64,000 nucleotides of DNA from an uncultured Gammaproteobacteria bacterium (lineage in GTDB: Bacteria; Patescibacteriota; Patescibacteriia; Magasanikbacterales; GWA2-37-8). Position numbers and translations under genes: made by a program. This document shows, piece after piece, positions 1 through 64,000 of this stretch (within the stretch, counting starts at the first letter, position 1; each line of letters starts with the position of its first letter). The stretch is from positions 101,600-165,599 of the forward strand of contig CAZWKA010000001.1 of assembly GCA_964634875.1 (NCBI GenBank). Direction: 5' to 3'. The notes below the pieces were generated by a model. The model did no database searches, was not told where the DNA came from, and was given only the letters and a program-made list of their open reading frames with translations.

Positions 1-173
1 CAACCTCGCCCATGGTAAGACCGGAAATATTTTCAATTTCCATGACGCCATCCTTAATTGAGCGGATAATACCCGCTGATTGCCATTGTTTTTTGTCTTC
101 CATCTGCGTGATTGCCTTGTCGAGCATCGATAGGATTTCAGGCAGGTTTTGTTTAGATTTCATAGCTAATAGG
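1..173 (-). CDS. atpA: ATP synthase F1 alpha subunit, N-terminal fragment (gene continues beyond window start)
   Basis: Reverse-strand translation from ATG (complement of 171-173) gives MKSKQNLPEILSMLDKAITQMEDKKQWQSAGIIRSIKDGVMEIENISGLTMGEV. This matches the conserved AtpA N-terminal beta-barrel region (xGxIxSxxDGVxxIxGLxxxMxGE). It sits at the head of atpH-atpF-atpE-atpB on the same strand. Not in the ORF track because it is shorter than 60 aa. Confidence 0.6.
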
Positions 174-190
174 ATGCAAAAGAATAGCTG

Positions 191-673
191 TTAGCGCAAA
201 GCACTGTGAATTTGACCTCTCCAGCTGCCGTCTATCATTTTTCCATCTTTAAAAATGCGGATGCCACCCAAGAGGGCCGGCTCAACCACAAAAGAAACTG
301 CTGCGTTTGGAAACAAAGAAGCGAAATGCTGCTCCATGCTTTTTCGCTCGTCCGCTGAGAGTGAGAGTGGGGACTGGACTGTGATTGCCTCTGACGGTCT
401 GCCTTTGCGTCCGGAAGCGGAAAGGGTGTTGAGGAGTTTTTCTGTGCCAAGACCCTTCTCCATCACGTGCGCCAATGTCTCAAACGAGTCAACAAGCTGT
501 TGTAAATCTTTAAGCGCTTCTTCGCTGCCTACAGCTTTAATATATTCAGCAGCATGGAGCGGTAAAAGGTTTTCTTTTTTGCCCGGGTCAGATAGGTGAT
601 TGTGGGTGTCGCGAATCCAAGCGAGCAAAAGATTTTTAAGCATAGACAATATTAGGGGGTGATAGATTCCCAA
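191..673 (-). CDS. atpH: ATP synthase F1 delta subunit (OSCP)
   Basis: 160 aa. C-terminal GGIRIFKDGKMIDGSWRGQIHSALR resembles the delta-subunit C-terminus. It lies between atpF and atpA in the canonical order. Confidence 0.85.
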   Translation of the reverse strand: MGIYHPLILSMLKNLLLAWIRDTHNHLSDPGKKENLLPLHAAEYIKAVGSEEALKDLQQLVDSFETLAHVMEKGLGTEKLLNTLSASGRKGRPSEAITVQSPLSLSADERKSMEQHFASLFPNAAVSFVVEPALLGGIRIFKDGKMIDGSWRGQIHSALR

Positions 674-1149
674 GCTTCAGAAATACTTTTCTTAACTACT
701 TCTTGCGGAACATTCTTTCCAAGAATTGTGAGGAGCATTTTTTCAATACGTTGTTTAATTTCGGTCTCGATTTGACGGTAGACATCGGCTTTGAGAGCAA
801 CAATTTCCTGGTCAGTTTCACGCAAAAGGCGTGAGCGTTCCTGCTGTACTTCGCGGATCATGTCTTCGGCGCGATGTTCGGCCTGCTCTTTGACTTGGGC
901 GATTTCCTGGCGCATTCTTGTCAGAAGGGCCTTTGTTTCATTTTCTTTGGCGATCAGCTCGGCGGAGAATTTCTTTTTTAACTCCTCGGCTTCAGAAATG
1001 TTCTGGCTGATAAGTTCGCGGCGTTTGTCGAGAAATGAGAGTAGGGGGCGGTAGACAAATTTGCGCAATATTAAAACAATCACGCCAAAATTGACTACGT
1101 AGATGAGTAACGCCCACAAATCAATGCCCAACCCTGAAAGGACGTTCAT
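652..1149 (-). CDS. atpF: ATP synthase Fo subunit b
   Basis: 165 aa with one N-terminal transmembrane helix followed by a long charged coiled coil (EELKKKFSAELIAKENETKALL...). Position between atpE and atpH. Confidence 0.85.
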   Translation of the reverse strand: MNVLSGLGIDLWALLIYVVNFGVIVLILRKFVYRPLLSFLDKRRELISQNISEAEELKKKFSAELIAKENETKALLTRMRQEIAQVKEQAEHRAEDMIREVQQERSRLLRETDQEIVALKADVYRQIETEIKQRIEKMLLTILGKNVPQEVVKKSISEAWESITP

Positions 1150-1161
1150 AGGAAGGAATTT

Positions 1162-1392
1162 TTAGATAACGAATAAGATGATGAGCGAAATAACCAAGGC
1201 ATAAATACCGGTCGATTCACAGATAGCCATGGCGACAACCATGTTTGGAATGATCGCGTCTTTGACTGATGGATTGCGTCCGATGGCTTCCATAGCTTTT
1301 GAAGCTACCATACCTTCGGCGATTGCTGGTGCGATAGATCCGATTCCCATGCAGAAAGCTGCGGCTATTACTTTGAACGAAACTACATCCAT
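1162..1392 (-). CDS. atpE: ATP synthase Fo subunit c
   Basis: 76 aa helical hairpin with the GIGSIAPAIAEG loop motif and the conserved carboxylate (ICESTGIYALVISLIILFVI). Confidence 0.9.
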   Translation of the reverse strand: MDVVSFKVIAAAFCMGIGSIAPAIAEGMVASKAMEAIGRNPSVKDAIIPNMVVAMAICESTGIYALVISLIILFVI

Positions 1393-1446
1393 ATAGGTTA
1401 CTTAGTTAAAATAAGTAAATTAAATTAAATAATTTTAAATTTTTCG

Positions 1447-2238
1447 TTATACCGTCTGCGGGGCTGTTTGTTCTTGGGCGGCTTGTGTTCCGATCGTTCC
1501 GGCAATGAACTGAATTGACAACAACATAAACACGAAAGCTTGCACAAAACCCGAGAAAATACTGATAATCATGAACGGAATCGGTATAAAAAAGGTGGTA
1601 TATATAGAGAGTCCAGTAATTACCGCAACCAGCACTTCTCCTGCAAATACGTTGCCAAACAAGCGGAACGACATGGAAAGGATTTTGGAGATTTCTCCAA
1701 TAATATCGAGTATTCCAAGGAATAAATCTAAAAATGCGTTCCCAAAAGCAGCGGGGGTTCGTGCTTTTAGTAATGGGCCGATTTTAATGTATTTTCCAAT
1801 ATGTGTGAGCGGGGAAGCCGCAAAGGCCAAGACCTGTGCAGAAATAATCATGAGCGCTGCCATAGCGAGGGTTAAAGTGAGATCGCTGGTAGCGGTTCGC
1901 AGCACTGCTTTGCCTCCATAGGTTATCTGGTACAATAATGGTACCATCGAAAATTGGTTGGCAATAACAATAAATAATAAAACGGTCATGATGACCGGAA
2001 AAAATGCTCGAGCTTTTTTTTCAGAACCAAAGGCTGTTCGGAGCTGTTCCAAGACAAATTCGGTGATGATTTCGAGGAGTACTTGCAGTCTTCCGGGGAT
2101 AAGAGCTAAGCGCTTATGTGCCAAAATCGAGCCTGCCGCTATAAAGAGCGTAATAATAAAAGCAGACAAAAGACTGTTACTAATGGCCAGGCTTCCGATA
2201 TAGAATACTGGTTCGGCGGCAAGCGATACATTTATCAT
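1447..2238 (-). CDS. atpB: ATP synthase Fo subunit a
   Basis: 263 aa polytopic membrane protein with a conserved Arg in the C-terminal helix region (SMSFRLFGNVFAGEVL). Immediately upstream of atpE. Confidence 0.85.
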   Translation of the reverse strand: MINVSLAAEPVFYIGSLAISNSLLSAFIITLFIAAGSILAHKRLALIPGRLQVLLEIITEFVLEQLRTAFGSEKKARAFFPVIMTVLLFIVIANQFSMVPLLYQITYGGKAVLRTATSDLTLTLAMAALMIISAQVLAFAASPLTHIGKYIKIGPLLKARTPAAFGNAFLDLFLGILDIIGEISKILSMSFRLFGNVFAGEVLVAVITGLSIYTTFFIPIPFMIISIFSGFVQAFVFMLLSIQFIAGTIGTQAAQEQTAPQTV

Positions 2239-2282
2239 AATGCTTCTACCAAATTAAGACCCACATAGTATAGGCCGAATAA

Positions 2283-2522
2283 TCATGGTTTGTCAAGTAT
2301 TTTTTGTTTTTTCGATTCCAAGATCTTTTTGAGTATTTTTGCGGTAATAATCTGGTTAAACGGAAACGAGATCAAGAGGCCGGCGACCATTAATTTTGGC
2401 TGGGTGTGGAAAACCTGATCCGCCAGGTACCCCGCGCCCATAAATATTCCAATAATCAAAAGAGTGAGGCCAAAAACCTTAAACCTCATCCCCCAGGTAT
2501 ATCCAAATATGTTGCCTGCCAT
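2283..2522 (-). CDS. small two-helix membrane protein upstream of atpB (possible AtpI/AtpZ-like)
   Basis: 79 aa with two hydrophobic helices, at the position where atpI/atpZ usually sits. No recognisable motif. Confidence 0.3.
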   Translation of the reverse strand: MAGNIFGYTWGMRFKVFGLTLLIIGIFMGAGYLADQVFHTQPKLMVAGLLISFPFNQIITAKILKKILESKKQKILDKP

Positions 2523-2636
2523 ACTCGCTATAAGTATTTAAGAAGCCTATTTTAAACTAAAACCTTATTTTTTACAATACAGAGGCGGGGTGGATGTTGG
2601 GGTGAGGAGGCGGTTTTGAGCTGTTCTAAGGTCTTT

Positions 2637-3752
2637 TTAGCGGCAATAGTTGTTCTCAATCACCATTGCTCCTCCAACAAGGTAGAAGCTGCCAGGACTC
2701 CCATCAGCTTGATTCATGTTAATACAGCCTTTGCTGGAAGCCAGATCCAGCTGCCCGACACTGACCGTGGTGGTGCTATTTGCTCCGGAAGACACATGTA
2801 GTTTGGAGGAGGGGGTAGTGGTGCCAATGCCGATATTTCCTGTTGAAACCGTGGTTCCAACGCCAAAGATCCCGGTGCCATAAATAATATTGCCAATATT
2901 GAGTTGGCCCGAGGCTGTTCGGGAGGGTGGCGCGATGTTGGTGCCGATTATGATATTCTGCGAGCCAGTCGTAATGTCGTTGTTATATGCTGCTGATGAT
3001 GTGGCGGCACCGATGATGATGTTGCTTGGGCCAGTGGCACTGCTTCCAGCATTAGCACCAACATACGTGCTATAATCCGAATTATTGGCCACACTGCTGC
3101 CGGCGTATGAACCGAGCGCTGTAACCATGTTGTAGCTGCTGTCCAGTCCACCTTGGCCAAGCGCAGCGTATCCGACGCTGGTATTATCACCTCCGGTCAC
3201 ATTAAAAACCCCGGCATTTAAACCTATGCCTGTATTTCTTTGGCCGGTAGTGTTATACCCCAGGGTGAGTTGGCCTATGGCAATATTGCCGTCACCAGTT
3301 GTATTGTTGAGCAGAGCGCTGTTACCAAAGGCTGCATTTTGCGCACCTGTGGTATTTGCTGTCAGCGCCTGATAACCGAAAGCGTCATTGGCTGTCCCCG
3401 TATCGTCACCAATGGCCGTATTGGCTTTGAGTGCTTGGTACCCAAAAGCACTGTTAGAGCTGCCTGTCTCAGGATTGTTTAGGAGTGCTTGGTGCCCTAC
3501 GGCAGTCGAGAAGTTGGTGCTTGATACTTGGAGTATCAGATTGCCATCAATTTTGTATCCGCCCGAAGTACCGTTCGTGTCCACAGCCCCCGTCGTCGAG
3601 ATGGTGCCGCTCGTGCTTATGTTGCCCGTAGCCACCAATGTTCCGCCGGTAGTGATGTTATTACCGATCGTGGTGGCTGCAAGAGCCGTACCGCCAAATG
3701 CCAGGCCAACTCCGAGTACCAGGAAAGAAAAATGTTTTAAAGTTTTTGTCAT
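2637..3752 (-). CDS. secreted Gly/Thr/Asn/Ala-rich repeat protein (YadA-head / hep_Hag-like short repeats)
   Basis: 371 aa. N-terminal signal peptide (MTKTLKHFSFLVLGVGLAFGGTALA). Reiterated NxAxGxxALxxNTxG and AFGYQAL units. Two Cys near the C-terminus. Confidence 0.55.
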   Translation of the reverse strand: MTKTLKHFSFLVLGVGLAFGGTALAATTIGNNITTGGTLVATGNISTSGTISTTGAVDTNGTSGGYKIDGNLILQVSSTNFSTAVGHQALLNNPETGSSNSAFGYQALKANTAIGDDTGTANDAFGYQALTANTTGAQNAAFGNSALLNNTTGDGNIAIGQLTLGYNTTGQRNTGIGLNAGVFNVTGGDNTSVGYAALGQGGLDSSYNMVTALGSYAGSSVANNSDYSTYVGANAGSSATGPSNIIIGAATSSAAYNNDITTGSQNIIIGTNIAPPSRTASGQLNIGNIIYGTGIFGVGTTVSTGNIGIGTTTPSSKLHVSSGANSTTTVSVGQLDLASSKGCINMNQADGSPGSFYLVGGAMVIENNYCR

Positions 3753-3980
3753 ACAAATAAAAAAATATACTAATATAGTATACCAGAAAATTATAAATTT
3801 TGCTTATGAAACGTTGTAGAGAGTGATTATGTAGTATTTTCTTCTGATCGAACCAGCGAAATCCACGTTAACAGTTTGAACAACAGTGCGCTGGTGGAGT
3901 TTGCTGTTAGGGCATAGCTGCCAGTCAGATAGACAGGTGAAATAGACGATGGTAGAGTAAATTCGATTTTAATAAATTTT

Positions 3981-4613
3981 ATGGAAAGTATTGCTACCTT
4001 ACTCTTTGATGTTGATGGCACACTTCTGGATACACGGGAGTTTATCCTGCAAGCTACGGAGCATTGTTTGTCAGTGCACGGGTTTGCAGTTCCGGATCGT
4101 TCAGTGATCGCGCCTTTGGTCGGCAAGCCGTTCAACGAATATTATGGCACGCTTACCGGTCTCGAAGATACCCTCGTGCTGCAGAACGAGCACCGAAATT
4201 TTCAGCTGGCTAATATGCACCTGTCGGTTCCATTTCCAAAAACACTCAGTACCCTACAAACACTTCAGGAACGCGGTTATAAAATGGCAGTAGTTACGAC
4301 TCGTTCCAAAAAGACCTCGCTGCAGACTTTGGAGCAAGCTGGGTTGGCATCATTTTTTACTGTTGTTATTTCGGCCGAAGATGCTCCTGAGCTGAAGCCA
4401 CATCCCGCCCCACTGTTAAGAGCTCTGGAATTGATGAATGAATCCACAGATTCAGCCACCATGATCGGCGACAGCCATCTAGATATTGAGGCAGGAAAAA
4501 ACGCTGGTATCAAAACCGTTCGCGCGACGTATGGATTTCACGCCGATCATCTCCATGAGCCGGAACCAAATTTTTTTATTGAGGATATTGGTGATTTGTT
4601 AAAACTATTTTAG
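3981..4613 (+). CDS. HAD-superfamily hydrolase (phosphoglycolate phosphatase-like)
   Basis: 210 aa. HAD motif I FDVDGTLLDT, motif II VVTTRS, and a C-terminal GDSxxDxxAGxNAG motif. Confidence 0.75.
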   Translation: MESIATLLFDVDGTLLDTREFILQATEHCLSVHGFAVPDRSVIAPLVGKPFNEYYGTLTGLEDTLVLQNEHRNFQLANMHLSVPFPKTLSTLQTLQERGYKMAVVTTRSKKTSLQTLEQAGLASFFTVVISAEDAPELKPHPAPLLRALELMNESTDSATMIGDSHLDIEAGKNAGIKTVRATYGFHADHLHEPEPNFFIEDIGDLLKLF

Positions 4614-4685
4614 TGGTATTTTCTTAAATTAAGAATATCGGCAAGTAATATTTTTACCTGTTTAAATTTCTTTAATTAACGTAAT

Positions 4686-4822
4686 TTGACAAACATTTTT
4701 AATCATAGTAATCTCAGTATATGAAAAACTCACGCGCCAACAATTCGAATAATAATATCCTGCTCCGCTAGGGTGAGTTTCTTGTTACCAAAAACAAACT
4801 CTCCCGACGCGGAGAGTTTTTT
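4686..4822 (+). promoter_or_regulatory. candidate attenuator: sigma70-like promoter, 16-codon Asn-rich leader ORF (4721-4771), then alternative antiterminator/terminator hairpins
   Basis: TTGACA (4686-4691), 17-nt spacer, TAATCT (4709-4714). ORF ATG AAA AAC TCA CGC GCC AAC AAT TCG AAT AAT AAT ATC CTG CTC CGC TAG encodes MKNSRANNSNNNILLR (6 of 16 codons are Asn). Segment 1 AAACTCAC (4726-4733) is complementary to segment 2 GTGAGTTT (4773-4780). GAGTTT (4775-4780) is complementary to AAACTC (4796-4801). The terminator stem AAACTCTCC/GGAGAGTTT (4796-4819) is followed by a T-run. Confidence 0.4.
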
Positions 4823-4875
4823 AGTTAGCGACGAGGCGAGGGACGAGTCCGTCTGGCTGACTATCCCGACATGGT

Positions 4876-4947
4876 CGTGGGTAATTCCTCTGTAGTTCAA
4901 TGGTAGAACACTCCGCTGTTAACGGAGGGGTTCCTGGTTCGAGTCCA
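4876..4947 (+). tRNA. tRNA-Asn (anticodon GTT)
   Basis: Cloverleaf: acceptor TCCTCTG/CGGAGGA, D-arm GTTC-AATGGTA-GAAC, anticodon stem CTCCG/CGGAG with loop CTGTTAA (GTT), T-arm CCTGG-TTCGAGT-CCAGG, discriminator G. No encoded CCA. Confidence 0.85.
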
Positions 4948-5033
4948 GGCGGAGGAGCTTGTAGTTTTTATCTTTTAGTTAAGCCGTTAAAATGTGATAG
5001 GGTAATTTGGGTATAAATCTATAAAATAAACCT

Positions 5034-5468
5034 ATGAAAGAAATGCAATTCCTGATTGAGATACATGCCGCCAAAGAAAAGGTCTGGGATACGCTGTGGC
5101 AAGACGAAACCTTTCGGCAATGGGCAAGCATTATTGACCCGGGAACATACATGGTTGGCGATCTAAAAGAAGGCAATGAGGTGCAGTTTATCTCTGCTGT
5201 AAATGGGTATGGCGTAACAAGCTTGGTTCAAAAGTTGACGCCCGGTGAATTTTTACGGCTACAACACCGGAGCGATACTAAGGAAGACGGAAAGCAGGAA
5301 CGAAAAAAAGAATGGACGGGCGGCGAGGAAAGCTACTGGCTCAAAGAGCAAGACGGCTCAACAACACTAACTGTTGCATTCAATGTTCCACCAGAATTGG
5401 AAGAATATTTTCAAGCCAATTACCCGAAAGCTTTGGAGCGTGTAAAATTTTTAGCGGAGACAAAATAA
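5034..5468 (+). CDS. SRPBCC-fold (AHSA1/START-like) domain protein
   Basis: 144 aa. Composition and length fit the SRPBCC ligand-binding fold (IEIHAAKEKVWDTLWQDETFRQW...). No catalytic motif. Confidence 0.45.
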   Translation: MKEMQFLIEIHAAKEKVWDTLWQDETFRQWASIIDPGTYMVGDLKEGNEVQFISAVNGYGVTSLVQKLTPGEFLRLQHRSDTKEDGKQERKKEWTGGEESYWLKEQDGSTTLTVAFNVPPELEEYFQANYPKALERVKFLAETK

Positions 5469-5536
5469 ATTTATACGTTTTAATGAAGGTAAAAAAAATC
5501 AGCTTCTCTGACTAGGAAGCTGATTTTATTTTTTCA

Positions 5537-6034
5537 CTATTTTTGTTTTGTTCCGGAGGTGTTTTGGACTGCCTTTGCTTTAGAAGTTGCTTTAAAGACA
5601 TCTTCCATGCCATCTTCTGCGCGATAAATGTTTCTAATGTATGCCTGGAGAAGTTCTTTTGAGGCCGGGATTTCAAGTTGGCTGAGCTGATTGATTGCCC
5701 AATCCAATTTTTTTATATCCCTACGTTTAATGAGGCGTAAAAAATCATCAATTGCCGGTGTATCTGTCACGGCGTAGCCGATGCGGTGAAGTTCCGCGAT
5801 TACCTTGGCTACAGCGGTATCAATTTCTTCTTGGAGAGCGTATAAACCTGCTAAATGATCTATCGTGGAATTTTTGGGAAGTTGGTCAATTTCTTTTTGG
5901 TAATGAGCAATATTGTCAAAAAGTGACGGCATTGTTTGTGCGCTGCCAACCTTTTCCAGCCCCGCTGGGCTTATTTGTTCGTGCATAGTATTGTGGGGGT
6001 TAATTATATTTCTTTGCGACGAGCTAGTTTCCAA
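5537..6034 (-). CDS. hypothetical protein
   Basis: 165 aa ORF with native AT-rich codon usage. No recognisable motif. Confidence 0.4.
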   Translation of the reverse strand: METSSSQRNIINPHNTMHEQISPAGLEKVGSAQTMPSLFDNIAHYQKEIDQLPKNSTIDHLAGLYALQEEIDTAVAKVIAELHRIGYAVTDTPAIDDFLRLIKRRDIKKLDWAINQLSQLEIPASKELLQAYIRNIYRAEDGMEDVFKATSKAKAVQNTSGTKQK

Positions 6035-6483
6035 TGGAAGACGAAGAGTGGAATACCAACAACCAACATAGAAATATCCCGTACCAGGTCGCGTTGTCGC
6101 TGGCTGACCTGATTTTCTTCGGCCGCTGTTTTTGCTTCACGTTCGGCAACAGCGCAATCCTTGCCGTCATAAGTTGTGGTTGCTCCAACCGGGCAAGCTA
6201 CTGGTGAGTTGTAGTAAAGGTAACTGTCGGCTTTGGTAAAAATAAAAGTTTTTAAAACAATGTTAAGGAGATCGACTGCCGAAACGACGAGCATCATGAG
6301 GGCTACAAATGAGACGAGATAGAGATAGAGGGTCTTAATGAGAGCTACTTTATTCGTCGTCGGCGTAGTGTTGTCCATACACATTTTGATTAAAAAATAA
6401 ATAAGTCCAAAAAAGATAAGGAGTACGATACTTATTCGGATACCGACAAAAGCGAGGTCGAAAATGTCTGCCTGAAGATCCAT
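6004..6483 (-). CDS. hypothetical membrane protein
   Basis: 159 aa with three or four predicted transmembrane helices and a Cys-containing extracytoplasmic loop (SPVACPVGATTTYDGKDCAVAE). Confidence 0.45.
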   Translation of the reverse strand: MDLQADIFDLAFVGIRISIVLLIFFGLIYFLIKMCMDNTTPTTNKVALIKTLYLYLVSFVALMMLVVSAVDLLNIVLKTFIFTKADSYLYYNSPVACPVGATTTYDGKDCAVAEREAKTAAEENQVSQRQRDLVRDISMLVVGIPLFVFHWKLARRKEI

Positions 6484-6545
6484 AGATAGTCTGTAATTTT
6501 TTGAGGGGAGGGGTGCGGCCGATCCCCCAATCGGCCGTAGGAAGG

Positions 6546-7310
6546 CTAGACCGCCTTAGTGAGTATGTACCCTTCGTCGTCGACCGTGACGCCGAGGGTG
6601 GCGGTTGTGTGGGTGGGCGGAGGGTCACCATTGGCAAGTCTGCCGTGGTAGCGTTGCCATTGTTCATAAAGTCGATCGGCCCAGCGCCAGAGCGTACTGA
6701 CTTCCCAGTTGTAGTTCTCGTTGCGCCGGTGATGGTCCAGATGCGGGGTGGTCACCCGAGTGACATAGCGCGCCCAGAGCGTGCCAGCTTCTGGTTTGTA
6801 GGAGCTGCAGTGCGCCAGGTAGTGCATCTCCTCTTCCCAGAGAACCCGGAGAAAGACGAAGCTGCAAATATCAGCTACAGCGACCAAGGGGAAGGCAGTG
6901 AGGGTGCCAAGGAGTGTGCCGAGCCCCGAGAGCCCGAAGACAGTGAGAAGCGCGGCAGCGAGGGGAATAAAAATCCACTCCACGCGGGCTTGCTTGCGGT
7001 GGTGAAGCCGGTGATGGCGGGCTGAGCTCGTGTCCGGCACGTTGATAACAAGGCTCCAGAGAGCAATCTTCCGGGGAAGATGATGAAGCCCGTATATGTG
7101 GGCCACCAACTCTGTCGGTGAAACGAGAGCGATGAGGGCTGCGAAGAGGGGCGCTTCCCACCACTGCAAGGATCCGAGAAGTGATCGCACGCCAATCCAA
7201 CAGAGTGCGCCCGCGAGGAGGAGGGCAGAGGTGAAGCGCAAGAACACGACGCCTTGCACCTGCAGAAAGGTCTGGGGTTTCGGGTTTTGCCGAAGCATTT
7301 TTTTCAGCAT
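6546..7310 (-). CDS. fatty acid hydroxylase / sterol desaturase-family integral membrane protein (His-box enzyme) in a GC-rich segment
   Basis: 254 aa with multiple transmembrane helices. Histidine boxes HIYGLHH, HHRLHH(R) and HLDHHRRNENYNWEV are typical of the FA_hydroxylase superfamily. Local GC is clearly higher than the flanking DNA. Confidence 0.6.
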   Translation of the reverse strand: MLKKMLRQNPKPQTFLQVQGVVFLRFTSALLLAGALCWIGVRSLLGSLQWWEAPLFAALIALVSPTELVAHIYGLHHLPRKIALWSLVINVPDTSSARHHRLHHRKQARVEWIFIPLAAALLTVFGLSGLGTLLGTLTAFPLVAVADICSFVFLRVLWEEEMHYLAHCSSYKPEAGTLWARYVTRVTTPHLDHHRRNENYNWEVSTLWRWADRLYEQWQRYHGRLANGDPPPTHTTATLGVTVDDEGYILTKAV

Positions 7311-7359
7311 GACAGCCTCCAGATAGTTTTGTTTTCTTCAACAAAAATTTTTCAAAGAA

Positions 7360-8343
7360 CTAGCGGATGCCGACCAGTTTTCGAACGTCGTTCATGGTTT
7401 TTCCGGCGACTATTCGGGCTTTTTCCGCCCCTGTTTTGAGGATAGTTTCCAATTCTTGGGGGCTGGCCAAAAGTTCGCCTCGACGAGTACGAAAATCTGC
7501 GAAATAATTGGCAACGGCTGCTGCCAATTCTTGCTTTAGGTCTCCATAACGAATGGTACCATCCCTTTCGGCTTTGGCAAGGCCTGCGTAGGTTTCTGCG
7601 TTTCCAAATTCTTTGAGGAGTAACAAGAGGTTTTGAGCGCCGGGGGCATCTGCGCCGCCTTCGGTGGCAGTAACTGCTTTTTTCAATTTTACTTCAATTT
7701 GTTTCTGGTCTTCGCACAGTTCAATAACGTGACCGGCGCCAAGCGATTTGCTCATCTTTTTTGTCGGCTCGAGCAAGCTCATGACTTTGGGGAATTCGGT
7801 CAAAAGATGTTTAGTTTCCGGGAAGTATTCACCGTAGCGTTTGTTGAACGCTCGGGCAATAACGCGAATAAGTTCGATGTGCTGGACTTGGTCTTGGCCA
7901 ACCGGAACCAATGTACCGTGGTAGAGAAGGACGTCGGCTACTTGAAGGATAGGGTAGGTAAACAGTCCGGCGTTAATATTTTTTTCCTGGCGGGCGGATT
8001 TGTCTTTGAATTGCGTCATGCGTTCGAGTTCCGCGACGGGAGTGATACAATTAAAAACCCAGGCAAGTTCGGTGTGCTCGGGAATGTGGGATTGTACAAA
8101 AAAAGTAACGCGGTCTGGGTCAATCCCCAGCGCTAAAATTTCTGCTGCCAGGGTAAGTATTTTATTGCGTCGGTCTTCGGCCGTGTCTTGTCCGGTAAGT
8201 GAGTGGTAGTCAGCAATAAAAAAATAACAATCGTATGTGCCGCTATTTTGGAGTTCGATCCAATTTTTGACCGCTCCTAAATAATTGCCAATGTGGAGGT
8301 TGCCGGTTGGTTGGATCCCAGAGAAAATAACAGGTTTGGACAT
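7360..8343 (-). CDS. trpS: tryptophanyl-tRNA synthetase
   Basis: 327 aa. Class I HIGH-type motif (SGIQPTGNLHIGNYLGA) and KMSKS. Confidence 0.95.
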   Translation of the reverse strand: MSKPVIFSGIQPTGNLHIGNYLGAVKNWIELQNSGTYDCYFFIADYHSLTGQDTAEDRRNKILTLAAEILALGIDPDRVTFFVQSHIPEHTELAWVFNCITPVAELERMTQFKDKSARQEKNINAGLFTYPILQVADVLLYHGTLVPVGQDQVQHIELIRVIARAFNKRYGEYFPETKHLLTEFPKVMSLLEPTKKMSKSLGAGHVIELCEDQKQIEVKLKKAVTATEGGADAPGAQNLLLLLKEFGNAETYAGLAKAERDGTIRYGDLKQELAAAVANYFADFRTRRGELLASPQELETILKTGAEKARIVAGKTMNDVRKLVGIR

Positions 8344-8357
8344 AACAGAAAAATAGT

Positions 8358-9278
8358 TTATTTTTTTACAGTAATAGTTTTTTCTTCTCCAGTTGCACGC
8401 TTAACGCTTTCATCTTCCAAGTTAAAAACAAAATTTTCGTGCCAGGCAGGTTGTCCAGGTTCAGCAGGTGCGACAGTGAGCGTGAAGTAAATTTGTTTTA
8501 AATTCGGACTGATTCCGCGTACGGCCAAGCTTGCAGTAGGGTATATTTTGCAGGTGTTATCAAAGTCTCCGTTTCCGCCGCACTGCAGGCGGGTAGTGAC
8601 TGGAAACATATTTTTACCGTTGACGGTGATTGTATTGATGGTGGTTTCACCATCGGCCCGGCAACTAACAATCCCCTGTGCGTTCGTGGTGGCGCAGGGA
8701 TTTTCATAACCATATTCAATCGTGAACGTTTTTTGTTCCGGTGTGGTTATGTTTAAACGCGTCTCAGCACAAGGATGGACTAGGTGGATTTTAGTAACTT
8801 CTGGCAAATTGTTTTTTGTGGAAATATAATAGTCCGTTTGGTACCAGCCACAAACATCCCCGTCACTAGTAGTAAGTACTGTAACTGTAGGGTCAGAAGT
8901 AGAAAAGAAGGTCGGTTTGTCACCGTTATTGCTGATAAAAACATTTTGTTCAAGCACCTTTCTTCCGCCGTAGCCGTCAGTGTAGAGGTAGACTGTTCGG
9001 TTTGGCTCGTATCCGAGCGTATGGGTGCTGTCAATTTTCCTTTGGACTGATAGGTTTTTAATGTCCGGATTTGTTGCCTCGGTTTCTTGGGCTATTGGTT
9101 GAATGGAATTGACGGGTAAAAATTTTTCTTGTAACTGGCGTTCCAAAACAACAATGCGTTCTGAAAACATTTTGGTGTACAGTATTCCAGTATAGCCGCT
9201 GACGACCGCTGCGATAACAGTGGTAAGCGCTAATCCGCTAATAAAATAAATAATGATTTGTGGTCGAATGCGACTCAT
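8358..9278 (-). CDS. hypothetical N-terminally membrane-anchored extracytoplasmic protein
   Basis: 306 aa. One N-terminal transmembrane helix (IIIYFISGLALTTVIAAVV), then a Thr/Asn-rich, Cys-containing domain. Confidence 0.45.
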   Translation of the reverse strand: MSRIRPQIIIYFISGLALTTVIAAVVSGYTGILYTKMFSERIVVLERQLQEKFLPVNSIQPIAQETEATNPDIKNLSVQRKIDSTHTLGYEPNRTVYLYTDGYGGRKVLEQNVFISNNGDKPTFFSTSDPTVTVLTTSDGDVCGWYQTDYYISTKNNLPEVTKIHLVHPCAETRLNITTPEQKTFTIEYGYENPCATTNAQGIVSCRADGETTINTITVNGKNMFPVTTRLQCGGNGDFDNTCKIYPTASLAVRGISPNLKQIYFTLTVAPAEPGQPAWHENFVFNLEDESVKRATGEEKTITVKK

Positions 9279-9286
9279 AACAACGT

Positions 9287-10132
9287 TTACTGCAGCAGAT
9301 TTTTAAATTCTGAAACTTTGATAATTTTTTTAGTTTTGACGTTAAAGGCGAGGAGTATGTCTATAGGTTTTTTATTTGCTGTTTCGGCATCACTGCCAAA
9401 GTAGTCTGCCCGGGCTGAAAAATATAGTGTTGCGAGTGTTGTATCGACTCCGGCAAATTCGAGGGCGTTAACATGGTACTGTTCAGGAAGATTGGGGAGG
9501 TAGGCAATAGCCGTGCCAAGCATGATCGCTTTATTTTTTTGGTCATAAGAAATACGCGAGATAGCGCGGGCGGCATCGGTGATAATGAGCGCTGCATCAC
9601 TGGTCTGGTAACTCGTTTCAACTGACAGGGCAGTTGCAGCTGTTGTGTCAATATAGTGGAGCTCTCGTTTCGCAAATTCTGTTAGGCCATTAAGCGGTTT
9701 GATGCTAAGAACCGAAATACTCGGTAGGCTCGTGGTAGAAAAAAAAGGTGCCGAAAGTGCCGCGTTCCAGCTGAGGTAAGCGTCAATACGTTTGGAGGGT
9801 TTGTCGGTTGTATCAATATTGAGTTCGTGGGTGTAGGTAGGTTCAACGCGTAAAGCAGTCGTTTGATTGATTGGGTAGCTGACCAGTTTGTCGTTCCCGG
9901 GGCTGCAAAAACTACCGGCGCCTGGTGTGTCATCGGTGGCGAGGTTATTTTTGAGCCGCAAGGTATCGAGTGCCAATTTTTGCGCGGCAAATTCTTTTTG
10001 GTAGAGCGCGTAATTTTCCTGAAGCGCTGTTTCGAACAAGCTGTGCTCCAAATTGTAGACCACTGCTCCACTCACAACTGCGGTGATGAGCATGGAGGCG
10101 AGAAGTGCAGAACCGCGTATGTGTTTATGCAT
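9287..10132 (-). CDS. hypothetical N-terminally membrane-anchored extracytoplasmic protein
   Basis: 281 aa with an N-terminal signal-anchor (SALLASMLITAVVSGAVV). Co-oriented with and adjacent to the previous ORF. Confidence 0.45.
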   Translation of the reverse strand: MHKHIRGSALLASMLITAVVSGAVVYNLEHSLFETALQENYALYQKEFAAQKLALDTLRLKNNLATDDTPGAGSFCSPGNDKLVSYPINQTTALRVEPTYTHELNIDTTDKPSKRIDAYLSWNAALSAPFFSTTSLPSISVLSIKPLNGLTEFAKRELHYIDTTAATALSVETSYQTSDAALIITDAARAISRISYDQKNKAIMLGTAIAYLPNLPEQYHVNALEFAGVDTTLATLYFSARADYFGSDAETANKKPIDILLAFNVKTKKIIKVSEFKNLLQ

Positions 10133-10146
10133 AAGACTTTAGTTTT

Positions 10147-10266
10147 GTCATTGCGAGGAGTGAGGAACAAACGACGTGGCAATCCCCTCGTTTAAAAGTA
10201 GTATTTATTAAAAAAGACTTCTTAGATTCAAGAGGATTGCTTCGTCGCTCCTCTCCTCGCATGGAC
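10147..10266. repeat. palindromic intergenic repeat, family A copy 1 (termini GTCATTGCGAG ... CTCGCATGGAC)
   Basis: Arms GTCATTGCGAGGAGTGAGGAACAAACGACGTGGCAATCCCCTCG and AGAGGATTGCTTCGTCGCTCCTCTCCTCGCATGGAC are inverted copies of each other. They are near-identical to the arms of copy 3 at 36553-36664. Confidence 0.7.
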
Positions 10267-10272
10267 AAAAAT

Positions 10273-10761
10273 TTAATAATGATATTTTCGTCCGTCCGCA
10301 ATCATCATAGCACGATACAGTTGCTCGAGCAAAAATACCCGCGCCATCTGGTGGGTGAAGGTAAGGTTTGAAAGTGAGAGAGCAAATCCGCCGGGCCGTT
10401 TGCCGATGCCGAGGATTGTGTCATCAAGCCCGAGGGGTCCGCCAATAATGACCGTGAGGGCATGGAACTCTTCTCGCCAGGTGGTGACGAGGGTCGAGAG
10501 TTGTACTGAGTTCATGGGACGCCCACGGCCGTCGAGCACGAGTACGAAGGTATCCTTGATTTTGTTAAGCACCCCGACTATCTTGTCGGCTTCGCGCGCT
10601 TTGACGAGTTCGACCGGGTCTTTTTCATTAAAACTTTCTTCTTTAATTTCATGGATGACAACTTCCGCCCAAGGCGTGAGGCGTTTCAGGTATTCGGCTT
10701 CGGCTTCTTGCCAGTATGATTCTTTGAGGCGGCCGACAACGATAAGGTGGAGTGTAGTCAT
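10273..10761 (-). CDS. rlmH: 23S rRNA (pseudouridine1915-N3)-methyltransferase RlmH (SPOUT)
   Basis: 162 aa. Typical RlmH length and layout (MTTLHLIVVGRLKESYWQEAEAEY... and a C-terminal knot region). Confidence 0.85.
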   Translation of the reverse strand: MTTLHLIVVGRLKESYWQEAEAEYLKRLTPWAEVVIHEIKEESFNEKDPVELVKAREADKIVGVLNKIKDTFVLVLDGRGRPMNSVQLSTLVTTWREEFHALTVIIGGPLGLDDTILGIGKRPGGFALSLSNLTFTHQMARVFLLEQLYRAMMIADGRKYHY

Positions 10762-10877
10762 AGTGCCACTAGATTACTGGATTTTGAGAACTTCAGCAAG
10801 CGCTTTGGTTCAGCAAAGATGTTGTAAAAAGAGGTTCAAAATGCTACTATGCGAGTACTCATTATTAAACAAGGACT

Positions 10878-13235
10878 ATGAGCGATCGATTTGGTGCTTT
10901 TCGCGCTGCCCAGGAACAGCAGGAAGCGCAGCATGGCAATAAGTATGCAAAATGGGCCAAGGAAGCCTATCCGGCCAAAAAAAAAGCTGCGGGCGGACAT
11001 GGTCACGACCATGGCCCTGGAGCCGGTAAGCATGACAAGCACGGTGATCACGGACACGATGCTCATGGGCCAAAAAAAGAAAAGCCGTTCATCAAATTTG
11101 AATATGAGAAAGCCCTGGGGACAGCTCCTTTTATCGCTTTTGCCGAAAAATTTATTACCGAGAACAGCCTTGATAGGGAAGTGTTGCTGAAAGACAAGCA
11201 TGAGCTCGCGCAAATCTGGGATCGTTGGCAAACTGCCGACCGAGCGGCTGCAACCATGAAAGATTTTTATAACAACCTTTTGCGACATGATTTGGAAATA
11301 CACACCAAAGATGAAGCTGAAATACAGGCTGCACTGGCAGGAATCGAAGCGTATGTTAACAAGAAAGCCCTTGTTGTTGAACGTGACCCTAGTCGCGGCT
11401 CCGCACGTGAGGCTATCCGTAAAGCAGGTCTGAAAGCGAAAGAAAAGCTTGCTGTTCTCAAACGCGTGCTCCTCTTACCTGAAGTTGAAGGTTATGCATT
11501 GCTTGAAAAAGAAGAAATGGCTGATGAGTTTGCGCCTACCGGAGCAATAGATGTTAGCTACCTTGAGAACATAGAAAAACCAAGGTTGCAATTGATAATT
11601 GATCAAAATGATTTGAGAAAAAAACGCGAAGACCTGCTGCAAAAATTGGGCACCAAGAAAAGCGCTGGTACGATCCGCACCGGTCGGCATATAGTCCAGG
11701 CTGAAAAAGATACTGATCCGGAAATTGTGGCTGCTCGGATCGACCTTATGAATGTTGAGCGGGAAATGGGCGAAAAAGGAATCCCCATTGAAGATCCAAC
11801 CGCCGACGGTCTCGAAGAGATCGCTCAGAAGCTCAAAGATATTAAAGAATTCGAGAGCCATGAAGCCCAGATTAAAAAAACCAGCAAAACGCTGAAACAA
11901 GAAGCTGAAAGTTGGCGCTGGGGAGGGGATGACGAAAAAATGATTAAAAATGCTTCGGAACGTCTCCAAAAATTAGAAGCTATTTTAAATTCAAATAGTA
12001 AAAAGGAACAGGTTCAAATTATTAATGAGCTCAGCCTTCGCCATCGGTATATTAAAGGGCCGGGTATTTTTAATGCCCTTGCCCTTATTGATAAGGTAGA
12101 TTTGAATATCCTTAAAGATGATATCAACCGGCTGCGGGCGGGTATTAGCCAAGAAAAACCCGTCAAGAAGTATCAGGAACAAGCCGCCAGGATTTTAGAT
12201 AGTGCTGGAGAACCTGATCCGGCCAAAGACCGCGCTCGTGAACTCGAGCGTATTGAAAAAGAGCGTCCGGCACTGCAGCTTGCAGAAATTAAAGCTTTGG
12301 GGCTTGAAGGCCGTTATCTCGACTCATCTGGCGCTATTAAAGACGATGTTCTTCGCAACGACGTCAGCTTTAGCGTCCAGACGCTCGACAAGCGTAAAGC
12401 TATGGCTCGCGCTATAAAAGAAAACCTGCTCGCTTTTAAGGATGCGGGTCAATCAGTCCTCGAGGCGGCCCGTGAAACGGTAAAAAAGAATGTAGAATGG
12501 CTGGTGGCTGAAGAAGGGAATATCGAGACAGAAAAAAGTGAGTTGCAGGAAGACGTAGATGCCTGGGAGCGTGAGTTGCCGGAGCACTCCAAAGCCTTAG
12601 CCCAAGACGAGGCTGAATTCAAAAGCCGCAAAGAGGCTTTTGTTATTGCTGAGGATACTTATAAAAAAGATTTGAAAGCACTGAAGGATAAGCCGCCTAA
12701 AGATGCTGCGACCGTTGATGCCGAACGTAGCCGTTTAGAAGGAGAAAAAGTCCGTCTGACTGGAGAAGAAAGAGACATCCAAGACCTGGAGTCAAGGACA
12801 AAGCGACTCAAGAAAGACCTGGAAGATGTGTCGCGGGAGTTTGCAGAGCGTGAAAAAAAATTGGCTGAGAAAGTTCGACGTTCTGAGGAGATACTACTAC
12901 ATTACCGCAAAGCCAAAGATTCAATCCTGGGGTACGATGAGCCGATTAAGGCCGACAGTGCTTTAAAAGACGCGGCAGACAAGCTTGAACAACGGCATAA
13001 AGACCGTCATATGGCTGAAGTAAAAAGTAAGGCTGATACAGTGGTGGCGCTTTTCGCCGATGCCAGTATCAAATATGATGATGTCAAAAAGCGGATAGCT
13101 GCTGCCAAGTTTTCTCTAGACGAAATCAGAGGGGTGCTGAGAAAAAAAATTCAGGAACGCATTGATGCTGACCCGAAACTGCCACTTGATCGGATGGGTT
13201 TGGCAAAAAAATTACTTAAAGAATTGGCTAAATAA
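10878..13235 (+). CDS. large K/E-rich coiled-coil protein with His-rich N-terminal segment
   Basis: 785 aa. N-terminal GHGHDHGPGAGKHDKHGDHGHDAHG stretch. The rest is highly charged with long predicted coiled coils. No enzymatic motif. Confidence 0.5.
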   Translation: MSDRFGAFRAAQEQQEAQHGNKYAKWAKEAYPAKKKAAGGHGHDHGPGAGKHDKHGDHGHDAHGPKKEKPFIKFEYEKALGTAPFIAFAEKFITENSLDREVLLKDKHELAQIWDRWQTADRAAATMKDFYNNLLRHDLEIHTKDEAEIQAALAGIEAYVNKKALVVERDPSRGSAREAIRKAGLKAKEKLAVLKRVLLLPEVEGYALLEKEEMADEFAPTGAIDVSYLENIEKPRLQLIIDQNDLRKKREDLLQKLGTKKSAGTIRTGRHIVQAEKDTDPEIVAARIDLMNVEREMGEKGIPIEDPTADGLEEIAQKLKDIKEFESHEAQIKKTSKTLKQEAESWRWGGDDEKMIKNASERLQKLEAILNSNSKKEQVQIINELSLRHRYIKGPGIFNALALIDKVDLNILKDDINRLRAGISQEKPVKKYQEQAARILDSAGEPDPAKDRARELERIEKERPALQLAEIKALGLEGRYLDSSGAIKDDVLRNDVSFSVQTLDKRKAMARAIKENLLAFKDAGQSVLEAARETVKKNVEWLVAEEGNIETEKSELQEDVDAWERELPEHSKALAQDEAEFKSRKEAFVIAEDTYKKDLKALKDKPPKDAATVDAERSRLEGEKVRLTGEERDIQDLESRTKRLKKDLEDVSREFAEREKKLAEKVRRSEEILLHYRKAKDSILGYDEPIKADSALKDAADKLEQRHKDRHMAEVKSKADTVVALFADASIKYDDVKKRIAAAKFSLDEIRGVLRKKIQERIDADPKLPLDRMGLAKKLLKELAK

Positions 13236-13237
13236 GT

Positions 13238-13525
13238 ATGGTTACCGCTGCTGAACTTGAAACCCTGGTAGCCCAAGAGCGCTGGGAGGAAGCGCTCGCG
13301 AGTCTGGAGGAGTCACTCCGTAGTAGTTTGACCCCGGAAGAACACACGGCTGCTGCAGTTGAGTTGGCGCTGTTGTATGTGAAAATTGATAATGCGTTAA
13401 CCGGCAAGTATCTTGAAAAAACAGCTGAAATCGATGAGCTTCTCAAACAGATTGATGTCCGAGAAGCGGAAATAAACAATGAAGAATCAATCGCTAAGAT
13501 TAAAGACCATATTGATAACCTTTAA
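13238..13525 (+). CDS. small acidic hypothetical protein, likely co-transcribed with the upstream coiled-coil gene
   Basis: 95 aa. ATG lies 3 nt after the preceding stop. Helical and acidic composition. Confidence 0.4.
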   Translation: MVTAAELETLVAQERWEEALASLEESLRSSLTPEEHTAAAVELALLYVKIDNALTGKYLEKTAEIDELLKQIDVREAEINNEESIAKIKDHIDNL

Positions 13526-13542
13526 ATAAAAGAGCTGGGAAA

Positions 13543-14763
13543 TTATTCCCAGCTCTTTTTAAATTCGAGAAAACAATCGTTTTTAATTGCTGCCCGGGTC
13601 TGTTCCATGAGCTTGAGGAGGAAGCTCAGGTTGTGGATGCTCGCCAAGCGCAGTGCTGTCAGTTCGTCGGCGTCAAAGAGGTGGTGCAGGTAACTGCGCG
13701 TATAGTTTTGGCAGGTCGAACAGGCGCAATCCTGATCAATTGGTTTTGTGTCTGTTTTGAATGAACCATTTTTAATATTCAATCGATGTTTTTTGCTGCT
13801 GTCTTTGGTGTAGAGCATGCCGTGGCGGGCGAGGCGGGTGGGGGCTACGCAGTCAAACATGTCCACACCGTGTTCAACCGCAACGAGCAGGTCAAAAGGC
13901 GAAAGGCCGACTCCCATCGCATAATGCGGCTTATCTTCGGGGATAAGCGGGAAAACCCAGTCCAAAATTTTGGCCGTTGCTTCCATATTGTAGCCAATTG
14001 ATTCGCCGCCAATAGCAATGCCATCAAATGGGAGGCTGGCAATAAATCTGGCTGATTCCTCGCGCAGACCCTGGTGAAGCGCGCCTTGGATAATCCCGAA
14101 CAAAAATTGGCGGTAGCCGTGGTGACGGGTATTTTTCTGATGTTCATCAATACAGCGTTTGGCCCAAGCATGGGTGCGAGCAAGTGCGGTCTGCGCATAT
14201 TTTTCGTCGGCATCATCCGGCGTACATTCGTCAAACGCCATGATGATATCTGCCCCAATTTTATGCTGGGTAACAATTGCGCTTTCGGGTGTAAAACGGT
14301 GTTTAGAGCCGTCGATGTGCGACGTAAAAGTTACGCCGTCGTCATCGATTGAGACCAGCTTGCCCTGACTTTCGGTTTTAGATTGCTCTGGGGTTGATTT
14401 ATTTTCCCCTGAAGTAAAGGTGCCCTGGCCAGCTTTTTTTTCTTTTTGTAATCCAAGACTAAACACCTGGAATCCGCCGCTGTCGGTGAGGATGGGTTTA
14501 TCCCAGTGCATGAATTTGTGGAGGCCACCTTGAGTATCGAGCAGATCTTCGCCAGGTCGAAGGTGAAGGTGGTAGGTGTTGCCGAGGATGATTTGGGCGT
14601 CAATGTTTTTTAAATCGGTTTGGTCAAGCGTTTTGACGGTCCCCTGGGTTCCAACCGGCATAAAAATCGGCGTTTCAATGTCGCCGTGGTCAGTATGCAT
14701 GATACCGGTTCGTGCCTTCGTGGCGTTGTCTTTGTGGATAATTTCGAAAAATGGTTTTTCCAT
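13543..14763 (-). CDS. tgt: queuine tRNA-ribosyltransferase
   Basis: 406 aa. PVGTQGTVK, ILGNTYHLHLRPG, catalytic Asp region DECTP, and a C-terminal zinc site (CACSTCQ ... H). Confidence 0.92.
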   Translation of the reverse strand: MEKPFFEIIHKDNATKARTGIMHTDHGDIETPIFMPVGTQGTVKTLDQTDLKNIDAQIILGNTYHLHLRPGEDLLDTQGGLHKFMHWDKPILTDSGGFQVFSLGLQKEKKAGQGTFTSGENKSTPEQSKTESQGKLVSIDDDGVTFTSHIDGSKHRFTPESAIVTQHKIGADIIMAFDECTPDDADEKYAQTALARTHAWAKRCIDEHQKNTRHHGYRQFLFGIIQGALHQGLREESARFIASLPFDGIAIGGESIGYNMEATAKILDWVFPLIPEDKPHYAMGVGLSPFDLLVAVEHGVDMFDCVAPTRLARHGMLYTKDSSKKHRLNIKNGSFKTDTKPIDQDCACSTCQNYTRSYLHHLFDADELTALRLASIHNLSFLLKLMEQTRAAIKNDCFLEFKKSWE

Positions 14764-14840
14764 ATGGTAGAGATACTAAACTATCTTGCCGCTTGGCGCA
14801 AGGCGTGGTATTTTATGACGACTATTCTTATTTTGATGGT

Positions 14841-15554
14841 ATGTCTGAACGCGAAATGTCTTATGAAGAATTAATGGAGGCAATTAAAGATCAGCCCGAA
14901 CCAATCAAGCAACACTCCGCCGAAGCGCAGCGTATCGAAACTGACCCAAACCTGCGTATTGTCGCAACCTACGGATCCGGTGAAAAGGTAGAACGTTTTG
15001 GTGTTGTTCTCGACGAAAACGGTCGCAGCAATCTCAAAAATGAAGCAGCTAAAGAAGCCTTTGATAAAGGCTGGATACGATTTACCGATACGCCCGAAGG
15101 ACGCCGGGTTGGTCTGACCAAAAAGGGGAGTCATTATTTAAATGAGCTAGCGGAAGATGAGGCGGGGCAGTTGCGTTCCCTCGATATTGACCCACGCGCC
15201 CATGTTGAAGTCCGTACGCGTTTAATAGAAGCGATTAAAGATCCGGTTCAGCGTATTTTGAATACGTTTACGGCTCGTTATAAAACATATTTAAGAGACC
15301 AGTACGGCCTTGAGTTTGAGGTGGAGGAAGAGCTCGAAGAAGGAAGGTGTCGAGTGTATCTTATGAATGTTCGAAATGGCGGTAAAAATAGCCGCTCAGT
15401 CCAAGAGGATTTTGTTATCCCGTGCCAGAGCGATCGTGTTTTTAAGCAAGCCTGCACCCTCCTACACGACCGTGTTGTTGATCGCTATAATGTGCTCGAT
15501 AAAAATTTTCCGACAAAAAGAGAAGAAAAAAATGAGGAAGATAAAGTTGCTTAA
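14841..15554 (+). CDS. hypothetical protein
   Basis: Start chosen at ATG 14841 (MSEREMSYEEL...). Track ORF 14751..15554 begins inside tgt, so the start is uncertain. Acidic N-terminus and K/E-rich C-terminus. Confidence 0.4.
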   Translation: MSEREMSYEELMEAIKDQPEPIKQHSAEAQRIETDPNLRIVATYGSGEKVERFGVVLDENGRSNLKNEAAKEAFDKGWIRFTDTPEGRRVGLTKKGSHYLNELAEDEAGQLRSLDIDPRAHVEVRTRLIEAIKDPVQRILNTFTARYKTYLRDQYGLEFEVEEELEEGRCRVYLMNVRNGGKNSRSVQEDFVIPCQSDRVFKQACTLLHDRVVDRYNVLDKNFPTKREEKNEEDKVA

Positions 15555-15559
15555 ATACA

Positions 15560-17581
15560 ATGATTAATTTTGCTCACGAACTTAATGATGAACAGCTCCG
15601 TGTTGTCGAAGCAGGCGATGGCCCATGTTTAGTGTTGGCCGGAGCGGGTAGTGGCAAGACCCGTACGATTACGTACCGGGTAGCCTACCTCCTCGAAAAA
15701 GGAATCCATCCATCACAAATTTTACTTGTTACGTTTACCAACAAAGCTGCCCGTGAAATGAATGAGCGTCTGCACGTGCTCACGGGTGCAAAGTTGCCGT
15801 GGTCTGGAACGTTCCACCATATTGCGTACCGGCTTTTAAAAATCCACGCTGTTCAGCTCGGGTACAAGAATAATTTTAGCGTTCTTGATAGCGATGACAG
15901 TAACGCGATCATCAAGACCTGTGTTAAAAATGTTAAACAGGTAAGCAAAAAATTTCCGTCGGCGAATGTGCTCCATTCGATTTTGAGTTACGCCAAAAAT
16001 ACGGAACTTGCCCTGGAAGAGGTGCTTGAATTGAAATATCCATCATGGCTCGCGCTTGCAGAAGACATTCAAAATGTCGGGCGGGAGTATGAGCAAAAAA
16101 AGAAAGAGGGGAATGCGATGGATTTTGATGATCTGCTCTATAACGCAGCGATACTTTTAAACCACCCTGAAACGCGGCAAAGGTATGCGGAGCAGTTCAA
16201 GTATATTTTAGTTGATGAATACCAGGATACGAACAAGTTGCAGGCGTCGCTGATTAATCGTTTCGCCTCGGTACACCGTAATTTATTGGTAGTAGGGGAT
16301 GATGCGCAGAGTATTTATTCGTTCCGCGGGGCCGATATTAATAATATTTTGGAATTTGAACAAGACTACCCGCAGGCAAAAATTTTTAAATTAGAAACCA
16401 ACTACCGTTCGGTGGCACCGATTCTTGAACTCGCTAACCAAGTGATTGCCAATAATACCAAGCAGTATAAAAAAGAACTCCGTACCATCAAAAACGAAGG
16501 TGACCGGCCTGAGCTCCGGCCGCATGTTGACCAGGGGTCGGAAGCCAGTTTTGTGGTGAAAAAAATAAGTGAGCTGCTGGATACAGGGACATCACCAAAA
16601 GAAATCGCCGTGCTCTTCCGCGCTTCGCACCATTCACAGCGCCTGGAACTGGAATTATCGCGGGCTGGTATTGTGTATGAATACCGCGGTGGTTTGCGTT
16701 TTTTTGAGCGTGCGCATATCAAGGATGTGCTTTCGTATTTGCGTGTTATTGATAACCCCGTTGATACAGCGGCGTGGCTCCGTATATTACTCCGCGAAGA
16801 TGGTATTGGCCCTTCGGCAGCAGACAAATTGATTGCTGCTATTCGCCAGCTTGATTCCTTGGATAACCTGGAAGGATTAGGTGTAAGTATCCTCAGTAGT
16901 AAGGCGTTAGTTGGTTGGAATAATTTTATGAGTATTTGGAAAGCGTTAACGCTGTTGCCTGAAAAAGATCCAAGCATCATGATCGAAGCGCTTTTAAAAT
17001 CGCCGTATCGCGAGTATGTCGAGACGGAATTTATTGATAGCCGCGATCGGCTAGCAGATATCGAAGAGCTCAAATCGTTTGCCGAAAAATACGACGACCT
17101 GAATACTTTTTTGTCCGAAACAACACTGCAGGAGTCTTTTACCATTGCCACTGGCGCATCAGTACAAACGACCGACCCAAAAGATAAAATTGTTCTATCA
17201 ACTATTCATCAAGCCAAAGGGTTGGAATGGGAATATGTTTTTATCGTAAATCTTGCCCGTGGCGCATTTCCGAATGATCGCTCGCTTCAGGAAGAACATG
17301 GACTCGAAGAAGAGCGCCGGTTATTCTATGTGGCAATCACCCGTGCGAAACAAAAATTATTTTTGACGTATCCCTTGGCGAGCGGCAGTTACGGAGATTT
17401 TTTGGCTGGCCCAAGTTTGCTCTTAGAAGAAGTGAATCCAGAGCTCTACGACGACCACGCACTGCTTTCCGTAAATACAACTGTTTTGAATGACCCTACC
17501 AGCGACATTCGGTATGTTTCTGAAGACGAGGAATTTAAAATAAAACCAGGTAGTTTTTTGCGTGATCTTGATGATTTATAA
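15560..17581 (+). CDS. ATP-dependent DNA helicase, UvrD/PcrA/Rep family
   Basis: 673 aa. Walker A LVLAGAGSGKTRTITYRVAYLL, motif II VDEYQDTN, motif III VVGDDAQSIYSFRGA, motif VI VAITRAK. Confidence 0.9.
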   Translation: MINFAHELNDEQLRVVEAGDGPCLVLAGAGSGKTRTITYRVAYLLEKGIHPSQILLVTFTNKAAREMNERLHVLTGAKLPWSGTFHHIAYRLLKIHAVQLGYKNNFSVLDSDDSNAIIKTCVKNVKQVSKKFPSANVLHSILSYAKNTELALEEVLELKYPSWLALAEDIQNVGREYEQKKKEGNAMDFDDLLYNAAILLNHPETRQRYAEQFKYILVDEYQDTNKLQASLINRFASVHRNLLVVGDDAQSIYSFRGADINNILEFEQDYPQAKIFKLETNYRSVAPILELANQVIANNTKQYKKELRTIKNEGDRPELRPHVDQGSEASFVVKKISELLDTGTSPKEIAVLFRASHHSQRLELELSRAGIVYEYRGGLRFFERAHIKDVLSYLRVIDNPVDTAAWLRILLREDGIGPSAADKLIAAIRQLDSLDNLEGLGVSILSSKALVGWNNFMSIWKALTLLPEKDPSIMIEALLKSPYREYVETEFIDSRDRLADIEELKSFAEKYDDLNTFLSETTLQESFTIATGASVQTTDPKDKIVLSTIHQAKGLEWEYVFIVNLARGAFPNDRSLQEEHGLEEERRLFYVAITRAKQKLFLTYPLASGSYGDFLAGPSLLLEEVNPELYDDHALLSVNTTVLNDPTSDIRYVSEDEEFKIKPGSFLRDLDDL

Positions 17582-17654
17582 ATAGTAGTGCTGGCGAACG
17601 AATGTCGGGCTTTGCGCTGGAAAAAATATATTTTTAGTTTTAGTACCTATAAAA

Positions 17655-17683
17655 ATAATCCCGAAACTCGGGATTATTTTTTT
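17655..17683. terminator. bidirectional intrinsic terminator
   Basis: AATAATCCCGAAACTCGGGATTATT stem-loop flanked by A-run and T-run. Confidence 0.6.
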
Positions 17684-17757
17684 CTTCTGTTTACCACGTA
17701 GGTGATCTGCAGAATGAAGTCTCGGACGTCTGGCGGGGTGCCAGACGTCCGGTGGTG

Positions 17758-18165
17758 TTATCTGAGCCGCTCAGCGCCGAAGCGCTCGCGGTGCTTCAGC
17801 TCGCTGAGCCAGCTGAAGCCGTAGAGCCCCAAGCCGACCGCGGCCAGGCCGAGGCAGGGTAGCATGAGGCGGCTTTCGAAAATGCTGCCGGCCAGCACGT
17901 TCATGAGCGTCAAAAAGCCGATCACGATCACGCACGCGAGATCGTACAGATCGAAGTGGTTCCGATCGATGCGCGTTGCCTGGGTGAGCTTCAGGCACGC
18001 GAGAAGTACGGTGCTGAGGAGCTGGACTCCCGCCAGCAACTGGAACTCCGGGGTGGTGAGGCCGCCAGTGGCAATCAGCGCCCCGATCGTGAGCGAGGCG
18101 AAAATACTGGCCTTGGCGGACGTTTCGGCTATAGTGTGCTTGAACATTGTTGTGATCCTCCCCAA
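17758..18165 (-). CDS. hypothetical four-helix membrane protein encoded in a GC-rich segment
   Basis: 135 aa with four predicted transmembrane helices. High GC3 codon usage, unlike the flanking DNA. Confidence 0.45.
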   Translation of the reverse strand: MGRITTMFKHTIAETSAKASIFASLTIGALIATGGLTTPEFQLLAGVQLLSTVLLACLKLTQATRIDRNHFDLYDLACVIVIGFLTLMNVLAGSIFESRLMLPCLGLAAVGLGLYGFSWLSELKHRERFGAERLR

Positions 18166-18592
18166 AAAATGTGGTTTTCTAGCTGAAAAGAGAGTTTTTA
18201 ACTACCTTTTTAGCTAGAAAACAAGGTAAAGAACAACGAAACACCCTAGCACATTTTGAAGGTTTTGTCAAGACTCGGTTGCGTTGTTTTAGCCAAAAAA
18301 GCTATTTAGTAGACCTGCTTAAAATTGAACACGAAATGTTGTTGACAAAAATGAAAAAAACAGGTATTGTATTAATCTTCCTGAAATTCAAATATTGAAC
18401 ACTAAGGAAGCATCGTTCATTACATTAGAGAAGAAGAGCAGAAGTTAGGCAAATTTCCTGAAACAGTCAGAGAAAAAATGTACGGTATGGGCAGAATAAT
18501 CTGTCTATACCTATTGGGTACATTGGTTTTTTATCTGTTTCAGGATTCGGCTCTCGCAAGAGCTAACGCCCGTTATCATCTGTGGAGGGACT

Positions 18593-18787
18593 TTGATGCA
18601 CAGCCAGACCAGCTATTTTGCTGATATCTTCGGGACGCGCCAGAACAACGAGCGGTTGCGGCAGCAGACCTGGAGCCAGCCTTCGTGCTGCGCCGCCTGC
18701 TGCGGGCCGTCCACCTACAAGGTGGGGCACGCGCTCCTCGGCTTGGCGCTCTCACACGCCCCGCTTCTCTTCCTTCTCTTCGCCTAG
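18593..18787 (+). CDS. candidate small Cys-rich protein with hydrophobic C-terminus (GC-rich)
   Basis: 64 aa. SD-like GGAGGG 6-8 nt upstream of the ATG. CC-x2-CC motif (SCCAACCG). High GC3. The alternative frame 18618..19052 is Arg/Pro-rich and probably spurious. Confidence 0.25.
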   Translation: MMHSQTSYFADIFGTRQNNERLRQQTWSQPSCCAACCGPSTYKVGHALLGLALSHAPLLFLLFA

Positions 18788-18987
18788 GCGGCTTAGTCGC
18801 CTCCCGCCCGCCGCGTCTCTCGCCGCGGGCCGACCTTCATGTATCATTCTTGTTTTGAATGCTCCGTGCCGGGCGCTTCATCTTTCGGGATGGAGCGTTT
18901 TTTTAAACAAAAACCCCTGCTATCCTCATCGCTTAACCAGTGTTAAGAAATGGGGAAAGGGCAGGGGTTGGTGTGGGAAGGGCGGCG

Positions 18988-19371
18988 TCAGAACGGGCAG
19001 ACGTGCGCTGCTTGGTCAATCGTATAGATCGGGCTGCCGCCATAGCGGGTAATAAGCGGGCCGGTGATCGCCTTCCGCTCCAGCAGCTCCAGCAGTTGCA
19101 GGGTGCCATCGATGTCGATGCGGCCACCTGTGGCCACCATGATGACGAGCCCGTTGTTGAGGTGGCCGAACAATTGCCGCATCTCCTCGATAACAGCGGG
19201 CGTTCTCCGTTTTTGCTCCGAGAACATGGTAATGAGCACGAGCGTGCTGAAGCTGCCAATACCGGTGTTTTCAGGCGTCACAGTATCTCCGAGGTAAAGG
19301 GTGGTGGGGCTGCTCTGGTATCTGGTGTCTAGAATAAAAAAGCATCCCCACCGTTTTGAATACGATCTCAA
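18988..19371 (-). CDS. hypothetical protein (possible Rossmann-like fold), TTG start
   Basis: 127 aa from a TTG start. Moderate GC. Sequence LVLITMF...LVIMVATGGRIDIDG is suggestive of a nucleotide-binding fold but not diagnostic. Confidence 0.3.
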   Translation of the reverse strand: MRSYSKRWGCFFILDTRYQSSPTTLYLGDTVTPENTGIGSFSTLVLITMFSEQKRRTPAVIEEMRQLFGHLNNGLVIMVATGGRIDIDGTLQLLELLERKAITGPLITRYGGSPIYTIDQAAHVCPF

Positions 19372-19473
19372 AACAAAGTACTTTACGCTAAAAGTCTATT
19401 CTTGTCAAACCTAAAAGGTTTTTTGACAAATTTTTTTGTTAGTTCCATTATACGAACTAATAGGGAGACGACA

Positions 19474-19767
19474 ATGTCAAATCAAGCACCACAAACGCTA
19501 TCGCCTGAACTTCCCGTCCTGCTTGAGCACGCCACAGGAGTTGCGAGGGGAACTGCCCCTAACTGGCCCGTTCCTGTGTTATGGGTGGTTATGGTGGTTG
19601 CGCTTGGTGCCGCCGGGTTCCTTTTGGCAACTGGCCCGCCGGTGTGGCACGCGCACAATCCGCCTACCCACCACCCCCAGTATTGGCCGCTCTGTCTCGG
19701 GCACCCGCCAGTTATCGCGCCCCCGCCCGGACAACCAGGTCTCGTCCCCTTATCGCCCAGCCAGTAA
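19474..19767 (+). CDS. small single-pass membrane protein with Pro/His-rich tail (GC-rich)
   Basis: Start moved to ATG 19474, which has an AGGGAGA SD 6 nt upstream. Sequence MSNQAPQ...PVLWVVMVVALGAAGFLLA... The track ORF starts at 19402, before the likely promoter. Confidence 0.35.
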   Translation: MSNQAPQTLSPELPVLLEHATGVARGTAPNWPVPVLWVVMVVALGAAGFLLATGPPVWHAHNPPTHHPQYWPLCLGHPPVIAPPPGQPGLVPLSPSQ

Positions 19768-19837
19768 CAAGTTGGCCTAGCCCAGCTTGCCTGGCCTCCT
19801 TCCTATAACCAGACTTGTTTAGAGGAAGGGGAGACGC

Positions 19838-19866
19838 TTGACAGAAAACCACAATTCACGTACTAT
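19838..19866 (+). promoter_or_regulatory. sigma70-like promoter of the str operon
   Basis: TTGACA (19838-19843), 17-nt spacer, TACTAT (19861-19866), about 135 nt upstream of rpsL. Confidence 0.5.
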
Positions 19867-20001
19867 CGAGGCACAAGAACGTACCAAAAATCGTGGCTGA
19901 TGGAGTAATACGTTGCTTTTTTATTTACCAACCGGTTTCGGTACGCAAGGAGCGGCTTAGAACTGCCCGCTGTTTACAGACTGAAATCATCTAAATACGC
20001 T

Positions 20002-20433
20002 ATGCCAACAACAAACCAAATGATCCGCAAGGGACGCACGCCGAAAGTACGGAAGACCAAAACTCCGGCTTTGCAATTTACGGTAGATAACCTCCACCGC
20101 AAAGTAACCTATTTCCGCAAAGGCACCAGCTTCAAACGCGGTGTTTGTACCAAGGTCTATACCACTACTCCTAAAAAACCTAACTCAGCGCTGCGCAAAG
20201 TCGCGAAAGTCCGCCTGAGTAACGGCGTTGAAGTTATCGCCTATATTCCGGGCGAAGGCCACAACCTCCAGGAACACTCCATCGTGCTTATCCGTGGTGG
20301 CCGTGTCAAAGATTTGCCAGGTGTCCGCTACCATATCGTACGCGGTATTTATGATACTCAAGGAGTAGCGAGCCGTCGTCGTGGCCGCAGTCTGTATGGC
20401 AACAAACGTCCGAAAGCAGCTAAGAAGGCGTAA
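20002..20433 (+). CDS. rpsL: 30S ribosomal protein S12
   Basis: [12 protein letters not shown]...[59 protein letters not shown]. Confidence 0.97.
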
Positions 20434-20434
20434 G

Positions 20435-20512
20435 TAAACAGTAAGCAGTAAACAGTAAATAGAAATACTGGTACTGCATAAACTGTTTACTATTTACTGT
20501 TTACTATTTACT
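20435..20512. repeat. palindromic intergenic repeat, family B copy 1 (GTAAACAGTAAGCAGTAAACAGTAAA / CTGTTTACTATTTACTGTTTACTATTTAC)
   Basis: Inverted arms between rpsL and rpsG. Identical arms recur at 21008-21089. Confidence 0.7.
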
Positions 20513-20515
20513 ACT

Positions 20516-20992
20516 ATGCGTGGAAAACCAGTCAAAAAGAGAGATATTCTTCCAGATCCTAAATACGGCAATCTTGTCTTAGCCAAATTTATCAATCACG
20601 TCATGAAGGGTGGTAAGAAAACGACTGCTCAAGGCGTCGTCTACCGTGCGCTCGAAGTTGTCAGTGAAATGACTAAGAAAGATCCTCTAAAAGTTTTCGA
20701 AGAAGCCATGAAAAATGTGCAACCACAGGTAGAAGTACGCTCTCGCCGTGTTGGCGGTGCGAACTACCAGGTGCCAATGCCGGTTCGAGGTGAACGCCAG
20801 GTAGCGCTCTCGTTCCGCTGGATTATTGATGCTGCTCGTAGCAAAAAAGGCCAGCCTATGCACCAGCGCCTTGCAACTATTCTGATTGATGCCCAGCAAG
20901 GACTTGGGGATGCTATCAAAAAGCGCGACGACATGCACCGTATGGCCGAAGCTAACAAAGCGTTTGCTCACTTTGCACGTTTCACCAATTAA
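20516..20992 (+). CDS. rpsG: 30S ribosomal protein S7
   Basis: 158 aa. KFINHVMKGGKKTTAQ, VEVRSRRVGGANYQVP. Confidence 0.97.
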   Translation: MRGKPVKKRDILPDPKYGNLVLAKFINHVMKGGKKTTAQGVVYRALEVVSEMTKKDPLKVFEEAMKNVQPQVEVRSRRVGGANYQVPMPVRGERQVALSFRWIIDAARSKKGQPMHQRLATILIDAQQGLGDAIKKRDDMHRMAEANKAFAHFARFTN

Positions 20993-21007
20993 TAATGTGT
21001 GACCAGG

Positions 21008-21089
21008 GTAAACAGTAAGCAGTAAACAGTAAAAAGAATTTTTACTGTACGCTGCACCTACTGTTTACTATTTACTGTTTACTATTTAC
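21008..21089. repeat. palindromic intergenic repeat, family B copy 2
   Basis: Same arm sequences as 20435-20512 with a different loop, between rpsG and fusA. Confidence 0.7.
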
Positions 21090-21096
21090 TTACACT

Positions 21097-23178
21097 ATGC
21101 CCCGAGAATATTCACTCGAAAAAACGCGTAATATCGGCATCATGGCTCACATTGATGCTGGTAAAACGACTACCACCGAACGTGTGCTTTTTTACACCGG
21201 TAAGAAACACAAGATTGGTGAAGTGCACGAAGGTGAAGCCACTATGGACTGGATGGAACAGGAAAAAGAACGTGGTATCACCATTACTTCGGCTGCTACT
21301 ACCTGTTTTTGGAAAGGCCATCGCATTAACATTATTGATACACCAGGCCACGTAGACTTTACCGTAGAGGTAGAACGCAGTCTTCGTGTACTTGACGGGG
21401 CGGTTGCTGTTTTTGACAGCTCCCAAGGTGTTGAACCTCAGAGTGAAACTGTCTGGCACCAGGCCGATAAGTACCATGTTCCTCGCATTGCCTTTTTAAA
21501 TAAAATGGACAAGCTTGGCGCTGACTTCTACATGAGTCTTGCTTCCATCAAGGAACGCCTTACCAAAGAAGCCTACCCAATTCAACTTCCAATCGGCCAG
21601 GAAAGCACTTTTTCTGGGTTGATTGATCTTATTGAAGAAAAAGCTTTTAAATTCGAAGGCGACAAAGGTCAGAATATTATCGAGATGCCGATCCCGGAAG
21701 ATATGAAAGAGCAGGTTGCTAAATACCGCGCTGAACTTATTGAAAAATGTACCGAAGCTAATGATGCCTTGATGGGTAAAGTCCTCAATGGCGAAGCGCT
21801 GACGATTGATGAAATTAAAACCGCTATTCGCACACTCGTCTTGAAAGGCACCATGTACCCAGTGCTTTGTGGTTCAGCTCTTGCCAACATCGGTGTACAG
21901 TTCATGCTCGACGGTGTGGTAGCGTACCTCCCAGCTCCAACTGATGTAGCTGAAATTGTCGGTACCAATCCAGATACCGAAGCTGAGGAAACACGCAAAC
22001 CAAGTGACAGTGAACCTTTCTCTGCGCTTGCTTTCAAAGTTGCAACTGATCCATTCGTCGGTAAACTTATTTTCTTCCGTGTCTATTCTGGTGTGGTTAC
22101 TGCTGGTAGTTATATTTATAATTCAAGCAAAGGAACCAAGGAACGTATGGGTCGCATCGTCCGTATGCATGCTAACAGTCGCGAAGATGTAAACGAAGTG
22201 TACGCTGGTGAAATTGCGGCAGCGATTGGTCTTAAAGACGTCCGTACCGGGGATACCCTTTGTGACGAAGACAAGCAAATCGTCCTCATCCGCCCAACGT
22301 TTGCTGAACCGGTTATTTCGATGGCGATCGAGCCAAAAACCAAAGTTGACCAAGAAAGAATTGGTATGGCTATGGCCAAACTCGCTGAAGAAGATCCAAC
22401 GTTTAAAGTACACACCGATCAGGAAACCCTCCAGACAATTATCTCTGGTATGGGTGAACTTCACCTCGATATTATCGTTGACCGCATGAAGCGCGAGTTC
22501 AAGGTGGAAGCTAATGTCGGTGCGCCGCAGGTAGCATTTAAAGAAACCATTCGCTTGTCAGCGGAAGCTGAAGGTAAATATGTTAAGCAGTCGGGTGGTA
22601 AAGGTCAATATGGACATTGCTGGCTCCGTGTGGAACCGCAAACTGACCCAACTAAAGGCGACTTTGAGTTTGTTGATGAAGTTAAGGGTGGTGTGATCCC
22701 GCGTGAGTTTATCCCGGCTATTCAAAAGGGTGTTAAAGAAACTCTTACTAAAGGTATTCAGGCTGGTTACCCAATCGTGAACATGAAAGTGACGTGTTAC
22801 GATGGTTCATACCACGATGTTGACTCTTCAGAAGTTGCGTTCAAATTAGCTGGTTCGATGGCCTTCCTCGCCGCCTGCCGCAAAGCTAACCCGGTGATTC
22901 TTGAGCCAATCATGAAAGTTGAAGTGGTTACCCCAGAACAGTTCATGGGCGACTCCATCGGCGACCTTAACTCCAAGCGTGGTCAGATTCAGGAAATGAT
23001 TGATCGTGGTCAGATGAAAGTTGTGAAAGCCATGGTGCCCTTGGCAAGTATGTTCGGCTATGCCACAAGTTTGCGCAGTATGACCCAGGGTCGCGCGAGC
23101 TATAGTATGGAATTTGATCATTACGCCGAAGTTCCAAACAATGTTGCCGCAACCATTATTGCTGGTAGTCAGAAATAA
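21097..23178 (+). CDS. fusA: elongation factor G
   Basis: 693 aa. G1 [10 protein letters not shown]3 DTPGHVDF, G4 NKMD, and EF-G domains IV and V. Confidence 0.97.
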
Positions 23179-23307
23179 TTTTAGATCCAAGTATTACAAA
23201 CCACCCTTCTTTGGAAGGGTGGTTTTGTTTTTGGTTGAGACCTCGATTATCTTGACGAATGGGGTAAAAAGTGGTAGTAAATCGTCGATAGTGGAGGCAG
23301 GAAAACC

Positions 23308-23907
23308 ATGCAACGACGAAGTTTGCTTCGGGTTCTCGGGCTGACTGCTCTAGGTGTGCTGTCCGGTTGTAGCCTCTTGAGCCGCAGAGACGATGATCTG
23401 CCAACTGGCAACGGCTCGTATGTGGATACCAAGACGGGCTGGGTTAAGCGTCCTGACGGGACCATGACCGACGATATCGACGTGTACAACGGGGCGCTCG
23501 ATGAGATCTGCCAGGAGCACTTCAAACGCTCTCGGGTCATCCCCGCCATGCTCGGCTCGCTACGGTTCAATTTCATCGAGTCGGACTTTAAGTGCCCCAA
23601 GTGTAAGGTGGGGATGCTGGAAGCCAAGCCCCTTGAAGATGAGTTTATCCCGCCGGAGCCGGGGGATAAGAGCGGTGGCAGGGGTTTCTTTCAGGTCTAT
23701 GGCTATTGTGATCAGTGCGGGGAACGCTCGCCGGTAAAAGGCGCCGTTGTTCCTGCGCCCGCGCTCGCCATGGTCTATGAGGAGGAAGCCTCGGGTCTCG
23801 TGATCCCGGTGCCGATTGGTGGGTGGCTTGCGCCCCGCTTCTCTGGTATCCGGCTGCCGTCATTGCCGCCGCTGCGCGTCCCTCTGGAGCCAGTGTTCGT
23901 ACCCTAG
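23308..23907 (+). CDS. GC-rich lipoprotein with C4 zinc-ribbon-like motif
   Basis: 199 aa. Signal peptide and lipobox LSGCS. CPKCKVG ...(x37)... CDQCGE. Upstream promoter TATCTTGACG + 17 + TAGTAA (23252-23280). High GC3. Confidence 0.55.
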   Translation: MQRRSLLRVLGLTALGVLSGCSLLSRRDDDLPTGNGSYVDTKTGWVKRPDGTMTDDIDVYNGALDEICQEHFKRSRVIPAMLGSLRFNFIESDFKCPKCKVGMLEAKPLEDEFIPPEPGDKSGGRGFFQVYGYCDQCGERSPVKGAVVPAPALAMVYEEEASGLVIPVPIGGWLAPRFSGIRLPSLPPLRVPLEPVFVP

Positions 23908-24099
23908 CACCTCTGCGAAGAGGTTCTCTTTCACACCATAATTCCCGCCCACAGCCGACCTCACCGTCGGCTCAATAAAAAACCACTCAATCTCAATTGG
24001 GTGGTTTTTTATTCCTATCTTGACAAAACCCTGTTTTTCGGGTAGCGTAAAAAAGTCCCAATTGAGGCTTCAAACGATCGTCATAGGAGGTCGTCCCCC

Positions 24100-24384
24100 A
24101 TGAGTACTGCCAGTAAGAACGTTCGTACCGAGCATGATTTTGATGATGAAATCACTGATCCTGAGTTCGATGGGCGGCTCAGTGATCTGGATCTGCAGTT
24201 GTTCCAGGCCGCGACCACCTCAGTCGGGCCGCGACCCACGTCTGAAGTGCCCCCGATCCACACGGGCTCTCTGCGTACCGTGGGTTCGGGTCAGCATGGC
24301 AGCGCGAATGCCGGCCGTGTTGACTATCGGCCGCCTTCGGACAACGTTCCGGCCATCATTCCCCCGCAGAAGCGAAGGGGCTGA
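24100..24384 (+). CDS. hypothetical small protein (GC-rich)
   Basis: 94 aa. Preceded by CTATCTTGACA + 17 + TAGCGT (24019-24047) and SD AGGAGG. Acidic N-terminus and Pro-rich C-terminus. Confidence 0.35.
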   Translation: MSTASKNVRTEHDFDDEITDPEFDGRLSDLDLQLFQAATTSVGPRPTSEVPPIHTGSLRTVGSGQHGSANAGRVDYRPPSDNVPAIIPPQKRRG

Positions 24385-24675
24385 GACCTTTTTTGCCGGG
24401 GAACCCGTCTAGCTACTCTTTTGCCCTACCGAGGGATGGTATCCTTGTGGTTGTGCAGAGCAGTTTAGACGCGTTCCTCGGTTCTTCTTCATCTTATTTC
24501 TTAATGCCCTAAAAAGGGTATTTTTTTATTTTTAATAATATTTTTTGGCTAAAAATATGAGTTTTAAAGTTCCCCACACCCCTATCTATTGACAGGTAGG
24601 AGGTGTCGTGCTAGGGTGATTTTGCCAATCTTCTTTTGATCCTTCCCGTCCTCAACAGCGTTCAGGAGGTCACTC

Positions 24676-24834
24676 GTGAAGAAGTCCCGCATCTGCAGCA
24701 AGTATTCGATTCTCGGCGGCACGTCCATCATCGACTACGACAGCGGCGAGGCCTGCACCGGCGGCGTCCAGCACGGCCAGCGCAGCGGCAACTCGCGCGC
24801 CGGCGGCGCGGGCGACGGCCTCCACGCCAAGTAA
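24676..24834 (+). CDS. candidate 52-aa Gly/Ser/Cys-rich peptide (GTG start) with strong SD and dedicated promoter
   Basis: AGGAGG (24664-24669), then GTG at 24676. Product MKKSRICSKYSILGGTSIIDYDSGEACTGGVQHGQRSGNSRAGGAGDGLHAK. Nearly every codon ends in G/C. Upstream CTATCTATTGACA + 17 + TAGGGT (24583-24617). Absent from the ORF track (shorter than 60 aa). Confidence 0.35.
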   Translation: MKKSRICSKYSILGGTSIIDYDSGEACTGGVQHGQRSGNSRAGGAGDGLHAK

Positions 24835-25110
24835 GGCGCGGCGGCCACGGTTCGGGGGCTCCAACCAGTAAGTAAGCAGGCGCGGCAGCCAGCGGCGTGA
24901 CAGCGATGTCACACCCCGCGGGCGCGGCGCCGGCAACTTCTGGAAGGAGCCCCCGGGCCCTTCCTTTCTTAAAACATGAATACCTGACCACAGGTGTTTT
25001 TTTATTTATACAGGCCAAAGCGCTTTATTTGTGGGTAGTTTGACCAAACGGGTAAAGCGTTTTATAATGGCAAGTAATGGAGATTTGCTTCTTTTCTGCT
25101 TTAGACAATT

Positions 25111-25539
25111 ATGAAAAATAACCAAATAAACCGCGTTATCAATTTGGTTCGTAAAACTGGCGACCGCGTCGTCGTCATGGACCAGGAAACCGAAGAAGTG
25201 CTGGTCATGATGCGTCTTGATGAATATGAGAATCTCATGGATTTTGCTTTGCCTGGTGGAGAAAGTGGGCCTATGCCTGACTTTGAATCTTGGGATCATG
25301 AAGCCGAAGGAATGGTCGCTGGAGACGAATCAGATGAGCAGTCGTTTGACCTGGCCGACCACGCTGCTGAATTGAAATCGCGGGAAGCCGTCGCCCCAGT
25401 GGCAGCGGTGAACGAAAAAAAGCTTGAGTTTAGTGAAGATTGGGAGAAGCCGGTGTCTACCAATGTACCCGAAGAAGACTTGTCAGATGTGCCGGAAGAC
25501 GAAGAAGAGCCGCGTTTTTACCTGGAACCGGTCGAGTAA
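25111..25539 (+). CDS. acidic hypothetical protein
   Basis: 142 aa, very acidic (D/E-rich C-terminal half). Native AT-rich codon usage. Confidence 0.4.
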   Translation: MKNNQINRVINLVRKTGDRVVVMDQETEEVLVMMRLDEYENLMDFALPGGESGPMPDFESWDHEAEGMVAGDESDEQSFDLADHAAELKSREAVAPVAAVNEKKLEFSEDWEKPVSTNVPEEDLSDVPEDEEEPRFYLEPVE

Positions 25540-25776
25540 AGCATTAAAGCCTTGGAAAAACAGGGGTTTGTCCACATCCCTCGCTCTTGCCAAGGCTTTT
25601 TTTATTTGCTATAGTGTCGCCACGTGTGTGAAGGCCTCTTTTTAGGCGTTTTTTGCGCGTAGTGATGCCTTGAACACAAAAAGTACTCAACTATTTTATT
25701 AAAAATTAGTAGCAGCGGCTGGACATAAAGCTGAAGCGACCACTCGCCAAAGCGCCGCGTAAAGTTTTTTAATCAT

Positions 25777-26967
25777 ATGGCCGATTTCGTCCGAAATAAG
25801 CCACACGTCAACATTGGTACCATTGGTCACGTCGACCACGGTAAAACTACGACCACCGCAGCCATCCTCAAGGTTTTGACTGCTCATGGTCAGACTGCTC
25901 AGAACAAAGGTGTCGATGATTTGGATAAAGCCCCAGAGTCAAAAGCTCGTGGTATTACCATTTCAACTGCTCACGTTGAATACGAAACTGCCGCTCGTCA
26001 TTACGCTCACGTTGACTGTCCAGGTCACGCTGACTACGTAAAAAATATGATTACTGGTGCCGCCCAGATGGACGGTGCTATCCTCGTTGTTTCCGCAGCT
26101 GACGGCCCAATGCCTCAGACTCGTGAACATATCCTTTTGGCTTCTCAGGTAGGTGTAAAACATATTGTTGTTTACCTCAATAAAGTTGACATGGTTCAAG
26201 ATAAGGAACTTGTTGACCTCGTTGAAGAAGAAGTCCGCGACCTTCTCAAGAAATACAAATACCCAGGCGACACCGTACCGGTTATCCGCGGTTCTTCGAT
26301 GAAGGCCCTCGAAAATCCAACCGATGAAGCTGCTGCCAAACCAATTCTCGACCTCATGAAAGCGGTTGATGAATATATCCCAGACCCAGTCCGCGCCACC
26401 GATCTTCCTTTCCTTATGCCGGTTGAAGATGTCTTCTCTATTGAAGGCCGTGGTACTGTTGTTACTGGTCGTATCGAACGCGGTGTTATCCACGTTAACG
26501 ACGAAGTTGCTATCGTTGGTTTGAAAGAAGATGTTGTTAAGACTGTTGTTACTGGTATTGAAATGTTCAACAAAAGCCTCAAAGATGGACAAGCTGGTGA
26601 CAACGCCGGTCTCCTTCTTCGCGGTACCAAGAAAGAAGATGTTGAACGCGGTATGGTGCTTGCTAAACCAGGTTCCGTTACTCCGCACACTGAATACGAA
26701 GCTGAAGTTTATATCCTTACCAAAGAAGAAGGTGGACGTCACAAACCTTTCTTCAAGGGTTACAAGCCTCAGTTCTATATCCGCACTACTGACGTTACTG
26801 GTGAAATCGAACTTCCAGCTGGCACCGAAATGGTTATGCCTGGAGACACCATTAGTATCGTTGTAAAACTTATCGCCCCAGTTGCGCTCGAAGAGAAGAT
26901 GAACTTCGCTATTCGCGAAGGTGGTCGTACCGTCGGTGCTGGTGTGGTAACTAAGATTCTTAAATAA
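25777..26967 (+). CDS. tuf: elongation factor Tu
   Basis: 396 aa. [21 protein letters not shown], and a typical EF-Tu C-terminus. Confidence 0.97.
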
Positions 26968-27043
26968 TAAGCGAAGGGTCGTCCCGACACATGTCGGGAC
27001 GACCCCTTTTGCTTTGTTCATTCAGTTCTTTATCTTGCGTAAC

Positions 27044-27385
27044 ATGACCGCTACAAGCAAAACTGTACAGAAAGATGAGGGTATTAGCCGTATTCGCATC
27101 AAAATCCGCGCATACGACAACCGCATTATTGATCAGGCCACCAAGACGATCGTCGAAACCGCCGAACGCCACGAAGCCAAGGTAATTGGTCCAGTACCGC
27201 TCCCAACGGAGAAAACCAAGTTTACCGTTAACCGTTCTACGTTCGTCCACAAAGACGCTCGTGAGCAGTATGAAATGCGTGTGCATAAGCGTTTGATCGA
27301 CATTATCAATGCTAGTCCGAAATGCGTTGATGCCCTTATGGGTCTCAGCCTTCCCGCTGGTGTCGATATCGAAATCAAGATGTAA
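27044..27385 (+). CDS. rpsJ: 30S ribosomal protein S10
   Basis: Start set at ATG 27044 ([25 protein letters not shown]...). The track ORF begins 10 codons earlier. Confidence 0.9.
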
Positions 27386-27463
27386 ATCGTCCAAAGTGTA
27401 GCGGCCCTACCGAGTAAAAGAGTAGGGCCCGCAAAATAAGGTAAAATTTCGTTTTCCACAGCC

Positions 27464-27736
27464 TTGACAAGCCGTTCTAAATGCGGTAAGCTGGTGGAAG
27501 TTAAAAAAAGAGCCCTCGCTCAACTTAATAAGATCCCTGCAGTTAGCCAAGAAAATGGGAAAACATTAAGAAGAAACAATGGCTCACGAGGAGTAAAAAC
27601 TTGAAAATACCAAACCAAGCCATTTCCTAGAAAATCGCGCTCTGGTACTGTATATTCGCGAGACTTTAGAAAGGCTAGAAGCACTGTATGCTATCAACTC
27701 AATTGTTGATTGCGTCCTGGTGCTTCTAGTTTTTTG
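27464..27736 (+). ncRNA. candidate non-coding transcript between rpsJ and rplC (promoter to intrinsic terminator, no ORF)
   Basis: TTGACA (27464-27469) + 17 + TAAGCT (27487-27492). About 240 nt without an ORF longer than 6 codons. Strong terminator CTAGAAGCAC ... GTGCTTCTAG + TTTTTTG (27675-27736). An upstream hairpin GGCCCTAC/GTAGGGCC (27403-27430) follows the rpsJ stop. Confidence 0.35.
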
Positions 27737-27817
27737 TTAAAATGACAAAAATAAGAAGCACTACAACAAAGTTAGTCACGAATTGTTTTCAATAAGTTAC
27801 CAATGTTGCACACGTAT

Positions 27818-28531
27818 ATGAAATTCATTCTCGGCAAAAAGATGGGCATGACCCAGGTTTTCTTAAAGAGTGGTGAGGTTGTACCGGTTACTAAAGTTGT
27901 TGCTGGCCCGTGTCAGGTGGTCCAGGTCAAACAAGACCAAAAGAACGCCACGACAGCGCTTCAGTTAGGTTTTGGTGAAAAGAAAGAATGGCGTCTAGCA
28001 AAACCAGAAGCAGGACATTTGAAGGGTTTAGCTCCCGTCAGTGAACTCCGAGATTTTGTATCTGACCAAGCAGGCATTGACCGCGGTGACGTCGTTACTG
28101 TGGAAACATTTGTTCCAGGTGATCTGTTAAATGTTGTTGGAACTTCCAAAGGTAAAGGTTTTGCCGGTGTTGTAAAACGCCATCATTTCCGTGGTGGTCC
28201 AGCATCCCATGGTCACAAAGATAACCTTCGCGCCCCTGGTTCCATTGGTGCTGGTGGTGTGCAACGTGTTTTTAAAGGTATGCGCATGGCTGGACGTATG
28301 GGTGGCGAACGTGTCACGGTTAAAAATTTGGAAGTTGTGGAAGTACATCCAGAAACAAATGAACTGTATATCAAAGGCGCTGTTCCGGGTGGCCGCAATG
28401 GCCTGCTCCTTTTGAGCGCTCTGGGTGAATTGAAAGTTACCAAGAAAAATGCTCCAGCCGCTCCAGTCGAAGCTGCTCAAACTGAAACCGCTCCTGTTTC
28501 CGAACCAGCGGTAGAAGCACAAGCAAGCTAA
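27818..28531 (+). CDS. rplC: 50S ribosomal protein L3
   Basis: Start at ATG 27818 (MKFILGKKMGMTQVF...). Confidence 0.93.
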   Translation: MKFILGKKMGMTQVFLKSGEVVPVTKVVAGPCQVVQVKQDQKNATTALQLGFGEKKEWRLAKPEAGHLKGLAPVSELRDFVSDQAGIDRGDVVTVETFVPGDLLNVVGTSKGKGFAGVVKRHHFRGGPASHGHKDNLRAPGSIGAGGVQRVFKGMRMAGRMGGERVTVKNLEVVEVHPETNELYIKGAVPGGRNGLLLLSALGELKVTKKNAPAAPVEAAQTETAPVSEPAVEAQAS

Positions 28532-28551
28532 ACTTACCCGTTACAAGTTAC

Positions 28552-29187
28552 ATGCATATGAAAGCAAAAGTCTACAATCTTTCAGGTAAAGAAACCGGAG
28601 ACATGGAACTCCCGGAAGATATTTTCAACATTGCCGTTAAACCAGAAGTAGTGCACGAAGTTTTTGTTGCCCAAATGAACAACCAGCGTGAATCTTGGGC
28701 AGATACCAAGAATCGCGGTGAAGTTCGCGGTGGTGGTAAAAAACCATGGGCACAGAAAGGTACTGGCCGTGCTCGTCACGGTTCGATCCGTTCCCCGATC
28801 TGGAAGGGCGGTGGCGTAACCTTTGGTCCATTATCTATTAGAAATTATAAAACAAAAATTAATAAAAAGACCCGTCGTTTGGCAACCCGCATGTGTCTTA
28901 GCGACAAAGTCCAAAGTGGTGCACTCTTGATCGTGGAGAACTTTACTTTTGCTGAATCAAAAACCAAACTGATGGCTGCGGCTCTCAAAGCCCTTCCAAC
29001 CAAGCAAAAATCATTCTTGATTGTATCGGCTGCTAACGATGAAGCGCTTATCAAAATTTCCCGGAATGTCCCGCGCGTTAAGAACCAGGTTGCGACCGAC
29101 TTATCAGTCATGGATCTTCTACAGAGCCAGGCTGTCGTGATCACCAAAGAAGCCGTTGAAAAAATTGTCGCCACCTTACAAAAATAA
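28552..29187 (+). CDS. rplD: 50S ribosomal protein L4
   Basis: 211 aa. KNRGEVRGGGKKPWAQKGTGRARHGSIRSP. Confidence 0.93.
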   Translation: MHMKAKVYNLSGKETGDMELPEDIFNIAVKPEVVHEVFVAQMNNQRESWADTKNRGEVRGGGKKPWAQKGTGRARHGSIRSPIWKGGGVTFGPLSIRNYKTKINKKTRRLATRMCLSDKVQSGALLIVENFTFAESKTKLMAAALKALPTKQKSFLIVSAANDEALIKISRNVPRVKNQVATDLSVMDLLQSQAVVITKEAVEKIVATLQK

Positions 29188-29211
29188 TCTACTTACCTTA
29201 GACAGCAGTAT

Positions 29212-29652
29212 ATGGGATTACTCGACCGTTTTACCAAAAAACAAGTTAAAGAAAAACTTGACGCCACCAAGGCTGATTCGACCGATACCAAACCGGCTGT
29301 TTCTAAGGCTGCAAAAAAAACTAAAACTGAAGAGGCTCCAGCTGACAAGAAAAAGGCCTCGTTGCACGGAACTTCATACCGCGTCTTGGTTCGCCCTCTG
29401 GTGACCGAAAAAACTGCCCGCCAGGAAAGTGTTAACAAGTATACTTTTGTGGTGGAGCGTTCAGCTACCAAGCTAGAAGTAAAACGTGCAATCAAAGAAT
29501 TGTATGGTGTTATGCCGGTAACTGTAGCTGTTTCCAATTTGCAAGGTCGTCGTGTCCGTTTTGGCAAGTATGCTGGCCGCCGCAGTGATTACAAAAAAGC
29601 AATTGTTACCTTGGCAAAAGGCAGTTCAATTACCATTCACGAAGGAGTCTAA
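29212..29652 (+). CDS. rplW: 50S ribosomal protein L23 with ~50-aa Lys/Ala-rich N-terminal extension
   Basis: The core YRVLVRPLVTEKTARQ ... matches L23. The N-terminal 50 residues are K/A/T-rich and low-complexity. Confidence 0.88.
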   Translation: MGLLDRFTKKQVKEKLDATKADSTDTKPAVSKAAKKTKTEEAPADKKKASLHGTSYRVLVRPLVTEKTARQESVNKYTFVVERSATKLEVKRAIKELYGVMPVTVAVSNLQGRRVRFGKYAGRRSDYKKAIVTLAKGSSITIHEGV

Positions 29653-29666
29653 TTCTCACCCCCTGT

Positions 29667-30509
29667 ATGGCTATTAAAATTTACAAACCAACATCCCCTG
29701 GCCGCCGCCAATCAAGTGTCGACGCATTCGCCGACATTACTAAGCACAAACCAGAAAAAAGCCTGATCAAGATTTTGCAGCCAAAAAGTGGCCGCAACAA
29801 CCAGGGTCATATTACGGTTCGCCATCAGGGTGGTGGTGCCAAGAAATTTTATCGTTTGGTTGATTTTAAACAACAGCGCTTTGGCGTTGAAGCAACGGTT
29901 TTGGCAATCGAATACGATCCAAACCGCACTTCCCGCATCGCCCTTATTGAATATAGTGACAAAGTTAAATCGTATATCCTCGCTCCTGAAGGTTTGACCG
30001 TGGGAGACAAGATTCAATCAGAAAAGGGTGTGAACGAAGCTAAAGTCGGCAACCGCATGCCCCTTGAATTCATCCCAGTTGGTTTGTTTGTTCATAATGT
30101 TGAACTAACACCCGGTAAAGGAGGGCAGATGGTTCGCGGTGCAGCAATGGCTGCCCAGCTCGTCGGTAGTGAAGGACGGTATGCTCAGTTGAAATTACCT
30201 TCTGGTGAAGTTCGTGCGGTTTTGAAAGAATGTGCTGCCACAATCGGCATGCTCGGTAACTCAGACCACCGCTTGATCCGTTGGGGTAAGGCCGGCCGTA
30301 TGCGCCATCGCGGTATTAAGCCAACGGTTAAAGGTAAAAATATGAACCCTGTCGACCACCCGCACGGTGGTGGTGAAGGCCATAGTCCGATTGGTCAGAA
30401 ACGTGGTCCGCAGACGGTTTATGGTAAAGCTGCTCGCGGTGTCCGTACTCGCCAGCCACAGAAATGGAGCAACAAGTTTATTATCAAGTCCCGCCGCGCT
30501 CGCGCCTAA
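29667..30509 (+). CDS. rplB: 50S ribosomal protein L2
   Basis: 280 aa. GRNNQGHITVRHQGGG, NPVDHPHGGGEG. Confidence 0.97.
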   Translation: MAIKIYKPTSPGRRQSSVDAFADITKHKPEKSLIKILQPKSGRNNQGHITVRHQGGGAKKFYRLVDFKQQRFGVEATVLAIEYDPNRTSRIALIEYSDKVKSYILAPEGLTVGDKIQSEKGVNEAKVGNRMPLEFIPVGLFVHNVELTPGKGGQMVRGAAMAAQLVGSEGRYAQLKLPSGEVRAVLKECAATIGMLGNSDHRLIRWGKAGRMRHRGIKPTVKGKNMNPVDHPHGGGEGHSPIGQKRGPQTVYGKAARGVRTRQPQKWSNKFIIKSRRARA

Positions 30510-30536
30510 CTATATCCACTTTAAAGTTACTACTGT

Positions 30537-30857
30537 ATGTCTAGAAGTCTTAAAAAAGGTCCTTACATCGATCCACGGGTCGTCAAAAAAGTGACGGCAC
30601 TCAAGGATAGCGGCAAACGCACGCCAATTAAAACTTGGTCCCGCGCTTGTGTTATTACACCAGAAATGGTCGGCGTTACCTTTTTAGTACATAACGGTAA
30701 GGACTTTCTGACAGTATTGGTTGAAGAAAATATGGTTGGACATCGCCTTGGTGAAATGGCGCCAACGCGCAAGTTTATTCGCCATGGTGGTAAGATGGCT
30801 AAGGAAGAAGCTGGCAAATCAGCTGCTCCAGCCGCCCCCGCTGCTAAAAAGAAATAA
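30537..30857 (+). CDS. rpsS: 30S ribosomal protein S19 with Lys/Ala-rich C-terminal tail
   Basis: [11 protein letters not shown] ... HNGKDF ... [13 protein letters not shown], with tail [18 protein letters not shown]. Confidence 0.93.
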
Positions 30858-30860
30858 TCT

Positions 30861-31322
30861 TTGCATATGAAGGAAGTACAAGCCCATTTACGATTTTTGA
30901 GACAGAGCCCGCGTAAGGTTCGTTTGGTTGCGGATCTTATCCGTGGCAGGCGCGCTGAACGTGCGGTGAATACATTGTCGCTATTGAACAAGGTTGCTGC
31001 TGGCCCGCTCTTGAAACTTTTGAAATCAGCAATGGCCAACGCCACTCACAACTTTTCTCTCCCTGTTGGGACTTTAAAAGTAGCCAAGATTACGGTTGAT
31101 GGTGGTCCAGCCCTGAAACGCTGGATGCCGAAAGCCCATGGCCGCGCTACTCCGGTTCGCGAACCTACTTCACATATTACGATTGTGTTGACTGGCGAAG
31201 GGGTTGAAAAACAAGAAACCAAAACAGAAGAAAAAGTAATTGATGCTACCGAAGTTGTCGAAGAAAAACCAAAGAAAAAACCGGCAGCTAAAAAAACCGC
31301 TACTAAAGCTAAGACTAAATAA
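30861..31322 (+). CDS. rplV: 50S ribosomal protein L22 with Lys-rich C-terminal extension
   Basis: RQSPRKVRLVADLIRGR matches L22. About 45-aa K/E/T-rich tail. Confidence 0.92.
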   Translation: MHMKEVQAHLRFLRQSPRKVRLVADLIRGRRAERAVNTLSLLNKVAAGPLLKLLKSAMANATHNFSLPVGTLKVAKITVDGGPALKRWMPKAHGRATPVREPTSHITIVLTGEGVEKQETKTEEKVIDATEVVEEKPKKKPAAKKTATKAKTK

Positions 31323-31353
31323 TTTTACTCCACATCTCTAAAGCTCTAATGCT

Positions 31354-32073
31354 ATGGGTCACAAAGTACATCCGAAAATTCATCGCATTCCCTTTATCTT
31401 CCCTTGGGATTCCCGTTGGTTTGGCCGCGGCCGACAATTGCCGGAATTTTTAAAGCACGAAGTGCAAACCCGCCAATACCTCATGAAGAAATTGCGCGAT
31501 GCCGGTATCGACTCTATCAGTGTTGAGCGTTCACCAAAAGAATTCGTGATTACGATCCTAGCTGCAAAACCAGGTGTTATCATCGGACGTAGTGGACAGG
31601 GTCTCGAAGATCTGCGGAAAGAAATTGAGAAAAAAATCTTGGGCTTCAAGCTCAAAGTAAAATTAAATATCCAGGCAGTTACGAATCCCGCTCTCTCTGC
31701 TGCCATCGTGGCTCAGAGTGCTGCAGACGAAATTGAACGCCGCTTGCCTTTCCGCCGTGTTATGAAGCAAGCAATCCAGAAAGTGATGTCTGCTGGTGCC
31801 AAGGGAGTTAAGATGAAAATGGGTGGACGGTTGAATGGTGCTGAAATTGCCCGTACCGAAAAATTGGCTGATGGTAAAATGTCCTTAATTACGATCCGCA
31901 GCAACGTTGATTACGCTACTGCGGAAGCTCAGACCATGTACGGCAAGATTGGTATCAAAGTTTGGATCTACCACGGTGAGACTTTTGGCCGCCATGATAA
32001 GTTTGAAAAGAAAGAAACTAACCAGAATAACGAACAGAAACCAGCTCAGCGCCAGACGACTACAAAAAAATAA
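31354..32073 (+). CDS. rpsC: 30S ribosomal protein S3
   Basis: 239 aa. MGHKVHPKIHR, KH domain, GRLNGAEIARTE. Confidence 0.96.
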   Translation: MGHKVHPKIHRIPFIFPWDSRWFGRGRQLPEFLKHEVQTRQYLMKKLRDAGIDSISVERSPKEFVITILAAKPGVIIGRSGQGLEDLRKEIEKKILGFKLKVKLNIQAVTNPALSAAIVAQSAADEIERRLPFRRVMKQAIQKVMSAGAKGVKMKMGGRLNGAEIARTEKLADGKMSLITIRSNVDYATAEAQTMYGKIGIKVWIYHGETFGRHDKFEKKETNQNNEQKPAQRQTTTKK

Positions 32074-32104
32074 CCTTTGATATTACGAATTTGGATTTTG
32101 AGAT

Positions 32105-32521
32105 ATGCTTTTACCTAAAAAAGTACAACACCGCAAATGGCATAAAGGCCGCCGTCGCCAAAAAGGCGTCGCTACTCGTGCTAACAACCTCAGTTTCGGG
32201 GACTTCGGTCTCAAGAGCGAGAGTTATGGCTGGGTAACGAGCCGCCAAATTGAAGCGGTCCGCCGTGTTTTGACGCGCTATGTCCGCCGCGGTGGCAAGA
32301 TCTGGATTCGTGTATTCCCAGATAAACCAGTTACCAAAAAAGGTAATGAAACCCCGATGGGTGGTGGTAAAGGTGCTCCGGATCATTATGTAGCCGTCGT
32401 AAAACCTGGTACCATGCTATTTGAGATGGTTGGTGTAACTCCGGAAGCAGCGAAAGAAGCGATGCACCTGGCCGGTTACAAATTTGGGTTAAAGACCAGA
32501 TTTATTGAAAAACAAAAATAA
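32105..32521 (+). CDS. rplP: 50S ribosomal protein L16
   Basis: 138 aa. [23 protein letters not shown]. Confidence 0.96.
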
Positions 32522-32527
32522 AATCGT

Positions 32528-32719
32528 ATGGAATTTGCTGAACTTAAAAATAAAAATGTTACCGAACTCAAGGAAATTTTGGCCGATCAGCGTGCCCTTC
32601 TTCGGGAATACCGCTTCAAAGCCAAAGCGAACGCCTTGAAGCAGGTACACCTGGTCCCAGCTGCCCGCAAAATTGTCGCCCAAGTGGTAATGCTGTTAAA
32701 AGATAAACAAAAAGCTTAA
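32528..32719 (+). CDS. rpmC: 50S ribosomal protein L29
   Basis: 63 aa helical hairpin (ELKNKNVTELKEILADQRALLREYRFKA). Confidence 0.9.
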   Translation: MEFAELKNKNVTELKEILADQRALLREYRFKAKANALKQVHLVPAARKIVAQVVMLLKDKQKA

Positions 32720-32720
32720 T

Positions 32721-32984
32721 ATGGAAAAAACTACTACCCCCATTAAACACGTTCGCCAATTTACCGGCCTGGTCGTATCAACTGGTATGCAGAAGACTAT
32801 TACGGTAAAGATTGATGCGATGAAAATGCACCAGAAATACCAGAAAAGCTACCGGGTTAGTCGCAAATACCATGTGCATGATGAAAAAGGCGATGCCAAG
32901 GTGGGAGATATGGTTGAATTTAAGGAATGCCGCCCCTTGTCTAAGACCAAACGCTGGACACTGACCGCTGTTTTAAAAAAGTAA
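32721..32984 (+). CDS. rpsQ: 30S ribosomal protein S17
   Basis: 87 aa. GLVVSTGMQKTITVKID ... KYHVHDEKGDAKVGDMVEFKECRPLSKTKRW. Confidence 0.95.
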   Translation: MEKTTTPIKHVRQFTGLVVSTGMQKTITVKIDAMKMHQKYQKSYRVSRKYHVHDEKGDAKVGDMVEFKECRPLSKTKRWTLTAVLKK

Positions 32985-32991
32985 TGTAGTG

Positions 32992-33070
32992 GTCATTTCG
33001 AGCGAAGCGATAAATCTTTCGAAGAAAGAATTAAGGTTGTAGAAAGATTCCTGGCTTCGTTCGGAATGAC
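32992..33070. repeat. palindromic intergenic repeat, family A copy 2 (GTCATTTCGAGCGAAGCG ... GCTTCGTTCGGAATGAC)
   Basis: The inverted termini have the same consensus as copies at 10147, 36553 and 62852. Located between rpsQ and rplN. Confidence 0.6.
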
Positions 33071-33106
33071 AGTAAAAGAAAATAAAGAATTTATAATTTT
33101 GATTGT

Positions 33107-33478
33107 ATGATCCAACACCGCTCAATGCTGAATGTCGCCGATAACGCCGGAGCTAAAAAACTCCAGTGCATCCGCGTCCTTGGCGGCTATAAAAAACGTT
33201 ATGCCCAGATCGGGGATATCATCACCTGCGTCGTCAAAGAAGCAGCTCCTCGTGGCATCGTCAAAAAGAGCGAGGTGGTCCATGCTGTCATTGTCCGCCA
33301 GCGCAAAGAATACCGACGCGTTGACGGTACCTATATCCGCTTTGATGAGAATGCCGCTGTAATTATTGACCGTAAGAGCAAAGAACCGAAAGGTTCGCGC
33401 ATCTTCGGGCCAATCGCCCGCGAGCTCCGCACCAAAGGTTTTCAAAAGATTATTTCCTTAGCTCCGGAAGTTTTATAA
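33107..33478 (+). CDS. rplN: 50S ribosomal protein L14
   Basis: [27 protein letters not shown]. Confidence 0.97.
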
Positions 33479-33502
33479 ACCTGCTTCCAACTCATATCGA
33501 TT

Positions 33503-33808
33503 ATGAAAATTAAAACTAACGACAACGTCAAAGTTATCAGTGGTAAAGACAAAGGAAAGACCGGCAAGGTCATCCAAGTTTTTAAAGCTGAAGGAAAAGT
33601 TGTTGTCGAAGACGTTAACAAAATCAAAAAACATATCCGTTCCCGGAAGCAAGGAGAAAAAGGACAGGTGATTGAGCTCTCTGGCCCGATGGCCGCAAGC
33701 AAAGTCATGTTGGTCTGCCCACGCTGTTCAAAACCAACTCGTATTGGCGCCAAAATCGATGGCGACAAAAAATTCCGTGTTTGTTCTAAATGCCACGAAG
33801 TAATCTAG
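33503..33808 (+). CDS. rplX: 50S ribosomal protein L24 with C-terminal CxxC...CxxC zinc ribbon
   Basis: KOW motif VISGKDKGKTGKV. C-terminal CPRCSK ... CSKCHE. Confidence 0.92.
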   Translation: MKIKTNDNVKVISGKDKGKTGKVIQVFKAEGKVVVEDVNKIKKHIRSRKQGEKGQVIELSGPMAASKVMLVCPRCSKPTRIGAKIDGDKKFRVCSKCHEVI

Positions 33809-33815
33809 CTATTAT

Positions 33816-34358
33816 ATGACGAAAAATCTGTACGAACGCTACAAAACCGAGATTGTGCCAGCGCTCATGAAAGACGCGGGCTACAAGAACGTCATGCAAG
33901 TACCGAAAATTACCAAAGTGGTTGTCAATGTTGGTGTTGGCCGATTCGTGAAAGAAGCTAATTTCATTGATAACGTTGAAAAAGTTTTAACTAAGATTAC
34001 TGGTCAGAAGCCAATCCGTACCAAGGCCAAGAAATCTATTTCCAACTTCAAAATCCGTGAAGGTATGGAAATTGGTGTGGTTGTAACCCTCCGGGGTCCC
34101 CAGATGTACCAATTCCTCGAAAAACTCCTTCGTGTTACTTTCCCTCGCGTCCGTGATTTCCATGGTATCTCTGACAAGGCCTTCGACCGCCAGGGCAACT
34201 ACACGATTGGTTTCAAAGAAAACATTGCCTTCCCGGAAGTAAAGATGGAAGAGATCGACAAGGTTCACGGTCTCCAGATCATTGTTGCTACAACTGCCAA
34301 GAGCAAAGAAGAAGGAAAAAAGCTTTTGGGTGCACTCGGTTTCCCTTTTAGTAAATAA
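33816..34358 (+). CDS. rplE: 50S ribosomal protein L5
   Basis: 180 aa. RYKTEIVPALMK, ITLRGPQMYQFLEKL. Confidence 0.96.
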   Translation: MTKNLYERYKTEIVPALMKDAGYKNVMQVPKITKVVVNVGVGRFVKEANFIDNVEKVLTKITGQKPIRTKAKKSISNFKIREGMEIGVVVTLRGPQMYQFLEKLLRVTFPRVRDFHGISDKAFDRQGNYTIGFKENIAFPEVKMEEIDKVHGLQIIVATTAKSKEEGKKLLGALGFPFSK

Positions 34359-34384
34359 TTTCTTACTCGTTACTCCTCTTACGT

Positions 34385-34570
34385 ATGGCTACTCAAGGAC
34401 AAATCGCCAAATCAAACCGCAAACCAAAATTCTCTACCCGTATTGTACGACGCTGCTGGAAATGCGGCCGTCGCCGCGGGTTCATGAGGCATTTTGAGTT
34501 GTGCCGCATTTGTTTCCGAGAGCTCGCAAATAACGGCAAGATTCCGGGGATCCGCAAGTCGAGTTGGTAA
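34385..34570 (+). CDS. rpsZ: 30S ribosomal protein S14 type Z (zinc-binding)
   Basis: 61 aa. CWKCGRRRGFMRHFELCRICFRE (C4 site). Confidence 0.93.
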   Translation: MATQGQIAKSNRKPKFSTRIVRRCWKCGRRRGFMRHFELCRICFRELANNGKIPGIRKSSW

Positions 34571-34613
34571 TTTACTTTTTCAAAATCATATCCAATCTAA
34601 AAATACTTAACGT

Positions 34614-35003
34614 ATGATGACTGATCCAATCGCTGACATGTTAACCCGCATCCGGAATGCCTCAATGGTTCATAAGAAAGAAGTGGCTATTCCGTTCTCC
34701 AAAGTCAAAATGGCTATTGCCACGATTTTGGTTCGCGAAGGTTATTTGACCAAAGCGGAAGAACTGGTTGACAAACACCCGTATCTTTTGGTGACCCTGA
34801 AATACAATAATGGCACGCCAGCGATCCAGCACATCAAGCGTATTTCGACTCCCGGCCATCGACAGTATATCAAAAAGGACAGCATCAAACGTATTTTGAA
34901 TGGCTACGGGATGGCAATACTTTCCACTTCGCAGGGGATGATGACTGACCAAGAGGCCCGCAAGGCAGCCGTTGGCGGCGAGCTTATCTGCGAGATTTAT
35001 TAA
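34614..35003 (+). CDS. rpsH: 30S ribosomal protein S8
   Basis: DPIADMLTRIRNA and a C-terminal GGELICEIY. Confidence 0.96.
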   Translation: MMTDPIADMLTRIRNASMVHKKEVAIPFSKVKMAIATILVREGYLTKAEELVDKHPYLLVTLKYNNGTPAIQHIKRISTPGHRQYIKKDSIKRILNGYGMAILSTSQGMMTDQEARKAAVGGELICEIY

Positions 35004-35017
35004 ACTTTTTTACGCAT

Positions 35018-35563
35018 ATGTCTCGTATTGGAAAAAAAATCCTCACCCTTCCCGCTGGCGTAACTGTGGAGATCAGCGCGACAAGTATTTCAATGAAAGG
35101 CCCTAAAGGCGAATTGAAGCTTGCATTGCATCCGCATATTAGTATCGTAAAAAACGATGCTGAAATATCGGTAAAAACGGTCAACGAAGAAAACAAGCGC
35201 GACCGTGCCCTCTGGGGAACCTTTGCCAGCCTTCTCGAAAACATGCTCGAAGGCGTTACCAATGGTTTTAAAAAGCAACTTGAAATCAACGGTGTTGGTT
35301 ACAAGGCTGCACTCAAAGGCAAGGCTTTGTCTTTGGAAGTTGGTTATTCCCATCCGGTAGAATTTGAAGCGCCAGCAGGGATTACCTTTAGTGTAGAAAA
35401 AAATCTCATTACTGTTGAAGGTATTGATAAGCATTTGGTTGGTGAAACGGCTGCACAGATCCGCGCCATCAAGAAACCTGAGCCGTATAAGGGCAAGGGT
35501 ATTAAATATCTTACCGAAGTCATCCGTCGCAAGGCTGGTAAGACTGCGGCAAAGAGCGCATAA
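35018..35563 (+). CDS. rplF: 50S ribosomal protein L6
   Basis: MSRIGKKILTLPAGV ... two-domain L6. Confidence 0.96.
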   Translation: MSRIGKKILTLPAGVTVEISATSISMKGPKGELKLALHPHISIVKNDAEISVKTVNEENKRDRALWGTFASLLENMLEGVTNGFKKQLEINGVGYKAALKGKALSLEVGYSHPVEFEAPAGITFSVEKNLITVEGIDKHLVGETAAQIRAIKKPEPYKGKGIKYLTEVIRRKAGKTAAKSA

Positions 35564-35578
35564 TCAACGTATACTCCT

Positions 35579-35953
35579 ATGAAACGATTATTGACCACAA
35601 CTAAAAATAAACTGCGCCAAGTCCGGCACCTCCGGGTTCGTGCCCTAGTGAAGGGTACTGCGATGAAGCCTCGTCTTTCTGTATTCCGTGGCAACAAAGC
35701 TATGGAACTCCAGCTGATTGACGATGCAGCAGGTAAAACACTGTGTGCTGTTAAAACGACTGAAGTAAAGGCAAAAGTGGCGGAGGGACGCAGTGCAAAA
35801 GCCTCGCTCGGTTACTTGGCCGGTAAACTCCTGGCCGAAAAAGCAGCGGGGAAAGGTATTAAGGCTGTTGTTTTTGACCGCGGCGGATATAGCTATCATG
35901 GACGCGTAGCAGCTGTTGCTGATGGTGCCCGTGAAGGCGGTTTAGTTTTTTAG
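35579..35953 (+). CDS. rplR: 50S ribosomal protein L18
   Basis: 124 aa. PRLSVFRGNKAMELQLID ... VFDRGGYSYHGRVAAVADGAREGGL. Confidence 0.95.
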   Translation: MKRLLTTTKNKLRQVRHLRVRALVKGTAMKPRLSVFRGNKAMELQLIDDAAGKTLCAVKTTEVKAKVAEGRSAKASLGYLAGKLLAEKAAGKGIKAVVFDRGGYSYHGRVAAVADGAREGGLVF

Positions 35954-36032
35954 CTCTCCTTAGCTTCGCTCTGGTGAAGCAAATTTTACAGATACTTATA
36001 ACTTTCTATTAGAAAAACTACTTAAACAGACT

Positions 36033-36539
36033 ATGCAAAAACCATCCGATCACAAACGAGGCCGTCGCAATGAGGAAAAGAGTGAATTCGAGCAATACAT
36101 TCTTGATTTGGCGCGCGTCACTCGTGTTACCGAAGGTGGCAAGCATATGAGCTTCCGCGTCTGTATCATCCTCGGCGATCGCCATGGCCGCGTTGGCTAC
36201 GGTGTTGCAAAAGGCGCAGATGTCCAGTTGGGCGTTGAGAAGGCTGTGCATCAAGCCAAGAAGCGTATGATCACTGTGCCGATCATAAAAGAAACGATTC
36301 CTCACGCTGTGGTCCGCAAGTTCAAAGCTGCCGAAGTCATGTTAAAGCCTGCCCCTAGAGGTTCTGGTATCATTGCAGGCGGTGCTGTTCGTTCGGTGCT
36401 CGATCTGGCTGGTATTCCAAATGTTTCGTCTAAAATTTTAGGTAAAACTAAAAACAAGATCGCCATTGTTAAGGCAACCTTTGACGCTTTAAAGAGTTTC
36501 AAGCGTGTGGCCCCAAAGAAGCGTGAAGATAAAGTGTAA
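36033..36539 (+). CDS. rpsE: 30S ribosomal protein S5
   Basis: 168 aa. RVTRVTEGGKHMSFRVCIILGDRHGRVGYGVAKG. Confidence 0.96.
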   Translation: MQKPSDHKRGRRNEEKSEFEQYILDLARVTRVTEGGKHMSFRVCIILGDRHGRVGYGVAKGADVQLGVEKAVHQAKKRMITVPIIKETIPHAVVRKFKAAEVMLKPAPRGSGIIAGGAVRSVLDLAGIPNVSSKILGKTKNKIAIVKATFDALKSFKRVAPKKREDKV

Positions 36540-36552
36540 GGTAAGTAAGGGT

Positions 36553-36664
36553 GTCATTGCGAGCAAAGCGCAGCAATCCCCTGGATTAAGTACTGGCTAT
36601 TTAAAAAGTATTTCTAAAACCGAGGGGATTGCCACGTCGGTCGTGCCTCCCTCCTCGCAATGAC
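36553..36664. repeat. palindromic intergenic repeat, family A copy 3, at the position where rpmD (L30) is normally found
   Basis: Arms GTCATTGCGAGCAAAGCGCAGCAATCCCCTGG and GAGGGGATTGCCACGTCGGTCGTGCCTCCCTCCTCGCAATGAC. The reverse complement of the right arm nearly matches the left arm of copy 1 at 10147. Confidence 0.7.
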
Positions 36665-36672
36665 AAATTAAT

Positions 36673-37110
36673 ATGTTACAACCCCACACAATCAAAGCGG
36701 CCAAAGGTGCCAAGCACCGCGTAAAACGCGTCGGCCGCGGTAACGCTTCGGGACACGGTACTACAGCTACCCGTGGTGGCAAGGGTCAAACTGCCCGCTC
36801 CGGTGGCCAGCGTGGTAACCAGGCTCGCAGCTTCAAACGCCTCTTGCAGTCCACACCAAAACTGCGCGGTTTTACGAGTTTCAAAGCCCGCCCAGCCGAG
36901 GTGTATCTTGAAGATTTGGAAAAGCATTTTGCTGCCGGTGATTTGGTGACACTTGTCACGCTTCATGAGAAAAAACTCATCCCAACAGCTGCAAAGTCCG
37001 CTAAAATTTTAAACTCCGGCAGCTTGACTAAGAAGCTTATATTTCAGGGTATTAAAACAACCAAGGCTGCCGCTGAAAAGATTACGGCTGCAGGTGGTGA
37101 AGTGAAGTAA
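36673..37110 (+). CDS. rplO: 50S ribosomal protein L15
   Basis: 145 aa. KRVGRGNASGHGTTATRGGKGQ. Confidence 0.95.
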   Translation: MLQPHTIKAAKGAKHRVKRVGRGNASGHGTTATRGGKGQTARSGGQRGNQARSFKRLLQSTPKLRGFTSFKARPAEVYLEDLEKHFAAGDLVTLVTLHEKKLIPTAAKSAKILNSGSLTKKLIFQGIKTTKAAAEKITAAGGEVK

Positions 37111-37188
37111 AAACATCAAGGTTTCGCTTCGCTCCACCTGTCTACCGGCAGGCAGGTTCGGGATTACAATAAGGTAATTACCATTCTT

Positions 37189-38466
37189 ATGTGGGAAAAA
37201 ATCCAACAAATTTGGAAGATCAAGGACATCCGCAATAAATTGCTGTTTGTCTTGGCTATGCTGGTGGTCTATCGTTTGGTTGCCCATATTCCGATCCCGG
37301 GTGTCAACGTTGAGAACCTCCGTACATACCTTGCTGGCAACCAGATCTTGGGGCTTTTGAATATTTTTTCCGGCGGTACGCTCCAGAATTTTTCGATCAT
37401 CATGCTTGGAGTTGGGCCGTACATTACCGCGTCAATCATCATTCAGCTTTTGACCATGCTTATCCCGAGCATGGAAGAGCTCAGCAAAGAAGGTGAATCT
37501 GGTCAGCAAAAAATCAGTCTCTACACTCGTTGGCTTGCTTTGCCTCTCGCAATTTTGCAGGGGTACGCTACTATCAAATTATTGACTCAAACTTCTTCGT
37601 TGCCAATTTTGACTGATTTGTCGATGTTCCGTTTGGTTACTATTTTGGCTACCATTACTGCCGGAACCATGTTCCTTATGTGGATTGGTGAGCTTATTAA
37701 TGAAAAGAAAGTAGGTAATGGCCTTTCACTCCTTATTTTTGCTGGGATCGTGGCTTCGCTTCCGGGTACTGTTCGCAATGCCCTCATTAACTACGACCCC
37801 TCAAATCTTTCTCTCTTTATCGCTTTTGGTATTATCGCGCTCATAACGATTGTTGGTGTAGTTTTCATCAGCGAAGGGCAGCGTAATATCCCGGTTACCT
37901 ATGCCAAGCAAATGCGTGGTCAATCATCATATGGCGGCGCTTCAACCCATCTACCGTTCCGTGTTAACATGGCTGGCGTTATTCCAATTATCTTTGCGAT
38001 CTCACTGATCCTTTTCCCATCTATGATTGCCCAGTTTTTTGTCAGCGCTAAAAGCGTCTGGCTCTCAAACCTGGCAGTCGGTACTATTAAGTTGTTCCAA
38101 AACCAAATCTTCTACGCCGCTTTGTACTTTGCGCTCGTTGTTGGCTTTACCTATTTCTATACGGCTGTTATTTTCCATCCGCAGAAAATTGCCGAGAACC
38201 TTCAGAAACAAGGTGGTTTCATCCCCGGTATCCGCCCTGGCAAAGAAACTGAGCACTACATTGGCCAAACTATGAACCGCCTGAATTTAATCGGAGCGTT
38301 GTTCCTTGGTTCGATTGCTATTTTGCCCCTCATCGTTCAAGGCTTTTCTGGTACGCAGGCCTTCACTATCGGTGGCACCAGCATGCTCATCGTAGTAGCA
38401 GTGGCGATTGAAACTGCTAAACAGATCGATGCGCAGCTGACAGTGCACGAGTACGACAAGGTTTAA
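37189..38466 (+). CDS. secY: preprotein translocase subunit SecY
   Basis: 425 aa with 10 transmembrane helices. GGTLQNFSIIMLGVGPYITASIIIQLL, GEGQRNIPVTYAKQ. Confidence 0.96.
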   Translation: MWEKIQQIWKIKDIRNKLLFVLAMLVVYRLVAHIPIPGVNVENLRTYLAGNQILGLLNIFSGGTLQNFSIIMLGVGPYITASIIIQLLTMLIPSMEELSKEGESGQQKISLYTRWLALPLAILQGYATIKLLTQTSSLPILTDLSMFRLVTILATITAGTMFLMWIGELINEKKVGNGLSLLIFAGIVASLPGTVRNALINYDPSNLSLFIAFGIIALITIVGVVFISEGQRNIPVTYAKQMRGQSSYGGASTHLPFRVNMAGVIPIIFAISLILFPSMIAQFFVSAKSVWLSNLAVGTIKLFQNQIFYAALYFALVVGFTYFYTAVIFHPQKIAENLQKQGGFIPGIRPGKETEHYIGQTMNRLNLIGALFLGSIAILPLIVQGFSGTQAFTIGGTSMLIVVAVAIETAKQIDAQLTVHEYDKV

Positions 38467-38482
38467 ATAAATTTTCAAAATA

Positions 38483-38511
38483 AAAAATCCCGGCTATGTC
38501 GGGTTTTTTTA
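38483..38511 (+). terminator. intrinsic terminator after secY
   Basis: AAAAAATCCCGGCTATGTCGGGTTTTTTT. Confidence 0.65.
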
Positions 38512-38736
38512 TTTGGCAGTTGGTTCAACTATATCAATTTCGAGTGCGAACAGGTGCCCTCCCCTGTGGTAATCGGTAGTGCCAAGAAGGCTTTTTTTGA
38601 ATCTTTTCTAAGATACATGGGCACAAACCTGGCAAGCAGGGATTATTGCTTTATGTAAACTAGAAGCTTGATTATTTAGAGGGTATTTGATACGCTAGGT
38701 CGGTAAAATAGCGACAGCTAAAGGCTATTATTTAGT

Positions 38737-39393
38737 ATGAAAAAAATAATTATCCTGGTTGGTCCGCCTGGCTCAGGCAAAGGTACTCAGGCTAAAAAAA
38801 TTGCTGAAAAGCATAACTACCGCCATATTTCGACGGGCGACCTGTTGCGGGCTCTCGATGCCGACGAACAAGCGGTGCCCGAGGAGCGCCAGGCAATGAA
38901 TGACATGAAGCAGGGCAAGCTCGTGGCCGACTGGCTCATTTTCCGGCTCGCTTTTCGCGCTATTGACCGCGCCTTGTCCGAAGGTCGAGGTGTGGTACTC
39001 GATGGGGCGATCCGGAATATTTCCCAGGCTGAAGAATATCAGAAATATTTTAAGGATAAGGGTCTCGAACAGGAAGTGGTGGCTATTGAAGTTGCCCTCT
39101 CTGACGAAGAAGCCTTTAACCGACTTGGTTACCGCCGGGTGTGCAGCCAGTGCGGCGAAATCGTCCGGGCGATCCCGGAAAATACAGACTCCACTTGTCT
39201 CAAGTGCGGAGGTGTGCTGACTACCCGCCCTGATGACGCCGAAGCGGTGGTAAAAAAACGGATTGCCCAGCAAGGCAATGTTGCACTCACGCCGATTGTT
39301 CAGTTTTATAAGGATGCGGGAGCGTTAGTGTCGGTAGACGGCGCACAATCAATTGAAATGGTAGAAAAACAAATAGAAAAAATTTTAGTTTAA
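38737..39393 (+). CDS. adk: adenylate kinase (zinc-lid type)
   Basis: 218 aa. P-loop GPPGSGKGTQ. Lid CSQCGE ... CLKCGG. Confidence 0.93.
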   Translation: MKKIIILVGPPGSGKGTQAKKIAEKHNYRHISTGDLLRALDADEQAVPEERQAMNDMKQGKLVADWLIFRLAFRAIDRALSEGRGVVLDGAIRNISQAEEYQKYFKDKGLEQEVVAIEVALSDEEAFNRLGYRRVCSQCGEIVRAIPENTDSTCLKCGGVLTTRPDDAEAVVKKRIAQQGNVALTPIVQFYKDAGALVSVDGAQSIEMVEKQIEKILV

Positions 39394-39398
39394 AGTCC

Positions 39399-39475
39399 TA
39401 AGCAGAGTAGGCAGAGTAAGTACTAAGTAAAATTTGTACCTACACTGCTTAGAACTTACTCTGCCTATCTTGCTT
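39399..39475. repeat. intergenic palindrome (AAGCAGAGTAGGCAGAGTAAGT ... ACTTACTCTGCCTATCTTGCTT)
   Basis: Roughly 22-bp inverted arms between adk and map. Shares an AGTAAGTA-type core with family B and the (AGTACTT)n array. Confidence 0.55.
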
Positions 39476-39489
39476 CACTAAGCAAAAAT

Positions 39490-40314
39490 ATGTTAATCAA
39501 GAGTAAAAAAGAAATCGCCCTCATCGCTGAAGGCGGAAAATTAATGGGTGAAATCTTGAGCGAGCTCAAAGTGTTGTGTAAGCCAGGCATGTCAACGCAT
39601 ACCATTGATCTTCTGGCTGAGAAAAAAATTCTCGCCGTTGGCGGCAAACCGGCTTTTAAAGGCTACACCACTCACGCCACTGACATTCCGTTTCCGGGAA
39701 CGATTTGTGCTTCGGTGAACACCGATCTTGTTCATGCTATTCCCCGTAAAGATGTCATCCTCAAAGATGGTGATATTTTTACGATTGATATTGGTATGGA
39801 ATACCCAGCGGGAAACAGTAAGCGCGGCCGCGGTTTTTTTACCGATACAGCAATTACTTTTTCAATTGGCGAGATTCCCCCCAAGACCAAAGAATTGCTC
39901 CGGGTTACCAAAGAAGCGCTTGAAGTTGGAATGCGGGCGGCAAAGCCTGGTAACAGTGTTGCGAGTATTGGTAAAGCAGTTGAATCGTATGTAAAAAGCC
40001 AGGGTACGTATGGTGTGGTGCGTGATTTGGTTGGGCATGGTGTTGGTCACGAAGTTCACGAGCAGCCGAATATTCCAAACTATTATGACCCGGGGTTGGA
40101 GTCAATTATCTTGAAGCCGGGTATGGTGATTGCTATCGAACCAATGATCTCGATCAGTAAAGAGCATCGGGTAGTAGCCAAGCCCGATGGTTGGACGATC
40201 GCTATGCGCGACAATGCGCTCTCGGCTCATTTTGAGCACACACTTGTGATTACCGCGAAGGGGAATGAGGTGGTGACGAGACGGCCGGGGGAGAGTAAAG
40301 AGGTACTTTGGTAA
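39490..40314 (+). CDS. map: methionine aminopeptidase type I
   Basis: 274 aa. Pita-bread fold with metal ligands in DIGMEY, VGHGVGHEVHE and IEPMIS. Confidence 0.93.
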   Translation: MLIKSKKEIALIAEGGKLMGEILSELKVLCKPGMSTHTIDLLAEKKILAVGGKPAFKGYTTHATDIPFPGTICASVNTDLVHAIPRKDVILKDGDIFTIDIGMEYPAGNSKRGRGFFTDTAITFSIGEIPPKTKELLRVTKEALEVGMRAAKPGNSVASIGKAVESYVKSQGTYGVVRDLVGHGVGHEVHEQPNIPNYYDPGLESIILKPGMVIAIEPMISISKEHRVVAKPDGWTIAMRDNALSAHFEHTLVITAKGNEVVTRRPGESKEVLW

Positions 40315-40316
40315 AT

Positions 40317-40766
40317 GCCAAAATCCTAATTTCAAATGACAAATAAAATGTCAAAGGCTCAAAATCAAAAGTATGATTTGGAAGAGCGAACCGCACAGTT
40401 TGGGGAAGAAGTAATCCGCTTTCTTCAGAAACTAAATAAAGATATAGTTACGTCTCCTTTAATTAGTCAACTTGTTAGATCGGCTACGAGCATTGGTGCT
40501 AATTATTGTGAGGCGGATTGTGCGGAATCAAGAAAAGATTTTGAATATAAAATAGGAATTTGTAAAAAAGAGTCTAAAGAAACAAAGTATTGGTTTAGAA
40601 TGCTGGCGACAGCTTTGCCTCAAGAAAAAGAAAAATGCCGTGAGCTCTGGAAAGAATGCAATGAATTTAACTTGATATTTTCAGCGATTATCAGAAACTC
40701 TCGTAAAAATAAAAATTAGAGCTTGGGATTTTTGTTTGACATTTGAAATTAGGATTTTGACATTTC
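40317..40766 (+). mobile_element. IVS-like cassette: four-helix-bundle ORF bracketed by ~24-bp inverted repeats (AAAATCCTAATTTCAAATGACAAA / TTTGACATTTGAAATTAGGATTTT)
   Basis: The left repeat (40317-40344) overlaps the ORF start. The right repeat (40731-40766) lies just past the stop. 23 of 24 positions are complementary. A related empty repeat pair is at 54277-54326. Confidence 0.5.
40336..40719 (+). CDS. four-helix-bundle protein (23S rRNA intervening-sequence protein family, TIGR02436-like)
   Basis: 127 aa. QLVRSATSIGANYCEA matches the family signature (xLxRSAxSIxxNIAEG). K/E-rich helical composition. Confidence 0.7.
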   Translation: MTNKMSKAQNQKYDLEERTAQFGEEVIRFLQKLNKDIVTSPLISQLVRSATSIGANYCEADCAESRKDFEYKIGICKKESKETKYWFRMLATALPQEKEKCRELWKECNEFNLIFSAIIRNSRKNKN

Positions 40767-40769
40767 ATT

Positions 40770-41165
40770 ATGAATATTCTCGCCCTCGATTATGGCCGTA
40801 AACGCATTGGTGTTGCCTGGGTAGATACTGGGATCAATGTTGTCTTGCCGCTTGGAGTGATTGAAAACACTGGCGAAGCTGTTTTTACAAAACTTGCGGA
40901 TTTGATAAAAAAAGAAAATGCAGACACGGTGGTTATTGGTTTGCCTACGGGGATGGATGGCAGTGAAAATGAAAACACTAAAAATATTCGAGCTTTTGGT
41001 GAAAAACTAGAAAAGTCAATTAGTACTCCAATCGTTTTTGTTGATGAACGTTTTTCTTCGCGCCAAGCAGATGCCATGGGTCAAGGGGTGAGCCGGGATG
41101 AGAAGTCGGCGATGGTGATTTTGGACAGTTACCTTGAGAGCGTAAGGCGAAAAGCTAAAAATTAA
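40770..41165 (+). CDS. ruvX: Holliday-junction resolvase-like nuclease YqgF/RuvX
   Basis: 131 aa. ILALDYGRKRIGVAW, VVIGLPTGMDGSEN, FVDERFSSRQA. Confidence 0.85.
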   Translation: MNILALDYGRKRIGVAWVDTGINVVLPLGVIENTGEAVFTKLADLIKKENADTVVIGLPTGMDGSENENTKNIRAFGEKLEKSISTPIVFVDERFSSRQADAMGQGVSRDEKSAMVILDSYLESVRRKAKN

Positions 41166-41233
41166 AAATAGCAGAGTCGCCGCGGCGACACGACAGTTTT
41201 AAATTTTTCGTTGTAAGCTTTTAGTTTTTACAC

Positions 41234-41962
41234 ATGTTATCCATCGTCCTCAAACGCCACGACTTCCGGGAAAGCGACCAGTTCATCACTCTGTTTACCG
41301 ACGAGTCTGGCAAGCGTGAAGCCTTGGCGCGTGGTGTTAAAAAAATTACGAGCAAACTTTCGGCTTACCTGACGCCGTTTTTTATTATTGAAACAGAATT
41401 AGTGCCGGGCAAGGAAACCGATCTTTTGATCATGGCCCAGCCGTACCAGGTTTTTCGCAACATTCCTGTTGATTTTGAAAAGATGTCGGTGGTAGGGTAT
41501 GCTGTGCAGTTGGTTGATGCGCTCACCGTACTCAAGCACCCGGAACCACGGATTTTTTCGCTCCTTGCAAGTTTTTTAGCGGCTTGTGACGGGGGTGGTC
41601 ATGACTCCGAGACTGTAGTTGCCAGCTTTACGCTTAAACTGCTTGCCCTGCTGGGGTGGCAGCCAGAACTGATGAAATGCCTTGTTTGCGGCAAGGTTTT
41701 GGGTAACGAACCTGGTCAATTTAGTGTGGCCGAAGGAGGGGTGCGGCATGCGACGTGCCCGAGTGTACGGCAACCTGTCGCCGGAGTGCCTGATGTCTTT
41801 CTATCATCTGCCGATAGAATTATTTTTCAAAAATTATTGACTGGCTCGTGGGATGAGCAGGTTAAAAAGGTTTCAGAACAAATCCTTAGTTTGTCGTATG
41901 TATATTTTTTGTACCATCAGCAGGGCTCCACTAAGATCGGCCGTTTTAGATTGACAGTCTAA
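41234..41962 (+). CDS. recO: DNA repair protein RecO
   Basis: 242 aa. OB-fold N-terminus (VLKRHDFRESDQFITLFT). Zinc motif CLVCGK ... HATCPS. Confidence 0.8.
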   Translation: MLSIVLKRHDFRESDQFITLFTDESGKREALARGVKKITSKLSAYLTPFFIIETELVPGKETDLLIMAQPYQVFRNIPVDFEKMSVVGYAVQLVDALTVLKHPEPRIFSLLASFLAACDGGGHDSETVVASFTLKLLALLGWQPELMKCLVCGKVLGNEPGQFSVAEGGVRHATCPSVRQPVAGVPDVFLSSADRIIFQKLLTGSWDEQVKKVSEQILSLSYVYFLYHQQGSTKIGRFRLTV

Positions 41963-42092
41963 GCTGGTTGTGGTAGGTTGAATTTTGTTTTCAGTACGTG
42001 GTGGAAGAAAAAAGTATCTTTTGCCACTGGCCTAAAATCGCGCGGAGGGCGCGAAATAGGGCTAGCGGTCTACAATCAAGAGGAGACCCTTC

Positions 42093-42464
42093 ATGAAGAG
42101 CACCTGGTTACTTCCTTTGCTTTTTGGCTTTGGCTGTAGGGCGGCGCCGCTGCCCATCTCTGATAACCCGGTGGCTGTCAGGGAGACAGTGGCGAGCTGC
42201 GAGTCGCCGCAGCGTACGTGGTCGGACTGCGCTGTGGCCTGTGTCCGCAAGGTGAATCTGGATCACGAGTACGACCCGGCGATCGACCTCTGCCGGCGAC
42301 AGCACCCCGACAACGTCAAGGGTGTGGTGGCTTGTCTCAACGACAAAGTCCCCGACTACACCGCCGCCTTCCGCGCCTGTACCAAGGACGACGGCTGCGA
42401 CAAAATCCGGGAGAACCATCCCGGCTGCTTCGGGCCTGAGGCCGTGAACCTGCCTTCGAGCTAG
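42093..42464 (+). CDS. GC-rich secreted Cys-rich protein (single copy of a ~90-aa 8-Cys module)
   Basis: 123 aa with a signal peptide. Cys spacing SCESPQRTWSDCAVACV ... CRRQ ... ACLND ... ACTKDDGCDKIRENHPGCFGPE is shared with both halves of the next ORF. High GC3. Confidence 0.55.
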   Translation: MKSTWLLPLLFGFGCRAAPLPISDNPVAVRETVASCESPQRTWSDCAVACVRKVNLDHEYDPAIDLCRRQHPDNVKGVVACLNDKVPDYTAAFRACTKDDGCDKIRENHPGCFGPEAVNLPSS

Positions 42465-42642
42465 TCTCGGAACAACTGCAGCTTCCTTTTGACCTGGAGC
42501 CGACACTGTCGGCTCCAGTACTGTTTAAAATTAGCCGCTGACATTTTGGGAATAGTCATTAGTCGATATAGTTTCGTATAATGACTGGTTCTAAGGCGCA
42601 TGTGCTGCGTTGTCGAAGCCAGGGTTTTTATCGGAGGGAATC

Positions 42643-43263
42643 ATGTGGAAATTATACACCGGATTGTTGGTGGTTGCTGCTGGCTGTACCTCGCTGGCAA
42701 ATGTTCAGCGGCTGCGACCAGATACGCCGGTTGAGCCGTGTCACGAGGTGCAAAAACGCTACGGCGATTGCAGTCTGCTGTGTGCACAAAAGGCAGATCC
42801 TACCCAAGCAACCAATGCTGTGCTCGACAGTTGTGGCGAGAAATTCAGTGAGAGCATTGATCGGATGTTGGCTTGTTACGAAGCGGAGGCTCCGGAACAA
42901 GCGGTCGCTTACCGTTCGTGCATGCAAGACAGCGGTTGCACGAACGTCCGAGAAAGTCGGGCCAGCTGTTTTGGAGAAGGTGTGCCAACAGGTATAGCTG
43001 TCCAAGGTGATGGTCGCGATTACGAATCATGCCGAGAGGTTGAGGTGGCGTACAATGCCTGTGCGCTGAGCTGTGCTGAGCGGATTGATCCCGATGGTCC
43101 GACAGCCGATTTAATAAAGCGTTGTGCACGTGAGCTACCACCGGACACCTGTTATCGCGAGGGTAGCCCAAAAGCGCCCCAGTTCATGTGGTGCCTAAAA
43201 GCGAATGGGTGTATGGTGCGCCGCACCTTGCGTCCCGAGTGCTTTGTTCCGACTGGTGAGTAG
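42643..43263 (+). CDS. GC-rich Cys-rich lipoprotein (two tandem copies of the same 8-Cys module)
   Basis: Start at ATG 42643 with SD GGAGGGA. Lipobox AAGCT. Repeat 1 is EPCHEVQKRYGDCSLLCAQ ... CGEKF ... ACYE ... CMQDSGCTNVRESRASCFGEG. Repeat 2 is ESCREVEVAYNACALSCAE ... CARE ... CYRE ... CLKANGCMVRRTLRPECFVP. Confidence 0.55.
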   Translation: MWKLYTGLLVVAAGCTSLANVQRLRPDTPVEPCHEVQKRYGDCSLLCAQKADPTQATNAVLDSCGEKFSESIDRMLACYEAEAPEQAVAYRSCMQDSGCTNVRESRASCFGEGVPTGIAVQGDGRDYESCREVEVAYNACALSCAERIDPDGPTADLIKRCARELPPDTCYREGSPKAPQFMWCLKANGCMVRRTLRPECFVPTGE

Positions 43264-43433
43264 GACAGTTCACGATATCTTCGTCCTAATTAGAGAGCCG
43301 ACAAACGTCGGCTCTCATATTGTTTTTGTATTAAAAAAACCACGTTAACAGCGTGGAAGATGGAAGTGTTGGATTAAGTTCTCCCGCCCCAAGAAAGTGT
43401 TGGGACGGGAGAACTTATGGGTGAAAGGAGCGC

Positions 43434-44420
43434 TTATTCGATGTAGCGGTGGGTATCAAAGCCCTCCGGCAGTTCGATCTCATCCAGGTGGAGGAAGGCA
43501 ACTATCGCGATGCGCAGCGCATCGGGGTGAAGTTGCTTGGGCTGCGGAACCTGGACAACACCGTGGTACAAGGGCTTCAGCCGGCCGCCGGTCAAGAGGA
43601 AGGGTTTGCAGGCGTTGAAGAGAAGGGGGCGGTTCGGCTCTGAACTGATCGGTACCCACTCATACGGCTTGCAGGGGTTGAGCCCGGGCGGATGGGGTGT
43701 CGTCAGAACATGGTCCAGATGTTCGCCGCGGTCGTCATGAAGCGCTTCCAGAGCATGTCGTGGTTGCGCGCCTTGCAGACCGGGCCCGCTTTCGTAGGCC
43801 GCATAGGTGAATGCCGAGCGATCGTTATGTCTGCCACCGATTTCGCCCGTAGTATCTTTTCGACGGCCTGTATAACCGAGAATCCGTATCACATCAAAAT
43901 TGTCTCGACCCTCTCGCCCGACCAAGGGAGTCATCTGCGTGCCCAACAAATCATCAAGCTCGCGCACGATTCCACGTGCATGATCTTGAAACCGTCGGAG
44001 CAATGACTGGCAGCTGAAGAGTAACCGCCGATGTTCTCTGAGGAATTCGGGGTTGAACTGGGTCAGCTTGTCGAACAGGGGAGCGCGGAAGTGGAACGTC
44101 TTTTTGTGATCCTTCTCCCGCTCAGGATTCGTTGGATCCGGTTGGCCAACAGATTCCCAGAACCCAGTATCCCAGTCTGGGGGCTGGCCAGGCTTTGAGA
44201 TCATATTGAATGCCCAAGCTCTCGGTTCCTTGGGGGGATTGTCGATCAAGTCCAGAAAATCCCTGACGATCAACGGAATGAGGTCGTCCGTTCTGAGTTC
44301 AACGCGCGTGATTCGGTCGCGGAGAAGTTCTTGTGCGTGGGCTCGATTCCGTGCAAGGTCCATTGTCATGGGCACACTCCTTCTAACTCGCCAGTATAGC
44401 CGAGCCAAATATTTTTGCAA
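43434..44420 (-). CDS. 2-oxoglutarate/Fe(II)-dependent oxygenase-like protein (IPNS/ACCO-type HxD...H)
   Basis: 328 aa. HNDRSAFTYAAYESGPGLQ resembles the HxD ... GLQV strand. YEWVPISSEPNRPLLFNA ... LYHGVV resembles WxxVxPxPxxxVVNxGD ... HRV. Moderately GC-rich. Confidence 0.45.
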   Translation of the reverse strand: MQKYLARLYWRVRRSVPMTMDLARNRAHAQELLRDRITRVELRTDDLIPLIVRDFLDLIDNPPKEPRAWAFNMISKPGQPPDWDTGFWESVGQPDPTNPEREKDHKKTFHFRAPLFDKLTQFNPEFLREHRRLLFSCQSLLRRFQDHARGIVRELDDLLGTQMTPLVGREGRDNFDVIRILGYTGRRKDTTGEIGGRHNDRSAFTYAAYESGPGLQGAQPRHALEALHDDRGEHLDHVLTTPHPPGLNPCKPYEWVPISSEPNRPLLFNACKPFLLTGGRLKPLYHGVVQVPQPKQLHPDALRIAIVAFLHLDEIELPEGFDTHRYIE

Positions 44421-44574
44421 CTCTATTTTCCATTTATTTTTTATGCAGTGGGTATATAAAAATAAAAACAGCCTTTTGAAAAAGCTGTTTTTAAGGGAGG
44501 CCGACGGTGGTATCAGCAGGAGTCAGCCGTTTGAATGAGCGTTGTTAGGTGTGTGGTTCTTGGTCTCTTGGGTG

Positions 44575-45123
44575 CTACTCGCATCCCCACGACGTGTCGC
44601 CTTGCCACCCGGCGAAGCGGGTGTCGTCCGTGTCGCCCCGCACCTCCTGGGTGGGCGGCTCCTTCGGCTCGTTGCAGGTGAAGCGGCATTCGGCCTCAAT
44701 GTGCACATCCGGCTTCGTGAACATGTGCATGTCGCGCCGCTCACCAGTCTTCTTGTTGACGGCGACGGCGCTCGAAATCATCTGGGGGTGGGTAGTGAGC
44801 TTGTAGGCGGTCGCGCCCTCGCAGAACGGGATCGGATTCGGGTTGCAGAGGGCGTAGAAGGTTCCTGCTGGCGATCGTGAGATCTCGAGGATGTAGACCT
44901 TCTGATCCTTGTTCGGGGCGGGCGGCACATTGCAGGCGAAGCTCTTGCCGCCGTCATTGTTCGCTAGCACCACCTCCGGCTCAGAAGACCCCTCCAGGAA
45001 GGCTGAGTTCGTAGTATCGAGTGGGTGCTCCGTCGCCACGACTGCTTCTCGCTGCAAGACCGGCGCGGCGCATGCGCCCGCCATCAACGCTGACACTGCC
45101 ATCCAATTACGCATGCTGGTCAT
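44575..45123 (-). CDS. GC-rich secreted Cys-containing hypothetical protein
   Basis: 182 aa. Signal peptide MTSMRNWMAVSALMAGACAAPVLQ. Six further Cys. A minus-strand CTATCTTGACA motif lies upstream at about 45188-45201. Confidence 0.5.
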   Translation of the reverse strand: MTSMRNWMAVSALMAGACAAPVLQREAVVATEHPLDTTNSAFLEGSSEPEVVLANNDGGKSFACNVPPAPNKDQKVYILEISRSPAGTFYALCNPNPIPFCEGATAYKLTTHPQMISSAVAVNKKTGERRDMHMFTKPDVHIEAECRFTCNEPKEPPTQEVRGDTDDTRFAGWQGDTSWGCE

Positions 45124-45271
45124 GAACGTACCTCCTTGAGTGCGCTGGGCGGTGTGCCCAGCGCAGGAAGTATACTTAACACATTTTTAGAGAATGTCAA
45201 GATAGTTCACAGATAATTTTCCACTTGCCTTTTTGGCTAAAAAGGGCTACGCTAAGCCAGTGCTATGTTAC

Positions 45272-45308
45272 AAGTACTTAGTACTTAGTACTTAGTACTT
45301 GGTACTTA
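45272..45308. repeat. tandem heptamer array (AGTACTT)x5, each unit containing the palindromic hexamer AGTACT
   Basis: AGTACTTAGTACTTAGTACTTAGTACTTGGTACTTAC, about 25 nt upstream of asnS. Confidence 0.7.
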
Positions 45309-45332
45309 CAACTTACTACTCGTTTTAACCGT

Positions 45333-46631
45333 ATGTCCTCAATCTGCCTTTCCAAAAATCTCCACGAACACATCGGTGAAGAAGTCGTTATTCGCGGTTG
45401 GCTTTATAATAAACGTTCCAGCGGTTCGATCGCTTTTTTGGAAGTCCGTGATGGTTTTGGTTGGGTGTCGGCCGTCGCTTCTAAAAGCGCAGTGCCCGAG
45501 AGTGTCTGGGACGCTATTGAAAAACTGACCCAGGAATCCTCGCTCACGCTGAAGGGTTTGGTTAAAGTGCACCCGAAGCGTGCTAATGAGTATGAGGTTG
45601 AGGTGCGAGATGTTGAGATCATCCAGCTCGCTACCGAATATCCAATTGCCAAGAAAGAACATGGCCCGGATTTTTTGATGGAGAACCGCCACTTGTGGCT
45701 CCGGAGTAAACAACAGTGGGCAATTTTGCGTGTGCGCGACGCCATTATTATGGCCATCAACGAATATCTACATCAGGAAAATTTTATCAAAGCCGATAGC
45801 CCGATTTTTACACCCAATGCCTGCGAAGGGACGACGACTCTTTTTGCTGTACCGTATTTTGATTTAGGCACGGCCTATTTATCCCAATCTGGGCAGTTGT
45901 ATATCGAAGCAGCGATTGCCTCGGTGGGGCGCTGTTATGATTTTGGTCCAGTTTTTCGAGCGGAAAAAAGTAAAACCAAACGTCATCTCACTGAATTTTG
46001 GATGATGGATGCCGAAGGTGCCTTTGTTGAACATGAAGAAAATTTGCAAATTCAAGAAGGATTGGTGCGCCATATCGTGCGTTATTGTTTGGAACACTGT
46101 AAACAAGAGTTGGCTATTTTGGAACGCGACACTGCCAAGCTCGCACAGGCTGACGCACCGTTCACGCGCTACACGTATGACCAGGCGATTGTAAAATTAA
46201 ACGAACTTGGGTCTGATATTAAATATGGTGAAGACTTGGGCAACGATGATGAGGGGCTTTTGACCAAAGACAGTGTGGTGCCGGTCTTTATCGAAAAATG
46301 GCCCAAGGGTATTAAGCCGTTTTATATGAAACGCGACCCGAGTAACCCCGAACTAGTCCTGAATGATGACCTGATTGCGACCGATGGTGGGGGAGAGTTG
46401 ATTGGGGGGTCACAGCGTGAAGAAGATGTTGACGTGCTCATTGAACGTATTAAGCACGAAGGGCTCAACATGGAAGATTATGAATGGTACCTCGACCTGC
46501 GTCGCTATGGCAGCGTCCCACATTCTGGCTTTGGCATCGGCCTCGAGCGGGCGGTGCGCTGGATTACGGGTGTCGAGCATATTCGGGAGTGTATTCCGTT
46601 CCCACGGACGATTGGCCGTTTAAAACCATAA
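45333..46631 (+). CDS. asnS: asparaginyl-tRNA synthetase (class IIb)
   Basis: 432 aa. N-terminal OB anticodon-binding domain. Class II motifs FRAE and GGSQRE. C-terminal GLERAVRW and FPRTIGRLKP. The length fits AsnRS rather than AspRS. Confidence 0.85.
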   Translation: MSSICLSKNLHEHIGEEVVIRGWLYNKRSSGSIAFLEVRDGFGWVSAVASKSAVPESVWDAIEKLTQESSLTLKGLVKVHPKRANEYEVEVRDVEIIQLATEYPIAKKEHGPDFLMENRHLWLRSKQQWAILRVRDAIIMAINEYLHQENFIKADSPIFTPNACEGTTTLFAVPYFDLGTAYLSQSGQLYIEAAIASVGRCYDFGPVFRAEKSKTKRHLTEFWMMDAEGAFVEHEENLQIQEGLVRHIVRYCLEHCKQELAILERDTAKLAQADAPFTRYTYDQAIVKLNELGSDIKYGEDLGNDDEGLLTKDSVVPVFIEKWPKGIKPFYMKRDPSNPELVLNDDLIATDGGGELIGGSQREEDVDVLIERIKHEGLNMEDYEWYLDLRRYGSVPHSGFGIGLERAVRWITGVEHIRECIPFPRTIGRLKP

Positions 46632-46890
46632 AATTGATAAGCAAAAAAATCCCTCTAAAAAAGGGATTTTTTTGCTTAGTATAGCCAAAAAAACACGTGG
46701 ATAACTAGGGGCGAGTCTATCTTGACAACAGTCCGGTTTTGTGCTAGGGTCAGTAGTACTCGATTTTGAGTATAGCTTTTTGAAAAATAAGGCCTTGAGG
46801 ATGGGTACGAGCTTATTTAGCTATAAATAGGCTGCTATCCCGCCTCGAGACCTTCAACGTTCCAGTCTATCAACGTTCCAGTCCATAGGA

Positions 46891-47934
46891 GTGCAAGTCA
46901 TGAAGAACTCTCGTTTCCCGAACGTCCTCGTCCTCGCCCTGGGGCTGCTCGCCCTGGGTGCGAACTCGGCCAGCGCCGAGGAGCACTTCACTGGCCCCTA
47001 CCAGGACGTCACGCGCGCCGTCGTGCCCGACAAGCCCGCCGCCCCCAACTACAAGGAGATGGGCGAGAGCCTGTCGTCCTGCACGCCGCTCTACGGCGAC
47101 GCCGAGTGCCGCAAGCGCCTCGGCCTGCCCGCCTCGGCCGCCCCCGTCCCCGCCGCGCCGTCCGCCACCCAGAAGCCCACCGCCCCCGGCACCAAGGTCG
47201 TGAACAACAACCGCGTCGTCGCCGGCGGCAGCAAGTCCGTCGGCTCGGCGGCCCGCGCCACGGGCCTCAGCGAGGCCATCAGCGGCCGCGGGATCTTGGG
47301 CAGGGGCGGCAAGTACTTCGGGTTCGGCATCTACGTGCCCATCACCATGCTCCGCGGCTACGATGGCTTCGACGCCCGCCAGGCGCCGGTGCTCGGCGGC
47401 CTCGGACTCATCCTGCGCGGCGAGATGTTCAGCATGCTCGGCCTGCCCATCGGCTGGCAGATCTACGGCGGCTGGGAGAAGGGGTCAGTGCTGACGGTGC
47501 GCCAGGTCGACCTCGCCAAGGGCGAGATCAACGAGGCCTCCGGCGGCAACAACGCCGACCATCTCACCATCGGTGCTGCCCCGACCATCGGCCTGGGCCC
47601 GTTCAAGGCCTTCCTCGGCTACGCCTACCGCTACCGCCTCTCCAGCGCGACCGGCCCCAGCGATGACAAGCTCGTCGTCGTTCCCTCGGCGTCCGGGCAC
47701 GCCTTCGAGATCGGTGGCCGTGCTGACCTGTTCGGCGGCAGCGTCTCCATCTCCGCCCTGGTCGTGCCGGGCTGGGGGGAGACCTTCTACCCCGACTCCA
47801 AGGATCACCCCGGCGCGCTGAAGCTCAACCTGCCGAGCCTCGGCGACCGCATGTTCCCGGGCAAAGCGGGAGATCTCGTCCAGACGAACGAGAGGCTGAT
47901 CCTCCTCCAGCTCAGGATCGCCTTCTTCGGCTAG
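46891..47934 (+). CDS. very GC-rich secreted Ala/Pro/Gly-rich protein
   Basis: 347 aa. Signal peptide MKNSRFPNVLVLALGLLALGANSASA. PAAPxAT linker, Gly-rich C-terminal domain. GC3 is near-saturated. Upstream CTATCTTGACA + 17 + TAGGGT (46714-46750). Confidence 0.55.
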   Translation: MQVMKNSRFPNVLVLALGLLALGANSASAEEHFTGPYQDVTRAVVPDKPAAPNYKEMGESLSSCTPLYGDAECRKRLGLPASAAPVPAAPSATQKPTAPGTKVVNNNRVVAGGSKSVGSAARATGLSEAISGRGILGRGGKYFGFGIYVPITMLRGYDGFDARQAPVLGGLGLILRGEMFSMLGLPIGWQIYGGWEKGSVLTVRQVDLAKGEINEASGGNNADHLTIGAAPTIGLGPFKAFLGYAYRYRLSSATGPSDDKLVVVPSASGHAFEIGGRADLFGGSVSISALVVPGWGETFYPDSKDHPGALKLNLPSLGDRMFPGKAGDLVQTNERLILLQLRIAFFG

Positions 47935-48070
47935 ACTGCCGCTATCCACACCCATCCCCGCCGCCGGCGCACCACTCGTCTTCCAAGACTTGAGTGGTGC
48001 GCCGCGGCTCTCCAATTAAATTTCTAAGGTTCCTTAGAGGTTTTGAGGAGAGAGAAACTTCTTAAAAAAA

Positions 48071-48101
48071 GCCTGTCACCAATTGGTGGACAGGCTTTTT
48101 T
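48071..48101 (+). terminator. intrinsic terminator
   Basis: GCCTGTCACC AATT GGTGGACAGGC followed by TTTTTTA. Confidence 0.55.
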
Positions 48102-48184
48102 ATAAGCATTGACAACTTGGCTTAAATATGGTACCCCATAAGCTTCCCTGGTCAAAATAACCTTTTTCACCTAAAGGGGTGAAC

Positions 48185-48829
48185 ATGTACTTTGTCAGAC
48201 GTTGTGCTCGTTTTCTCGTGGTCGCTGTGGCTCTGGTTCCGTTGTTTAGTATTGCGGGTTGTAACTTCCTGCGCTGGAACAGCGGAGGGAGCCAAGGGGA
48301 CAAGCCGACCGGGAGCGACACGGTTGGTAGCAGCGGCTGTGAAGGCCGTGAGTTCTGTGATGACACCACCGGCGACACAGAGGCCCAGGCAGCCTGTAAA
48401 GCCTACCGCACGTGTCTTGCAGTAACAGCTGTCGACGATCCGATGGGCTTGGGTGTGACCAAAAGCCCTGGGATTTCTGAGCCTGCTGGTACTGCCGCGG
48501 GTGCCAATTGCAATGCGGTTAAAGAGTGTCCCAAAAGTCCGACAGGCAACCACGTGTTCCGGCCAGACGATCCGCCTGAGTTTACCTATGAGGTAGACGA
48601 TGACGGTAGTTGCACCAGGACCAAGATGTTCCACTGCATCTATTGTGGTACTACCTACTCACATGCCGCGCCTCCTGAGCAGGTCACCTTGTCGGACATG
48701 CTGCGCGACCATGAGGCGGCTCTGCGACAGCAGAGCCCTGCAGCAGGGCATATCGCTTCGGTCATGCAGACTGCTGAGATGGTCGCCCGGCGACTGAAGT
48801 TGCCTGGGGTTTGTTCGCCAAGCCGCTAG
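48185..48829 (+). CDS. GC-rich lipoprotein, paralog pair 1 member a
   Basis: ATG 48185 follows SD AAAGGGG. Lipobox IAGCN. Shares CEGREFCDDT, AACKAYRTCLAVTAVDDP, CNAVKECPKSPTGNHVF and CIYCGTTY with 48957-49703. Confidence 0.6.
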   Translation: MYFVRRCARFLVVAVALVPLFSIAGCNFLRWNSGGSQGDKPTGSDTVGSSGCEGREFCDDTTGDTEAQAACKAYRTCLAVTAVDDPMGLGVTKSPGISEPAGTAAGANCNAVKECPKSPTGNHVFRPDDPPEFTYEVDDDGSCTRTKMFHCIYCGTTYSHAAPPEQVTLSDMLRDHEAALRQQSPAAGHIASVMQTAEMVARRLKLPGVCSPSR

Positions 48830-48956
48830 ACAGCATCCTCATTCTTTTCCATCCAACCTATCGTAGCGGCCAGTAGCGCCGCTCTTCTGTGCCACGCATG
48901 AGCAGTTCGTGCTGGGCAGCGAAGAATAGACATTTTAAAAAATGGAGGGAGCCAAG

Positions 48957-49703
48957 ATGATTCGAAGACACTCGCGTTACTTCGACCGTTGCGCGCCAGG
49001 CGTCCTTGGTTTGGCACTTGTCCTTTTTGGCGGTTGCAACTTTATCGGCAAGCTCGGAGGCGCCTCCGGAGACAAAGGGGGTGCCGAAGCGCCGGCTGCG
49101 AATCTGCGCTGTGAGGGACGGGAGTTCTGCGACGACACCAGCACCGACCCCGAAGCGCGCGACGCCGCGAAAGCCGCGTGTGAAGCGTACCAGAAGTGTC
49201 TTGCTACTGTTGCCGTTGACGATCCACAGAACTTGGGTGCGGCAATGAACCGTGGTGGTTCATTAGGTTCAGGGCCTGCTGATGAGGCTCGGTGTGATGC
49301 GGTTCAAGAATGTCCGCATAGTCCAACTGGTAATCATATCTTCAAGGGTGAAACGCCGCCCAAGTACATGTATACCGTCGACAAAGATGGCGCCTGCTGG
49401 AAGCAGGAAAAGATGGATTGCTCCGTGTGCGGCACGACCTACTGTGGCTATGCGCCGAAAATCAAAATCGGCCACAACGAGCTCCGACGTTCTCGCGCGG
49501 AAGCCTTCCAGAAAAGCAATGATGCCAACGCCGCCTACCAGCGAGCAATGGCGGATGGTGTGACTGGGGACGCCTTATTCGCGTTCCAGTGGACGGCTGA
49601 GGTTGCACGGCAGTACTACACCGTTTTATTCGGCGCTTACGACACCGCCGAGACGTTTGCGATTGATCACGACAAGCCGTTTCCCTGTGCACCCATGGAG
49701 TAG
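48957..49703 (+). CDS. GC-rich lipoprotein, paralog pair 1 member b
   Basis: ATG 48957 follows SD GGAGGGA. Lipobox LFGGCN. CEGREFCDDT, AACEAYQKCLATVAVDDP, CDAVQECPHSPTGNHIF and CSVCGTTYCGY are conserved with 48185-48829. Confidence 0.6.
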   Translation: MIRRHSRYFDRCAPGVLGLALVLFGGCNFIGKLGGASGDKGGAEAPAANLRCEGREFCDDTSTDPEARDAAKAACEAYQKCLATVAVDDPQNLGAAMNRGGSLGSGPADEARCDAVQECPHSPTGNHIFKGETPPKYMYTVDKDGACWKQEKMDCSVCGTTYCGYAPKIKIGHNELRRSRAEAFQKSNDANAAYQRAMADGVTGDALFAFQWTAEVARQYYTVLFGAYDTAETFAIDHDKPFPCAPME

Positions 49704-49866
49704 TTCCTTCATCGATTCGTCCTGCTCAGGTGGTTGTTGAGCGGGTCGTAACCCTGCCGTTCTTACAACGGCTTTCTCATTCATAGTCTAAGTTTTTAGC
49801 TTGGAAGATGAGTCCAGAAAAAGCAGTTCGTTAAGACAATCAAAACCCAACAGCGAGGTGAATGTT

Positions 49867-50499
49867 ATGCCTATTCGTTCTTCAGCTTTGCTCTTCACGA
49901 TGCTGCTGGCAGGCTGTACCTGGTTGACCCAGAAGAATCCACAGCTGGAAGGCCAGTCCAACGGGTTGACCGGCCTGGTGGCTGGCGCCATTGCCGATAC
50001 CTTGATTGAAGGCCTGTCGCCATCGTGTACAGACACCGGAGCTTGCCAGGAAGATCCGAACGGGCAGCTGTGCAAGGAGTATCGCCAGTGTTTGCAGGCA
50101 GAGATTGACGGCTCGAAAACCGGTTTGGCTGCTGGCCCCATGCGCGGCGGCCGTCGCCGGGGCAAAGTTGCAGCGATCACTCCCGAAGGCGAAGCTTGTG
50201 ATACCGACACGTCCTGCCCGCATACCATGTTCAAACCCGGCACGCGAACGGTTAAAGTTTGGGTCGAGCCGCGCATACTTGGTAGTGGCGGAACCTATGG
50301 CCGGTGCTGGCAACAGGTTACGGCTATCTGCGCTGCGTGCGATCAGCCCGTTGGCTCCCCGCCAACTCCGGCTTCGGTTGAAGAAATCAAGAAGCTCAGC
50401 CAGATCATGTTTCCGGGTGACATCTGGAACGAAATTTTTATGGCGATGGTCAACCAAGGGGGTTGTTGGGACGAGCCCTGGGTTCCGGCTTTCCAGTAG
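49867..50499 (+). CDS. GC-rich lipoprotein, paralog pair 2 member a
   Basis: ATG 49867 follows SD GAGGTG. Lipobox LLAGCT. LIEGLSPSCTDTGACQEDPNGQLCKEYRQCLQAEIDG is paralogous to the N-terminus of the next ORF. Confidence 0.6.
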   Translation: MPIRSSALLFTMLLAGCTWLTQKNPQLEGQSNGLTGLVAGAIADTLIEGLSPSCTDTGACQEDPNGQLCKEYRQCLQAEIDGSKTGLAAGPMRGGRRRGKVAAITPEGEACDTDTSCPHTMFKPGTRTVKVWVEPRILGSGGTYGRCWQQVTAICAACDQPVGSPPTPASVEEIKKLSQIMFPGDIWNEIFMAMVNQGGCWDEPWVPAFQ

Positions 50500-50609
50500 C
50501 CCTGCCCCCCCACAAAAGCGGCCGAACAGGGTTCGGCCGCGCCCTTCAGTACTGTTCGCAAGTTTTACTTGCGCCCAGTAGTGAGTGACACCAATCCACG
50601 AGGTGCAAC

Positions 50610-51164
50610 ATGGTCAAAGTAGGAGTATGTTACAAGCCCACACTTGTCTTGATGTTGTTGTTGGGTGGTTGTAAGTGGTTAGTTACTCCAACAAATCCCG
50701 AGCTTGCCAATGCTGGCGGGGGTAGTTTTGGAGGCTTTGTTGGCGGTTTGATTGAAAAAGGTTTGCAGCCAACCTGTCAGCGACCCGAATCTTGCGATAG
50801 CGACCCTGATAGCCAAGAGTGCCGTGACTACCGCCAGTGCGTGGTGGATGAAATCAGGAATGGCGGTGGTTCTGCTGAGTCGTCGGGTAGTGGGGGATCA
50901 GATCCCGCTGCTCCCGGAGCTGCCTGTGGCACCGATGTCACGGACTCCCCGCCAGAAGACGAAGCGGAGGAGAAGGAAAAGGCTCGCTGTCCGGTTTGCG
51001 GAGGTCCGATGAAGCGTAAGTCGCGACCGATGGTCGTAGACTTTGGTGCAAATCCCTACCGCATGTGGCAGTACCAGTGCACGAACCGAGGTGTTTCGCG
51101 CGGCGGGCAGTTCGGTCACGGCGACTTTTCCGGTCGACGCTGGCCGCTCAAGCCCGCCGAGTAG
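50610..51164 (+). CDS. GC-rich lipoprotein, paralog pair 2 member b, with C4 zinc-ribbon-like motif
   Basis: SD GAGGTG. Lipobox LLGGCK. LIEKGLQPTCQRPESCDSDPDSQECRDYRQCVVDEIRNG. CPVCGG ... CTNRG. Followed by a hairpin at 51192-51221. Confidence 0.6.
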   Translation: MVKVGVCYKPTLVLMLLLGGCKWLVTPTNPELANAGGGSFGGFVGGLIEKGLQPTCQRPESCDSDPDSQECRDYRQCVVDEIRNGGGSAESSGSGGSDPAAPGAACGTDVTDSPPEDEAEEKEKARCPVCGGPMKRKSRPMVVDFGANPYRMWQYQCTNRGVSRGGQFGHGDFSGRRWPLKPAE

Positions 51165-51392
51165 CACCATCCCCATCCCTGCCTTGACAAGCCAACGTTG
51201 ATCGCATCTGCGATCCGTTGGCTGCTTATCCTGCACGCTAGTAAGTTGGCGTACGGGATAAAAAGAAAATCACTCGGAAACGAGTGATTTTCTTTTTCTA
51301 AGGCATTAAGGCCTATCTTGACGATAGTCGGTTTTCGTGATACCACGTTCTGTACAATCATTTTTGCCCTTGGGGGCAGGAGAAGAAATCCA

Positions 51393-51908
51393 ATGAAGCG
51401 ACGACTTTTGGGTTCTGTTGTCATGTTTTTAGCTTGTGTGACAGGTTGTGCTGCGTCATCGAGCTATCAGTCAGAGCCTGCTTCAACAGGTGTTGAGCCA
51501 ACTAATCCCCATCCCGCCTATTGGGGCCAGCTCCAGGCAGGGTTGGTTGATACAGGTCCGGTGCTGGTTGATCGAAGCTGTGACGACGCGGACGTAGTTG
51601 GTGCTGCGTCTGCGGCCAGCGACGAGGAGATCCCAGCGTGTGTCCACCCGCTCGCCCAGAATCCATGTCTCGTTGATAGTGAGGAGCAGTCGTATCAGCC
51701 TGACCCGGTTGGGGTTGGTGGTGAGGGCCGTTTCTTCGCCGGCCAGCGCTATGCGCTTGTTTTTGAGGTAAGCAAGGCGGTTGGCTGCCGGGCATCGTTG
51801 CGCTGGCTTTGTGGTACAAGTCGGGTTCTGCGGTGGACCAAGGTGGCGCGAGATCGCCTGCCACCCGAGCTCAATGAGTTGGCTACCCACATCGGCGCCT
51901 GCCAGTAG
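51393..51908 (+). CDS. GC-rich lipoprotein (fifth gene of the array)
   Basis: ATG 51393 follows SD AGGAGA. Lipobox VTGCA. Upstream CTATCTTGACG + 17 + TACCAC (51313-51346). Six further Cys. Confidence 0.55.
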   Translation: MKRRLLGSVVMFLACVTGCAASSSYQSEPASTGVEPTNPHPAYWGQLQAGLVDTGPVLVDRSCDDADVVGAASAASDEEIPACVHPLAQNPCLVDSEEQSYQPDPVGVGGEGRFFAGQRYALVFEVSKAVGCRASLRWLCGTSRVLRWTKVARDRLPPELNELATHIGACQ

Positions 51909-52025
51909 TAAGCTCGCTTCGCAGTGAGCCAACGTCGAGCAAACAGCTCGACGCCTTCCTCTACCTTCTGTTAGGGAATGTAGCGGAAGGCAAAAAAACC
52001 TGACCACAATGGTCAGGTTTTTTAT

Positions 52026-52982
52026 TTAAGGTTGGAGGGTGATGATTGCTACTTCCGGTGGGGTCAAAAAACGGATCGGCCCGCCAGACTCACTTACTCC
52101 GACGGTAGTAAATAATTTCTTACCATCAATCTCAGTCAGTCCGCGGTAATATTCAGGGCCTAGCTTCATGGCGGCATGCCCCAAGGGACCAATTATGGGC
52201 AACCAAATTTGCCCTCCGTGCGTATGCGCCGCCAGTGTTACTACTGGTTGGGTTTCGGTGTCTGGCCATAACAAGACCCCATCGGGATTATGGACAACCA
52301 AAATAAGTGGGGCAGTCTTGTTCCATTTTTTTAATTCATCAAAAGTATTCATCTCGCGGTAGACATCATCCATGCCAAACAAGCAAATTCTTTGCTCATT
52401 AATTTTTGGGCAACCTAGTTGGTCTTTAAGGAGTGTCAGCCCCATATCCTTCATTTTTTTCTCAACAACTGTCGACTGGTCGGCGGCCAGCTGCAGGCCG
52501 TAAGCGGCATACCCGTATTCGTGATTGCCCATGACATAGTATGTTGGGAAATGTTTGGGCAGTTCACGCAAGGGCTCTAGATATTCGGTTTCGTCCAAGC
52601 TGGTCCCGTGGTTGTAGACGTTGTCGCCAGCGATGACGACCATATCAGGTTTTGCCTCGATAATTTTGTTGACTACTTTTTGTGCCCAAGCTGCTTTTTT
52701 ATGTTCGCCGACATGGAGGTCTCCGATAAGGGCGATCCGAATTGATTTTTTGATGTCGGGAGTAGTAATTTTTTCTTCGTGGATAACTAATCGATTAATT
52801 TCAATAAAGCGCGCATCAAACGCCATAAGTATTCCACTGCCCAAGATTCCAATACAGCCCCAGGCAATAATTCGGTGGCGGCCTAAAAATACCGTTTTGC
52901 TTTTTTGGTCACGATAGAAAAAATAAATAAGAATTCCGGCAACGAGTACGTATCCGTAGAGTATGATGAGATACACATTCAT
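52026..52982 (-). CDS. membrane-anchored metallophosphoesterase (calcineurin-like)
   Basis: 318 aa with one N-terminal transmembrane helix. GDLHVG, GDNVYNHG and GNHEYG metal-binding motifs. Confidence 0.8.
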   Translation of the reverse strand: MNVYLIILYGYVLVAGILIYFFYRDQKSKTVFLGRHRIIAWGCIGILGSGILMAFDARFIEINRLVIHEEKITTPDIKKSIRIALIGDLHVGEHKKAAWAQKVVNKIIEAKPDMVVIAGDNVYNHGTSLDETEYLEPLRELPKHFPTYYVMGNHEYGYAAYGLQLAADQSTVVEKKMKDMGLTLLKDQLGCPKINEQRICLFGMDDVYREMNTFDELKKWNKTAPLILVVHNPDGVLLWPDTETQPVVTLAAHTHGGQIWLPIIGPLGHAAMKLGPEYYRGLTEIDGKKLFTTVGVSESGGPIRFLTPPEVAIITLQP

Positions 52983-53112
52983 AGAAAAGTGAAGCTACGC
53001 TCAAAGTATAACATACTTTAATTTTCCAAACGAGATTCCCCCCCCAACCTGTGTTCGTTTTTTCTTAAAAAGTAAAATAAATACAGCTCCCGGTTGGGGA
53101 GCTGTATTTATT

Positions 53113-53215
53113 TTGGTGCCCAGAGTGAGAAGCTCACGCGTCACTTCGTTCCTTCACGGCAACCTGCGGGTTTCCGTGTGCCTTCCACCGCAAGTAGGGA
53201 AATATTTCCCCTACC
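53113..53215 (-). other. degenerate duplicate of the tRNA-Leu 3' end (acceptor/T-arm-like, with CCA) followed by a structured ~90-nt segment
   Basis: On the plus strand, GGTGCCCAGAGTGAGAA (53115-53131) matches AGTGCCCAGAGAGAGAA at the 3' end of tRNA-Leu (53240-53256) at 16 of 17 positions. No cloverleaf can be drawn. Contains hairpins GTGAG-AAG-CTCAC and the perfect palindrome GTAGGGAAATATTTCCCTAC. Confidence 0.3.
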
Positions 53216-53240
53216 ACCCTTTGTTCGATTCTTATTTTAG

Positions 53241-53324
53241 TGCCCAGAGAGAGAATCGAACTCTCATGATGTCGCCATCGCGGGATTTTGAGTCCCGTGC
53301 GTCTACCAGTTCCGCCATCTGGGC
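53241..53324 (-). tRNA. tRNA-Leu (anticodon CAA), type II with long variable arm
   Basis: The reverse complement folds as acceptor GCCCAGA/TCTGGGC, D-arm GCGG-AACTGGTAG-ACGC, anticodon stem CGGGA/TCCCG with loop CTCAAAA, a 14-nt variable arm, T-arm GAGAG-TTCGATT-CTCTC, and discriminator A. Confidence 0.85.
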
Positions 53325-53488
53325 CTGAAAAATGCAAAGCGTAAAGTGAAAAGTGTAAAATACACATGTCGCAAAGCGACTCCTTTATTTTTAACTTTTC
53401 GTTTTTAGTTTTGCGCTTTAATAATAGTCCAATATTGTTTTTCTGTCAACGGTTATGCTATACTATGAATACTTTTATTATCCGTGGT

Positions 53489-54265
53489 ATGTCCGTCGTC
53501 ATTTCTGTCGTTAACCAAAAAGGAGGGGTTGGTAAGACCACAACGGCCGTTAATTTGGCTGCAGGTATTGCCGAAACCGGCAAATTTGTCTTGCTTGTGG
53601 ATCTTGATCCGCAGGGGAATGCGACGAGCGGTCTTGGTCTCAAAAATGAAGGTCTGGTGCGTGGCCTCTACCACGCCATCATGGGTCAAGAACGCCTCCA
53701 TGACGTTATTTCAAACACGGCGCATGCCGGTCTCCGGGTTGTGCCAGCTACGCCTGATCTAGCAGGCGCCAATGTGGAATTGGTTACGGTCGAAGGCCGC
53801 GAAACCAAACTTTCTGACATCCTCAGTGAAATCAAGCATGCGTACGATTACATTATTATCGACTGTCCGCCATCCCTGGGTATCCTTACGCTCAACGGTC
53901 TGGTTGCTGCGGACCATATCCTGATTCCGGTCCAAGCTGAATATTACGCCCTCGAAGGCTTGGGTCAACTCCTCAAAACCATCGAACTTGTTCGCGACAA
54001 TATCAAACCTGAGCTTAGTGTCCTTGGGGCAATTCTTACCATGTTTGACACCCGCAACCGTCTGAGCGAAGAAGTTTTACAAGAGTTGTATAAATATTTC
54101 CCCAACACCATTTTCCGCTCCGTCATTCCGCGCACTGTTCGCCTTGCCGAAGCCCCCAGTTATGGTAAGAGCATTTTCCATTACGAACCGAGTGGAAAAG
54201 CGGCGAAGGCGTATGAACGGTTAACCAGAGAAGTGCTTGAGTATTTTGACAGTAAAAATAGTTAG
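53489..54265 (+). CDS. soj: chromosome partitioning ATPase ParA/Soj
   Basis: Start set at ATG 53489 (MSVVISVVNQKGGVGKTTT, deviant Walker A), giving 258 aa. The track ORF extends 41 codons further upstream. Confidence 0.9.
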   Translation: MSVVISVVNQKGGVGKTTTAVNLAAGIAETGKFVLLVDLDPQGNATSGLGLKNEGLVRGLYHAIMGQERLHDVISNTAHAGLRVVPATPDLAGANVELVTVEGRETKLSDILSEIKHAYDYIIIDCPPSLGILTLNGLVAADHILIPVQAEYYALEGLGQLLKTIELVRDNIKPELSVLGAILTMFDTRNRLSEEVLQELYKYFPNTIFRSVIPRTVRLAEAPSYGKSIFHYEPSGKAAKAYERLTREVLEYFDSKNS

Positions 54266-54276
54266 TTTTTAATGAT

Positions 54277-54326
54277 AAAATCCTAATGTCAAATGTCCAA
54301 TCATTTGGAATTTGACATTAGGATTT
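54277..54326. repeat. solo copy of the cassette inverted-repeat pair (AAAATCCTAATGTCAAATGTCCAA / TTGGAATTTGACATTAGGATTT) with no ORF between the arms
   Basis: The arms are 20 of 24 identical to those bracketing the four-helix-bundle ORF at 40317-40766. Here they are separated by only about 4 nt. Confidence 0.6.
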
Positions 54327-54340
54327 AGAAATTTACGCAT

Positions 54341-55192
54341 ATGTCCCTCGGACGCGGCCTTGGCGCCTTGATTACTCCTACAACAAGCGGACGGAGCAAA
54401 ACTCCAGCAGCTGGCAAAAGCGACGAAAAAGTCTGGCAGATACCGCTGTCAGATATTCACGCGAATCCTAGTCAGCCGCGCCGTACGTTTTCGCCCGAAG
54501 AATTGTCTGAACTCGCCGAATCCATTAAGGAACACGGCGTTTTGCAGCCTATCCTGGTCAGCGAACTGCCAACGGGCGGCTACGAGATTATTGCTGGTGA
54601 GCGGCGTTTTCGTGCTTCCCAAATTGCCGGCCGTTCCACAGTTCCGGTCATTGTCAAAGAACTGGCTGACCGTGAAAAATTAGAAGTCGCCCTCATCGAA
54701 AATATTCAGCGCCAAGATCTCAACCCGATCGAAGAAGCTGTTTCGTTTCAGCGGCTCATTGATGAGTTTGGCTTAACTCAAGAACAGGTCGCCGTTAAAG
54801 TCGGCAAAAGTCGCTCTGCTGTAGCCAACACGGTGCGCCTGCTCGACTTACCTGAGGAAGTGCAGACAGCGCTCGTCAACAAACAGATCACTAGCGGTCA
54901 AGGCCGTGCGCTTCTGGCGCTACCGAGCGCAGCCGACCAGCTGGATACATTGCATTCGATGGTGGGTAAAAAAATCACTGTTCGCGAACTGGAACAAACT
55001 GCTGCCGCCAAGCGACCGGTTCAAGGTGCTCTTCGTCGTGACCCTAACATTGTCTATTTTGAAACCCAAATCCGTTCGTCACTCGGCGCCAAAGCCGCTA
55101 TCAGCGAACGTGGAGGTAAAGGTGTGATCACCATCCAGTTCCATTCACCCGATGAGTTGGCTGATATTGTTAAAAAAATAATCGAAGAATAA
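54341..55192 (+). CDS. parB: chromosome partitioning protein ParB/Spo0J
   Basis: 283 aa. GRGLGALI, ParB box GERRFRA, and an HTH. Confidence 0.9.
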   Translation: MSLGRGLGALITPTTSGRSKTPAAGKSDEKVWQIPLSDIHANPSQPRRTFSPEELSELAESIKEHGVLQPILVSELPTGGYEIIAGERRFRASQIAGRSTVPVIVKELADREKLEVALIENIQRQDLNPIEEAVSFQRLIDEFGLTQEQVAVKVGKSRSAVANTVRLLDLPEEVQTALVNKQITSGQGRALLALPSAADQLDTLHSMVGKKITVRELEQTAAAKRPVQGALRRDPNIVYFETQIRSSLGAKAAISERGGKGVITIQFHSPDELADIVKKIIEE

Positions 55193-55196
55193 AAAG

Positions 55197-55231
55197 TAAA
55201 AAACACAAAGTACAAAATACTTTGTGTTTTT
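55197..55231. terminator. bidirectional intrinsic terminator between convergent parB and rel
   Basis: AAAAAACACAAAGTA CAAAA TACTTTGTGTTTTTT. Confidence 0.65.
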
Positions 55232-55246
55232 TATTGTAAGTTATTT

Positions 55247-56752
55247 TTATTTTTTATCTTTACTTTTTGGCAAAATAAATTTAAGCCAATTGCTGAGTGA
55301 AGTATTTTTAAGTCCGCTCTTGATTTGTCCCTTTGCCAGGTGTGTCTTCACCGACTTCAGCCAGTCCGGGGAAGGTCCTTTACGGTTTTTATCTGTGATA
55401 ATTTCGACGACGTCGCCACTTTTGAGGCAGTCGCTCAGTGAGACTAACTGATCGTTGACGCGTGCGCCGCTGCACTTATTGCCGATCTCACTATGAATAT
55501 GGTAGGCAAAATCAACGGGTGTGGCATTCTCGGGCAGGTCAATGACGTCACCCTGAGGTGTAAAGACAAAAATATGATTTTGAAAAAAATCCACCTTAAG
55601 CTCTTCGAGGTCAGATTCTTTAACTAAAATTTCTTTTTGAATGCGTGCCAGTTCCTTGGCCCACGCAATATCTTTTTGTGGCAGCCGGGCACCTTGTTCA
55701 TCGTACAGCCAATGCGCGGCCACACCAAATTCTGCTTCGTCGTGCATGGCTCTTGTACGGATCTGGAATTCCACGATTTTTCCGCCCTCGCAAAACACCG
55801 TCGTATGGAGCGACTTATAGCCGTTGGGTTTCGGCTGGGCAATATAATCTTTGATGCGACCCTTGAGTGGGCGCCATAGTTTGTGGATGATGCCAAGTGT
55901 GGCATAGCAGTCGCCAACGTTGCCGACAATAATCCGAAGTGCCACGATGTCGTAAATTTTATCAGTCTGCCAATCCTTTTTCAGTAGTTTTTGGTAGAGG
56001 CTATATAATTGTTTTTTACGCCCATGCGTCTCGAGCAACTTCACATCAGCCTTCAGAAGTTCTGTCCTGATCTGAGCCATTACTTTTTCGACATAGGGTT
56101 CTTCATCACTAAAAACACGGTCGCGCAGGGCAACGGTGCGTTCGTATTCTTTGGGGTAGACATACCGGAACGACAAATCTTCGAGCATCCCTTTGAATTC
56201 ACCCATACCCAGGCGGTGGGCGATTGGGGCGTAAATTTCCAGACTTTCAAGCGCAATACGATAACGCTTTTTTTCGGGCAGTGAATCGAGGGTGGACAGG
56301 TTGTGTACGCGGTCGGCGAATTTGATGATCATGACCCGCACGTCTTCGGCCATGGCCACGAACATTTTGCGCAGGTTCTCGATGTAGCGTTCCACGCCGC
56401 GGTACTTCAGTTTACCCAATTTAGTGATCCCTTCGATCATTTTGGCAATATCCGCGCCAAAGTTTTTTTCAATTTCAGCCAAGGTTACCGGGGTATCTTC
56501 GGGTACGTCGTGGAGCAAAGTTGCCAAAATAATACTTGGATCCATCCGCATTTTTGACAAGATATACGCTGCCGAAAGCGGGTGGATAATGTAGGGTTCC
56601 CCGGTTTTTCGGAATTGTCCTTCGTGTGCCTTGGCCGCAAAATCATACACTAAACGCACCAAAACAGAATCTGTTGTCGGGTGGTAGGATTTAATTTCCC
56701 GGATGAGGTGGTCAACCGTAAGGTCTGGGGGAATAATGATTTTATGGCTCAT
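55247..56752 (-). CDS. rel: bifunctional (p)ppGpp synthetase/hydrolase Rel/SpoT homolog (HD + synthetase + TGS; no C-terminal ACT/RRM)
   Basis: 501 aa. HD hydrolase motif (HDVPEDT), synthetase domain (DIVALRIIV ... GYKSLHTTV), and TGS (IFVFTPQGDVIDLPENATPVDFAYHIHSEIG). Confidence 0.88.
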   Translation of the reverse strand: MSHKIIIPPDLTVDHLIREIKSYHPTTDSVLVRLVYDFAAKAHEGQFRKTGEPYIIHPLSAAYILSKMRMDPSIILATLLHDVPEDTPVTLAEIEKNFGADIAKMIEGITKLGKLKYRGVERYIENLRKMFVAMAEDVRVMIIKFADRVHNLSTLDSLPEKKRYRIALESLEIYAPIAHRLGMGEFKGMLEDLSFRYVYPKEYERTVALRDRVFSDEEPYVEKVMAQIRTELLKADVKLLETHGRKKQLYSLYQKLLKKDWQTDKIYDIVALRIIVGNVGDCYATLGIIHKLWRPLKGRIKDYIAQPKPNGYKSLHTTVFCEGGKIVEFQIRTRAMHDEAEFGVAAHWLYDEQGARLPQKDIAWAKELARIQKEILVKESDLEELKVDFFQNHIFVFTPQGDVIDLPENATPVDFAYHIHSEIGNKCSGARVNDQLVSLSDCLKSGDVVEIITDKNRKGPSPDWLKSVKTHLAKGQIKSGLKNTSLSNWLKFILPKSKDKK

Positions 56753-56853
56753 GGTATGGTCATAAGTTAGTAAGTAGTAAGTTTATAAGTATTTTAAAAC
56801 TTTTAAAATTACTGCTTACGGCTAGTACGTTACCTTAGCATTCTAGAGAGGTC

Positions 56854-57111
56854 TTGACAAGAAGCGAAAAATGTGCTATACTGTACTTGTGATACTAAGT
56901 TCAAAACTTTAGCGCCAACACACCACCTTTGTTAGTAATAACAGAGGTGATGCTGTTTTTAAGGGCTTTTTAGGCCTAAAAGCTTGCTTTTTAAACAGTT
57001 TTGTGCTAGACTGGCTTTCGTAGGCTCTCTACAGGGCCTTAGTATCACCATTGGCATCAAGGTTTTCCTTAGAGGCCTACTAAAAAATCCCTGGTAACAG
57101 GGATTTTTTAG
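56854..57111 (+). ncRNA. candidate structured ncRNA (6S-like closing stem) from a consensus promoter to an intrinsic terminator
   Basis: TTGACA (56854-56859) + 17 + TATACT (56877-56882). GTGATACTAAG (56889-56899) is perfectly complementary to CTTAGTATCAC (57038-57048), closing a ~140-nt internally structured region. Terminator AAAAAATCCCTGGTAACAGGGATTTTTTA (57083-57111). No ORF. Confidence 0.4.
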
Positions 57112-57225
57112 TTTGTATTTTTTTCTTCAGAGAAGTACCGAAATTATTTCAGTTATTCATTTGAAGGGCCGGACGCTTGGGGAAGCGTCGCGGCCGGGTA
57201 GTTCCTGGGTGCAGGAACTGGGGGG

Positions 57226-57756
57226 CTAGTGGGGCTTGAGGGCAAGGTTCTGGGTGGCCGGCACCCGTCCCTCGCGGCCGTAGAAGTCGGGGCGCTCCTG
57301 GTCGCCGTAGCGGCGGCGCACGGGCATGTCGACGGGGGCGTGGTCACACTCCCGGGCCGGCGGCGTCTTGCGCGGGGTCTGGGGCGGCGGGGTGTCGAAG
57401 ACGACCTTGCCGTTCTCAATGCGGAAGTGGTACTGGGCCTGGCCGTGATAGGCGAAGAAGTGCCGCCCATCCGGGATCATGCGTGCCGTCGCCACACGCT
57501 GCGCCTTGTTGAGCGCGAGCTGGTGGGTGTGGCAGAGGCTGGACTCCTCACACGGCGTGCCATCCGACCAGATGCCGGGGCAGCGCTCGGGCGTCGCCTC
57601 GTCGTTGGCGAGGCGGACGAAGCGCCCGCCATCGTCCATCTTCACTATGTACCAGTGACCCTGGAACCAGAACCGCTTGCCGGCCCGGAAGTTGAGGCTG
57701 CGGGCGTGCCGGAAGGCAAGGTCGATGTCAGGCTGACTGTGGGGCTTGACGAGCAT
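57226..57756 (-). CDS. GC-rich hypothetical protein (no signal peptide)
   Basis: 176 aa with high GC3. Cys/His-containing (CPGIWSDGTPCEESSLCHTHQ). No match to a known motif. Confidence 0.4.
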   Translation of the reverse strand: MLVKPHSQPDIDLAFRHARSLNFRAGKRFWFQGHWYIVKMDDGGRFVRLANDEATPERCPGIWSDGTPCEESSLCHTHQLALNKAQRVATARMIPDGRHFFAYHGQAQYHFRIENGKVVFDTPPPQTPRKTPPARECDHAPVDMPVRRRYGDQERPDFYGREGRVPATQNLALKPH

Positions 57757-57806
57757 GGGAATCCTCCTCAGTGTACGTGGGTGCTGGCCCTGGGGAACCA
57801 GCTTGA

Positions 57807-57861
57807 ATCGGCGTGATTATGACCTAGTATGGACAGGATACTAGGTCATAATCACGCCGAT
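57807..57861. repeat. perfect 24-bp inverted repeat with 7-nt loop at the edge of a GC-rich segment
   Basis: ATCGGCGTGATTATGACCTAGTAT GGACAGG ATACTAGGTCATAATCACGCCGAT. Confidence 0.75.
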
Positions 57862-58001
57862 TGGCAGGCAAACCAAGGAATATTGTTAAAAAGAACAACT
57901 ATGCAGTATAGCCCAAAAACCGGTTTTTGTCAATAAGCGCCCCCCCCCAGAATAAAAAACAGCCCTAGGGAAGGGCTGTTTTAGAAAATGAGTGGGGCAG
58001 G

Positions 58002-60242
58002 TTACGGCGCATCAGCCGCGTCCGAAGCTTCTTTTTTATACTTGCATTCTTTGCTGCTGCATTTGATAACGCCTTTGGCAGCGTACACAAGTGGGTCGCC
58101 GGAGTCTGGGCACATTTCGCCGGTTGGTTTTTCCCACAGGGCAAATTCGCAAGCGGGGTATTTGTTGCAGGCAAAAAAGAGTTTACCGCGCTTACTTTTT
58201 TTCTGTATAATATCTCCCTCTTTGCATTTTGGACACTTGAGATTGGTTTTAATTTCAATTGATTTAAGATGTTTGCAGTCTGGATATCCGGTGCACCCCA
58301 GGAATTTACCAAACCGTCCGTGCTTAATCTGCATCGGCTTGCCGCATTTCTCACAAATTTCGTTTGTTGTTTCCGCTGGGGCAGGGGTTTCGCCGTCGTT
58401 CGCCAGTGGTTTGGTGTTTTTGCAGTCCGGGTAACCAGTGCAAGCTAAAAATTTACCAAAGCGCCCTCGTTTGATGATCATGGGCTTGCCACACTTCTCG
58501 CAGACTTCGTCTGTGGTTTCTTCGGTCAGTTTTTTCTTGTCGATCTCAGCATCTTTAGCATCCAAATTTTCTTTGAACGGGTGGTAAAAAACCGAAATAA
58601 TCGGCTGCCATTCTTTGGTACCTTCGGCGATCTCGTCGAGGTTTTCTTCCATTTGGGCAGTAAACTGGAAATCCACGATCTGGGGAAAGTGCTCCACCAG
58701 CAAATCATTTACCAGGTAGGCAATATCTTTGGGCTGCAGCTTTTTTTGTTCATTACGCTCCACGTAACCGCGGTCTTCGATCGTGGCAATCGTTGGGGCG
58801 TAGGTGCTCGGGCGGCCGATACCAAACTCTTCGAGCGCTTTAACCAGGGTCGCATCTGAATAGCGGGCGGGCGGTTCCGTAAAATGTTGTTCTGGTTTTA
58901 TTTCTTCAGCCGTAGCCGTGTCGCCAACATTCACTGTGGGCAGCAAATTTTCTTTGGTTTTTTCTGGGTAGAGTTTTAAGAAGCCATCAAAGGTAATCGT
59001 TTGGCCGGTCGCATGGAAGACATAGTTATTTTTGCTTTCTACGTCAATCGCGACCGAATTGAGTTCGGCATCAGCCATCTGAGTGGCCACCGCACGGCGC
59101 CAAATTAAGCCGTACAATTTGGCTTGGTTTTTTTCGAGGAACGGTTCGACCGTCTCGGGAGTACGGAGAGCCTCGGTCGGCCTTATTGCTTCATGTGCTT
59201 CTTGGGCATTTTTATTCTTGTTCTTAAATTTCCGCGGTTCGACGAGTTGATATTTTTTACCAAATGATTCGCCGATTACGGCCTGAGCCTCACCCAAAAA
59301 TTTGTCTGACAAATTAACGGCGTCAGTACGCATGTAGGTGATAAGACCAACCTGGCCTTCGCTACCAATTTCGACACCTTCGTACAATTGCTGAGCAAGA
59401 CGCATAGTTTGCTTGGCCGAAAAGCCGAGGGTGTTGTTGGCCTCCTGTTGCAGGGTCGAGGTGGTAAAGGGTGGTGGGGGAGTGCGTTTGGTTTTTTTCT
59501 GATCAATGTCCTTGATGGTGTAGGTTGTGCCTTCCAAGTCTTTAAGAATTCCGTCGACCTGTTCTTTATTTTTTAAATCCAGCTTATCAATTTTTTTATT
59601 TTTGATCGCATTCAATTTTGCTTCAAAAGTTTCTTTGTTACACGCAAACACGCCTTCAATTGACCAGTATTCTTCCGGTTTAAAGTTTTGAATCTCGCGT
59701 TCGCGTTCAACTACCAGGCGTACGGCCACTGACTGGACGCGTCCGGCTGATAAGCCGCGGGCGATTTTGCGCCACAAAAATGGTGAGAGGTTATACCCAA
59801 CCAAACGGTCCAGAACGCGCCGGGCTTGCTGGGCATCAACGAGCTTGAGGTCGAGGTGGCGCGGGTTTTCAATCGCGTGCTCAATAGCGGCTTTGGTAAT
59901 TTCATGGAAGGTGATCCGATCCGCTTTTTCTGGTTTAATATCGAGGATGTGGGCGAGGTGAAAAGAAATCGCCTCTCCTTCACGGTCCTCATCAGTTGCA
60001 AACAAGACGTGGTCAGCTTTTTTCGCTGCATCCTTGAGCTCCTTTACGACCGCTGCTTTGTCTTTGCTCACGATATACTGTGGTTCAAAGCCATGTTCAA
60101 TATCAACGCCGAGCTTTGATTTAGGCAGGTCGCGCACATGGCCAAAAGAAGACAAGACTTTGTAGTTCTTGCCCAGGAATTTGCTAATAGTTTTGGCTTT
60201 GGTGGGGGACTCTACGATGACCAAGGTCTTCATAGTTTGCAT
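58002..60242 (-). CDS. topA: DNA topoisomerase I with three C-terminal C4 zinc ribbons
   Basis: 746 aa. Toprim N-terminus (KTLVIVESPTKAKTI), active-site Tyr region, and three CxxC ... CxxC repeats (CEKCGKPM ... CTGYPDC). Confidence 0.95.
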   Translation of the reverse strand: MQTMKTLVIVESPTKAKTISKFLGKNYKVLSSFGHVRDLPKSKLGVDIEHGFEPQYIVSKDKAAVVKELKDAAKKADHVLFATDEDREGEAISFHLAHILDIKPEKADRITFHEITKAAIEHAIENPRHLDLKLVDAQQARRVLDRLVGYNLSPFLWRKIARGLSAGRVQSVAVRLVVEREREIQNFKPEEYWSIEGVFACNKETFEAKLNAIKNKKIDKLDLKNKEQVDGILKDLEGTTYTIKDIDQKKTKRTPPPPFTTSTLQQEANNTLGFSAKQTMRLAQQLYEGVEIGSEGQVGLITYMRTDAVNLSDKFLGEAQAVIGESFGKKYQLVEPRKFKNKNKNAQEAHEAIRPTEALRTPETVEPFLEKNQAKLYGLIWRRAVATQMADAELNSVAIDVESKNNYVFHATGQTITFDGFLKLYPEKTKENLLPTVNVGDTATAEEIKPEQHFTEPPARYSDATLVKALEEFGIGRPSTYAPTIATIEDRGYVERNEQKKLQPKDIAYLVNDLLVEHFPQIVDFQFTAQMEENLDEIAEGTKEWQPIISVFYHPFKENLDAKDAEIDKKKLTEETTDEVCEKCGKPMIIKRGRFGKFLACTGYPDCKNTKPLANDGETPAPAETTNEICEKCGKPMQIKHGRFGKFLGCTGYPDCKHLKSIEIKTNLKCPKCKEGDIIQKKSKRGKLFFACNKYPACEFALWEKPTGEMCPDSGDPLVYAAKGVIKCSSKECKYKKEASDAADAP

Positions 60243-60321
60243 ATAAACATTCAGAGTGTATGGTTTTTTGACGGTTTTGTCAATTGTTGTATACTAATTG
60301 TATTCATGCTAATCATTTTTT

Positions 60322-61101
60322 ATGTTAACTGAAAGTCAAAAAAAGAACCTGGGTGTAGCCGCAGTTATTATCGTTGTCCTTGCTGGTGTCGGTCTTCTTG
60401 CCTATAACATTAAGCGTGGGAGTGGCCCCGAAGAGCGCGAGTTTATAGTTGCGCCATCTCCGGTACCGGAAGCCGAGATAGTAACCGTGCGCACCGAAAA
60501 TAACAATCTTTTTGTTTTTGAGCGTGCCGGTGCCGCCATTGGCGAGCTGCTGGTTACCCCAGAAATGAAAACGATGACCCTCCTGCGGCAGGTTGGGGAC
60601 TTTGCCTATTTTAAAACGTTTCCTGAGGGCGGGGACGGGTATCTGCTTTTTAACTCAAGCGCACCACAACTTGTGCGTATCGATAGTCGTGACGGTGCGA
60701 TTACTACCATCAAGAAGGATGGTCGGCGGATTGAGGATATTTCCCCCAACGGCCAATTTATCGCCTGGACTGAATATAAAGAGAATGGCGACAAGAGTAT
60801 CGTTGTTGAAGATGTCGTAGCAAAAAGCGAACAATCTTTTCCTGTTGAAAAAAAATATTCCCAATTTGGTGATGCTCATTTCTCGAGCGACAGTACCCAG
60901 CTTGCCTATGCTGCGGCCATCGGTTTTCCTGGCAAAGAGAACGGTGTTGTCTATGTTATTAATTTGAAAGATGCCACTACCAAGGTAAACGCTTCGACAG
61001 GACAAGGGAATACCTACTACCGTGTACGTGGTTGGCGCGACAACGGCGATGTTGATTCTGTTGTACAATCGGGTGATTCGACTGATTTTAAGATGAAATA
61101 A
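60322..61101 (+). CDS. N-terminally anchored hypothetical protein with TolB/PD40-like beta-propeller repeats
   Basis: 259 aa with an N-terminal transmembrane helix. DISPNGQFIAWTEY and FSSDSTQLAYAA resemble PD40 repeats. Confidence 0.45.
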   Translation: MLTESQKKNLGVAAVIIVVLAGVGLLAYNIKRGSGPEEREFIVAPSPVPEAEIVTVRTENNNLFVFERAGAAIGELLVTPEMKTMTLLRQVGDFAYFKTFPEGGDGYLLFNSSAPQLVRIDSRDGAITTIKKDGRRIEDISPNGQFIAWTEYKENGDKSIVVEDVVAKSEQSFPVEKKYSQFGDAHFSSDSTQLAYAAAIGFPGKENGVVYVINLKDATTKVNASTGQGNTYYRVRGWRDNGDVDSVVQSGDSTDFKMK

Positions 61102-61191
61102 TTTTAAACAGCTAAATGCGGAAAAAGACCTGCTTGCAAGCGCGAGCAGGTCCAGTTTCCTAAAATTTTCTCTCCAGGAAGTTTGAGTAAA

Positions 61192-62277
61192 CTAAAGGAT
61201 AATATACATCATCCCACCCACATTTTTAACGAGACCCTTCATTTCCATTAGTACTAAACTGCCGTTCACCGCTTGACTCGGGAGAGCGGTATTTTTTATG
61301 ATGAGGTCAATGTGAGTCGGTTCGTGCGAAAGTACTTGTACAATCGCAGCTTCCACGGGAGAGTCGGGCAGCGGTCGTTGTTTATTGGGAATGGGGTTGC
61401 TCAGGTGTTTGAGCTGCAGTGCTTCGATAATATCTGTTCCCTTGGTAACAAGTAGTGCGCCTTGGGCAATGAGTTTGTTACATCCTTCACCATTGATGTT
61501 CATTAAGGCGTGGGGCACTGCAAAGACATCGCGGTTATAATCAAGTGCGGCACGGGCAGTGATAAGCGCACCAGATTCGAGCGGCGCTTCGATAACAAGC
61601 GTGCCGAGCGTCAATCCGGCAATAATCCGGTTGCGAGCGGGGAACGAGTATGCTGTCGGTGCAAAACCAGGTGGGTATTCCGAAACCACTGCCCCACCAC
61701 ATTCAATAATTCGTTCGGCCAGACGCTGGTGTATTGTTGGTGTAATGTTTTCTTTATTCACACCTGAGCCAAGCACAGCAATAGTTGGAGCCTTGGCTCG
61801 GAGCACGGCTTCATGAGCAACACCATCAATCCCGAGCGCTAGTCCGCTCACTACCACGACGCCTTGTTCGGCTAGTTCGCGCGCCAATTGTTCGCAGACT
61901 TGTTTGCCGTAACCGGTTGCTTTGCGTGTGCCGACTATTGCGACTGCCGGAGAGCGGTCGAGAGAAGTCAGGCTGCCGCGGATAAACAGTGTATGCGGCG
62001 GATCGTTGATCTCACCGAGGAGTTTGGGGTAGGCGGCTTGCCCGATTGAGACGGTGCTAATACCTTCTTTTTCAAGCGTCTGAAAAATCTTTTCACTGTC
62101 TGTCGCTTCACGCCAGCGGATAAATTCGTCAGCGATAGCGGCGTCAAGTCCGGCAGCAGTTATTTCTTCGAGTTCAGCTTCCCAAAGGCTGGCAAGGTTT
62201 AAAAAACGCGCTGTTAATTTTTTATAGCGCGGGTACGTGATTTTAGGAAAATGCGCCAAGAGGGCGTGATAGTCCAT
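61192..62277 (-). CDS. dprA: DNA-processing protein DprA/Smf
   Basis: 361 aa. Rossmann-like core IVGTRKATGYGKQVCEQLARELAEQGVVVVSGLALGIDGVAHEAVL. Confidence 0.85.
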   Translation of the reverse strand: MDYHALLAHFPKITYPRYKKLTARFLNLASLWEAELEEITAAGLDAAIADEFIRWREATDSEKIFQTLEKEGISTVSIGQAAYPKLLGEINDPPHTLFIRGSLTSLDRSPAVAIVGTRKATGYGKQVCEQLARELAEQGVVVVSGLALGIDGVAHEAVLRAKAPTIAVLGSGVNKENITPTIHQRLAERIIECGGAVVSEYPPGFAPTAYSFPARNRIIAGLTLGTLVIEAPLESGALITARAALDYNRDVFAVPHALMNINGEGCNKLIAQGALLVTKGTDIIEALQLKHLSNPIPNKQRPLPDSPVEAAIVQVLSHEPTHIDLIIKNTALPSQAVNGSLVLMEMKGLVKNVGGMMYIIL

Positions 62278-62298
62278 GGAATTATAATGTCCAGGTAC

Positions 62299-62820
62299 TT
62301 AGAGTATTTTTTTAAGTTCCAAAAGCGCCCGTTCGGTTGCCTCGTGCAGTTGTGCCAGCTCTTCTTTGGCAAATTTGCCCAAAACAAATTCCGCCGTATC
62401 CTCGATTGGGTATTCCATGGTGGCAACACCGATCCGGATCCGCCAAAAATCTTTGGTACCCAGGTGCTCAATTATTGAAGCGACGCCGTTGTGCCCGGCC
62501 GCTCCGCGGTCTTTCTGAACCCGGAATTTACCGAGCGGAATATCTTTGTCGTCGTGCACGACGACAACTTTGGCTGGGGACAACTTATAAAAATCAACCA
62601 GGGCGCGAGTGCTCAGACCTGATTCGTTCATGAATGTTTGCGGTTTCGCCGCAATTACTTTTTGGCCGTCAATTTCGAGTGTAGCAATTTCGGCCTGAAA
62701 TTTTTTTTGCAGCATGAACTCAGTAGTGCCTGCCAAGAGGTCAAGCGCCATAAAACCAGCATTGTGGCGGGTTCGTTCGTATTGTTTCCCGGGGTTACCA
62801 AGTCCAATAATAAGTTTCAT
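62299..62820 (-). CDS. pth: peptidyl-tRNA hydrolase
   Basis: Start set at ATG 62820 (MKLIIGLGNPGKQYERTRHNAGF). The track start at 62856 would overlap the family A repeat. Confidence 0.92.
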   Translation of the reverse strand: MKLIIGLGNPGKQYERTRHNAGFMALDLLAGTTEFMLQKKFQAEIATLEIDGQKVIAAKPQTFMNESGLSTRALVDFYKLSPAKVVVVHDDKDIPLGKFRVQKDRGAAGHNGVASIIEHLGTKDFWRIRIGVATMEYPIEDTAEFVLGKFAKEELAQLHEATERALLELKKIL

Positions 62821-62851
62821 ATGTTCATTGTAGCACGTACCTACAAACACT

Positions 62852-62945
62852 GTCATTCCCGCGTAAGGGGATACAGGGTGCGTAGTATATAGCTTGCTTG
62901 CTGGGATTCCTGCCTGTCCGGTAGGCAGGCCTACGCGGAAATGAC
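62852..62945. repeat. palindromic intergenic repeat, family A copy 4 (GTCATTCCCGCG ... CGCGGAAATGAC)
   Basis: The inverted termini match the family A consensus. Between pth and der. Confidence 0.6.
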
Positions 62946-62968
62946 AGGTGAGCGCCGGGCTCTGCCAT

Positions 62969-64000
62969 TTACCGTTTCATCTTCGTCAGTTTGATAATGA
63001 TCGGTGTCGCGAAGAATTTGAATTGTAGGCGCATCTGGTTAGCCAGATAGTGTACATACGACATATGTACCGACGTGCCTTCCTTGATAAAGAGTTCAAA
63101 CGTTGGGGGGCTCGTTTTGATTTGGGTGAAGTCGTAGATTTTTGGGTGGCGGACGCCTTTGCCACGGGTTGGCAGGTGGCGTTTGGTCGCGCGTTTGAGG
63201 AAGGTGACCAGCGTGTCATGGTCAAGCTCTGTGTGGCGGTCTGCCCAAGCTTCGGTCAGGAGCGGAAAAATTTGGTGCACGCGGTAGCTCGTCTTCGCGC
63301 TGACAAAAACAATCGGGGCGTAATCGAGGTGGGGGAATTTTTTGTATAAGTCTTTTTTGACATCGTTACGGAACGAGTCGGTATTGTCTTCGGCCTCATC
63401 CCATTTGTTGACGACGATGATTACGCTCTTGGTATGCTCACGCAGGAGCCCGGCTAGCTGTTGGTCTTGGTCTGTAACCGGTTCGGTCGCGTCGAGCAAG
63501 AGGAGTACGATATCCGAACGGTCAATGGTGGCAATACTTTTGTTAATGCCGAGGTGCTCGAGTTCACCAGATACTTTAGTCTTGCGGCGGATACCTGCTG
63601 TGTCAACAAAAACCATTCTGACTCCGTCAACTTCAACGAGCGTATCGTGCGGTTCGCGCGTGGTGTGTGGCATGTCGCTCACAATTACACGGTCTTCACC
63701 AATAAGCTTGTTAAACAGCGATGACTTGCCGACGTTTGGTTTGCCGACGAGTGCAATCTTGATGGCTGGTAATTCTTCAACCTGTTTTGGCCGCTTAGTT
63801 TGTTTGTTTAAGAGTTTATATAATACGTCCAAGAGATCGCCAACATTACTGCCATTGGCAGCCGATACTGGGAAAGGTTCGCCCAGGCCGAGTTTTTGCC
63901 ATTCATGATCATAAATACGGGAATGGATAACCAGGTTGTCTGCCTTGTTGCCTACCAAAATAATTGGAGTCTTCTTTTTATTTTTTGCTAAACGTTTCCC
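62969..64000 (-). CDS. der: GTPase Der/EngA, C-terminal ~340 aa (gene continues beyond window end)
   Basis: NKAD (G4 of the first GTPase domain). Second G domain GKPNVGKSSLFN, DTAG, NKWD. C-terminal KH-like domain. Confidence 0.85.
   Translation of the reverse strand, partial: GKRLAKNKKKTPIILVGNKADNLVIHSRIYDHEWQKLGLGEPFPVSAANGSNVGDLLDVLYKLLNKQTKRPKQVEELPAIKIALVGKPNVGKSSLFNKLIGEDRVIVSDMPHTTREPHDTLVEVDGVRMVFVDTAGIRRKTKVSGELEHLGINKSIATIDRSDIVLLLLDATEPVTDQDQQLAGLLREHTKSVIIVVNKWDEAEDNTDSFRNDVKKDLYKKFPHLDYAPIVFVSAKTSYRVHQIFPLLTEAWADRHTELDHDTLVTFLKRATKRHLPTRGKGVRHPKIYDFTQIKTSPPTFELFIKEGTSVHMSYVHYLANQMRLQFKFFATPIIIKLTKMKR

Follow-up and report, generated by a model that had tools for sequence, protein, structure and literature searches.

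We analyzed a 64-kb stretch of DNA, here called the window, in which a compact group of elements lies ahead of a tRNA-Asn gene. The order of the parts is a promoter, an ATG-first 16-codon open reading frame (ORF) with six Asn codons, an antiterminator/terminator region, and tRNA-Asn(GTT) (Table 1). The unit is identical in sequence in a second, independently made assembly of this organism (L008). A previous sequence-only reading had named these parts, and they are borne out: both hexamers of the promoter (TTGACA + 17 + TAATCT), the 16-codon ORF with its six Asn codons, and four pairing segments with a terminator are present at the positions it gave, and the downstream gene is identified as tRNA-Asn by both ARAGORN and the Rfam tRNA model. 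The Asn codons are AAC at 4727 and 4739, and AAT at 4742, 4748, 4751, and 4754. Across both strands of the 64 kb, the leader is the sole ATG ORF of 6–40 aa with at least 4 Asn per 8 residues. Elsewhere in the window, asnS (45333–46631) encodes a bona fide AsnRS and has no Asn leader; indeed, no second Asn leader was found in the window, the upstream region of asnS included. The tRNA-Leu gene of the window has a promoter approximately 95 nt upstream, but neither a Leu-rich ORF nor a terminator accompanies it.

Table 1. Features of the leader unit and the tRNA-Asn gene (positions within the window)
Feature	Position	Strand	Remarks
−35 hexamer TTGACA, leader promoter	4686–4691	+	read from sequence
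−10 hexamer TAATCT	4709–4714	+	17 nt past −35, 6 nt ahead of ATG
Leader ORF MKNSRANNSNNNILLR	4721–4771	+	ATG 4721, stop TAG 4769–4771, no Shine-Dalgarno
Segment 1 AAACTCAC	4726–4733	+	partner is segment 2
Asn codon cluster AAC AAT tcg AAT AAT AAT, putatively regulatory	4739–4756	+	further AAC at 4727–4729
Segment 2 (antiterminator 5′ strand)	4762–4780	+	core GGGTGAGTTT 4771–4780
Segment 3 (terminator 5′ arm) AAACTCTCC(C)	4796–4805	+	partner is segment 2 or segment 4
Segment 4 (terminator 3′ arm) GGAGAGTTT	4811–4822	+	leads into T6 tract
Terminator–tRNA spacer, 63 nt	4823–4885	+	two predicted hairpins, 4824–4861 and 4862–4883
tRNA-Asn (anticodon GTT), putative regulated gene	4886–4958	+	ARAGORN; Rfam tRNA 67.7 bits

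The −10 box in the window is weak, sharing just 3 of its 6 bases with TATAAT, and for this reason the leader promoter is not called by a consensus promoter scan of the window. An equivalent −35 hexamer (TTGACA, TTGACT, or TTGACC) is in place at 28 of 33 leader-bearing loci. The −10 boxes of the relatives occupy the same position, are stronger than that of the window, and end 5–14 nt ahead of the ATG. Specifically, near-consensus promoters end 5–14 nt, mostly 6–11 nt, 5′ of the ATG at nearly all loci. This distance would put the transcript start at the AUG or a few nucleotides away. Thus, judged from promoter geometry, transcription in the window would begin at or next to AUG 4721. The sequence-only reading had entered as a caveat that the ORF would be leaderless and has no Shine-Dalgarno sequence. 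The latter point stands. As an objection, the caveat loses force, given that the distance from promoter to ATG is conserved among the loci; the predicted leaderless start is probably a conserved design feature of the leader ORF. The conserved spacing, together with the precedent in PMC4007540, makes leaderless initiation of the leader ORF plausible.

The RNA downstream of this start can be drawn into alternative helices that compete for the same strands. Segment 2 was originally placed at 4773–4780 (GTGAGTTT). The pairing reaches further, with GGGTGAGTTT (4771–4780) facing AAACTCTCCC (4796–4805), and codons upstream of this core (GCTCCGC) supply extra pairing to the terminator 3′ arm. The antiterminator proposed earlier is therefore present and longer than drawn, joining 4762–4780 to 4796–4814. 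The terminator consists of AAACTCTCC (4796–4804), the loop CGACGC, and GGAGAGTTT (4811–4819), followed by a T-run to 4822; a terminator scan gives it 9 pairs, of which 4 are G-C, with a loop of 6 nt and a T tail. Terminator and upstream helix are mutually exclusive through their shared 5′ arm, as had been predicted, both in the window and in approximately 30 of the 33 loci. Folding of the window, the check proposed with the original reading, gives −7.4 kcal/mol for the 1:2 helix alone (−9.6 in context), −9.8 kcal/mol (−12.6) for 2:3, and −12.1 kcal/mol for 3:4. In the growing transcript, the minimum-energy structure is 1:2 at 60–85 nt and 2:3 from 90 nt on. The free RNA at equilibrium favors the antiterminator (−27.0 versus −21.7 kcal/mol), so termination would depend on the timing of the ribosome and on folding kinetics. 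The core of segment 2 starts on the final base of the leader stop codon, and thus it would be covered by a ribosome sitting at the stop. The fold of the 110-nt leader has z = −3.05 relative to shuffled sequences. Taken individually, the helices of the window are not significant against shuffles (p = 0.06 for 1:2 and p = 0.14 for 2:3), and hence the case rests on comparison between loci.

Beyond the window, the layout is found at 32 loci in Patescibacteria (CPR) genomes and on approximately 8 metagenome contigs. Synteny through the upstream HAD hydrolase was dropped as a means of locating relatives, since homologs are at most 66% identical and reside in unrelated neighborhoods without tRNA-Asn; a tRNA-centered scan replaced it. 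For this comparison, tRNA-Asn genes were gathered with a neutral tRNA pattern scan, and a leader was defined as an ORF in which 8 residues include 4 or more Asn and which lies no more than 300 nt upstream of the tRNA. Metagenome contigs were scanned with a broad tRNA pattern, a narrow pattern having given zero matches. An Asn-run ORF precedes 32 of 72 tRNA-Asn genes. The 72 reverse complements have none, and neither do 160 sampled genes for other tRNAs, before which no leader with cognate codons was found either. Across 283 kb of positive loci there are 44 Asn-run ORFs, 32 of which are the leaders; the remaining 12 have only 4 scattered Asn each. A terminator (hairpin plus T-run) follows the ORF in all 33 leader-bearing loci, with a weak T-run in one. 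The same Asn leader and terminator are thus present in related CPR genomes, where the sequence-only reading had suggested looking for them. In CPR lineages that do not possess the leader, an ordinary promoter is located 8–16 nt 5′ of tRNA-Asn.

The homologous leader ORFs (32 genome loci and approximately 8 metagenome loci) have 14–24 codons, of which 3–8 specify Asn. Peptide length is tightly constrained, at 14–20 aa plus one peptide of 24 aa, and apart from the Asn run, no feature of the peptide is conserved between loci. Summed over 33 leaders, Asn is encoded by AAT 141 times and by AAC 51 times. A covariance model (R1) built from 30 relatives, with the window left out, has a sole significant match in the window: 4721–4825, at full model length (42.7 bits; E 2.5e-5). 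Its second-best match there has E 0.78. When the model is run over 1.07 Mb of other loci, every match with E < 0.1 (11 of 11) lies directly 5′ of a tRNA-Asn gene.

On the downstream side, the tRNA is the sole feature conserved across loci, and no conserved protein-coding target was found 3′ of it across the loci. A second terminator is often present after the tRNA. The terminator hairpin ends 5–31 nt 5′ of the tRNA in 23 loci, and spacers as long as that of the window occur in 10 of 33. A promoter-like site between terminator and tRNA is absent in 32 of 33 loci, and none exists in the window spacer (4823–4885). The 63-nt spacer of the window folds at −23.7 kcal/mol with a z of only −1.73, which is not significant. 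The spacer at several other loci consists of a 5′ half resembling that of tRNA-Asn. We considered whether the window spacer duplicates the two-hairpin tRNA-like element present at other loci and rejected this, as the two do not align and the window fold is non-significant.

Comparison of the loci also speaks to the switch itself. Helix lengths and registers vary too much for a column-wise covariation count, and an alignment constructed from predicted pairs would be circular; for these reasons we used a cross-locus permutation test instead. The mean 2:3 pairing energy is −11.5 kcal/mol for cognate segments versus −7.3 kcal/mol for non-cognate ones, and the mean 1:2 pairing energy is −9.6 versus −6.9; in each case, 0 of 20000 permutations were as low. 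Measured against shuffles locus by locus, the 2:3 helix is significant (p < 0.05) at 19 of the 33 loci and the 1:2 helix at only 7. Thus, of the earlier proposal for 1:2, the helix stands for the lineage of the window and some others, but it is not universal. The RNAalifold consensus for 8 close relatives is the 2:3 helix, in which 2 pairs are compensatory. At all 33 loci the antiterminator strand lies at the leader stop codon; counted from the first base of that codon, it falls between −26 and +16 nt, with a median span of +1 to +9 nt. When a ribosome footprint is masked at the stop codon, the antiterminator is lost in 21 of 33 loci, defined as zero bases of the terminator 5′ arm paired upstream, and it is weaker in most others. 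When the footprint is instead masked on the Asn codons, the antiterminator is retained. The switch universal to these loci is 2:3 versus 3:4, and it would be set by whether or not the ribosome reaches the stop codon.

Computation thus shows parts that recur in a conserved order and spacing, pairings that exclude one another, and complementarity particular to each locus. From these features, all of them computational, we conclude that the locus is quite probably a ribosome-mediated (leader-peptide) transcription attenuator that regulates tRNA-Asn itself. The original suggestion of an attenuator sensing Asn decoding to control tRNA-Asn is thereby supported, mainly by the comparison of related loci. 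The notion is as follows. Transcription would begin at or beside AUG 4721, and a ribosome would load on the 5′-terminal AUG and translate the 16-codon leader while RNA polymerase advances. If charged tRNA-Asn is ample, the ribosome would pass the six Asn codons, reach TAG 4769, and cover the core of segment 2. With segment 2 covered, the 3:4 terminator would form, and transcription would end at the T-run near 4822, short of the tRNA. Under a shortage of charged tRNA-Asn, the ribosome would stall on the Asn cluster and leave segment 2 exposed. Segment 2 could not pair with segment 1 in that state because the stalled ribosome would lie between the two. It would pair instead with the terminator 5′ arm, and polymerase would read on into tRNA-Asn. 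The leader on the read-through RNA would presumably be cut off by RNase P. The outcome would be negative feedback, with the capacity to decode by tRNA-Asn setting transcription of its own gene. Besides the weak −10 box and the window-only helix statistics, points against the attenuator are the 63-nt spacer between terminator and tRNA in the window and a physiological sense that is not obvious: AsnRS is encoded, and extra tRNA would not relieve asparagine starvation. GatCAB-dependent synthesis of Asn was set aside as a rationale for tRNA-Asn control, given the AsnRS gene in the window, which implies that tRNA-Asn is charged directly, at least in this case.

The unit has its own promoter and its own terminator, and it could therefore be imagined as an independent small gene, specifying an Asn-rich micropeptide or an sRNA of approximately 105 nt, with the tRNA expressed through constitutive leaky read-through. 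Terminated attenuator RNAs and leader peptides are described as acting in trans elsewhere, for example trpL in Sinorhizobium, and such a role is compatible with attenuation rather than exclusive of it. As the full explanation, we judge a small gene to be unlikely. Its peptides have only the Asn run in common, and its tie to tRNA-Asn is exclusive, such an ORF being absent from all 160 genes for other tRNAs. A plain gene terminator needs no conserved, locus-specific antiterminator at the stop codon, and a gene that ends at its terminator would leave the tRNA without a promoter in nearly all loci.

A switch that operates independently of translation appears very improbable. Its premise would be that the AAY repeats stabilize the antiterminator either by binding a protein or by pairing directly, as T-box specifier codons do, with GUU, the anticodon of uncharged tRNA-Asn. 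AAU and AAC triplets are indeed complementary to the tRNA-Asn anticodon, and T-box leaders sense tRNA charging by the same terminator/antiterminator logic. The searches argue otherwise. Above threshold, Rfam matches tRNA alone in the window, and likewise in 8 related loci. A search with a T-box covariance model yields nothing in the window region (E up to 10) or in the 8 related loci (E up to 1), and neither a platform resembling Stem I nor a conserved T-box sequence is visible in the leader alignment. Rfam Phe_leader (RF01859) scores 23.3 bits on the window against a threshold of 55, a score that stems from the terminator, and other Rfam leader families yield nothing there at E up to 10. Moreover, the in-frame ATG at leaderless distance from the promoter, the in-frame stop at the antiterminator strand in every locus, and the narrow range of peptide lengths (14–24 aa) are features of a translated ORF and would have no role in a T-box.

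We likewise give very little weight to a general sensor of translation capacity, in which any slowing of ribosomes would raise read-through and tie tRNA-Asn to global translation. Any ribosome that is late to the stop codon would leave segment 2 free, as such a sensor demands, but the constant Asn codons and the constant tRNA-Asn target would go unexplained. Finally, chance, meaning an Asn-rich ORF in AT-rich intergenic DNA and a hairpin that is merely the terminator of the HAD hydrolase gene (3981–4613), could draw on the weak, uncalled −10 box, the lack of any further terminator between that gene and the leader hairpin, and the marginal helix statistics of the window alone, but it is effectively refuted by the comparative data: the 128 kb of scanned strands contain no second ORF like the leader, the arrangement is repeated at approximately 40 loci with unrelated upstream genes, many relatives terminate the upstream gene separately just 5′ of the leader promoter, and the covariance match has E 2.5e-5.

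The attenuator proposed here has well-known counterparts. Like the classical attenuators (trpL, hisL, pheL, thrL, and leuL; Rfam Trp_leader, His_leader, and Phe_leader), it combines a short ORF and a codon cluster for one amino acid with exclusive antiterminator and terminator hairpins, the choice between which would here, too, be made by ribosome position, stalled or at the stop. The trp attenuator shares the 1:2 helix with the window. Classical attenuators act on biosynthetic enzymes, whereas here the target would be the tRNA that reads the regulatory codons. Further differences are Asn as the amino acid, the predicted leaderless ORF that has no Shine-Dalgarno sequence, the Patescibacteria hosts, and a 1:2 helix that is not universal; the Asn leader has no sequence or profile similarity to the classical leader families. 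The proposed task is that of T-box riboswitches, which also sense the state of a specific tRNA and switch a terminator and antiterminator in a 5′ leader. T-boxes, in contrast, bind uncharged tRNA directly, need no translation, and have protein-coding targets.

Closer parallels come from the translation machinery. In E. coli, pheM-pheST exemplifies leader-peptide control of aminoacyl-tRNA synthetase genes. Similarly, His leaders are located upstream of hisS paralogs in Bacillus (PMC2965389). Both cases place machinery for translating an amino acid under attenuation at its cognate codons, as the Asn leader would. Their target is the charging enzyme; here it would be the tRNA, and asnS in the window has no such leader. 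Leaderless short ORFs of a comparable polycysteine type exist in mycobacteria. In Deinococcus deserti, leaderless leader peptides control aminoacyl-tRNA synthetase and biosynthesis genes (PMC4007540). Those leaders, too, are very short ORFs enriched in a single amino acid, in which the AUG is the transcript start, as is probable here, and they precede a terminator and the cognate gene. They differ in acting on synthetase and biosynthesis genes in another phylum, with no tRNA gene target reported (PMC4007540).

The Asn leader is best read as a known mechanism, ribosome-mediated attenuation, and what is new is its proposed target, the cognate tRNA gene. The targets of leader-peptide attenuation of which we are aware are enzymes, for biosynthesis or as synthetases. 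Known control of bacterial tRNA genes consists of growth-rate and stringent control at promoters. There, as would be the case here, tRNA transcription shifts with translational status; that control is global and exerted at initiation, whereas the Asn leader would be specific to a single tRNA and act by attenuation. Bacterial tRNA genes are not known to be controlled other than in this global manner, at promoters, and we know of no earlier tRNA-specific feedback on transcription of a tRNA gene. The sequence-only reading had held that leader attenuation of a tRNA gene was undescribed; in the literature searched we found no such paper, nor any description of control of tRNA-Asn by an Asn leader.

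A more general proposition, toward which we lean with somewhat less assurance, is that the leaderless poly-Asn mini-ORF is a single-tRNA homeostat, widespread in Patescibacteria, by which the tRNA-Asn gene would be autoregulated through its own decoding. In some lineages, the regulated tRNA-Asn is nested within a second, structurally conserved tRNA-Asn-like RNA. More speculatively, that RNA could belong to the same control or processing unit.

If the attenuator is real, no loop linking the supply of a tRNA to the capacity to decode could be shorter. It would mean that feedback can set the levels of individual tRNAs, even in very small genomes with few regulators. The unit, at approximately 140 nt, is compact and possibly reusable as a sensor of Asn-tRNA status. 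For the uncultivated CPR bacteria that carry it, the arrangement would imply coupled transcription and translation, along with the translation of leaderless mRNAs.

Rereading window positions 4200-5400 recovered every element that the sequence-only reading had placed there: the promoter, the Asn-rich leader ORF, segments 1 and 2, the terminator, and tRNA-Asn. A consensus promoter scan of the window does not list the leader promoter because TAATCT matches TATAAT at only three of six positions. Searching both strands of the 64-kb window for ATG ORFs of 6-40 amino acids with at least four Asn in eight residues yields the leader ORF alone, and the 110-nt leader folds better than 200 of 200 shuffled sequences (z = -3.05). 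Another assembly of this organism (L008), made separately from a publicly available sequencing run, is identical in sequence. Therefore, the unit is no assembly artefact.

Features of the window discussed in the text
Feature	Position (nt)	Strand	Details
HAD-family hydrolase, flanking gene	3981-4613
Leader promoter	4686-4691 and 4709-4714	+	TTGACA, 17-nt spacer, TAATCT; sequence reading
Leader ORF	4721-4771	+	ATG at 4721; encodes MKNSRANNSNNNILLR; 6 Asn codons, 5 within 4739-4756
Segment 1	4726-4733	+	AAACTCAC
Segment 2	4773-4780	+	GTGAGTTT
Terminator	4796-4822	+	AAACTCTCC / CGACGC / GGAGAGTTT and T6 tract; also in terminator scan
Terminator-tRNA spacer	4823-4885		63 nt; predicted hairpins 4824-4861 and 4862-4883
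tRNA-Asn(GTT)	4886-4958	+
Small AHSA1-like protein, flanking gene	5034-5468
Queuine tRNA-ribosyltransferase (TGT)	13543-14763	-
Heptamer repeat	45273-45307		AGTACTT in five tandem copies, the last GGTACTT; immediately upstream of asnS
asnS (AsnRS)	45333-46631
tRNA-Leu(CAA)	53240-53324	-	TTGACA-17-TATTAT about 95 nt upstream (region 53325-53450)
RelA/SpoT-family protein	55247-56752	-

The nearest homologues of the HAD gene come from Patescibacteria (CPR) assemblies and share at most 66% identity, and the neighbourhoods of the closest homologues show no synteny with the window. We therefore centred the search on the tRNA. Specifically, species-representative genomes were searched with a neutral pattern, the tRNA-Asn D arm plus anticodon loop, and upstream content was inspected afterwards. 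The pattern returned 74 loci. At 32 of these, tRNA-Asn has upstream of it a promoter close to consensus, a short ATG-initiated ORF containing a stretch of Asn codons, and a hairpin that carries a T-run; leader peptides include MKNCRNNNNLNNTRA, MKQIIRSNNNNNNIPRGL, MTYQKFATFNNNNNNRLL, and MKYIFVNNNNNNNRPTGG. A metagenome scan supplied about eight further leader loci, and so the recurrence in related CPR genomes on which the sequence-only reading had made its proposal depend is borne out. The leader of metagenomic locus L151 has eight Asn codons in succession, and in L162 (33-380), also metagenomic, a single Asn leader/attenuator precedes two complete tandem tRNA-Asn genes.

Of 72 tRNA-Asn genes, 32 are preceded by an ORF with four or more Asn among eight residues; the count is 0 for 160 other tRNA genes at the same loci and 0 for 72 reverse complements. 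Nor is any of those 160 genes preceded by a leader rich in its cognate amino acid. In 283 kb of positive loci, window included, 32 of the 44 Asn-rich ORFs are leaders; in each of the remaining 12, the Asn number only four and are scattered. Chance, or a hairpin that is the mere terminator of the HAD gene, is excluded because the unit recurs beside unrelated upstream genes. A covariance model built from 30 relatives, with the window left out, has a single, full-length match in the window, at 4721-4825 (42.7 bits, E 2.5e-5; next E 0.78). The 11 matches below E 0.1 in 1.07 Mb of loci outside the model are, without exception, immediately upstream of tRNA-Asn genes. One of the 11 is a new locus, L138, whose leader, MKQIWFNPSNNRIK, has only three Asn codons. 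As judged by sequence comparison, a leader architecture conserved and specific to tRNA-Asn is our decisive result.

Leader-bearing records are titled Magasanikbacteria, Komeilibacteria, Falkowbacteria, Nomurabacteria, Paceibacter, and unclassified Patescibacteria. A further 13 loci are titled "uncultured Gammaproteobacteria bacterium" (L012, L015, L017, L021, L022, L025, L026, L028, L036, L050, L053, L070, and L078), and in tRNA-Asn sequence, promoter, and leader they agree with Patescibacteria loci. Two of them, L022 and L070, share both leader and upstream gene with Magasanikbacteria loci L009 and L060; therefore, to go by sequence, the Gammaproteobacteria labels are probably wrong. The leader is missing from Saccharibacteria, Nealsonbacteria, and some further CPR loci, where a plain promoter takes its place 8-16 nt before tRNA-Asn. 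L013, whose tRNA-Asn occupies 403-475 on the minus strand, has upstream of that gene a promoter, a terminator like that of L062, and a short ORF (MEKKLLTNCHNYRFNWPT) with only three scattered Asn codons, and the covariance model finds no match there. Here a leader may have degenerated or been re-purposed.

The Asn run is the sole feature common to the leader peptides, which are 14-20 residues long, with one exception of 24. In the window, the ATG begins six bases past the -10 box, and a Shine-Dalgarno sequence is absent. The sequence-only reading had noted this absence as a caveat. The distance from -10 box to ATG is conserved: 5-14 nt, mostly 6-11 nt, at nearly all loci. Therefore, the transcript would begin at the AUG or within a few bases of it, and the missing Shine-Dalgarno sequence is thus a conserved family property. 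Beyond the terminator hairpin, the tRNA follows within only 5-31 nt in 23 loci; a long spacer occurs in a minority (10 of 33, the window among them). The stretch from terminator to tRNA is free of promoter-like sites in 32 of 33 loci, as is the window spacer, and the tRNA would then be obtainable only via terminator read-through. The genes past tRNA-Asn show no conservation, and the tRNA is often followed directly by a second terminator; therefore, tRNA-Asn is the only conserved target.

To the long spacers belongs a separate set of observations. The window spacer starts with TAGTT, its predicted fold (-23.7 kcal/mol, z = -1.73) is of uncertain significance, and the spacer fails to align with the tRNA-like two-hairpin element seen at other loci. 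At long-spacer loci, a tRNA-Asn-like 5' half lies upstream of the functional gene: an acceptor-like 7-mer, TAGTT, two short hairpins inserted in the D loop, then TGGTAGAA. This element lies between leader terminator and tRNA-Asn in L017, L026, L041, L057, L080, and L111, and downstream of tRNA-Asn in L027 (7122-7225); L014, L036, L039, and L065 also belong to this set of loci. The D-loop hairpins covary strongly across seven copies (98.6% of cells paired, 6 of 10 pairs compensatory, 0 of 500 shuffles as high). In L026, L036, L014, and probably L057, the functional tRNA is closely followed by a matching 3' half, made up of a hairpin resembling a T arm and a strand able to pair with the 7-mer upstream; in L026 and L036, GCCA comes next. 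The inner tRNA is flanked by short inverted repeats, e.g., CGCACTAA/TTAGTGCG in L039. Thus, a complete tRNA-Asn gene appears to sit inside another tRNA-Asn-like gene, one that is disrupted but conserved in structure and for which Rfam has no matching family. Elsewhere in the window, tRNA-Leu(CAA) has a strong promoter-like site and a long 5' leader with a small hairpin (GTCGC-TTT-GCGAC); this leader contains no Leu-rich ORF or terminator.

How could the leader act as a switch? Each transcript was folded as far as the terminator loop, the point of decision, with the ribosome footprint optionally masked. In about 30 of 33 loci, the terminator 5' arm (segment 3) pairs with a segment at or just past the leader stop codon, in keeping with the mutual exclusivity of terminator and upstream pairing first drawn from the window. 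The pairing holds in free RNA and with a footprint on the Asn codons. A footprint at the stop codon leaves none of it in 21 of 33 loci and weakens it in the majority of the remaining ones. The partner strand lies -26 to +16 nt from the first base of the stop codon in 33 of 33 loci (median span +1 to +9) and typically resembles the terminator's own 3' arm, as with GGACCGG in L048 and with GGGTGAGTTT and GGAGAGTTT in the window. Judged against dinucleotide shuffles at p < 0.05, 19 of 33 loci have a significant 2:3 helix and 7 of 33 a significant 1:2 helix. In an alignment-free covariation test, helix partners were swapped between loci (20000 permutations). Mean pairing was -11.5 kcal/mol for cognate versus -7.3 for non-cognate 2:3 partners, and -9.6 versus -6.9 for 1:2 partners, with 0 of 20000 permutations as low in either case. 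The RNAalifold consensus of eight close relatives is the 2:3 helix, with two compensatory pairs.

In the growing window transcript, the 1:2 helix is predicted at 60 to 85 nt (-7.4 kcal/mol alone, -9.6 in context) and the 2:3 helix from 90 nt (-9.8 alone, -12.6 in context); the terminator, 3:4, has -12.1 kcal/mol. The antiterminator extends to pair 4762-4780 with 4796-4814 (-23.8 kcal/mol at 95 nt), so both terminator arms are sequestered. At full length, the antiterminator state is stabler than 1:2 plus 3:4 (-27.0 versus -21.7 kcal/mol), which means that termination requires either a ribosome covering segment 2 or kinetic trapping in 1:2. The window's own 1:2 and 2:3 helices are marginal against shuffles (p = 0.06 and 0.14), so the case for an attenuator, computational throughout, is comparative.

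Three other readings bear on these results. A sensor of translation in general would leave the exclusive link between Asn codons and tRNA-Asn unexplained. A T-box-like switch, independent of translation, would account for neither the start codon, the reading frame, the stop-codon position, nor the length constraints, and an Rfam search gives the leader no T-box match. A free-standing micropeptide or small-RNA gene leaves both the stop-codon-anchored antiterminator and the missing tRNA promoter without explanation.

The Asn leader follows the logic of the trp, his, and phe attenuators. Its closest known parallels are leader control of synthetase genes, such as pheST, and the leaderless leaders of Deinococcus. 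Leader control has been described for hisS paralogues (PMC2965389), and in Deinococcus deserti leaderless leader peptides for attenuation are reported upstream of tRNA synthetase and biosynthesis genes (PMC4007540). The Asn leader differs from these in target, the cognate tRNA gene, in amino acid, and in phylum. Rfam shows no similarity to it (Phe_leader, 23.3 bits versus a 55-bit threshold). We found no description of a leader peptide controlling a tRNA gene, or of this element in CPR, in full-text searches of a library that reaches only a minority of subscription journals.

A true AsnRS is encoded in the window (516 bits versus a cut-off of 414 for the NCBIfam equivalog asparagine--tRNA ligase), and therefore tRNA-Asn charging is direct here. 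No Asn leader lies upstream of asnS, where tandem heptamers are found. TGT modifies tRNAs with GUN anticodons, tRNA-Asn among them; TGT and the RelA/SpoT-family protein could bear on the sensing of Asn decoding and uncharged tRNA. We propose that, with Asn-tRNA plentiful, a ribosome at the stop codon would cover segment 2, the terminator would form, and the tRNA gene would go untranscribed. With Asn-tRNA scarce, the ribosome would stall on the Asn run, free segment 2 would pair with segment 3, and polymerase would read into tRNA-Asn. The 1:2 helix, found in the window's lineage but not universal, would add termination when the leader is untranslated and might serve as a pause site. The net effect would be to place charged tRNA-Asn in negative feedback on its own gene.

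Follow-up and report, generated by a model that had tools for sequence, protein, structure and literature searches.

The window analysed here, a stretch of 64,000 nt, has a housekeeping backbone that on sequence grounds is that of Candidatus Magasanikbacteria (Patescibacteria/CPR), and the relatives of its asnS are Magasanikbacteria MAGs. Gene order along this backbone (rplO-secY-adk-map-ruvX-recO-asnS-metallophosphatase-parA-parB-relA/spoT-topA) is kept in relatives. Eight stretches of 55-70% GC had been described in an earlier note, and both windowed GC and the GC of individual ORFs bear the observation out. In 150-bp windows GC reaches 55% or more at 6451-7325, 17676-18175, 18551-19850, 23301-25025, 42026-45200, 46826-52000 and 57126-57850, which are the same as the eight segments of the note, in which 46880-47990 and 48180-51910 were split. 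The 19 ORFs of these islands, A to H, have a GC of 0.55-0.70 and a GC3 of 0.52-0.94, as against 0.34-0.52 and 0.28-0.58 for 58 backbone ORFs, with no overlap in GC between the two sets (Mann-Whitney p=8e-11). The GC steps at island edges are sharp. Junctions that measure 30-320 bp in many relatives extend over 3.4 kb (E), 5.4 kb (F+G) and 1.25 kb (H) in the window.

Island A holds a 254-aa membrane protein (6546..7310, minus strand; GC 0.59, GC3 0.69) that resembles the fatty-acid hydroxylase superfamily. The His-box call made for this gene holds, as there are three His boxes with histidines invariant against the sister orthologue, and its match to Pfam FA_hydroxylase (E=9.5e-6, 26.5 bits) falls under the 31-bit cut-off. 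B encodes a 129-aa protein with three transmembrane segments (17758..18147, minus; GC 0.62, GC3 0.84), with a promoter of the form TCTTGACA-N-TGTGCTAGGGT at 18243..18273 (minus) and a GC-rich hairpin immediately 3' (17723..17751, minus; -25.5 kcal/mol, z=-7.3). Island C comprises C0, a 63-aa Cys-rich protein with a hydrophobic segment at its C-terminus, read from a frame plot (18596..18787, plus; GC3 0.86); C1, an ORF of up to 127 aa from a GC phase plot, with an uncertain start codon (18988..19371, minus; GC3 0.71); and C2, a Pro-rich protein of 97 aa with a single membrane segment (19474..19767, plus; GC 0.62). In island D a promoter with TATCTTGAC (23248..23290, plus) precedes D1, a 199-aa lipoprotein with an LSGC lipobox and a CPxC...CDxCG pattern (23308..23907, plus; GC 0.60, GC3 0.69). 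The 94-aa protein D2 (24100..24384, plus; GC 0.60) has its promoter at 24015..24048 (plus), and the 52-aa ORF D3 (24676..24834, plus; GC3 0.94) has its own promoter, TTGACA...GTGCTAGGGT, with the -10 element at 24608-24617 (plus); both genes are also called in the Logan contig L086.

Island E contains E1, a 123-aa Cys-rich probable lipoprotein (42093..42464, plus; GC 0.62, GC3 0.78), and E2, a 206-aa lipoprotein with the E1 domain in two copies (42643..43263, plus; GC 0.55), E1 giving two blastp matches to E2 (E=1.7e-15 and 1.9e-5); hairpin/terminator analysis places terminators at 42494-42518 and 43293-43316 respectively (both plus). E3 is a cytoplasmic protein of the 2OG-Fe(II) oxygenase superfamily (43434..44369, minus; GC 0.57, GC3 0.63), a call made previously and supported by an HxD...H...R motif invariant in the family alignment, a profile match to PDB 3oox (E=4e-12) and the detection of PF03171 in two of four family members. 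E4, a 182-aa probable lipoprotein with the motif MAGAC (44575..45123, minus; GC 0.63, GC3 0.81), has its promoter, TATCTTGACA, at 45196-45204 (minus). F is a 344-aa secreted protein with a signal peptide and an all-beta C-terminal half (46900..47934, plus; GC 0.70, GC3 0.94), for which the structural model is poor (pLDDT 41); its promoter, CTATCTTGACA-N-TGTGCTAGGGT, lies at 46717..46750 (plus) and an intrinsic terminator flanked by A and T tracts follows at 48071..48101 (plus; -23.7 kcal/mol, z=-6.8). Four Cys-rich lipoproteins, G1 (214 aa; 48185..48829; GC 0.58), G2 (248 aa; 48957..49703; GC 0.57; 42% identity with G1), G3 (210 aa; 49867..50499; GC 0.58) and G4 (184 aa; 50610..51164; GC 0.57), all on the plus strand, are followed by a hairpin at 51192-51221 and by G5, a 171-aa lipoprotein (51393..51908, plus; GC 0.59) with its promoter at 51313-51346 (plus). 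H is a 176-aa protein (57226..57756, minus; GC 0.69, GC3 0.90) with a promoter at 57933-57905 (minus) and a perfect 25-bp hairpin (57806..57862, minus; -42.8 kcal/mol, z=-11.4) between promoter and ribosome-binding site.

The suggestion that the islands encode almost only exported proteins applies to 14 of the 19 ORFs and fails for C1, D2, D3, E3 and H, which have no export signal. A, B, C0 and C2 are membrane proteins. A strict lipobox test was passed by 7/19 island ORFs and 0/58 backbone ORFs (Fisher p=2e-5); two further likely lipoproteins are E1 and E4. Cys-rich lipoproteins form the tandem paralogue families G1-G4, E1/E2 and D1.

Near-saturated GC3 is seen in about seven ORFs (F 0.94, D3 0.94, H 0.90, C0 0.86, B 0.84, E4 0.81 and E1 0.78) and not in the rest, for example G1-G5, the largest block, where GC3 is 0.56-0.64 and much of the excess resides in codon position 2, i.e. 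in amino-acid composition. The description of the backbone as AT-rich was not borne out, since its GC is ~47% and its third positions are balanced (T 0.30, C 0.27, A 0.23, G 0.20). Among island genes a GC3 of up to 0.94 goes with GC1 > GC2 < GC3, the classic pattern of a genome of ~70% GC. In dinucleotide signature the islands differ strongly from the backbone (delta* 0.116 vs 0.011), which is what an ultimately foreign origin would predict. The GC excess peaks inside ORFs and declines within 100-200 nt beyond them; non-coding spacers have a GC of 0.45 within islands and 0.39 in the backbone (p=2e-5).

The cassettes, each of one short ORF with, in most, a strong ribosome-binding site and, in many, a hairpin or terminator at the end, are placed at operon boundaries within the strongly syntenic backbone. 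Most have their own near-consensus sigma-70-type promoter with an extended -35, TCTTGACA, and often the -10 TGTGCTAGGGT. That a promoter motif is common to the GC-rich genes is borne out by counts: TATCTTGAC occurs five times against 0.44 expected, always upstream of island genes, and three of the four occurrences of GTGCTAGGGT are island promoters. Such strong consensus promoters suggest high expression, and because the promoter is shared the cassette genes are plausibly a co-regulated surface repertoire. The four hairpins at which islands were thought to end are all stable (z -5 to -11), but that at 57807-57861 is within the 5' leader of H and not at an island end. Neither mobility genes nor tRNAs nor direct repeats were found around the islands, and the window contains no integrase or transposase gene and no recombination sites; dprA is present.

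Large protein databases (5.8e9 and 1.84e9 proteins, Actinobacteria included) were queried with A, E3 and F, and neither set held homologues of these outside sister CPR genomes or fragments, to which the relatives of A and E3 are limited. Among the 1.84e9 representative proteins the sole genuine homologue of F is P0006; two weaker matches in that set were rejected as repeat proteins. P0006 is located directly downstream of asnS in GCA_023246715.1 (L085), a sister Magasanikbacteria genome that groups with the window in an NJ tree of five proteins, a grouping without support. It is followed there by three D1 homologues and one G homologue, and these genes have a GC of 0.62-0.68 on a backbone of ~0.50. 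The D1 homologues are paralogues (28-37% identity, GC 0.62-0.66) and the D1-family loci differ between the window and L085; a G2 homologue lies at 13644-14384 of L085. Orthologues of A occur between trpS and a DUF5671 gene in GCA_964510495.1 (L082) and in the Logan contig L087 (GC 0.59, GC3 0.71-0.72), and orthologues of B downstream of uvrD in L087 (81% aa identity, GC3 0.84) and L082 (45%, GC3 0.80). A C0 homologue with 45% identity is found at 133-327 of L082, where A, B and C0 are collinear; A and B are so in L087 too, and the orthologues of all three have a GC of 0.57-0.61 on a backbone of 0.45-0.47. Homologues of E3 adjoin asnS in L003 (GC 0.60 vs 0.46) and L020, with a fragment in L083. 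Seven families (A, B, C0, D1, E3, F and G), all syntenic save D1, recur as GC-rich genes in sister genomes. No homologue of H was found, and none of C1, C2, D2, D3, E1/E2, E4, G5 or H among the fetched loci of relatives; these genes may be recent imports. At the same junctions in other relatives there are comparable unique ORFs, GC-rich themselves but with AT-rich sequence upstream, a few with TCTTGACA promoters.

Between the genomes compared, backbone pS ranges from 0.62 to 0.79 and identity at 4-fold sites is at or close to chance, being 0.27-0.39 for L085 against 0.24-0.30 expected, and 0.31-0.49 for L082 and L087 (the chance value being computed for the L085 comparison only). Across orthologues the 4-fold GC is 0.95/0.92 for F, 0.91/0.85/0.91 for B and 0.79/0.68/0.73 for A, and 0.39-0.72 for backbone genes. 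Since backbone synonymous sites are saturated while the orthologues are still GC-rich, the excess is maintained and is not an unameliorated relic, and its retention at the same sites means that a recent donor cannot have left this composition behind. The high G+C is inherited and maintained in this class of cassettes. Atypical composition in them does not mean recent transfer. The cassettes are best read as a long-lived, lineage-specific gene class and not as fresh imports from a high-GC host.

The account that we favour, with a little better than even confidence, sees in the GC-rich stretches of this Candidatus Magasanikbacteria chromosome a pool of small accessory gene cassettes that is restricted to the lineage. 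Our leading guess for the maintenance of the excess is that GC-biased gene conversion, or an equivalent bias towards GC, accompanies frequent recombination or exchange of the cassettes. In bacteria, differences in GC3 linked to recombination are reportedly far smaller than the +0.4 of F and H. Protein-level divergence is much faster in cassettes than in the backbone, and diversifying or relaxed selection on surface proteins would give such rapid amino-acid change. Cassettes duplicate locally in tandem, their content differs from one genome to its relatives, and at least one of them, B, appears to have swapped alleles between lineages. The comparative data support the proposal of a distinct class of surface genes under a different compositional regime, which may or may not be one of selection.

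B gives signs of possible exchange. The window and L087 copies share 81% identity with a pS of 0.20 where the flanking uvrD has 0.68, and the L082 copy is 45% identical to both, even though L082 is the closer relative of L087, with which it forms an identity mosaic of 66-98%. The block of higher identity, 600 nt long, coincides with terminator, ORF and promoter, and allele exchange of B between lineages is possible. Compared with flanking genes, A and B have a dS lower by a factor of 3-4; from the dS comparison a uniform GC-favouring force giving a GC3 of 0.7-0.9 was calculated to cause only a modest drop in dS, and the three- to four-fold reduction may reflect recent transfer between lineages. 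The incongruent phylogeny of B, the low dS, the differing D1-family loci, an additional unrelated GC-rich gene between uvrD and B in L082, the variable cassette content at the same junctions among related genomes and the foreign-like dinucleotide signature would also fit an alternative that we consider unlikely, in which an unsampled GC-rich reservoir circulating in the CPR clade (a plasmid-like or viral element, or GC-rich relatives) keeps replacing cassettes at the same junctions, whose composition would then mirror the reservoir and not a chromosomal bias. Against it, viral contigs (IMG/VR), phage/plasmid records, PHROGs and NCBIfam yielded no relatives of island genes, the window has none of the integration functions sought, the tree of A is congruent with the backbone, and F and P0006 share 36% identity, a divergence exceeding that of any backbone gene, so they have no recent common source.

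Distinctly improbable is the view that selection on coding sequence or mRNA (codon choice, transcript stability or structure, avoidance of AT-targeting nucleases) keeps synonymous GC high. The concentration of the excess within ORFs, its persistence in orthologues, the low synonymous divergence where measurable and promoters suggestive of high expression agree with it, as does a relative enrichment of G<->C changes in islands (13/47 vs 71/599), although the latter is weak evidence because it is confounded by base composition. However, island spacers are GC-elevated too, and the genes usually most highly expressed show no GC3 bias (tuf 0.41, fusA 0.44, ribosomal proteins about 0.36-0.57), so GC-ending codons are not translationally preferred here.

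That a high-GC donor, for instance an actinobacterial host, repeatedly and fairly recently supplied genes for exported proteins, with GC still unameliorated, corresponds to the first reading of the earlier note and now appears very unlikely. In its favour are the GC3 of up to 0.94 with its high-GC positional pattern, the dinucleotide signature, the status of the segments as insertions relative to many relatives and the lack of homologues in fetched loci for H, E4, E1/E2 and several small ORFs. Against it, F, A and E3 have no homologues outside sister CPR genomes in the two large protein sets, and seven families are GC-rich in sisters, mostly at the same sites, over saturated synonymous divergence. 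The islands also share promoters, similar ones precede GC-rich ORFs in relatives, and the surroundings lack mobility genes, tRNAs and direct repeats. An actinobacterial host is documented for Saccharibacteria; to our knowledge none is for Magasanikbacteria. An assembly or binning chimera, with reads of a high-GC organism stitched into a CPR contig, was already disfavoured and, despite the sharp GC steps and a metagenome-assembled contig, is now excluded for practical purposes: every island returns to syntenic backbone, with backbone genes in the relatives' order on both sides of all eight segments (16 false joins would be needed), an independent assembler recovers two junctions (in run SRR12762304 the Logan contigs L001 and L086 span asnS-F with 0 mismatches and fusA-D1-D2-D3), homologous GC-rich genes stand at these sites in sister genomes from other samples, and the island genes use promoters common to one another.

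The lineage-restricted pool favoured here can be compared with several known systems. The Vsp/Vlp-type families of mycoplasmas are tandem variable surface lipoproteins of host-associated, wall-reduced bacteria, and the cassettes resemble them in that paralogous lipoprotein genes stand in tandem, diverge rapidly and have promoters of their own, and in a presumed surface role in a small-genome, probably host-dependent bacterium. Unlike them, the cassette proteins are Cys-rich with CxxC pairs, and no phase-variation machinery (invertible promoters, homopolymer tracts, site-specific recombinase) was seen in the window; we know of no striking GC excess in such systems. Integron gene cassettes are likewise short, diverse single-ORF units of mostly unknown function, some followed by an inverted repeat, but those of the window lack intI and attC-type sites, are dispersed over many junctions and not arrayed, and mostly have their own promoter. 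For bacterial genes, Lassalle et al. 2015 (PMC4450053) treat GC enrichment associated with recombination (GC-biased gene conversion) and describe a similarly higher GC, mostly at third codon positions, in exchanging genes, which optimal codons do not account for; core genes are concerned there and accessory cassettes here. Cassette GC3 exceeds that of the backbone by 0.1 to 0.45. Regions acquired by horizontal transfer are on record for Patescibacteria (PMC12455944), and genomic islets or accessory hot spots share with the cassettes their insertion between conserved operons, content that differs at the same junctions among related genomes, atypical composition and mostly genes of unknown function. 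The cassettes differ in being free of mobility genes, tRNA targets and flanking repeats, in being GC-rich and not, as is commoner, AT-rich, and in the presence of the same families at the same sites in sisters over saturated synonymous divergence. Among 31 relatives the median GC of unique ORFs is not above that of conserved ORFs; high-GC outliers make up 23/186 unique and 3/473 conserved ORFs, and low-GC outliers among the unique ORFs are about as many as the high ones.

The whole window has a GC content of 48.4%. Scanning in 150-bp windows at a threshold of ≥55% GC delimited GC-rich stretches at 6451-7325, 17676-18175, 18551-19850, 23301-25025, 42026-45200, 46826-52000 and 57126-57850, so that the eight GC-rich segments listed in an earlier note on this DNA were essentially found again. 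Frame-specific GC plots, together with inspection of the ORFs, resolved these islands into 19 ORFs (A, B, C0-C2, D1-D3, E1-E4, F, G1-G5 and H) that make up 16% of the window (10.2 kb), and their GC content (0.55-0.70, n=19) does not overlap that of the backbone or housekeeping ORFs (0.34-0.52, n=58; p=8e-11). The GC at third codon positions (GC3), described in the earlier note as near saturation, is so in F (0.94), D3 (0.94), H (0.90), C0 (0.86), B (0.84), E4 (0.81) and E1 (0.78), but is about 0.7 in A, C1 and D1 and only 0.52-0.64 in the G cluster, E2, E3, D2 and C2, where codon position 2 carries a large share of the GC excess. Nor is the backbone AT-rich, as had been stated, its actual GC content being about 47% with balanced third positions. 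Compared with backbone proteins, those of the islands have 5 times the Cys, 2 times the Trp and 1.8 times the Pro, with Lys and Ile halved. The dinucleotide signature of the islands is also atypical (delta* 0.116 against 0.011), and together with the composition this is what is expected of a genomic island. A gene at 2637-3752 that was absent from the earlier list, encoding a 371-aa secreted protein with internal repeats of ~60 nt at 3354-3504, is a milder instance of the same trend (GC mildly raised to 0.51, and 0.54 at second codon positions).

The earlier assignment of the backbone to the CPR is right, since the relatives of its asnS are MAGs of Candidatus Magasanikbacteria, with amino-acid identities of up to 81%. 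The gene order rplO-secY-adk-map-ruvX-recO-asnS-metallophosphatase-parA-parB-relA/spoT-topA is kept in relatives, in which the junctions holding islands in the window are short. From recO to asnS there are 80-320 bp in loci L002, L006, L007 and L009 against 3.4 kb in the window (island E), from asnS to the phosphatase 30-80 bp in L004, L006, L007, L008 and L015 against 5.4 kb (F+G), and from relA/spoT to topA 75-130 bp in L002, L003, L006 and L008 against 1.25 kb (H). E, F+G and H are missing from many of the more distant relatives. Other relatives have unrelated inserts at these junctions, several well above their own backbone GC (e.g. L002 11454-11846, 0.57 against 0.41), and the GC-rich inserts of relatives have AT-rich upstream regions, a few with TCTTGACA promoters. 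By their medians over 31 relatives unique ORFs are no richer in GC than conserved ones, and there is only a surplus of high-GC outliers, which numbered 23 of 186 among the unique ORFs and 3 of 473 among the conserved. A rough neighbour-joining tree of five backbone proteins placed the window beside L085 (GCA_023246715.1), then L003/L006, which fits vertical descent combined with losses. The secY-adk junction, 270 bp in the window, is a further recurrent cassette site, with GC-rich inserts in several relatives (L085 3793-4461; L016 5229-6527; L002 6676-6966) that reach 72% GC in L085.

Homologues of the island genes were few. A word-indexed search of 5.8e9 proteins with F returned only F itself, and a full HMMER search of 1.84e9 representatives gave P0006 (36-37% identity, E=1e-32) as the single genuine homologue, two weaker matches being dismissed as repeat proteins. 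P0006 is encoded in L085, in the context L6-L18-S5-L15-secY-...-adk-map-ruvX-recO-asnS, and downstream of asnS there lie a GC-rich lipoprotein gene, the F homologue, three D1 homologues (a different locus from that of D1 in the window), a G1/G2 homologue and another lipoprotein gene, with GC of 0.62-0.68 and GC3 of 0.73-0.89 against a backbone of about 0.50. The sole relative of A found in the search of 5.8e9 proteins, at 76% identity, is in L082 (GCA_964510495.1), between trpS and a DUF5671 gene, precisely the position it has in the window, and B and C0 have collinear homologues (45% identity each) downstream of uvrD in the same genome. All three have a GC of 0.57-0.59 against a backbone of 0.45, and in a third genome, represented by the Logan contig L087, A and B have a GC of 0.59 and 0.61. 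Homologues of E3 adjoin asnS in L003 (GC 0.60 against 0.46) and L020, and one on a Logan fragment has a GC of 0.59 with 0.43 upstream. Eight ORFs had no known relative in the loci compared.

The GC excess peaks on the ORFs and drops to 0.35-0.5 within 100-200 nt, and the spacers that lie within islands or along their edges are also raised (0.45-0.46 against 0.39 in backbone spacers, p=2e-5). Most island ORFs are preceded by a near-consensus promoter-like site and a GGAGG-type ribosome-binding site, and followed by a hairpin. The promoter motif said to be shared by the GC-rich genes was recovered as TATCTTGAC, found five times against 0.44 expected, each copy lying in front of an island gene (D1, D2, E4, F and G5), and TCTTGACA-N-TGTGCTAGGGT lies upstream of B, D3 and F. 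The four hairpins at which segments had been described as ending are all stable, but that at 57806-57862 sits in the 5' leader of H, as a perfect 25-bp stem (-42.8 kcal/mol) between promoter and ribosome-binding site, and may serve in regulation or processing or be left over from an insertion event. An AGCCGAC...GTCGGCT core is common to the terminator stems of E1 (42494-42518) and E2 (43293-43316) and recurs upstream of D2 in the D1-D2 spacer, at about 24060, which suggests that cassettes were duplicated along with their flanks. In L087 a public gene call, 1433-1885 on the reverse strand, is antisense to the B orthologue at 1451-1840 on the forward strand, and the product of H (57226-57756) as read here is missing from the protein collection. 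Cassettes of this GC-rich kind are prone to annotation on the wrong strand or in the wrong frame, and gene callers can choose antisense ORFs in them.

Between the window and L082, L087 or L085 the synonymous divergence (pS) of backbone genes is 0.62-0.79 and identity at 4-fold sites is at or near chance, so each synonymous site has turned over at least once. The GC at 4-fold sites has nevertheless stayed high in the cassettes compared across genomes (F 0.95/0.92; B 0.91/0.85/0.91; A 0.79/0.68/0.73; D1 0.70-0.83) against 0.39-0.72 in backbone genes. Retaining an excess of +0.2 to +0.4 after at least one substitution per site would, under simple amelioration, need an impossible offset at the time of the split. 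We infer that the island composition cannot be the decaying relic of a donor and is either actively upheld or continually renewed.

There are also signs of exchange between lineages. B of the window and of L087 are 81% identical with a pS of 0.20, whereas the pS of the adjacent uvrD is 0.68, and B of L082 is 45% identical to both although the L082 backbone is closer to that of L087. An extra GC-rich gene stands beside B in L082. The block of higher identity (84-95%) around B comprises terminator, ORF and promoter and is bounded by a spacer of 44% identity. For A, L082 and L087 differ by a pS of 0.26, with neighbours at 0.55-0.65. A uniform force favouring GC that gave a GC3 of 0.7-0.9 was estimated to lower dS by only about 15-50%, and the three- to four-fold lower values of A and B go beyond this, implying a more recent shared ancestry of the cassettes; the comparison points to recombination of A and B between lineages. 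The mosaic identity between L082 and L087 (66-98% per 100 nt over L082 7600-11300), which takes in backbone genes too, likewise suggests ongoing homologous recombination among these lineages. A dprA gene is present in the window at 61192-62277. G<->C changes made up 13 of 47 synonymous differences in A+B against 71 of 599 in the backbone, a comparison confounded by base composition.

These sequence comparisons support the view that the islands are a lineage-restricted, fast-evolving pool of envelope-gene cassettes in which GC-richness is a persistent class property. As its cause a recombination-linked GC bias is favoured, because it would unite the signals of exchange, the extent of the excess over ORF plus flanks, the raised spacers and the unbiased composition of tuf, fusA and ribosomal-protein genes. 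The incongruence of B alleles, the mosaic identity and the GC-elevated spacers are indirect signs in the direction of GC-biased gene conversion, a phenomenon documented in bacteria, in core genes as there described (PMC4450053). That exchangeable envelope cassettes of Magasanikbacteria are the specific and lasting target of some GC-enriching process, be it strong biased gene conversion tied to cassette exchange or a targeted bias of repair or mutagenesis, is put forward tentatively and may well prove wrong. Such a process would keep GC3 at 0.7-0.94, where the genomes as a whole have 45-50% GC, for longer than synonymous sites take to saturate. If it exists, accessory genes can stand far above core GC without a foreign origin, and calls of horizontal gene transfer (HGT) based on composition would be systematically misleading for such cassettes in CPR genomes.

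A live alternative to recombination-linked bias is that an unsampled GC-rich reservoir within the clade supplies the cassettes, and another is that selection on the cassette transcripts upholds their GC. Translational selection for GC3 was rejected, as tuf, fusA and ribosomal-protein genes have no GC3 excess. An ultimately foreign but ancient origin may apply to some families, in favour of which are the distance of the island dinucleotide signature from that of the backbone and the eight ORFs without a known relative. A classical recent HGT island is not supported; of its hallmarks only the atypical composition was seen. In the word-indexed search of 5.8e9 proteins A, E3 and F had no homologue beyond sister Magasanikbacteria-type genomes or fragments, and none in a donor lineage; homologues of A, B, C0, E3, F and G occupy the same sites in L082, L087, L085 or L003 and are GC-rich there; and no integrase or transposase, edge tRNA or flanking repeats were found. 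The earlier suggestion of a high-GC donor, plausibly an actinobacterial host, is not supported either, since in these protein sets A, E3 and F lack homologues outside sister CPR genomes and the GC excess is maintained. A phage or plasmid origin found no match in PHROGs (10 island proteins), in phage and plasmid records searched with H by tblastn, or in IMG/VR scanned with the D1, F and E3 families and with H; scans of JGI metagenomes with the D1 and A families were also negative. Integrons are defined by intI, attI and an attC at the 3' end of each cassette, with promoterless cassettes in a single array. An integron array was discarded because there is no integrase (no mobility gene or domain was present in the ORFs scanned), the cassettes are spread over at least seven junctions and most have their own promoter; in contrast to integron cassettes, the island hairpins are simple terminators or, in one case, a 5' leader stem. 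A tRNA-targeted island or transposon was discarded as well, the island edges being without tRNA genes (the only two in the window are at 4886 and 53240) and without long or shared flanking repeats or repeat families. Assembly chimerism, already disfavoured in the earlier note, is in practice ruled out because every island is bracketed by backbone genes in conserved order, the asnS-F junction is matched with 0 mismatches over 2854 nt in an independently assembled Logan contig of run SRR12762304, a second contig of that run reproduces the fusA-D1-D2-D3 stretch, and genomes from other samples have homologous GC-rich genes at the same sites.

With regard to gene products, a strict lipobox rule (an N-terminal signal peptide ending in [LVI][ASTVI][GAS]C) was passed by seven island ORFs (D1, E2 and G1-G5) and by none of the 58 backbone ORFs (p=2e-5). 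These seven are predicted lipoproteins, i.e. substrates of Lgt and LspA, neither of which is encoded in the 64-kb window; E1 and E4 pass a relaxed rule and are likely lipoproteins too. The E1 domain occurs twice in E2, and G1-G2-G3-G4 are a tandem family of 25-42% identity. Membrane segments were found in A, B, C0 and C2 and a predicted cleavable signal peptide in F, and no export signal was detected in C1, D2, D3, E3 or H. E3 belongs to the 2OG-Fe(II) oxygenase superfamily: H182, D184, H270 and R287 (HxD...H...R, the iron triad and distal Arg) are invariant in the family alignment, the family profile matches PDB 3oox (E=4e-12) and many other 2OG oxygenases, and PF03171 was found in two of four family members, the window copy alone falling below detection. 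A is a candidate for the fatty acid hydroxylase / membrane di-iron superfamily: it scores 26.5 bits against PF04116 (FA_hydroxylase), below the 31-bit cut-off, has four hydrophobic windows, and shares with its orthologue every histidine of three His boxes (H71/H76/H77, H99/H100/H103/H104 and H190/H193/H194). The remaining island proteins had no Pfam, NCBIfam or PHROGs match (10 island proteins each for the latter two). The structural models of F (46900-47934; pLDDT 41) and G2 (pLDDT 53) were too poor in confidence for a fold assignment. In the C-terminal half of F (residues 140-343) the model has eight long antiparallel strands, the C-terminus has an aromatic-rich motif, and the best Foldseek matches in the PDB were all small 8-stranded outer-membrane barrels (Ail, OmpA, NspA and OmpX), although weak (E about 2e-3, TM ≤0.5). 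An OmpA/OmpX-like beta-barrel in this protein, which has no Pfam or NCBIfam match, is thus only a lead; the Magasanikbacteria lineage is thought to lack an outer membrane, and such a barrel, if real, would be odd there.

In bacteria the core genes are usually less AT-rich than accessory and recently transferred ones, and recent transfer is the routine reading of an atypical composition. In this CPR genome the accessory envelope genes lie 10-25 GC points above the core and, to judge from the sister genomes, the excess is inherited and maintained, which calls for caution over composition-based HGT calls and accounts of host-derived genes in CPR genomes. Genomic islands and HGT have been reported in Patescibacteria (PMC12455944), and a literature search turned up no description of GC-rich lipoprotein cassettes there. 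Nearest in concept are islets of variable content at conserved junctions and, among small-genome bacteria, tandem families of variable lipoproteins; what is new is the large, inherited GC excess, and its presence in accessory rather than core genes. The cassettes also provide a concrete lineage-specific surface set that looks co-regulated (Cys-rich lipoproteins, small membrane proteins and a beta-rich secreted protein), whose members are natural candidates for contact with a host or the environment in an uncultured group. With public reads and at least three sister genomes they form a natural test system for whether recombination-linked bias or selection is able to produce very large local differences in bacterial GC.

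Several other elements were seen in the window. A gene of the 23S rRNA-intervening-sequence protein family (PF05635; 127 aa, GC 0.34) at 40313-40765, including its flanking 36-nt inverted repeats (40313-40348 and 40730-40765), is an insertion absent between map and ruvX in relatives and is opposite in compositional sign to the GC-rich cassettes; a related 30-nt copy, together with a palindrome, lies upstream of parB at 54271-54326. The stretch 56852-57112 has a near-consensus promoter, TCTTGACA-N17-TGTGCTATACT, and behind it about 230 nt without an ORF, closed by an intrinsic terminator at 57079-57112. The promoter and first ~130 nt are conserved in L009 at the same position (17032 onward), and the stretch, which has no Rfam match, may be a small RNA. 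Inverted 50-nt copies of 90% identity in two unrelated intergenic regions, at 10144-10193 and 36618-36667, are a dispersed repeat element. Finally, nearly identical hairpin repeats of the GTAAACAGTAAGCAG type, at 20433-20512 and 21008-21090, stand behind both rpsL and rpsG.

Follow-up and report, generated by a model that had tools for sequence, protein, structure and literature searches.

The six copies of an extended -35 motif that precede GC-rich genes in this window (the whole 64-kb stretch of DNA analysed, which is a Magasanikbacteria-like Patescibacteria (CPR) chromosome) are probably primary-sigma (sigma-70/sigma-A type) promoters of self-contained GC-rich cassettes, bearing a lineage-specific extension. 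An ordinary strong promoter with a shared CTATC add-on implies that these genes are real and, as predicted from sequence, self-expressed; the add-on could possibly mark a switch common to them.

According to this interpretation, promoters combining TCTTGAC(A/G) with a TAnnnT-like -10 across a spacer of 16-17 nt, which in most cases ends in TGn, would start transcription at the six sites, each driving its own small GC-rich gene within a self-contained cassette. The cassettes fill variable slots between conserved operons of the Magasanikbacteria-like chromosome. Their products, most of which are Cys-rich lipoproteins or else secreted or membrane proteins, are lineage-restricted and fast-evolving. 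A perfect -35 and the TGn may compensate for weak, G-rich -10 hexamers. The (C/T)TA at about -41 to -39 would be a lineage-specific addition, evolved in place by small changes instead of arriving as part of a mobile promoter. Its most likely role is to tune the promoters, either by giving the polymerase an upstream contact or by serving a lineage-specific factor as half-site.

Motif distribution and site placement

The motif scan and the small, hand-curated promoter lists covered 64 kb of the genome. Within this window TATCTTGAC was matched exactly five times against 0.44 expected, with at least five matches in 0 of 100 shuffles, the sixth site reading CTATCTATTGACA instead. Allowing at most one mismatch, CTATCTTGAC gave nine matches (2.45 expected; at least nine in 0 of 100 shuffles). 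The sites and their genes were as follows.

23247-23280, + strand: promoter A, with TTATC, TTGACG (23252-23257), 17 nt ending in TGg and TAGTAA (23275-23280); TTATCTTGAC at 23247-23256
23308-23907, + strand: lipoprotein gene driven by promoter A, 199 aa, GC 0.60, lipobox LSGC
24015-24048, + strand: promoter B, with CTATC, TTGACA (24020-24025), 17 nt and TAGCGT (24043-24048); exact CTATCTTGAC at 24015-24024
24100-24384: 94-aa ORF, target of promoter B
24582-24617, + strand: promoter C, with CTATCTA, TTGACA (24589-24594), 17 nt ending in TGc and TAGGGT (24612-24617); CTATCTATTGAC, the motif with a 2-nt insertion, at 24582-24593
24676-24834: 52-aa peptide ORF, target of promoter C
46717-46750, + strand: promoter D, with CTATC, TTGACA (46722-46727), 17 nt ending in TGc and TAGGGT (46745-46750); exact CTATCTTGAC at 46717-46726
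46900-47934: 344-aa secreted-protein gene, GC 0.70, GC3 0.94, target of promoter D after a 150-nt leader
51313-51346, + strand: promoter E, with CTATC, TTGACG (51318-51323), 17 nt ending in TGa and TACCAC (51341-51346); exact CTATCTTGAC at 51313-51322
51393-51908: 171-aa lipoprotein gene, target of promoter E
45173-45205, - strand: promoter F, with CTATC (45205-45201), TTGACA (45200-45195), 16 nt ending in TGt and TAAGTA (45178-45173); exact CTATCTTGAC at 45196-45205
44575-45123, - strand: 182-aa lipoprotein gene, target of promoter F
18243-18271, - strand: related cassette promoter, with GAGTC, TTGACA, 17 nt (TGc) and TAGGGT

All six motif sites were intergenic and correctly oriented, 28-150 nt upstream of a GC-rich ORF, and a Shine-Dalgarno (SD) sequence was present at each of these ORFs. 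As expected of a shared operator, several genes had the motif at one constant place in the promoter, more often than by chance. Promoter A, an exact TATCTTGAC match, lies directly 3' of the fusA terminator hairpin. The preliminary description, which had reported this motif before at least six GC-rich ORFs, was confirmed as to the sites listed; its minus-strand site exists, but at 45173-45205 instead of 45188-45201 and with a 16-nt spacer. The -10 assignment of promoter E, TACCAC without a final T, is uncertain; TACAAT (51353-51358) was considered in its place and rejected, its distance from the -35 being too great.

Core promoter type

The core, TCTTGACA followed by a 17-nt spacer, TGn and TAnnnT, matches a primary-sigma promoter with an extended -10. 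All six promoters had TTGAC(A/G) and a spacer of 16-17 nt, and TG at -15/-14 was found in five of them; among cassette promoters it occurred in 9 of 14, and about 60% of the lineage's promoters in relatives had it as well. Three of the six -10 hexamers fitted TAnnnT; TAGTAA, TAAGTA and TACCAC lacked the final T, which is normally critical. Of the -10 hexamers first described as TAGGGT-like, only two of six were TAGGGT itself (promoters C and D), the others reading TAGCGT, TAGTAA, TAAGTA and TACCAC.

In the window, TTGACA-17-TAnnnT also precedes tRNA-Asn, tRNA-Leu, rpsL, rpsJ, topA and other genes, in agreement with the earlier view that these promoters are of a type recognised by the cell. Among 52 promoters of relatives, GC-rich and normal downstream genes had the same profile (TTGACAaa, A/T run, T.TG.TAnnnT). 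The E. coli consensus is already tcTTGACat, and the Gram-positive '-16 region' is TRTG. Judged on these sequence comparisons, most of the motif, including the TC before TTGACA, is generic sigma-70 consensus, and the shared spacer and -10 features are best read as lineage-wide promoter architecture. The shared spacer features (an A/T run, then TGTGC) were not special to the promoter pairs first named, spacer similarity being 0.40 in the CTATC group versus 0.37 for promoters generally (permutation p = 0.27). The promoter at 18243-18271(-), which drives a GC-rich membrane-protein ORF (17758-18147, - strand), is a third GTGCTAGGGT promoter beyond the range first described. It has GAGTC where others have CTATC, which shows that the GTGCTAGGGT -10 can occur without CTATC.

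The CTATC extension

The only non-generic part of the motif is (C/T)TA at -41 to -39. The TATC extension was found in 6 of 14 cassette promoters versus 0 of 10 backbone promoters (p = 0.024), TGn in 9 of 14 versus 1 of 10 (p = 0.013), and a -10 starting with TAG in 6 of 14 versus 0 of 10 (p = 0.024). With nominal p values and small hand-curated promoter lists, these three tests may be regarded as suggestive. The extension was absent from about half of the cassette promoters (8/14), the rest of the motif is generic consensus, and the idea that the GC-rich genes form one co-regulated set is only partly supported.

The L085 orthologue of promoter B keeps TTGACAAAA...GGTAGCGT and has AAGCG where CTATC stands; that of promoter C keeps CCACAC...TTGACA...AGGGTG and has GTAGGGC where CTATCTA stands. 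In these L085 promoters, P2 and P3, the terminator, -35, spacer features and -10 (TAGCGT; AGGGTG) are retained and CTATC is not, which argues for lineage-specific selection. For promoter D, the promoter of the L083 homologue reads AATCA TTGACA ... TAAGGGT, again without CTATC, and the extension was found in neither P2 and P3 of L085, nor the L083 promoters, nor 48 Magasanikbacteria loci. We infer that the extension evolved where it stands, through small sequence changes.

CTATC had been suggested to reflect an additional regulator or a UP-like element. Either is possible in view of the enrichment at cassette promoters and the contrast with L085, but the element is short, has no A/T tract and is unconserved, and the six sites have nothing in common at positions -42 to -60. 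The extension may possibly be the half-site of a lineage-specific regulator. Only 3-5 nt lie beyond the core, short of operator size; CTATC...GATAG is confined to 51313 and a direct repeat to 45205, with no consistent palindrome or second half-site across the six sites.

A dedicated regulon, in which CTATC, with or without TGn-TAGGGT, would be recognised by a factor particular to the lineage, whether activator, repressor or alternative sigma factor of the sigma-70 family, is a tentative alternative, to which we give clearly less credence than to ordinary promoters. If true, a subset of GC-rich surface-protein cassettes would be switched on and off together. It gains from the fixed position of the extension in six promoters and its absence from all backbone promoters, from the exported proteins encoded by four of the six genes, and from the TGn and TAG-type -10 hexamers that cassette promoters have in common as a class; the fact that TATC, TGn and TAG are enriched together could reflect a separate sigma factor or regulator, in which case the ordinary-promoter reading would be incomplete. 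That two promoters have the extension and their L085 orthologues, conserved in other respects, do not would point to selection in this lineage, or to decay in the other after loss of the factor, and TTATCTGTGAA/CTATCTTGACA at 45205(-) form a direct repeat of 11 nt resembling response-regulator boxes. However, beyond the generic core there are only 3-5 informative bases, arranged in no recurrent dyad; eight other cassette promoters, including 18271(-) with an identical -10, lack the extension, no relative conserves it, and no candidate regulator gene was found in the window.

GC-rich cassettes and their possible mobility

About 19 GC-rich genes, mostly for Cys-rich lipoproteins, occupy variable slots between conserved operons of the window; across Magasanikbacteria these slots are syntenic yet variable. 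Each cassette consists of a promoter, SD, ORF, GC-rich hairpin and AT-rich intrinsic terminator. The reality of the genes is supported by SD sequences, by lipoboxes and by paralogues in which Cys patterns are conserved. Features outside the promoters were:

23954-23971, + strand: 3' hairpin GCCGACCTCACCGTCGGC
42499-42513 and 43297-43312: further copies of the GCCGAC...GTCGGC stem
46900-51908, + strand: GC-rich island between asnS and a metallophosphatase gene
48185-48829, 48957-49703, 49867-50499 and 50610-51164: four paralogous Cys-rich lipoproteins of this island, promoter at 48109
44425-45223, - strand: 791-bp cassette with promoter F, the 182-aa lipoprotein gene, a GC-rich hairpin and an intrinsic terminator
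45223-45216 and 44432-44425: 8-bp direct repeat TGGAAAAT bounding the 791-bp cassette

The GCCGAC...GTCGGC stem was matched three times against 0.03 expected, each time 34-47 nt past the stop codon of a GC-rich ORF. The 199-aa lipoprotein (23308-23907) had no Pfam match; three homologues, 28-37% identical, are present in the asnS island of L083, and a near-identical 3' hairpin stands after the L083 homologue. The asnS island of the window also holds the 344-aa secreted protein and the 171-aa lipoprotein, and the syntenic L083 island holds diverged homologues of its genes. Overall, homologues of the GC-rich genes were confined to related MAGs, 26-53% identical and GC-rich too, and recent transfer from sampled high-GC taxa was rejected on this ground. 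Among 1.84 billion representatives, the 344-aa protein had a single true homologue, located in a syntenic Magasanikbacteria island; a 311-aa protein and the lipoprotein family had matches in this lineage only among 5.8 billion clusters, and no viral relatives were found.

L084 provides an empty site for the 791-bp cassette: its bases 3-39 match window positions 45254-45218 (35/37), and it then runs straight into the TTGCAA...TATACT promoter of the 311-aa homologue. The CTATC-bearing cassette being a discrete 791-bp indel with 8-bp repeats, the promoter would at least sometimes travel with its gene, although microhomology-mediated deletion in the L084 lineage explains the repeat equally well. 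This indel is in line with common descent, according to which the six promoters would be copies of one ancestor, spread either as a mobile promoter or along with cassettes that moved or were duplicated, and the shared bases a historical residue with no function of their own. We consider this unlikely, slightly more so than a regulon. Cassette families do change slots, as shown by the 23308 homologues in L083, tandem paralogues are present, the spacers at 46717 and 51313 are unusually similar (ACAGTCCGGTTTTGTG vs ATAGTC-GGTTTTCGTG), and promoter reuse is documented in prokaryotes, where reused promoters are long (tens to hundreds of nt), highly similar blocks (PMC3575422). Here, similarity reaches no further than about 5 nt upstream of the -35, the group's spacers and transcribed starts are no more alike than those of unrelated promoters, and no long near-identical upstream blocks were found, repeat family D4 covering 34 nt at 65-74% identity. 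Moreover, promoters B and C keep their orthology to L085 in terminator, spacer and -10 and differ exactly at the extension, and were thus not replaced by a copy.

That the GC-rich segments are chimeric or contaminant and the motif a by-product, as abrupt GC shifts (0.46 to 0.55-0.70) and GC-rich proteins without homologues might suggest, has next to no probability and is already refuted, as the preliminary description had argued: Logan contigs L001, L206 and L207 (SRR12762304, different assembler) reproduce the GC-rich/backbone junctions at 100% identity, L206 covering the 46900-51908 island and its junction with the backbone, host-type promoters, SD sequences and terminators adjoin every GC-rich ORF, and three other MAGs from other projects carry GC-rich genes, some homologous, in the same syntenic slots.

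Comparison with known systems

Like a UP element contacted by the alpha-CTD, the extension lies immediately upstream of the -35 and could strengthen the promoter without a separate regulator. The proximal alpha-CTD subsite spans -46 to -38, with A/T tracts reaching about -57, and UP elements are A/T-rich between -38 and -59 (AAAWWTWTTTTnnAAAA or AAAAAARNR); CTATC, in contrast, is short and of mixed composition, with no further upstream conservation among the six sites. Class II factor sites overlapping the -35 (OmpR/PhoB-type boxes, Mor at -43.5) share the fixed position abutting or overlapping the -35 and the occurrence at several promoters of functionally related (exported-protein) genes. 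Known sites of this class comprise 14-22 nt and two half-sites, whereas about 5 nt are shared here, unconserved in relatives and with no consistent second half-site.

Replacement-type flexible genomic islands and integron-like arrays resemble the cassettes in having fixed slots between core genes with different small genes per species, and in the hairpin after each ORF. Integron gene cassettes are promoterless ORFs in one orientation, transcribed from a common promoter (Pc), with an attC site and an integrase. They were rejected as a model: here each cassette has a promoter and a terminator of its own, orientations are mixed, the slots are scattered over the chromosome, the only hairpins are 15-19 nt GCCGAC stems and not attC, and the window has no integrase. 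Unlike in both systems, the inserts are consistently of higher GC than the host.

With mobile or reused promoters (PMC3575422) the sites share the occurrence of similar promoters before non-homologous genes in one genome and one discrete indel, but their identity is limited to about 11 nt plus generic features, and two have L085 orthologues differing only at the extension. Extended -10 sigma-70/sigma-A promoters have the same TTGACA, 17-nt spacer and TG two bases before TAnnnT, the same intergenic location upstream of an SD and ORF, and TC before the -35, as in tcTTGACat. Here the -10 is unusually G-rich (TAGGGT, TAGCGT) and in three cases without a final T, and a subset of the promoters has three extra bases (CTA) at -41 to -39.

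Promoter motif upstream of the GC-rich genes

The preliminary description had reported a near-identical extended -35 region upstream of at least six GC-rich ORFs, and this motif was recovered: TATCTTGAC had five exact matches in the window versus 0.44 expected, a count reached by none of 100 shuffles. All six sites were intergenic and oriented toward GC-rich ORFs with Shine-Dalgarno sequences. Among the 86 occurrences of TTGAC(A/G) in the window, only these motif sites carried TATC directly 5' of the -35.

Promoter sites (position, strand, sequence)
18243-18271, -, third GTGCTAGGGT promoter, GAGTC replacing CTATC, beyond the range first described
23247, +, reads TTATCTTGAC
24015, +, exact CTATCTTGAC
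24582, +, reads CTATCTATTGAC
45196-45205, -, exact CTATCTTGAC; whole site corrected to 45173-45205, spacer 16 nt
46717, +, exact CTATCTTGAC
51313, +, exact CTATCTTGAC

The minus-strand site was thus present, at coordinates differing from those first assigned. The -10 element, described as TAGGGT-like, had this hexamer at two of the six sites, the others reading TAGCGT, TAGTAA, TAAGTA and TACCAC.

Twenty-four promoters were curated by hand in the window, 14 from cassettes (self-contained small GC-rich genes) and 10 from the backbone. The core TTGACA-17-TAnnnT was also found upstream of tRNA-Asn, tRNA-Leu, rpsL, rpsJ and topA. In 52 promoters of related genomes one profile was seen, whether the downstream genes were GC-rich or normal: TTGACAaa was followed by a run of A/T around -22 to -18, then by T and G at -15/-14, and finally by TAnnnT. 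The TC before TTGACA belongs to the classical consensus tcTTGACat. Spacer similarity within the CTATC group did not exceed the level for promoter pairs at large (0.40 vs 0.37, p = 0.27). In view of the profile common to the relatives and of the consensus match, the sharing of spacers and -10 elements, first noted for two pairs of sites, is therefore a lineage-wide architecture. CTATC, for which a UP-like nature had been suggested, is no UP element by sequence. The motif is real yet for the most part ordinary.

Three features set cassette promoters apart, in tests on these small, hand-curated sets that carried no multiple-testing correction: the TATC extension (6/14 cassette versus 0/10 backbone promoters, p = 0.024), the extended -10 element TGn (9/14 versus 1/10, p = 0.013) and a -10 beginning with TAG (6/14 versus 0/10, p = 0.024). 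The proposal of one co-regulated set found partial support, and a single regulon was not established.

Nature and history of the extension

The six sites are probably primary-sigma promoters of autonomous cassettes, in which a perfect -35 and TGn would compensate for weak, G-rich -10 hexamers, and the added CTA(TC) would be a lineage-specific tuning element. A dedicated regulon, with a factor or sigma variant recognising CTATC with or without TGn-TAGGGT, is possible but doubtful. A transcription-factor operator disagreed with the data in two of three testable respects, namely the size and structure of the site and its conservation in relatives. Matches to TATCTTGAC in 80 related loci were at chance level and mostly inside coding sequence, and the TATC extension was absent from the promoters of L083, a contig of a related MAG.

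Another related contig, L085, had nucleotide identities to the window of 87.5% in fusA and 84% in the tuf region. Its fusA|tuf slot, the gap between these conserved operons, kept the scaffold of the window.

Scaffold of the L085 fusA|tuf slot, in order
terminator, AAAAACCAC...GTGGTTTTTT
promoter P2, TTGACAAAA...GGTAGCGT
terminator
promoter P3, CCACAC...TTGACA...AGGGTG
final terminator

L085 had AAGCG and GTAGGGC at the positions of CTATC and CTATCTA in the window. Since P2 and P3 were conserved except for the extension, the latter was therefore gained in the window lineage, or lost in that of L085, through small local changes. Neutral drift to one pentamer at several promoters is very unlikely. 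Pure common descent through copying of cassettes or promoters would agree with the 791-bp indel near asnS and with the resemblance between the spacers at 46717 and 51313, but the orthologous promoters of L085 and the lack of flanking similarity make it an unlikely account. Judging from these alignments, whole-promoter copying cannot explain the two sites with L085 counterparts. The reading as tuned primary-sigma promoters and its rivals overlap in part.

Genomic context and origin of the GC-rich genes

The window backbone (GC about 0.46) comprised rpsL-rpsG-fusA-tuf, the S10/spc operons, secY-adk-map-ruvX-recO, asnS, a metallophosphatase gene, parAB, relA/spoT and topA. AsnS had its nearest counterparts, with identities of up to 81%, in Candidatus Magasanikbacteria / Patescibacteria MAGs, which had this gene order in common with the window. 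About 19 ORFs had a GC content of 0.55-0.70, with GC3 up to 0.94, and were confined to the gaps that separate conserved transcription units, namely the one preceding rpsL and those at fusA|tuf, recO|asnS, asnS|metallophosphatase and relA|topA. The equivalent gaps of relatives were empty or filled with 0.5-8 kb of GC content above that of the host genome. About 10 GC-rich genes had lipoboxes or signal peptides and four encoded membrane proteins. Cysteine amounted to 3.4% of GC-rich proteins versus 0.8% of backbone proteins, and two paralogue families kept their Cys patterns.

Logan contigs (SRR12762304), produced by a different assembler, were 100% identical to the window and joined three cassettes to the fusA end, the gene of a 344-aa protein to asnS, and a five-lipoprotein block to the metallophosphatase gene. 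These junction-spanning contigs, together with synteny with other MAGs, ruled out an assembly chimera or contamination, as the preliminary description had argued. The GC-rich genes are genuine, and an explanation of the motif as an artefact is hardly credible.

Apart from a sub-threshold FA_hydroxylase match, no Pfam domain was found in the GC-rich proteins, nor were relatives of them found in viral contigs. A search of 1.84 billion representatives gave a single true homologue of the 344-aa protein (37% identical). The 311-aa protein had one homologue (53%) among 5.8 billion clusters, and the lipoprotein family had none outside this genome in the same clusters. Only related MAGs matched in either collection, and transfer from phages or from sampled bacteria of high GC content was rejected. 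In L083, a syntenic island after asnS held the 344-aa homologue, three homologues of the 23308 lipoprotein, whose slot in the window is fusA|tuf, and one of the 48957 family; they had a GC content of 0.62-0.68 versus about 0.49 for the backbone. Two other related contigs (L003 and L020) had a homologue of the 311-aa gene, 26-28% identical, upstream of asnS. Homologues being few, restricted to related MAGs and still GC-rich, these are native, lineage-restricted, fast-evolving families and, on such comparisons, not typical horizontal acquisitions. A DGR-like adenine mutagenesis was discarded as the source of GC-richness, A being about equal to T on the sense strand.

Several products deserve separate mention. 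Two short GC-rich ORFs encoded a 63-aa peptide (18596-18787; motif SCCAACCGPS and a hydrophobic tail) and a 52-aa peptide (24676-24834), whose L085 counterpart of 33 aa had the common pattern I.D.YD..G..AC..G; both peptides may be secreted or modified. The 344-aa protein (46900-47934; GC3 0.94) had a signal peptide and a C-terminal FFG. The confidence of its model (pLDDT 41) was too low for a fold search, and its eight predicted long beta-strands gave a weak hint of likeness to a small beta-barrel. The host bacterium is thought to lack an outer membrane, and a beta-barrel would be unexpected.

Cassette anatomy and the 791-bp indel

Cassettes consisted of a promoter, a Shine-Dalgarno sequence, an ORF, a GC-rich 3' sequence and an AT-rich intrinsic terminator. 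Promoter DNA was host-like and AT-rich (GC 0.40 at -120 to -61), and the 3' stretch of about 60 nt (GC 0.59) formed a hairpin without T-tract. Three hairpins, 34-47 nt 3' of the stop codons of GC-rich ORFs, had the stem GCCGAC...GTCGGC in common (three matches versus 0.03 expected in the window).

GCCGAC...GTCGGC hairpins
window, 23954-23971, 42499-42513 and 43297-43312
L083, 11995-12013 and 14917-14935
L005, 15135-15152

The hairpin following 23308-23907 (GCCGACCTCACCGTCGGC) was nearly identical, including its loop, to that following an L083 homologue only 37% identical; conservation of the hairpin therefore exceeds that of the protein. A metagenome scan for GCCGACCTCACC(N)GTCGGC gave at least 120 matches, nearly all in high-GC genomes (median GC 0.68) and almost all without cassette context.

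The 791-bp cassette (window 44425-45223) contained a CTATC promoter, a 182-aa lipoprotein gene, a hairpin and a terminator, and was flanked by an 8-bp direct repeat, TGGAAAAT, which could be a target-site duplication or reflect a microhomology deletion. It was absent from L084, the 956-nt contig on which the 53% homologue of the 311-aa protein is encoded: in L084 1-100, a block matching the asnS-promoter block of the window at 35 of 37 bases was directly followed by a TTGCAA...TATACT promoter. A search of metagenomes with this conserved asnS-promoter block, aimed at close relatives, gave no matches.

Other elements in the window

TTTTGGCTA(AAA) had five matches versus 1.06 expected, and four lay close to cassette promoters. 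It was rejected as a second upstream motif, orientation and spacing being inconsistent and the count with one mismatch not significant. A near-palindrome, TTTTTGGCTAAAAA / TTTTTAGCCAAAAA, occurred near cassette promoters (18285-18300, 24538-24556, 45226-45246, 46678-46696) at inconsistent distances and orientations; the copy at 45226-45246, which was kept in L084, filled the spacer between the putative -35 and -10 of asnS.

Inverted repeats of 36 nt (40313-40348 and 40730-40765; 92% complementary, core AAATCCTAATTTCAAATGTCAAA) flanked ORF 40336-40719, of low GC content (0.34) and matching Pfam 23S_rRNA_IVP. This insertion separates map from ruvX, whereas relatives have the two genes side by side. 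Between parA and parB lay a solo palindromic copy. These elements, whose coordinates also include 54271-54336 and 32076-32106, look MITE-like. A 50-nt element, TTTGTCATTGCGAGGAGTGAGG...GGCAATCCCCTCGTTT, was present twice, the copies at 10144-10193 and 36618-36667 being inverted relative to each other and 90% complementary; one of them lay between rpsE and rplO, the expected place of the ribosomal protein L30 gene. Stop-codon-rich, hairpin-forming repeats of GTAAACAGTAAGCAGTAAA type built intergenic spacers (20433-20512, 21008-21090, 39400-39475, 45260-45320, 56760-56790), with near-identical copies 3' of rpsL and of rpsG.

In the relA|topA insertion, 56854-57115 comprised a perfect promoter (TTGACA-17-TATACT with TGc), about 230 nt without convincing ORF and a strong terminator, and may be a small RNA. 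The 5' leader of GC-rich gene 57226-57756(-) contained a perfect 25-bp hairpin (57806-57862); leaders 18380-18595 and 46751-46899 were likewise long, and structured or repetitive (TCAACGTTCCAGTC twice). No relevant Rfam match to known RNA elements (gathering threshold or E <= 0.5) was found in the long leaders or in 56854-57115.

Conserved scaffolds, significance and comparison with known systems

In the fusA-tuf slot (window 23181-24957 versus L085 2064-3938), terminators and promoters were conserved across the two species; the ORFs were unalignable, yet had a GC content of 0.58-0.69 in both. Base composition is conserved here and sequence is not. Conserved scaffolds around hyper-divergent, GC-rich, lineage-unique ORFs with a conserved 3' hairpin are a more surprising result than the promoter, and constitute an evolutionary signal. 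On a speculative and rather improbable reading, neither ordinary drift nor transfer from known donors would account for it, and a dedicated process of ORF replacement or diversification, or selection on base composition itself, would be needed.

Promoters of CPR/Patescibacteria are scarcely described: no experimentally mapped promoters were found in the literature for this lineage, nor anything directly relevant on CPR promoters or CPR GC-rich orphan genes. The window provides a sequence-level picture, with TTGACA, an A/T run, TGn and TAnnnT. Its GC-rich genes are genuine parts of the genome with individual predicted expression, and encode mostly lipoproteins or secreted proteins limited to the lineage. 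As such they are candidate components of the cell-surface interface in an organism with a presumed lifestyle of attachment to other cells. If regulatory, the CTATC extension would open a way into the gene regulation of an uncultivated phylum. That CTATC, TGn and a G-rich -10 define a lineage-specific promoter class jointly controlling hypervariable GC-rich surface-protein cassettes of an episymbiotic CPR bacterium is a speculative proposal and rather improbable.

The GC-rich cassettes are not of the integron type, and the six sites do not qualify as reused 'mobile promoters' (PMC3575422) because the stretch of similarity is too short. They would rather work like, and on their sequences appear to qualify as, extended -10 promoters of the sigma-70 type, the TGTG preceding the -10 matching the Gram-positive TRTG '-16 region'.
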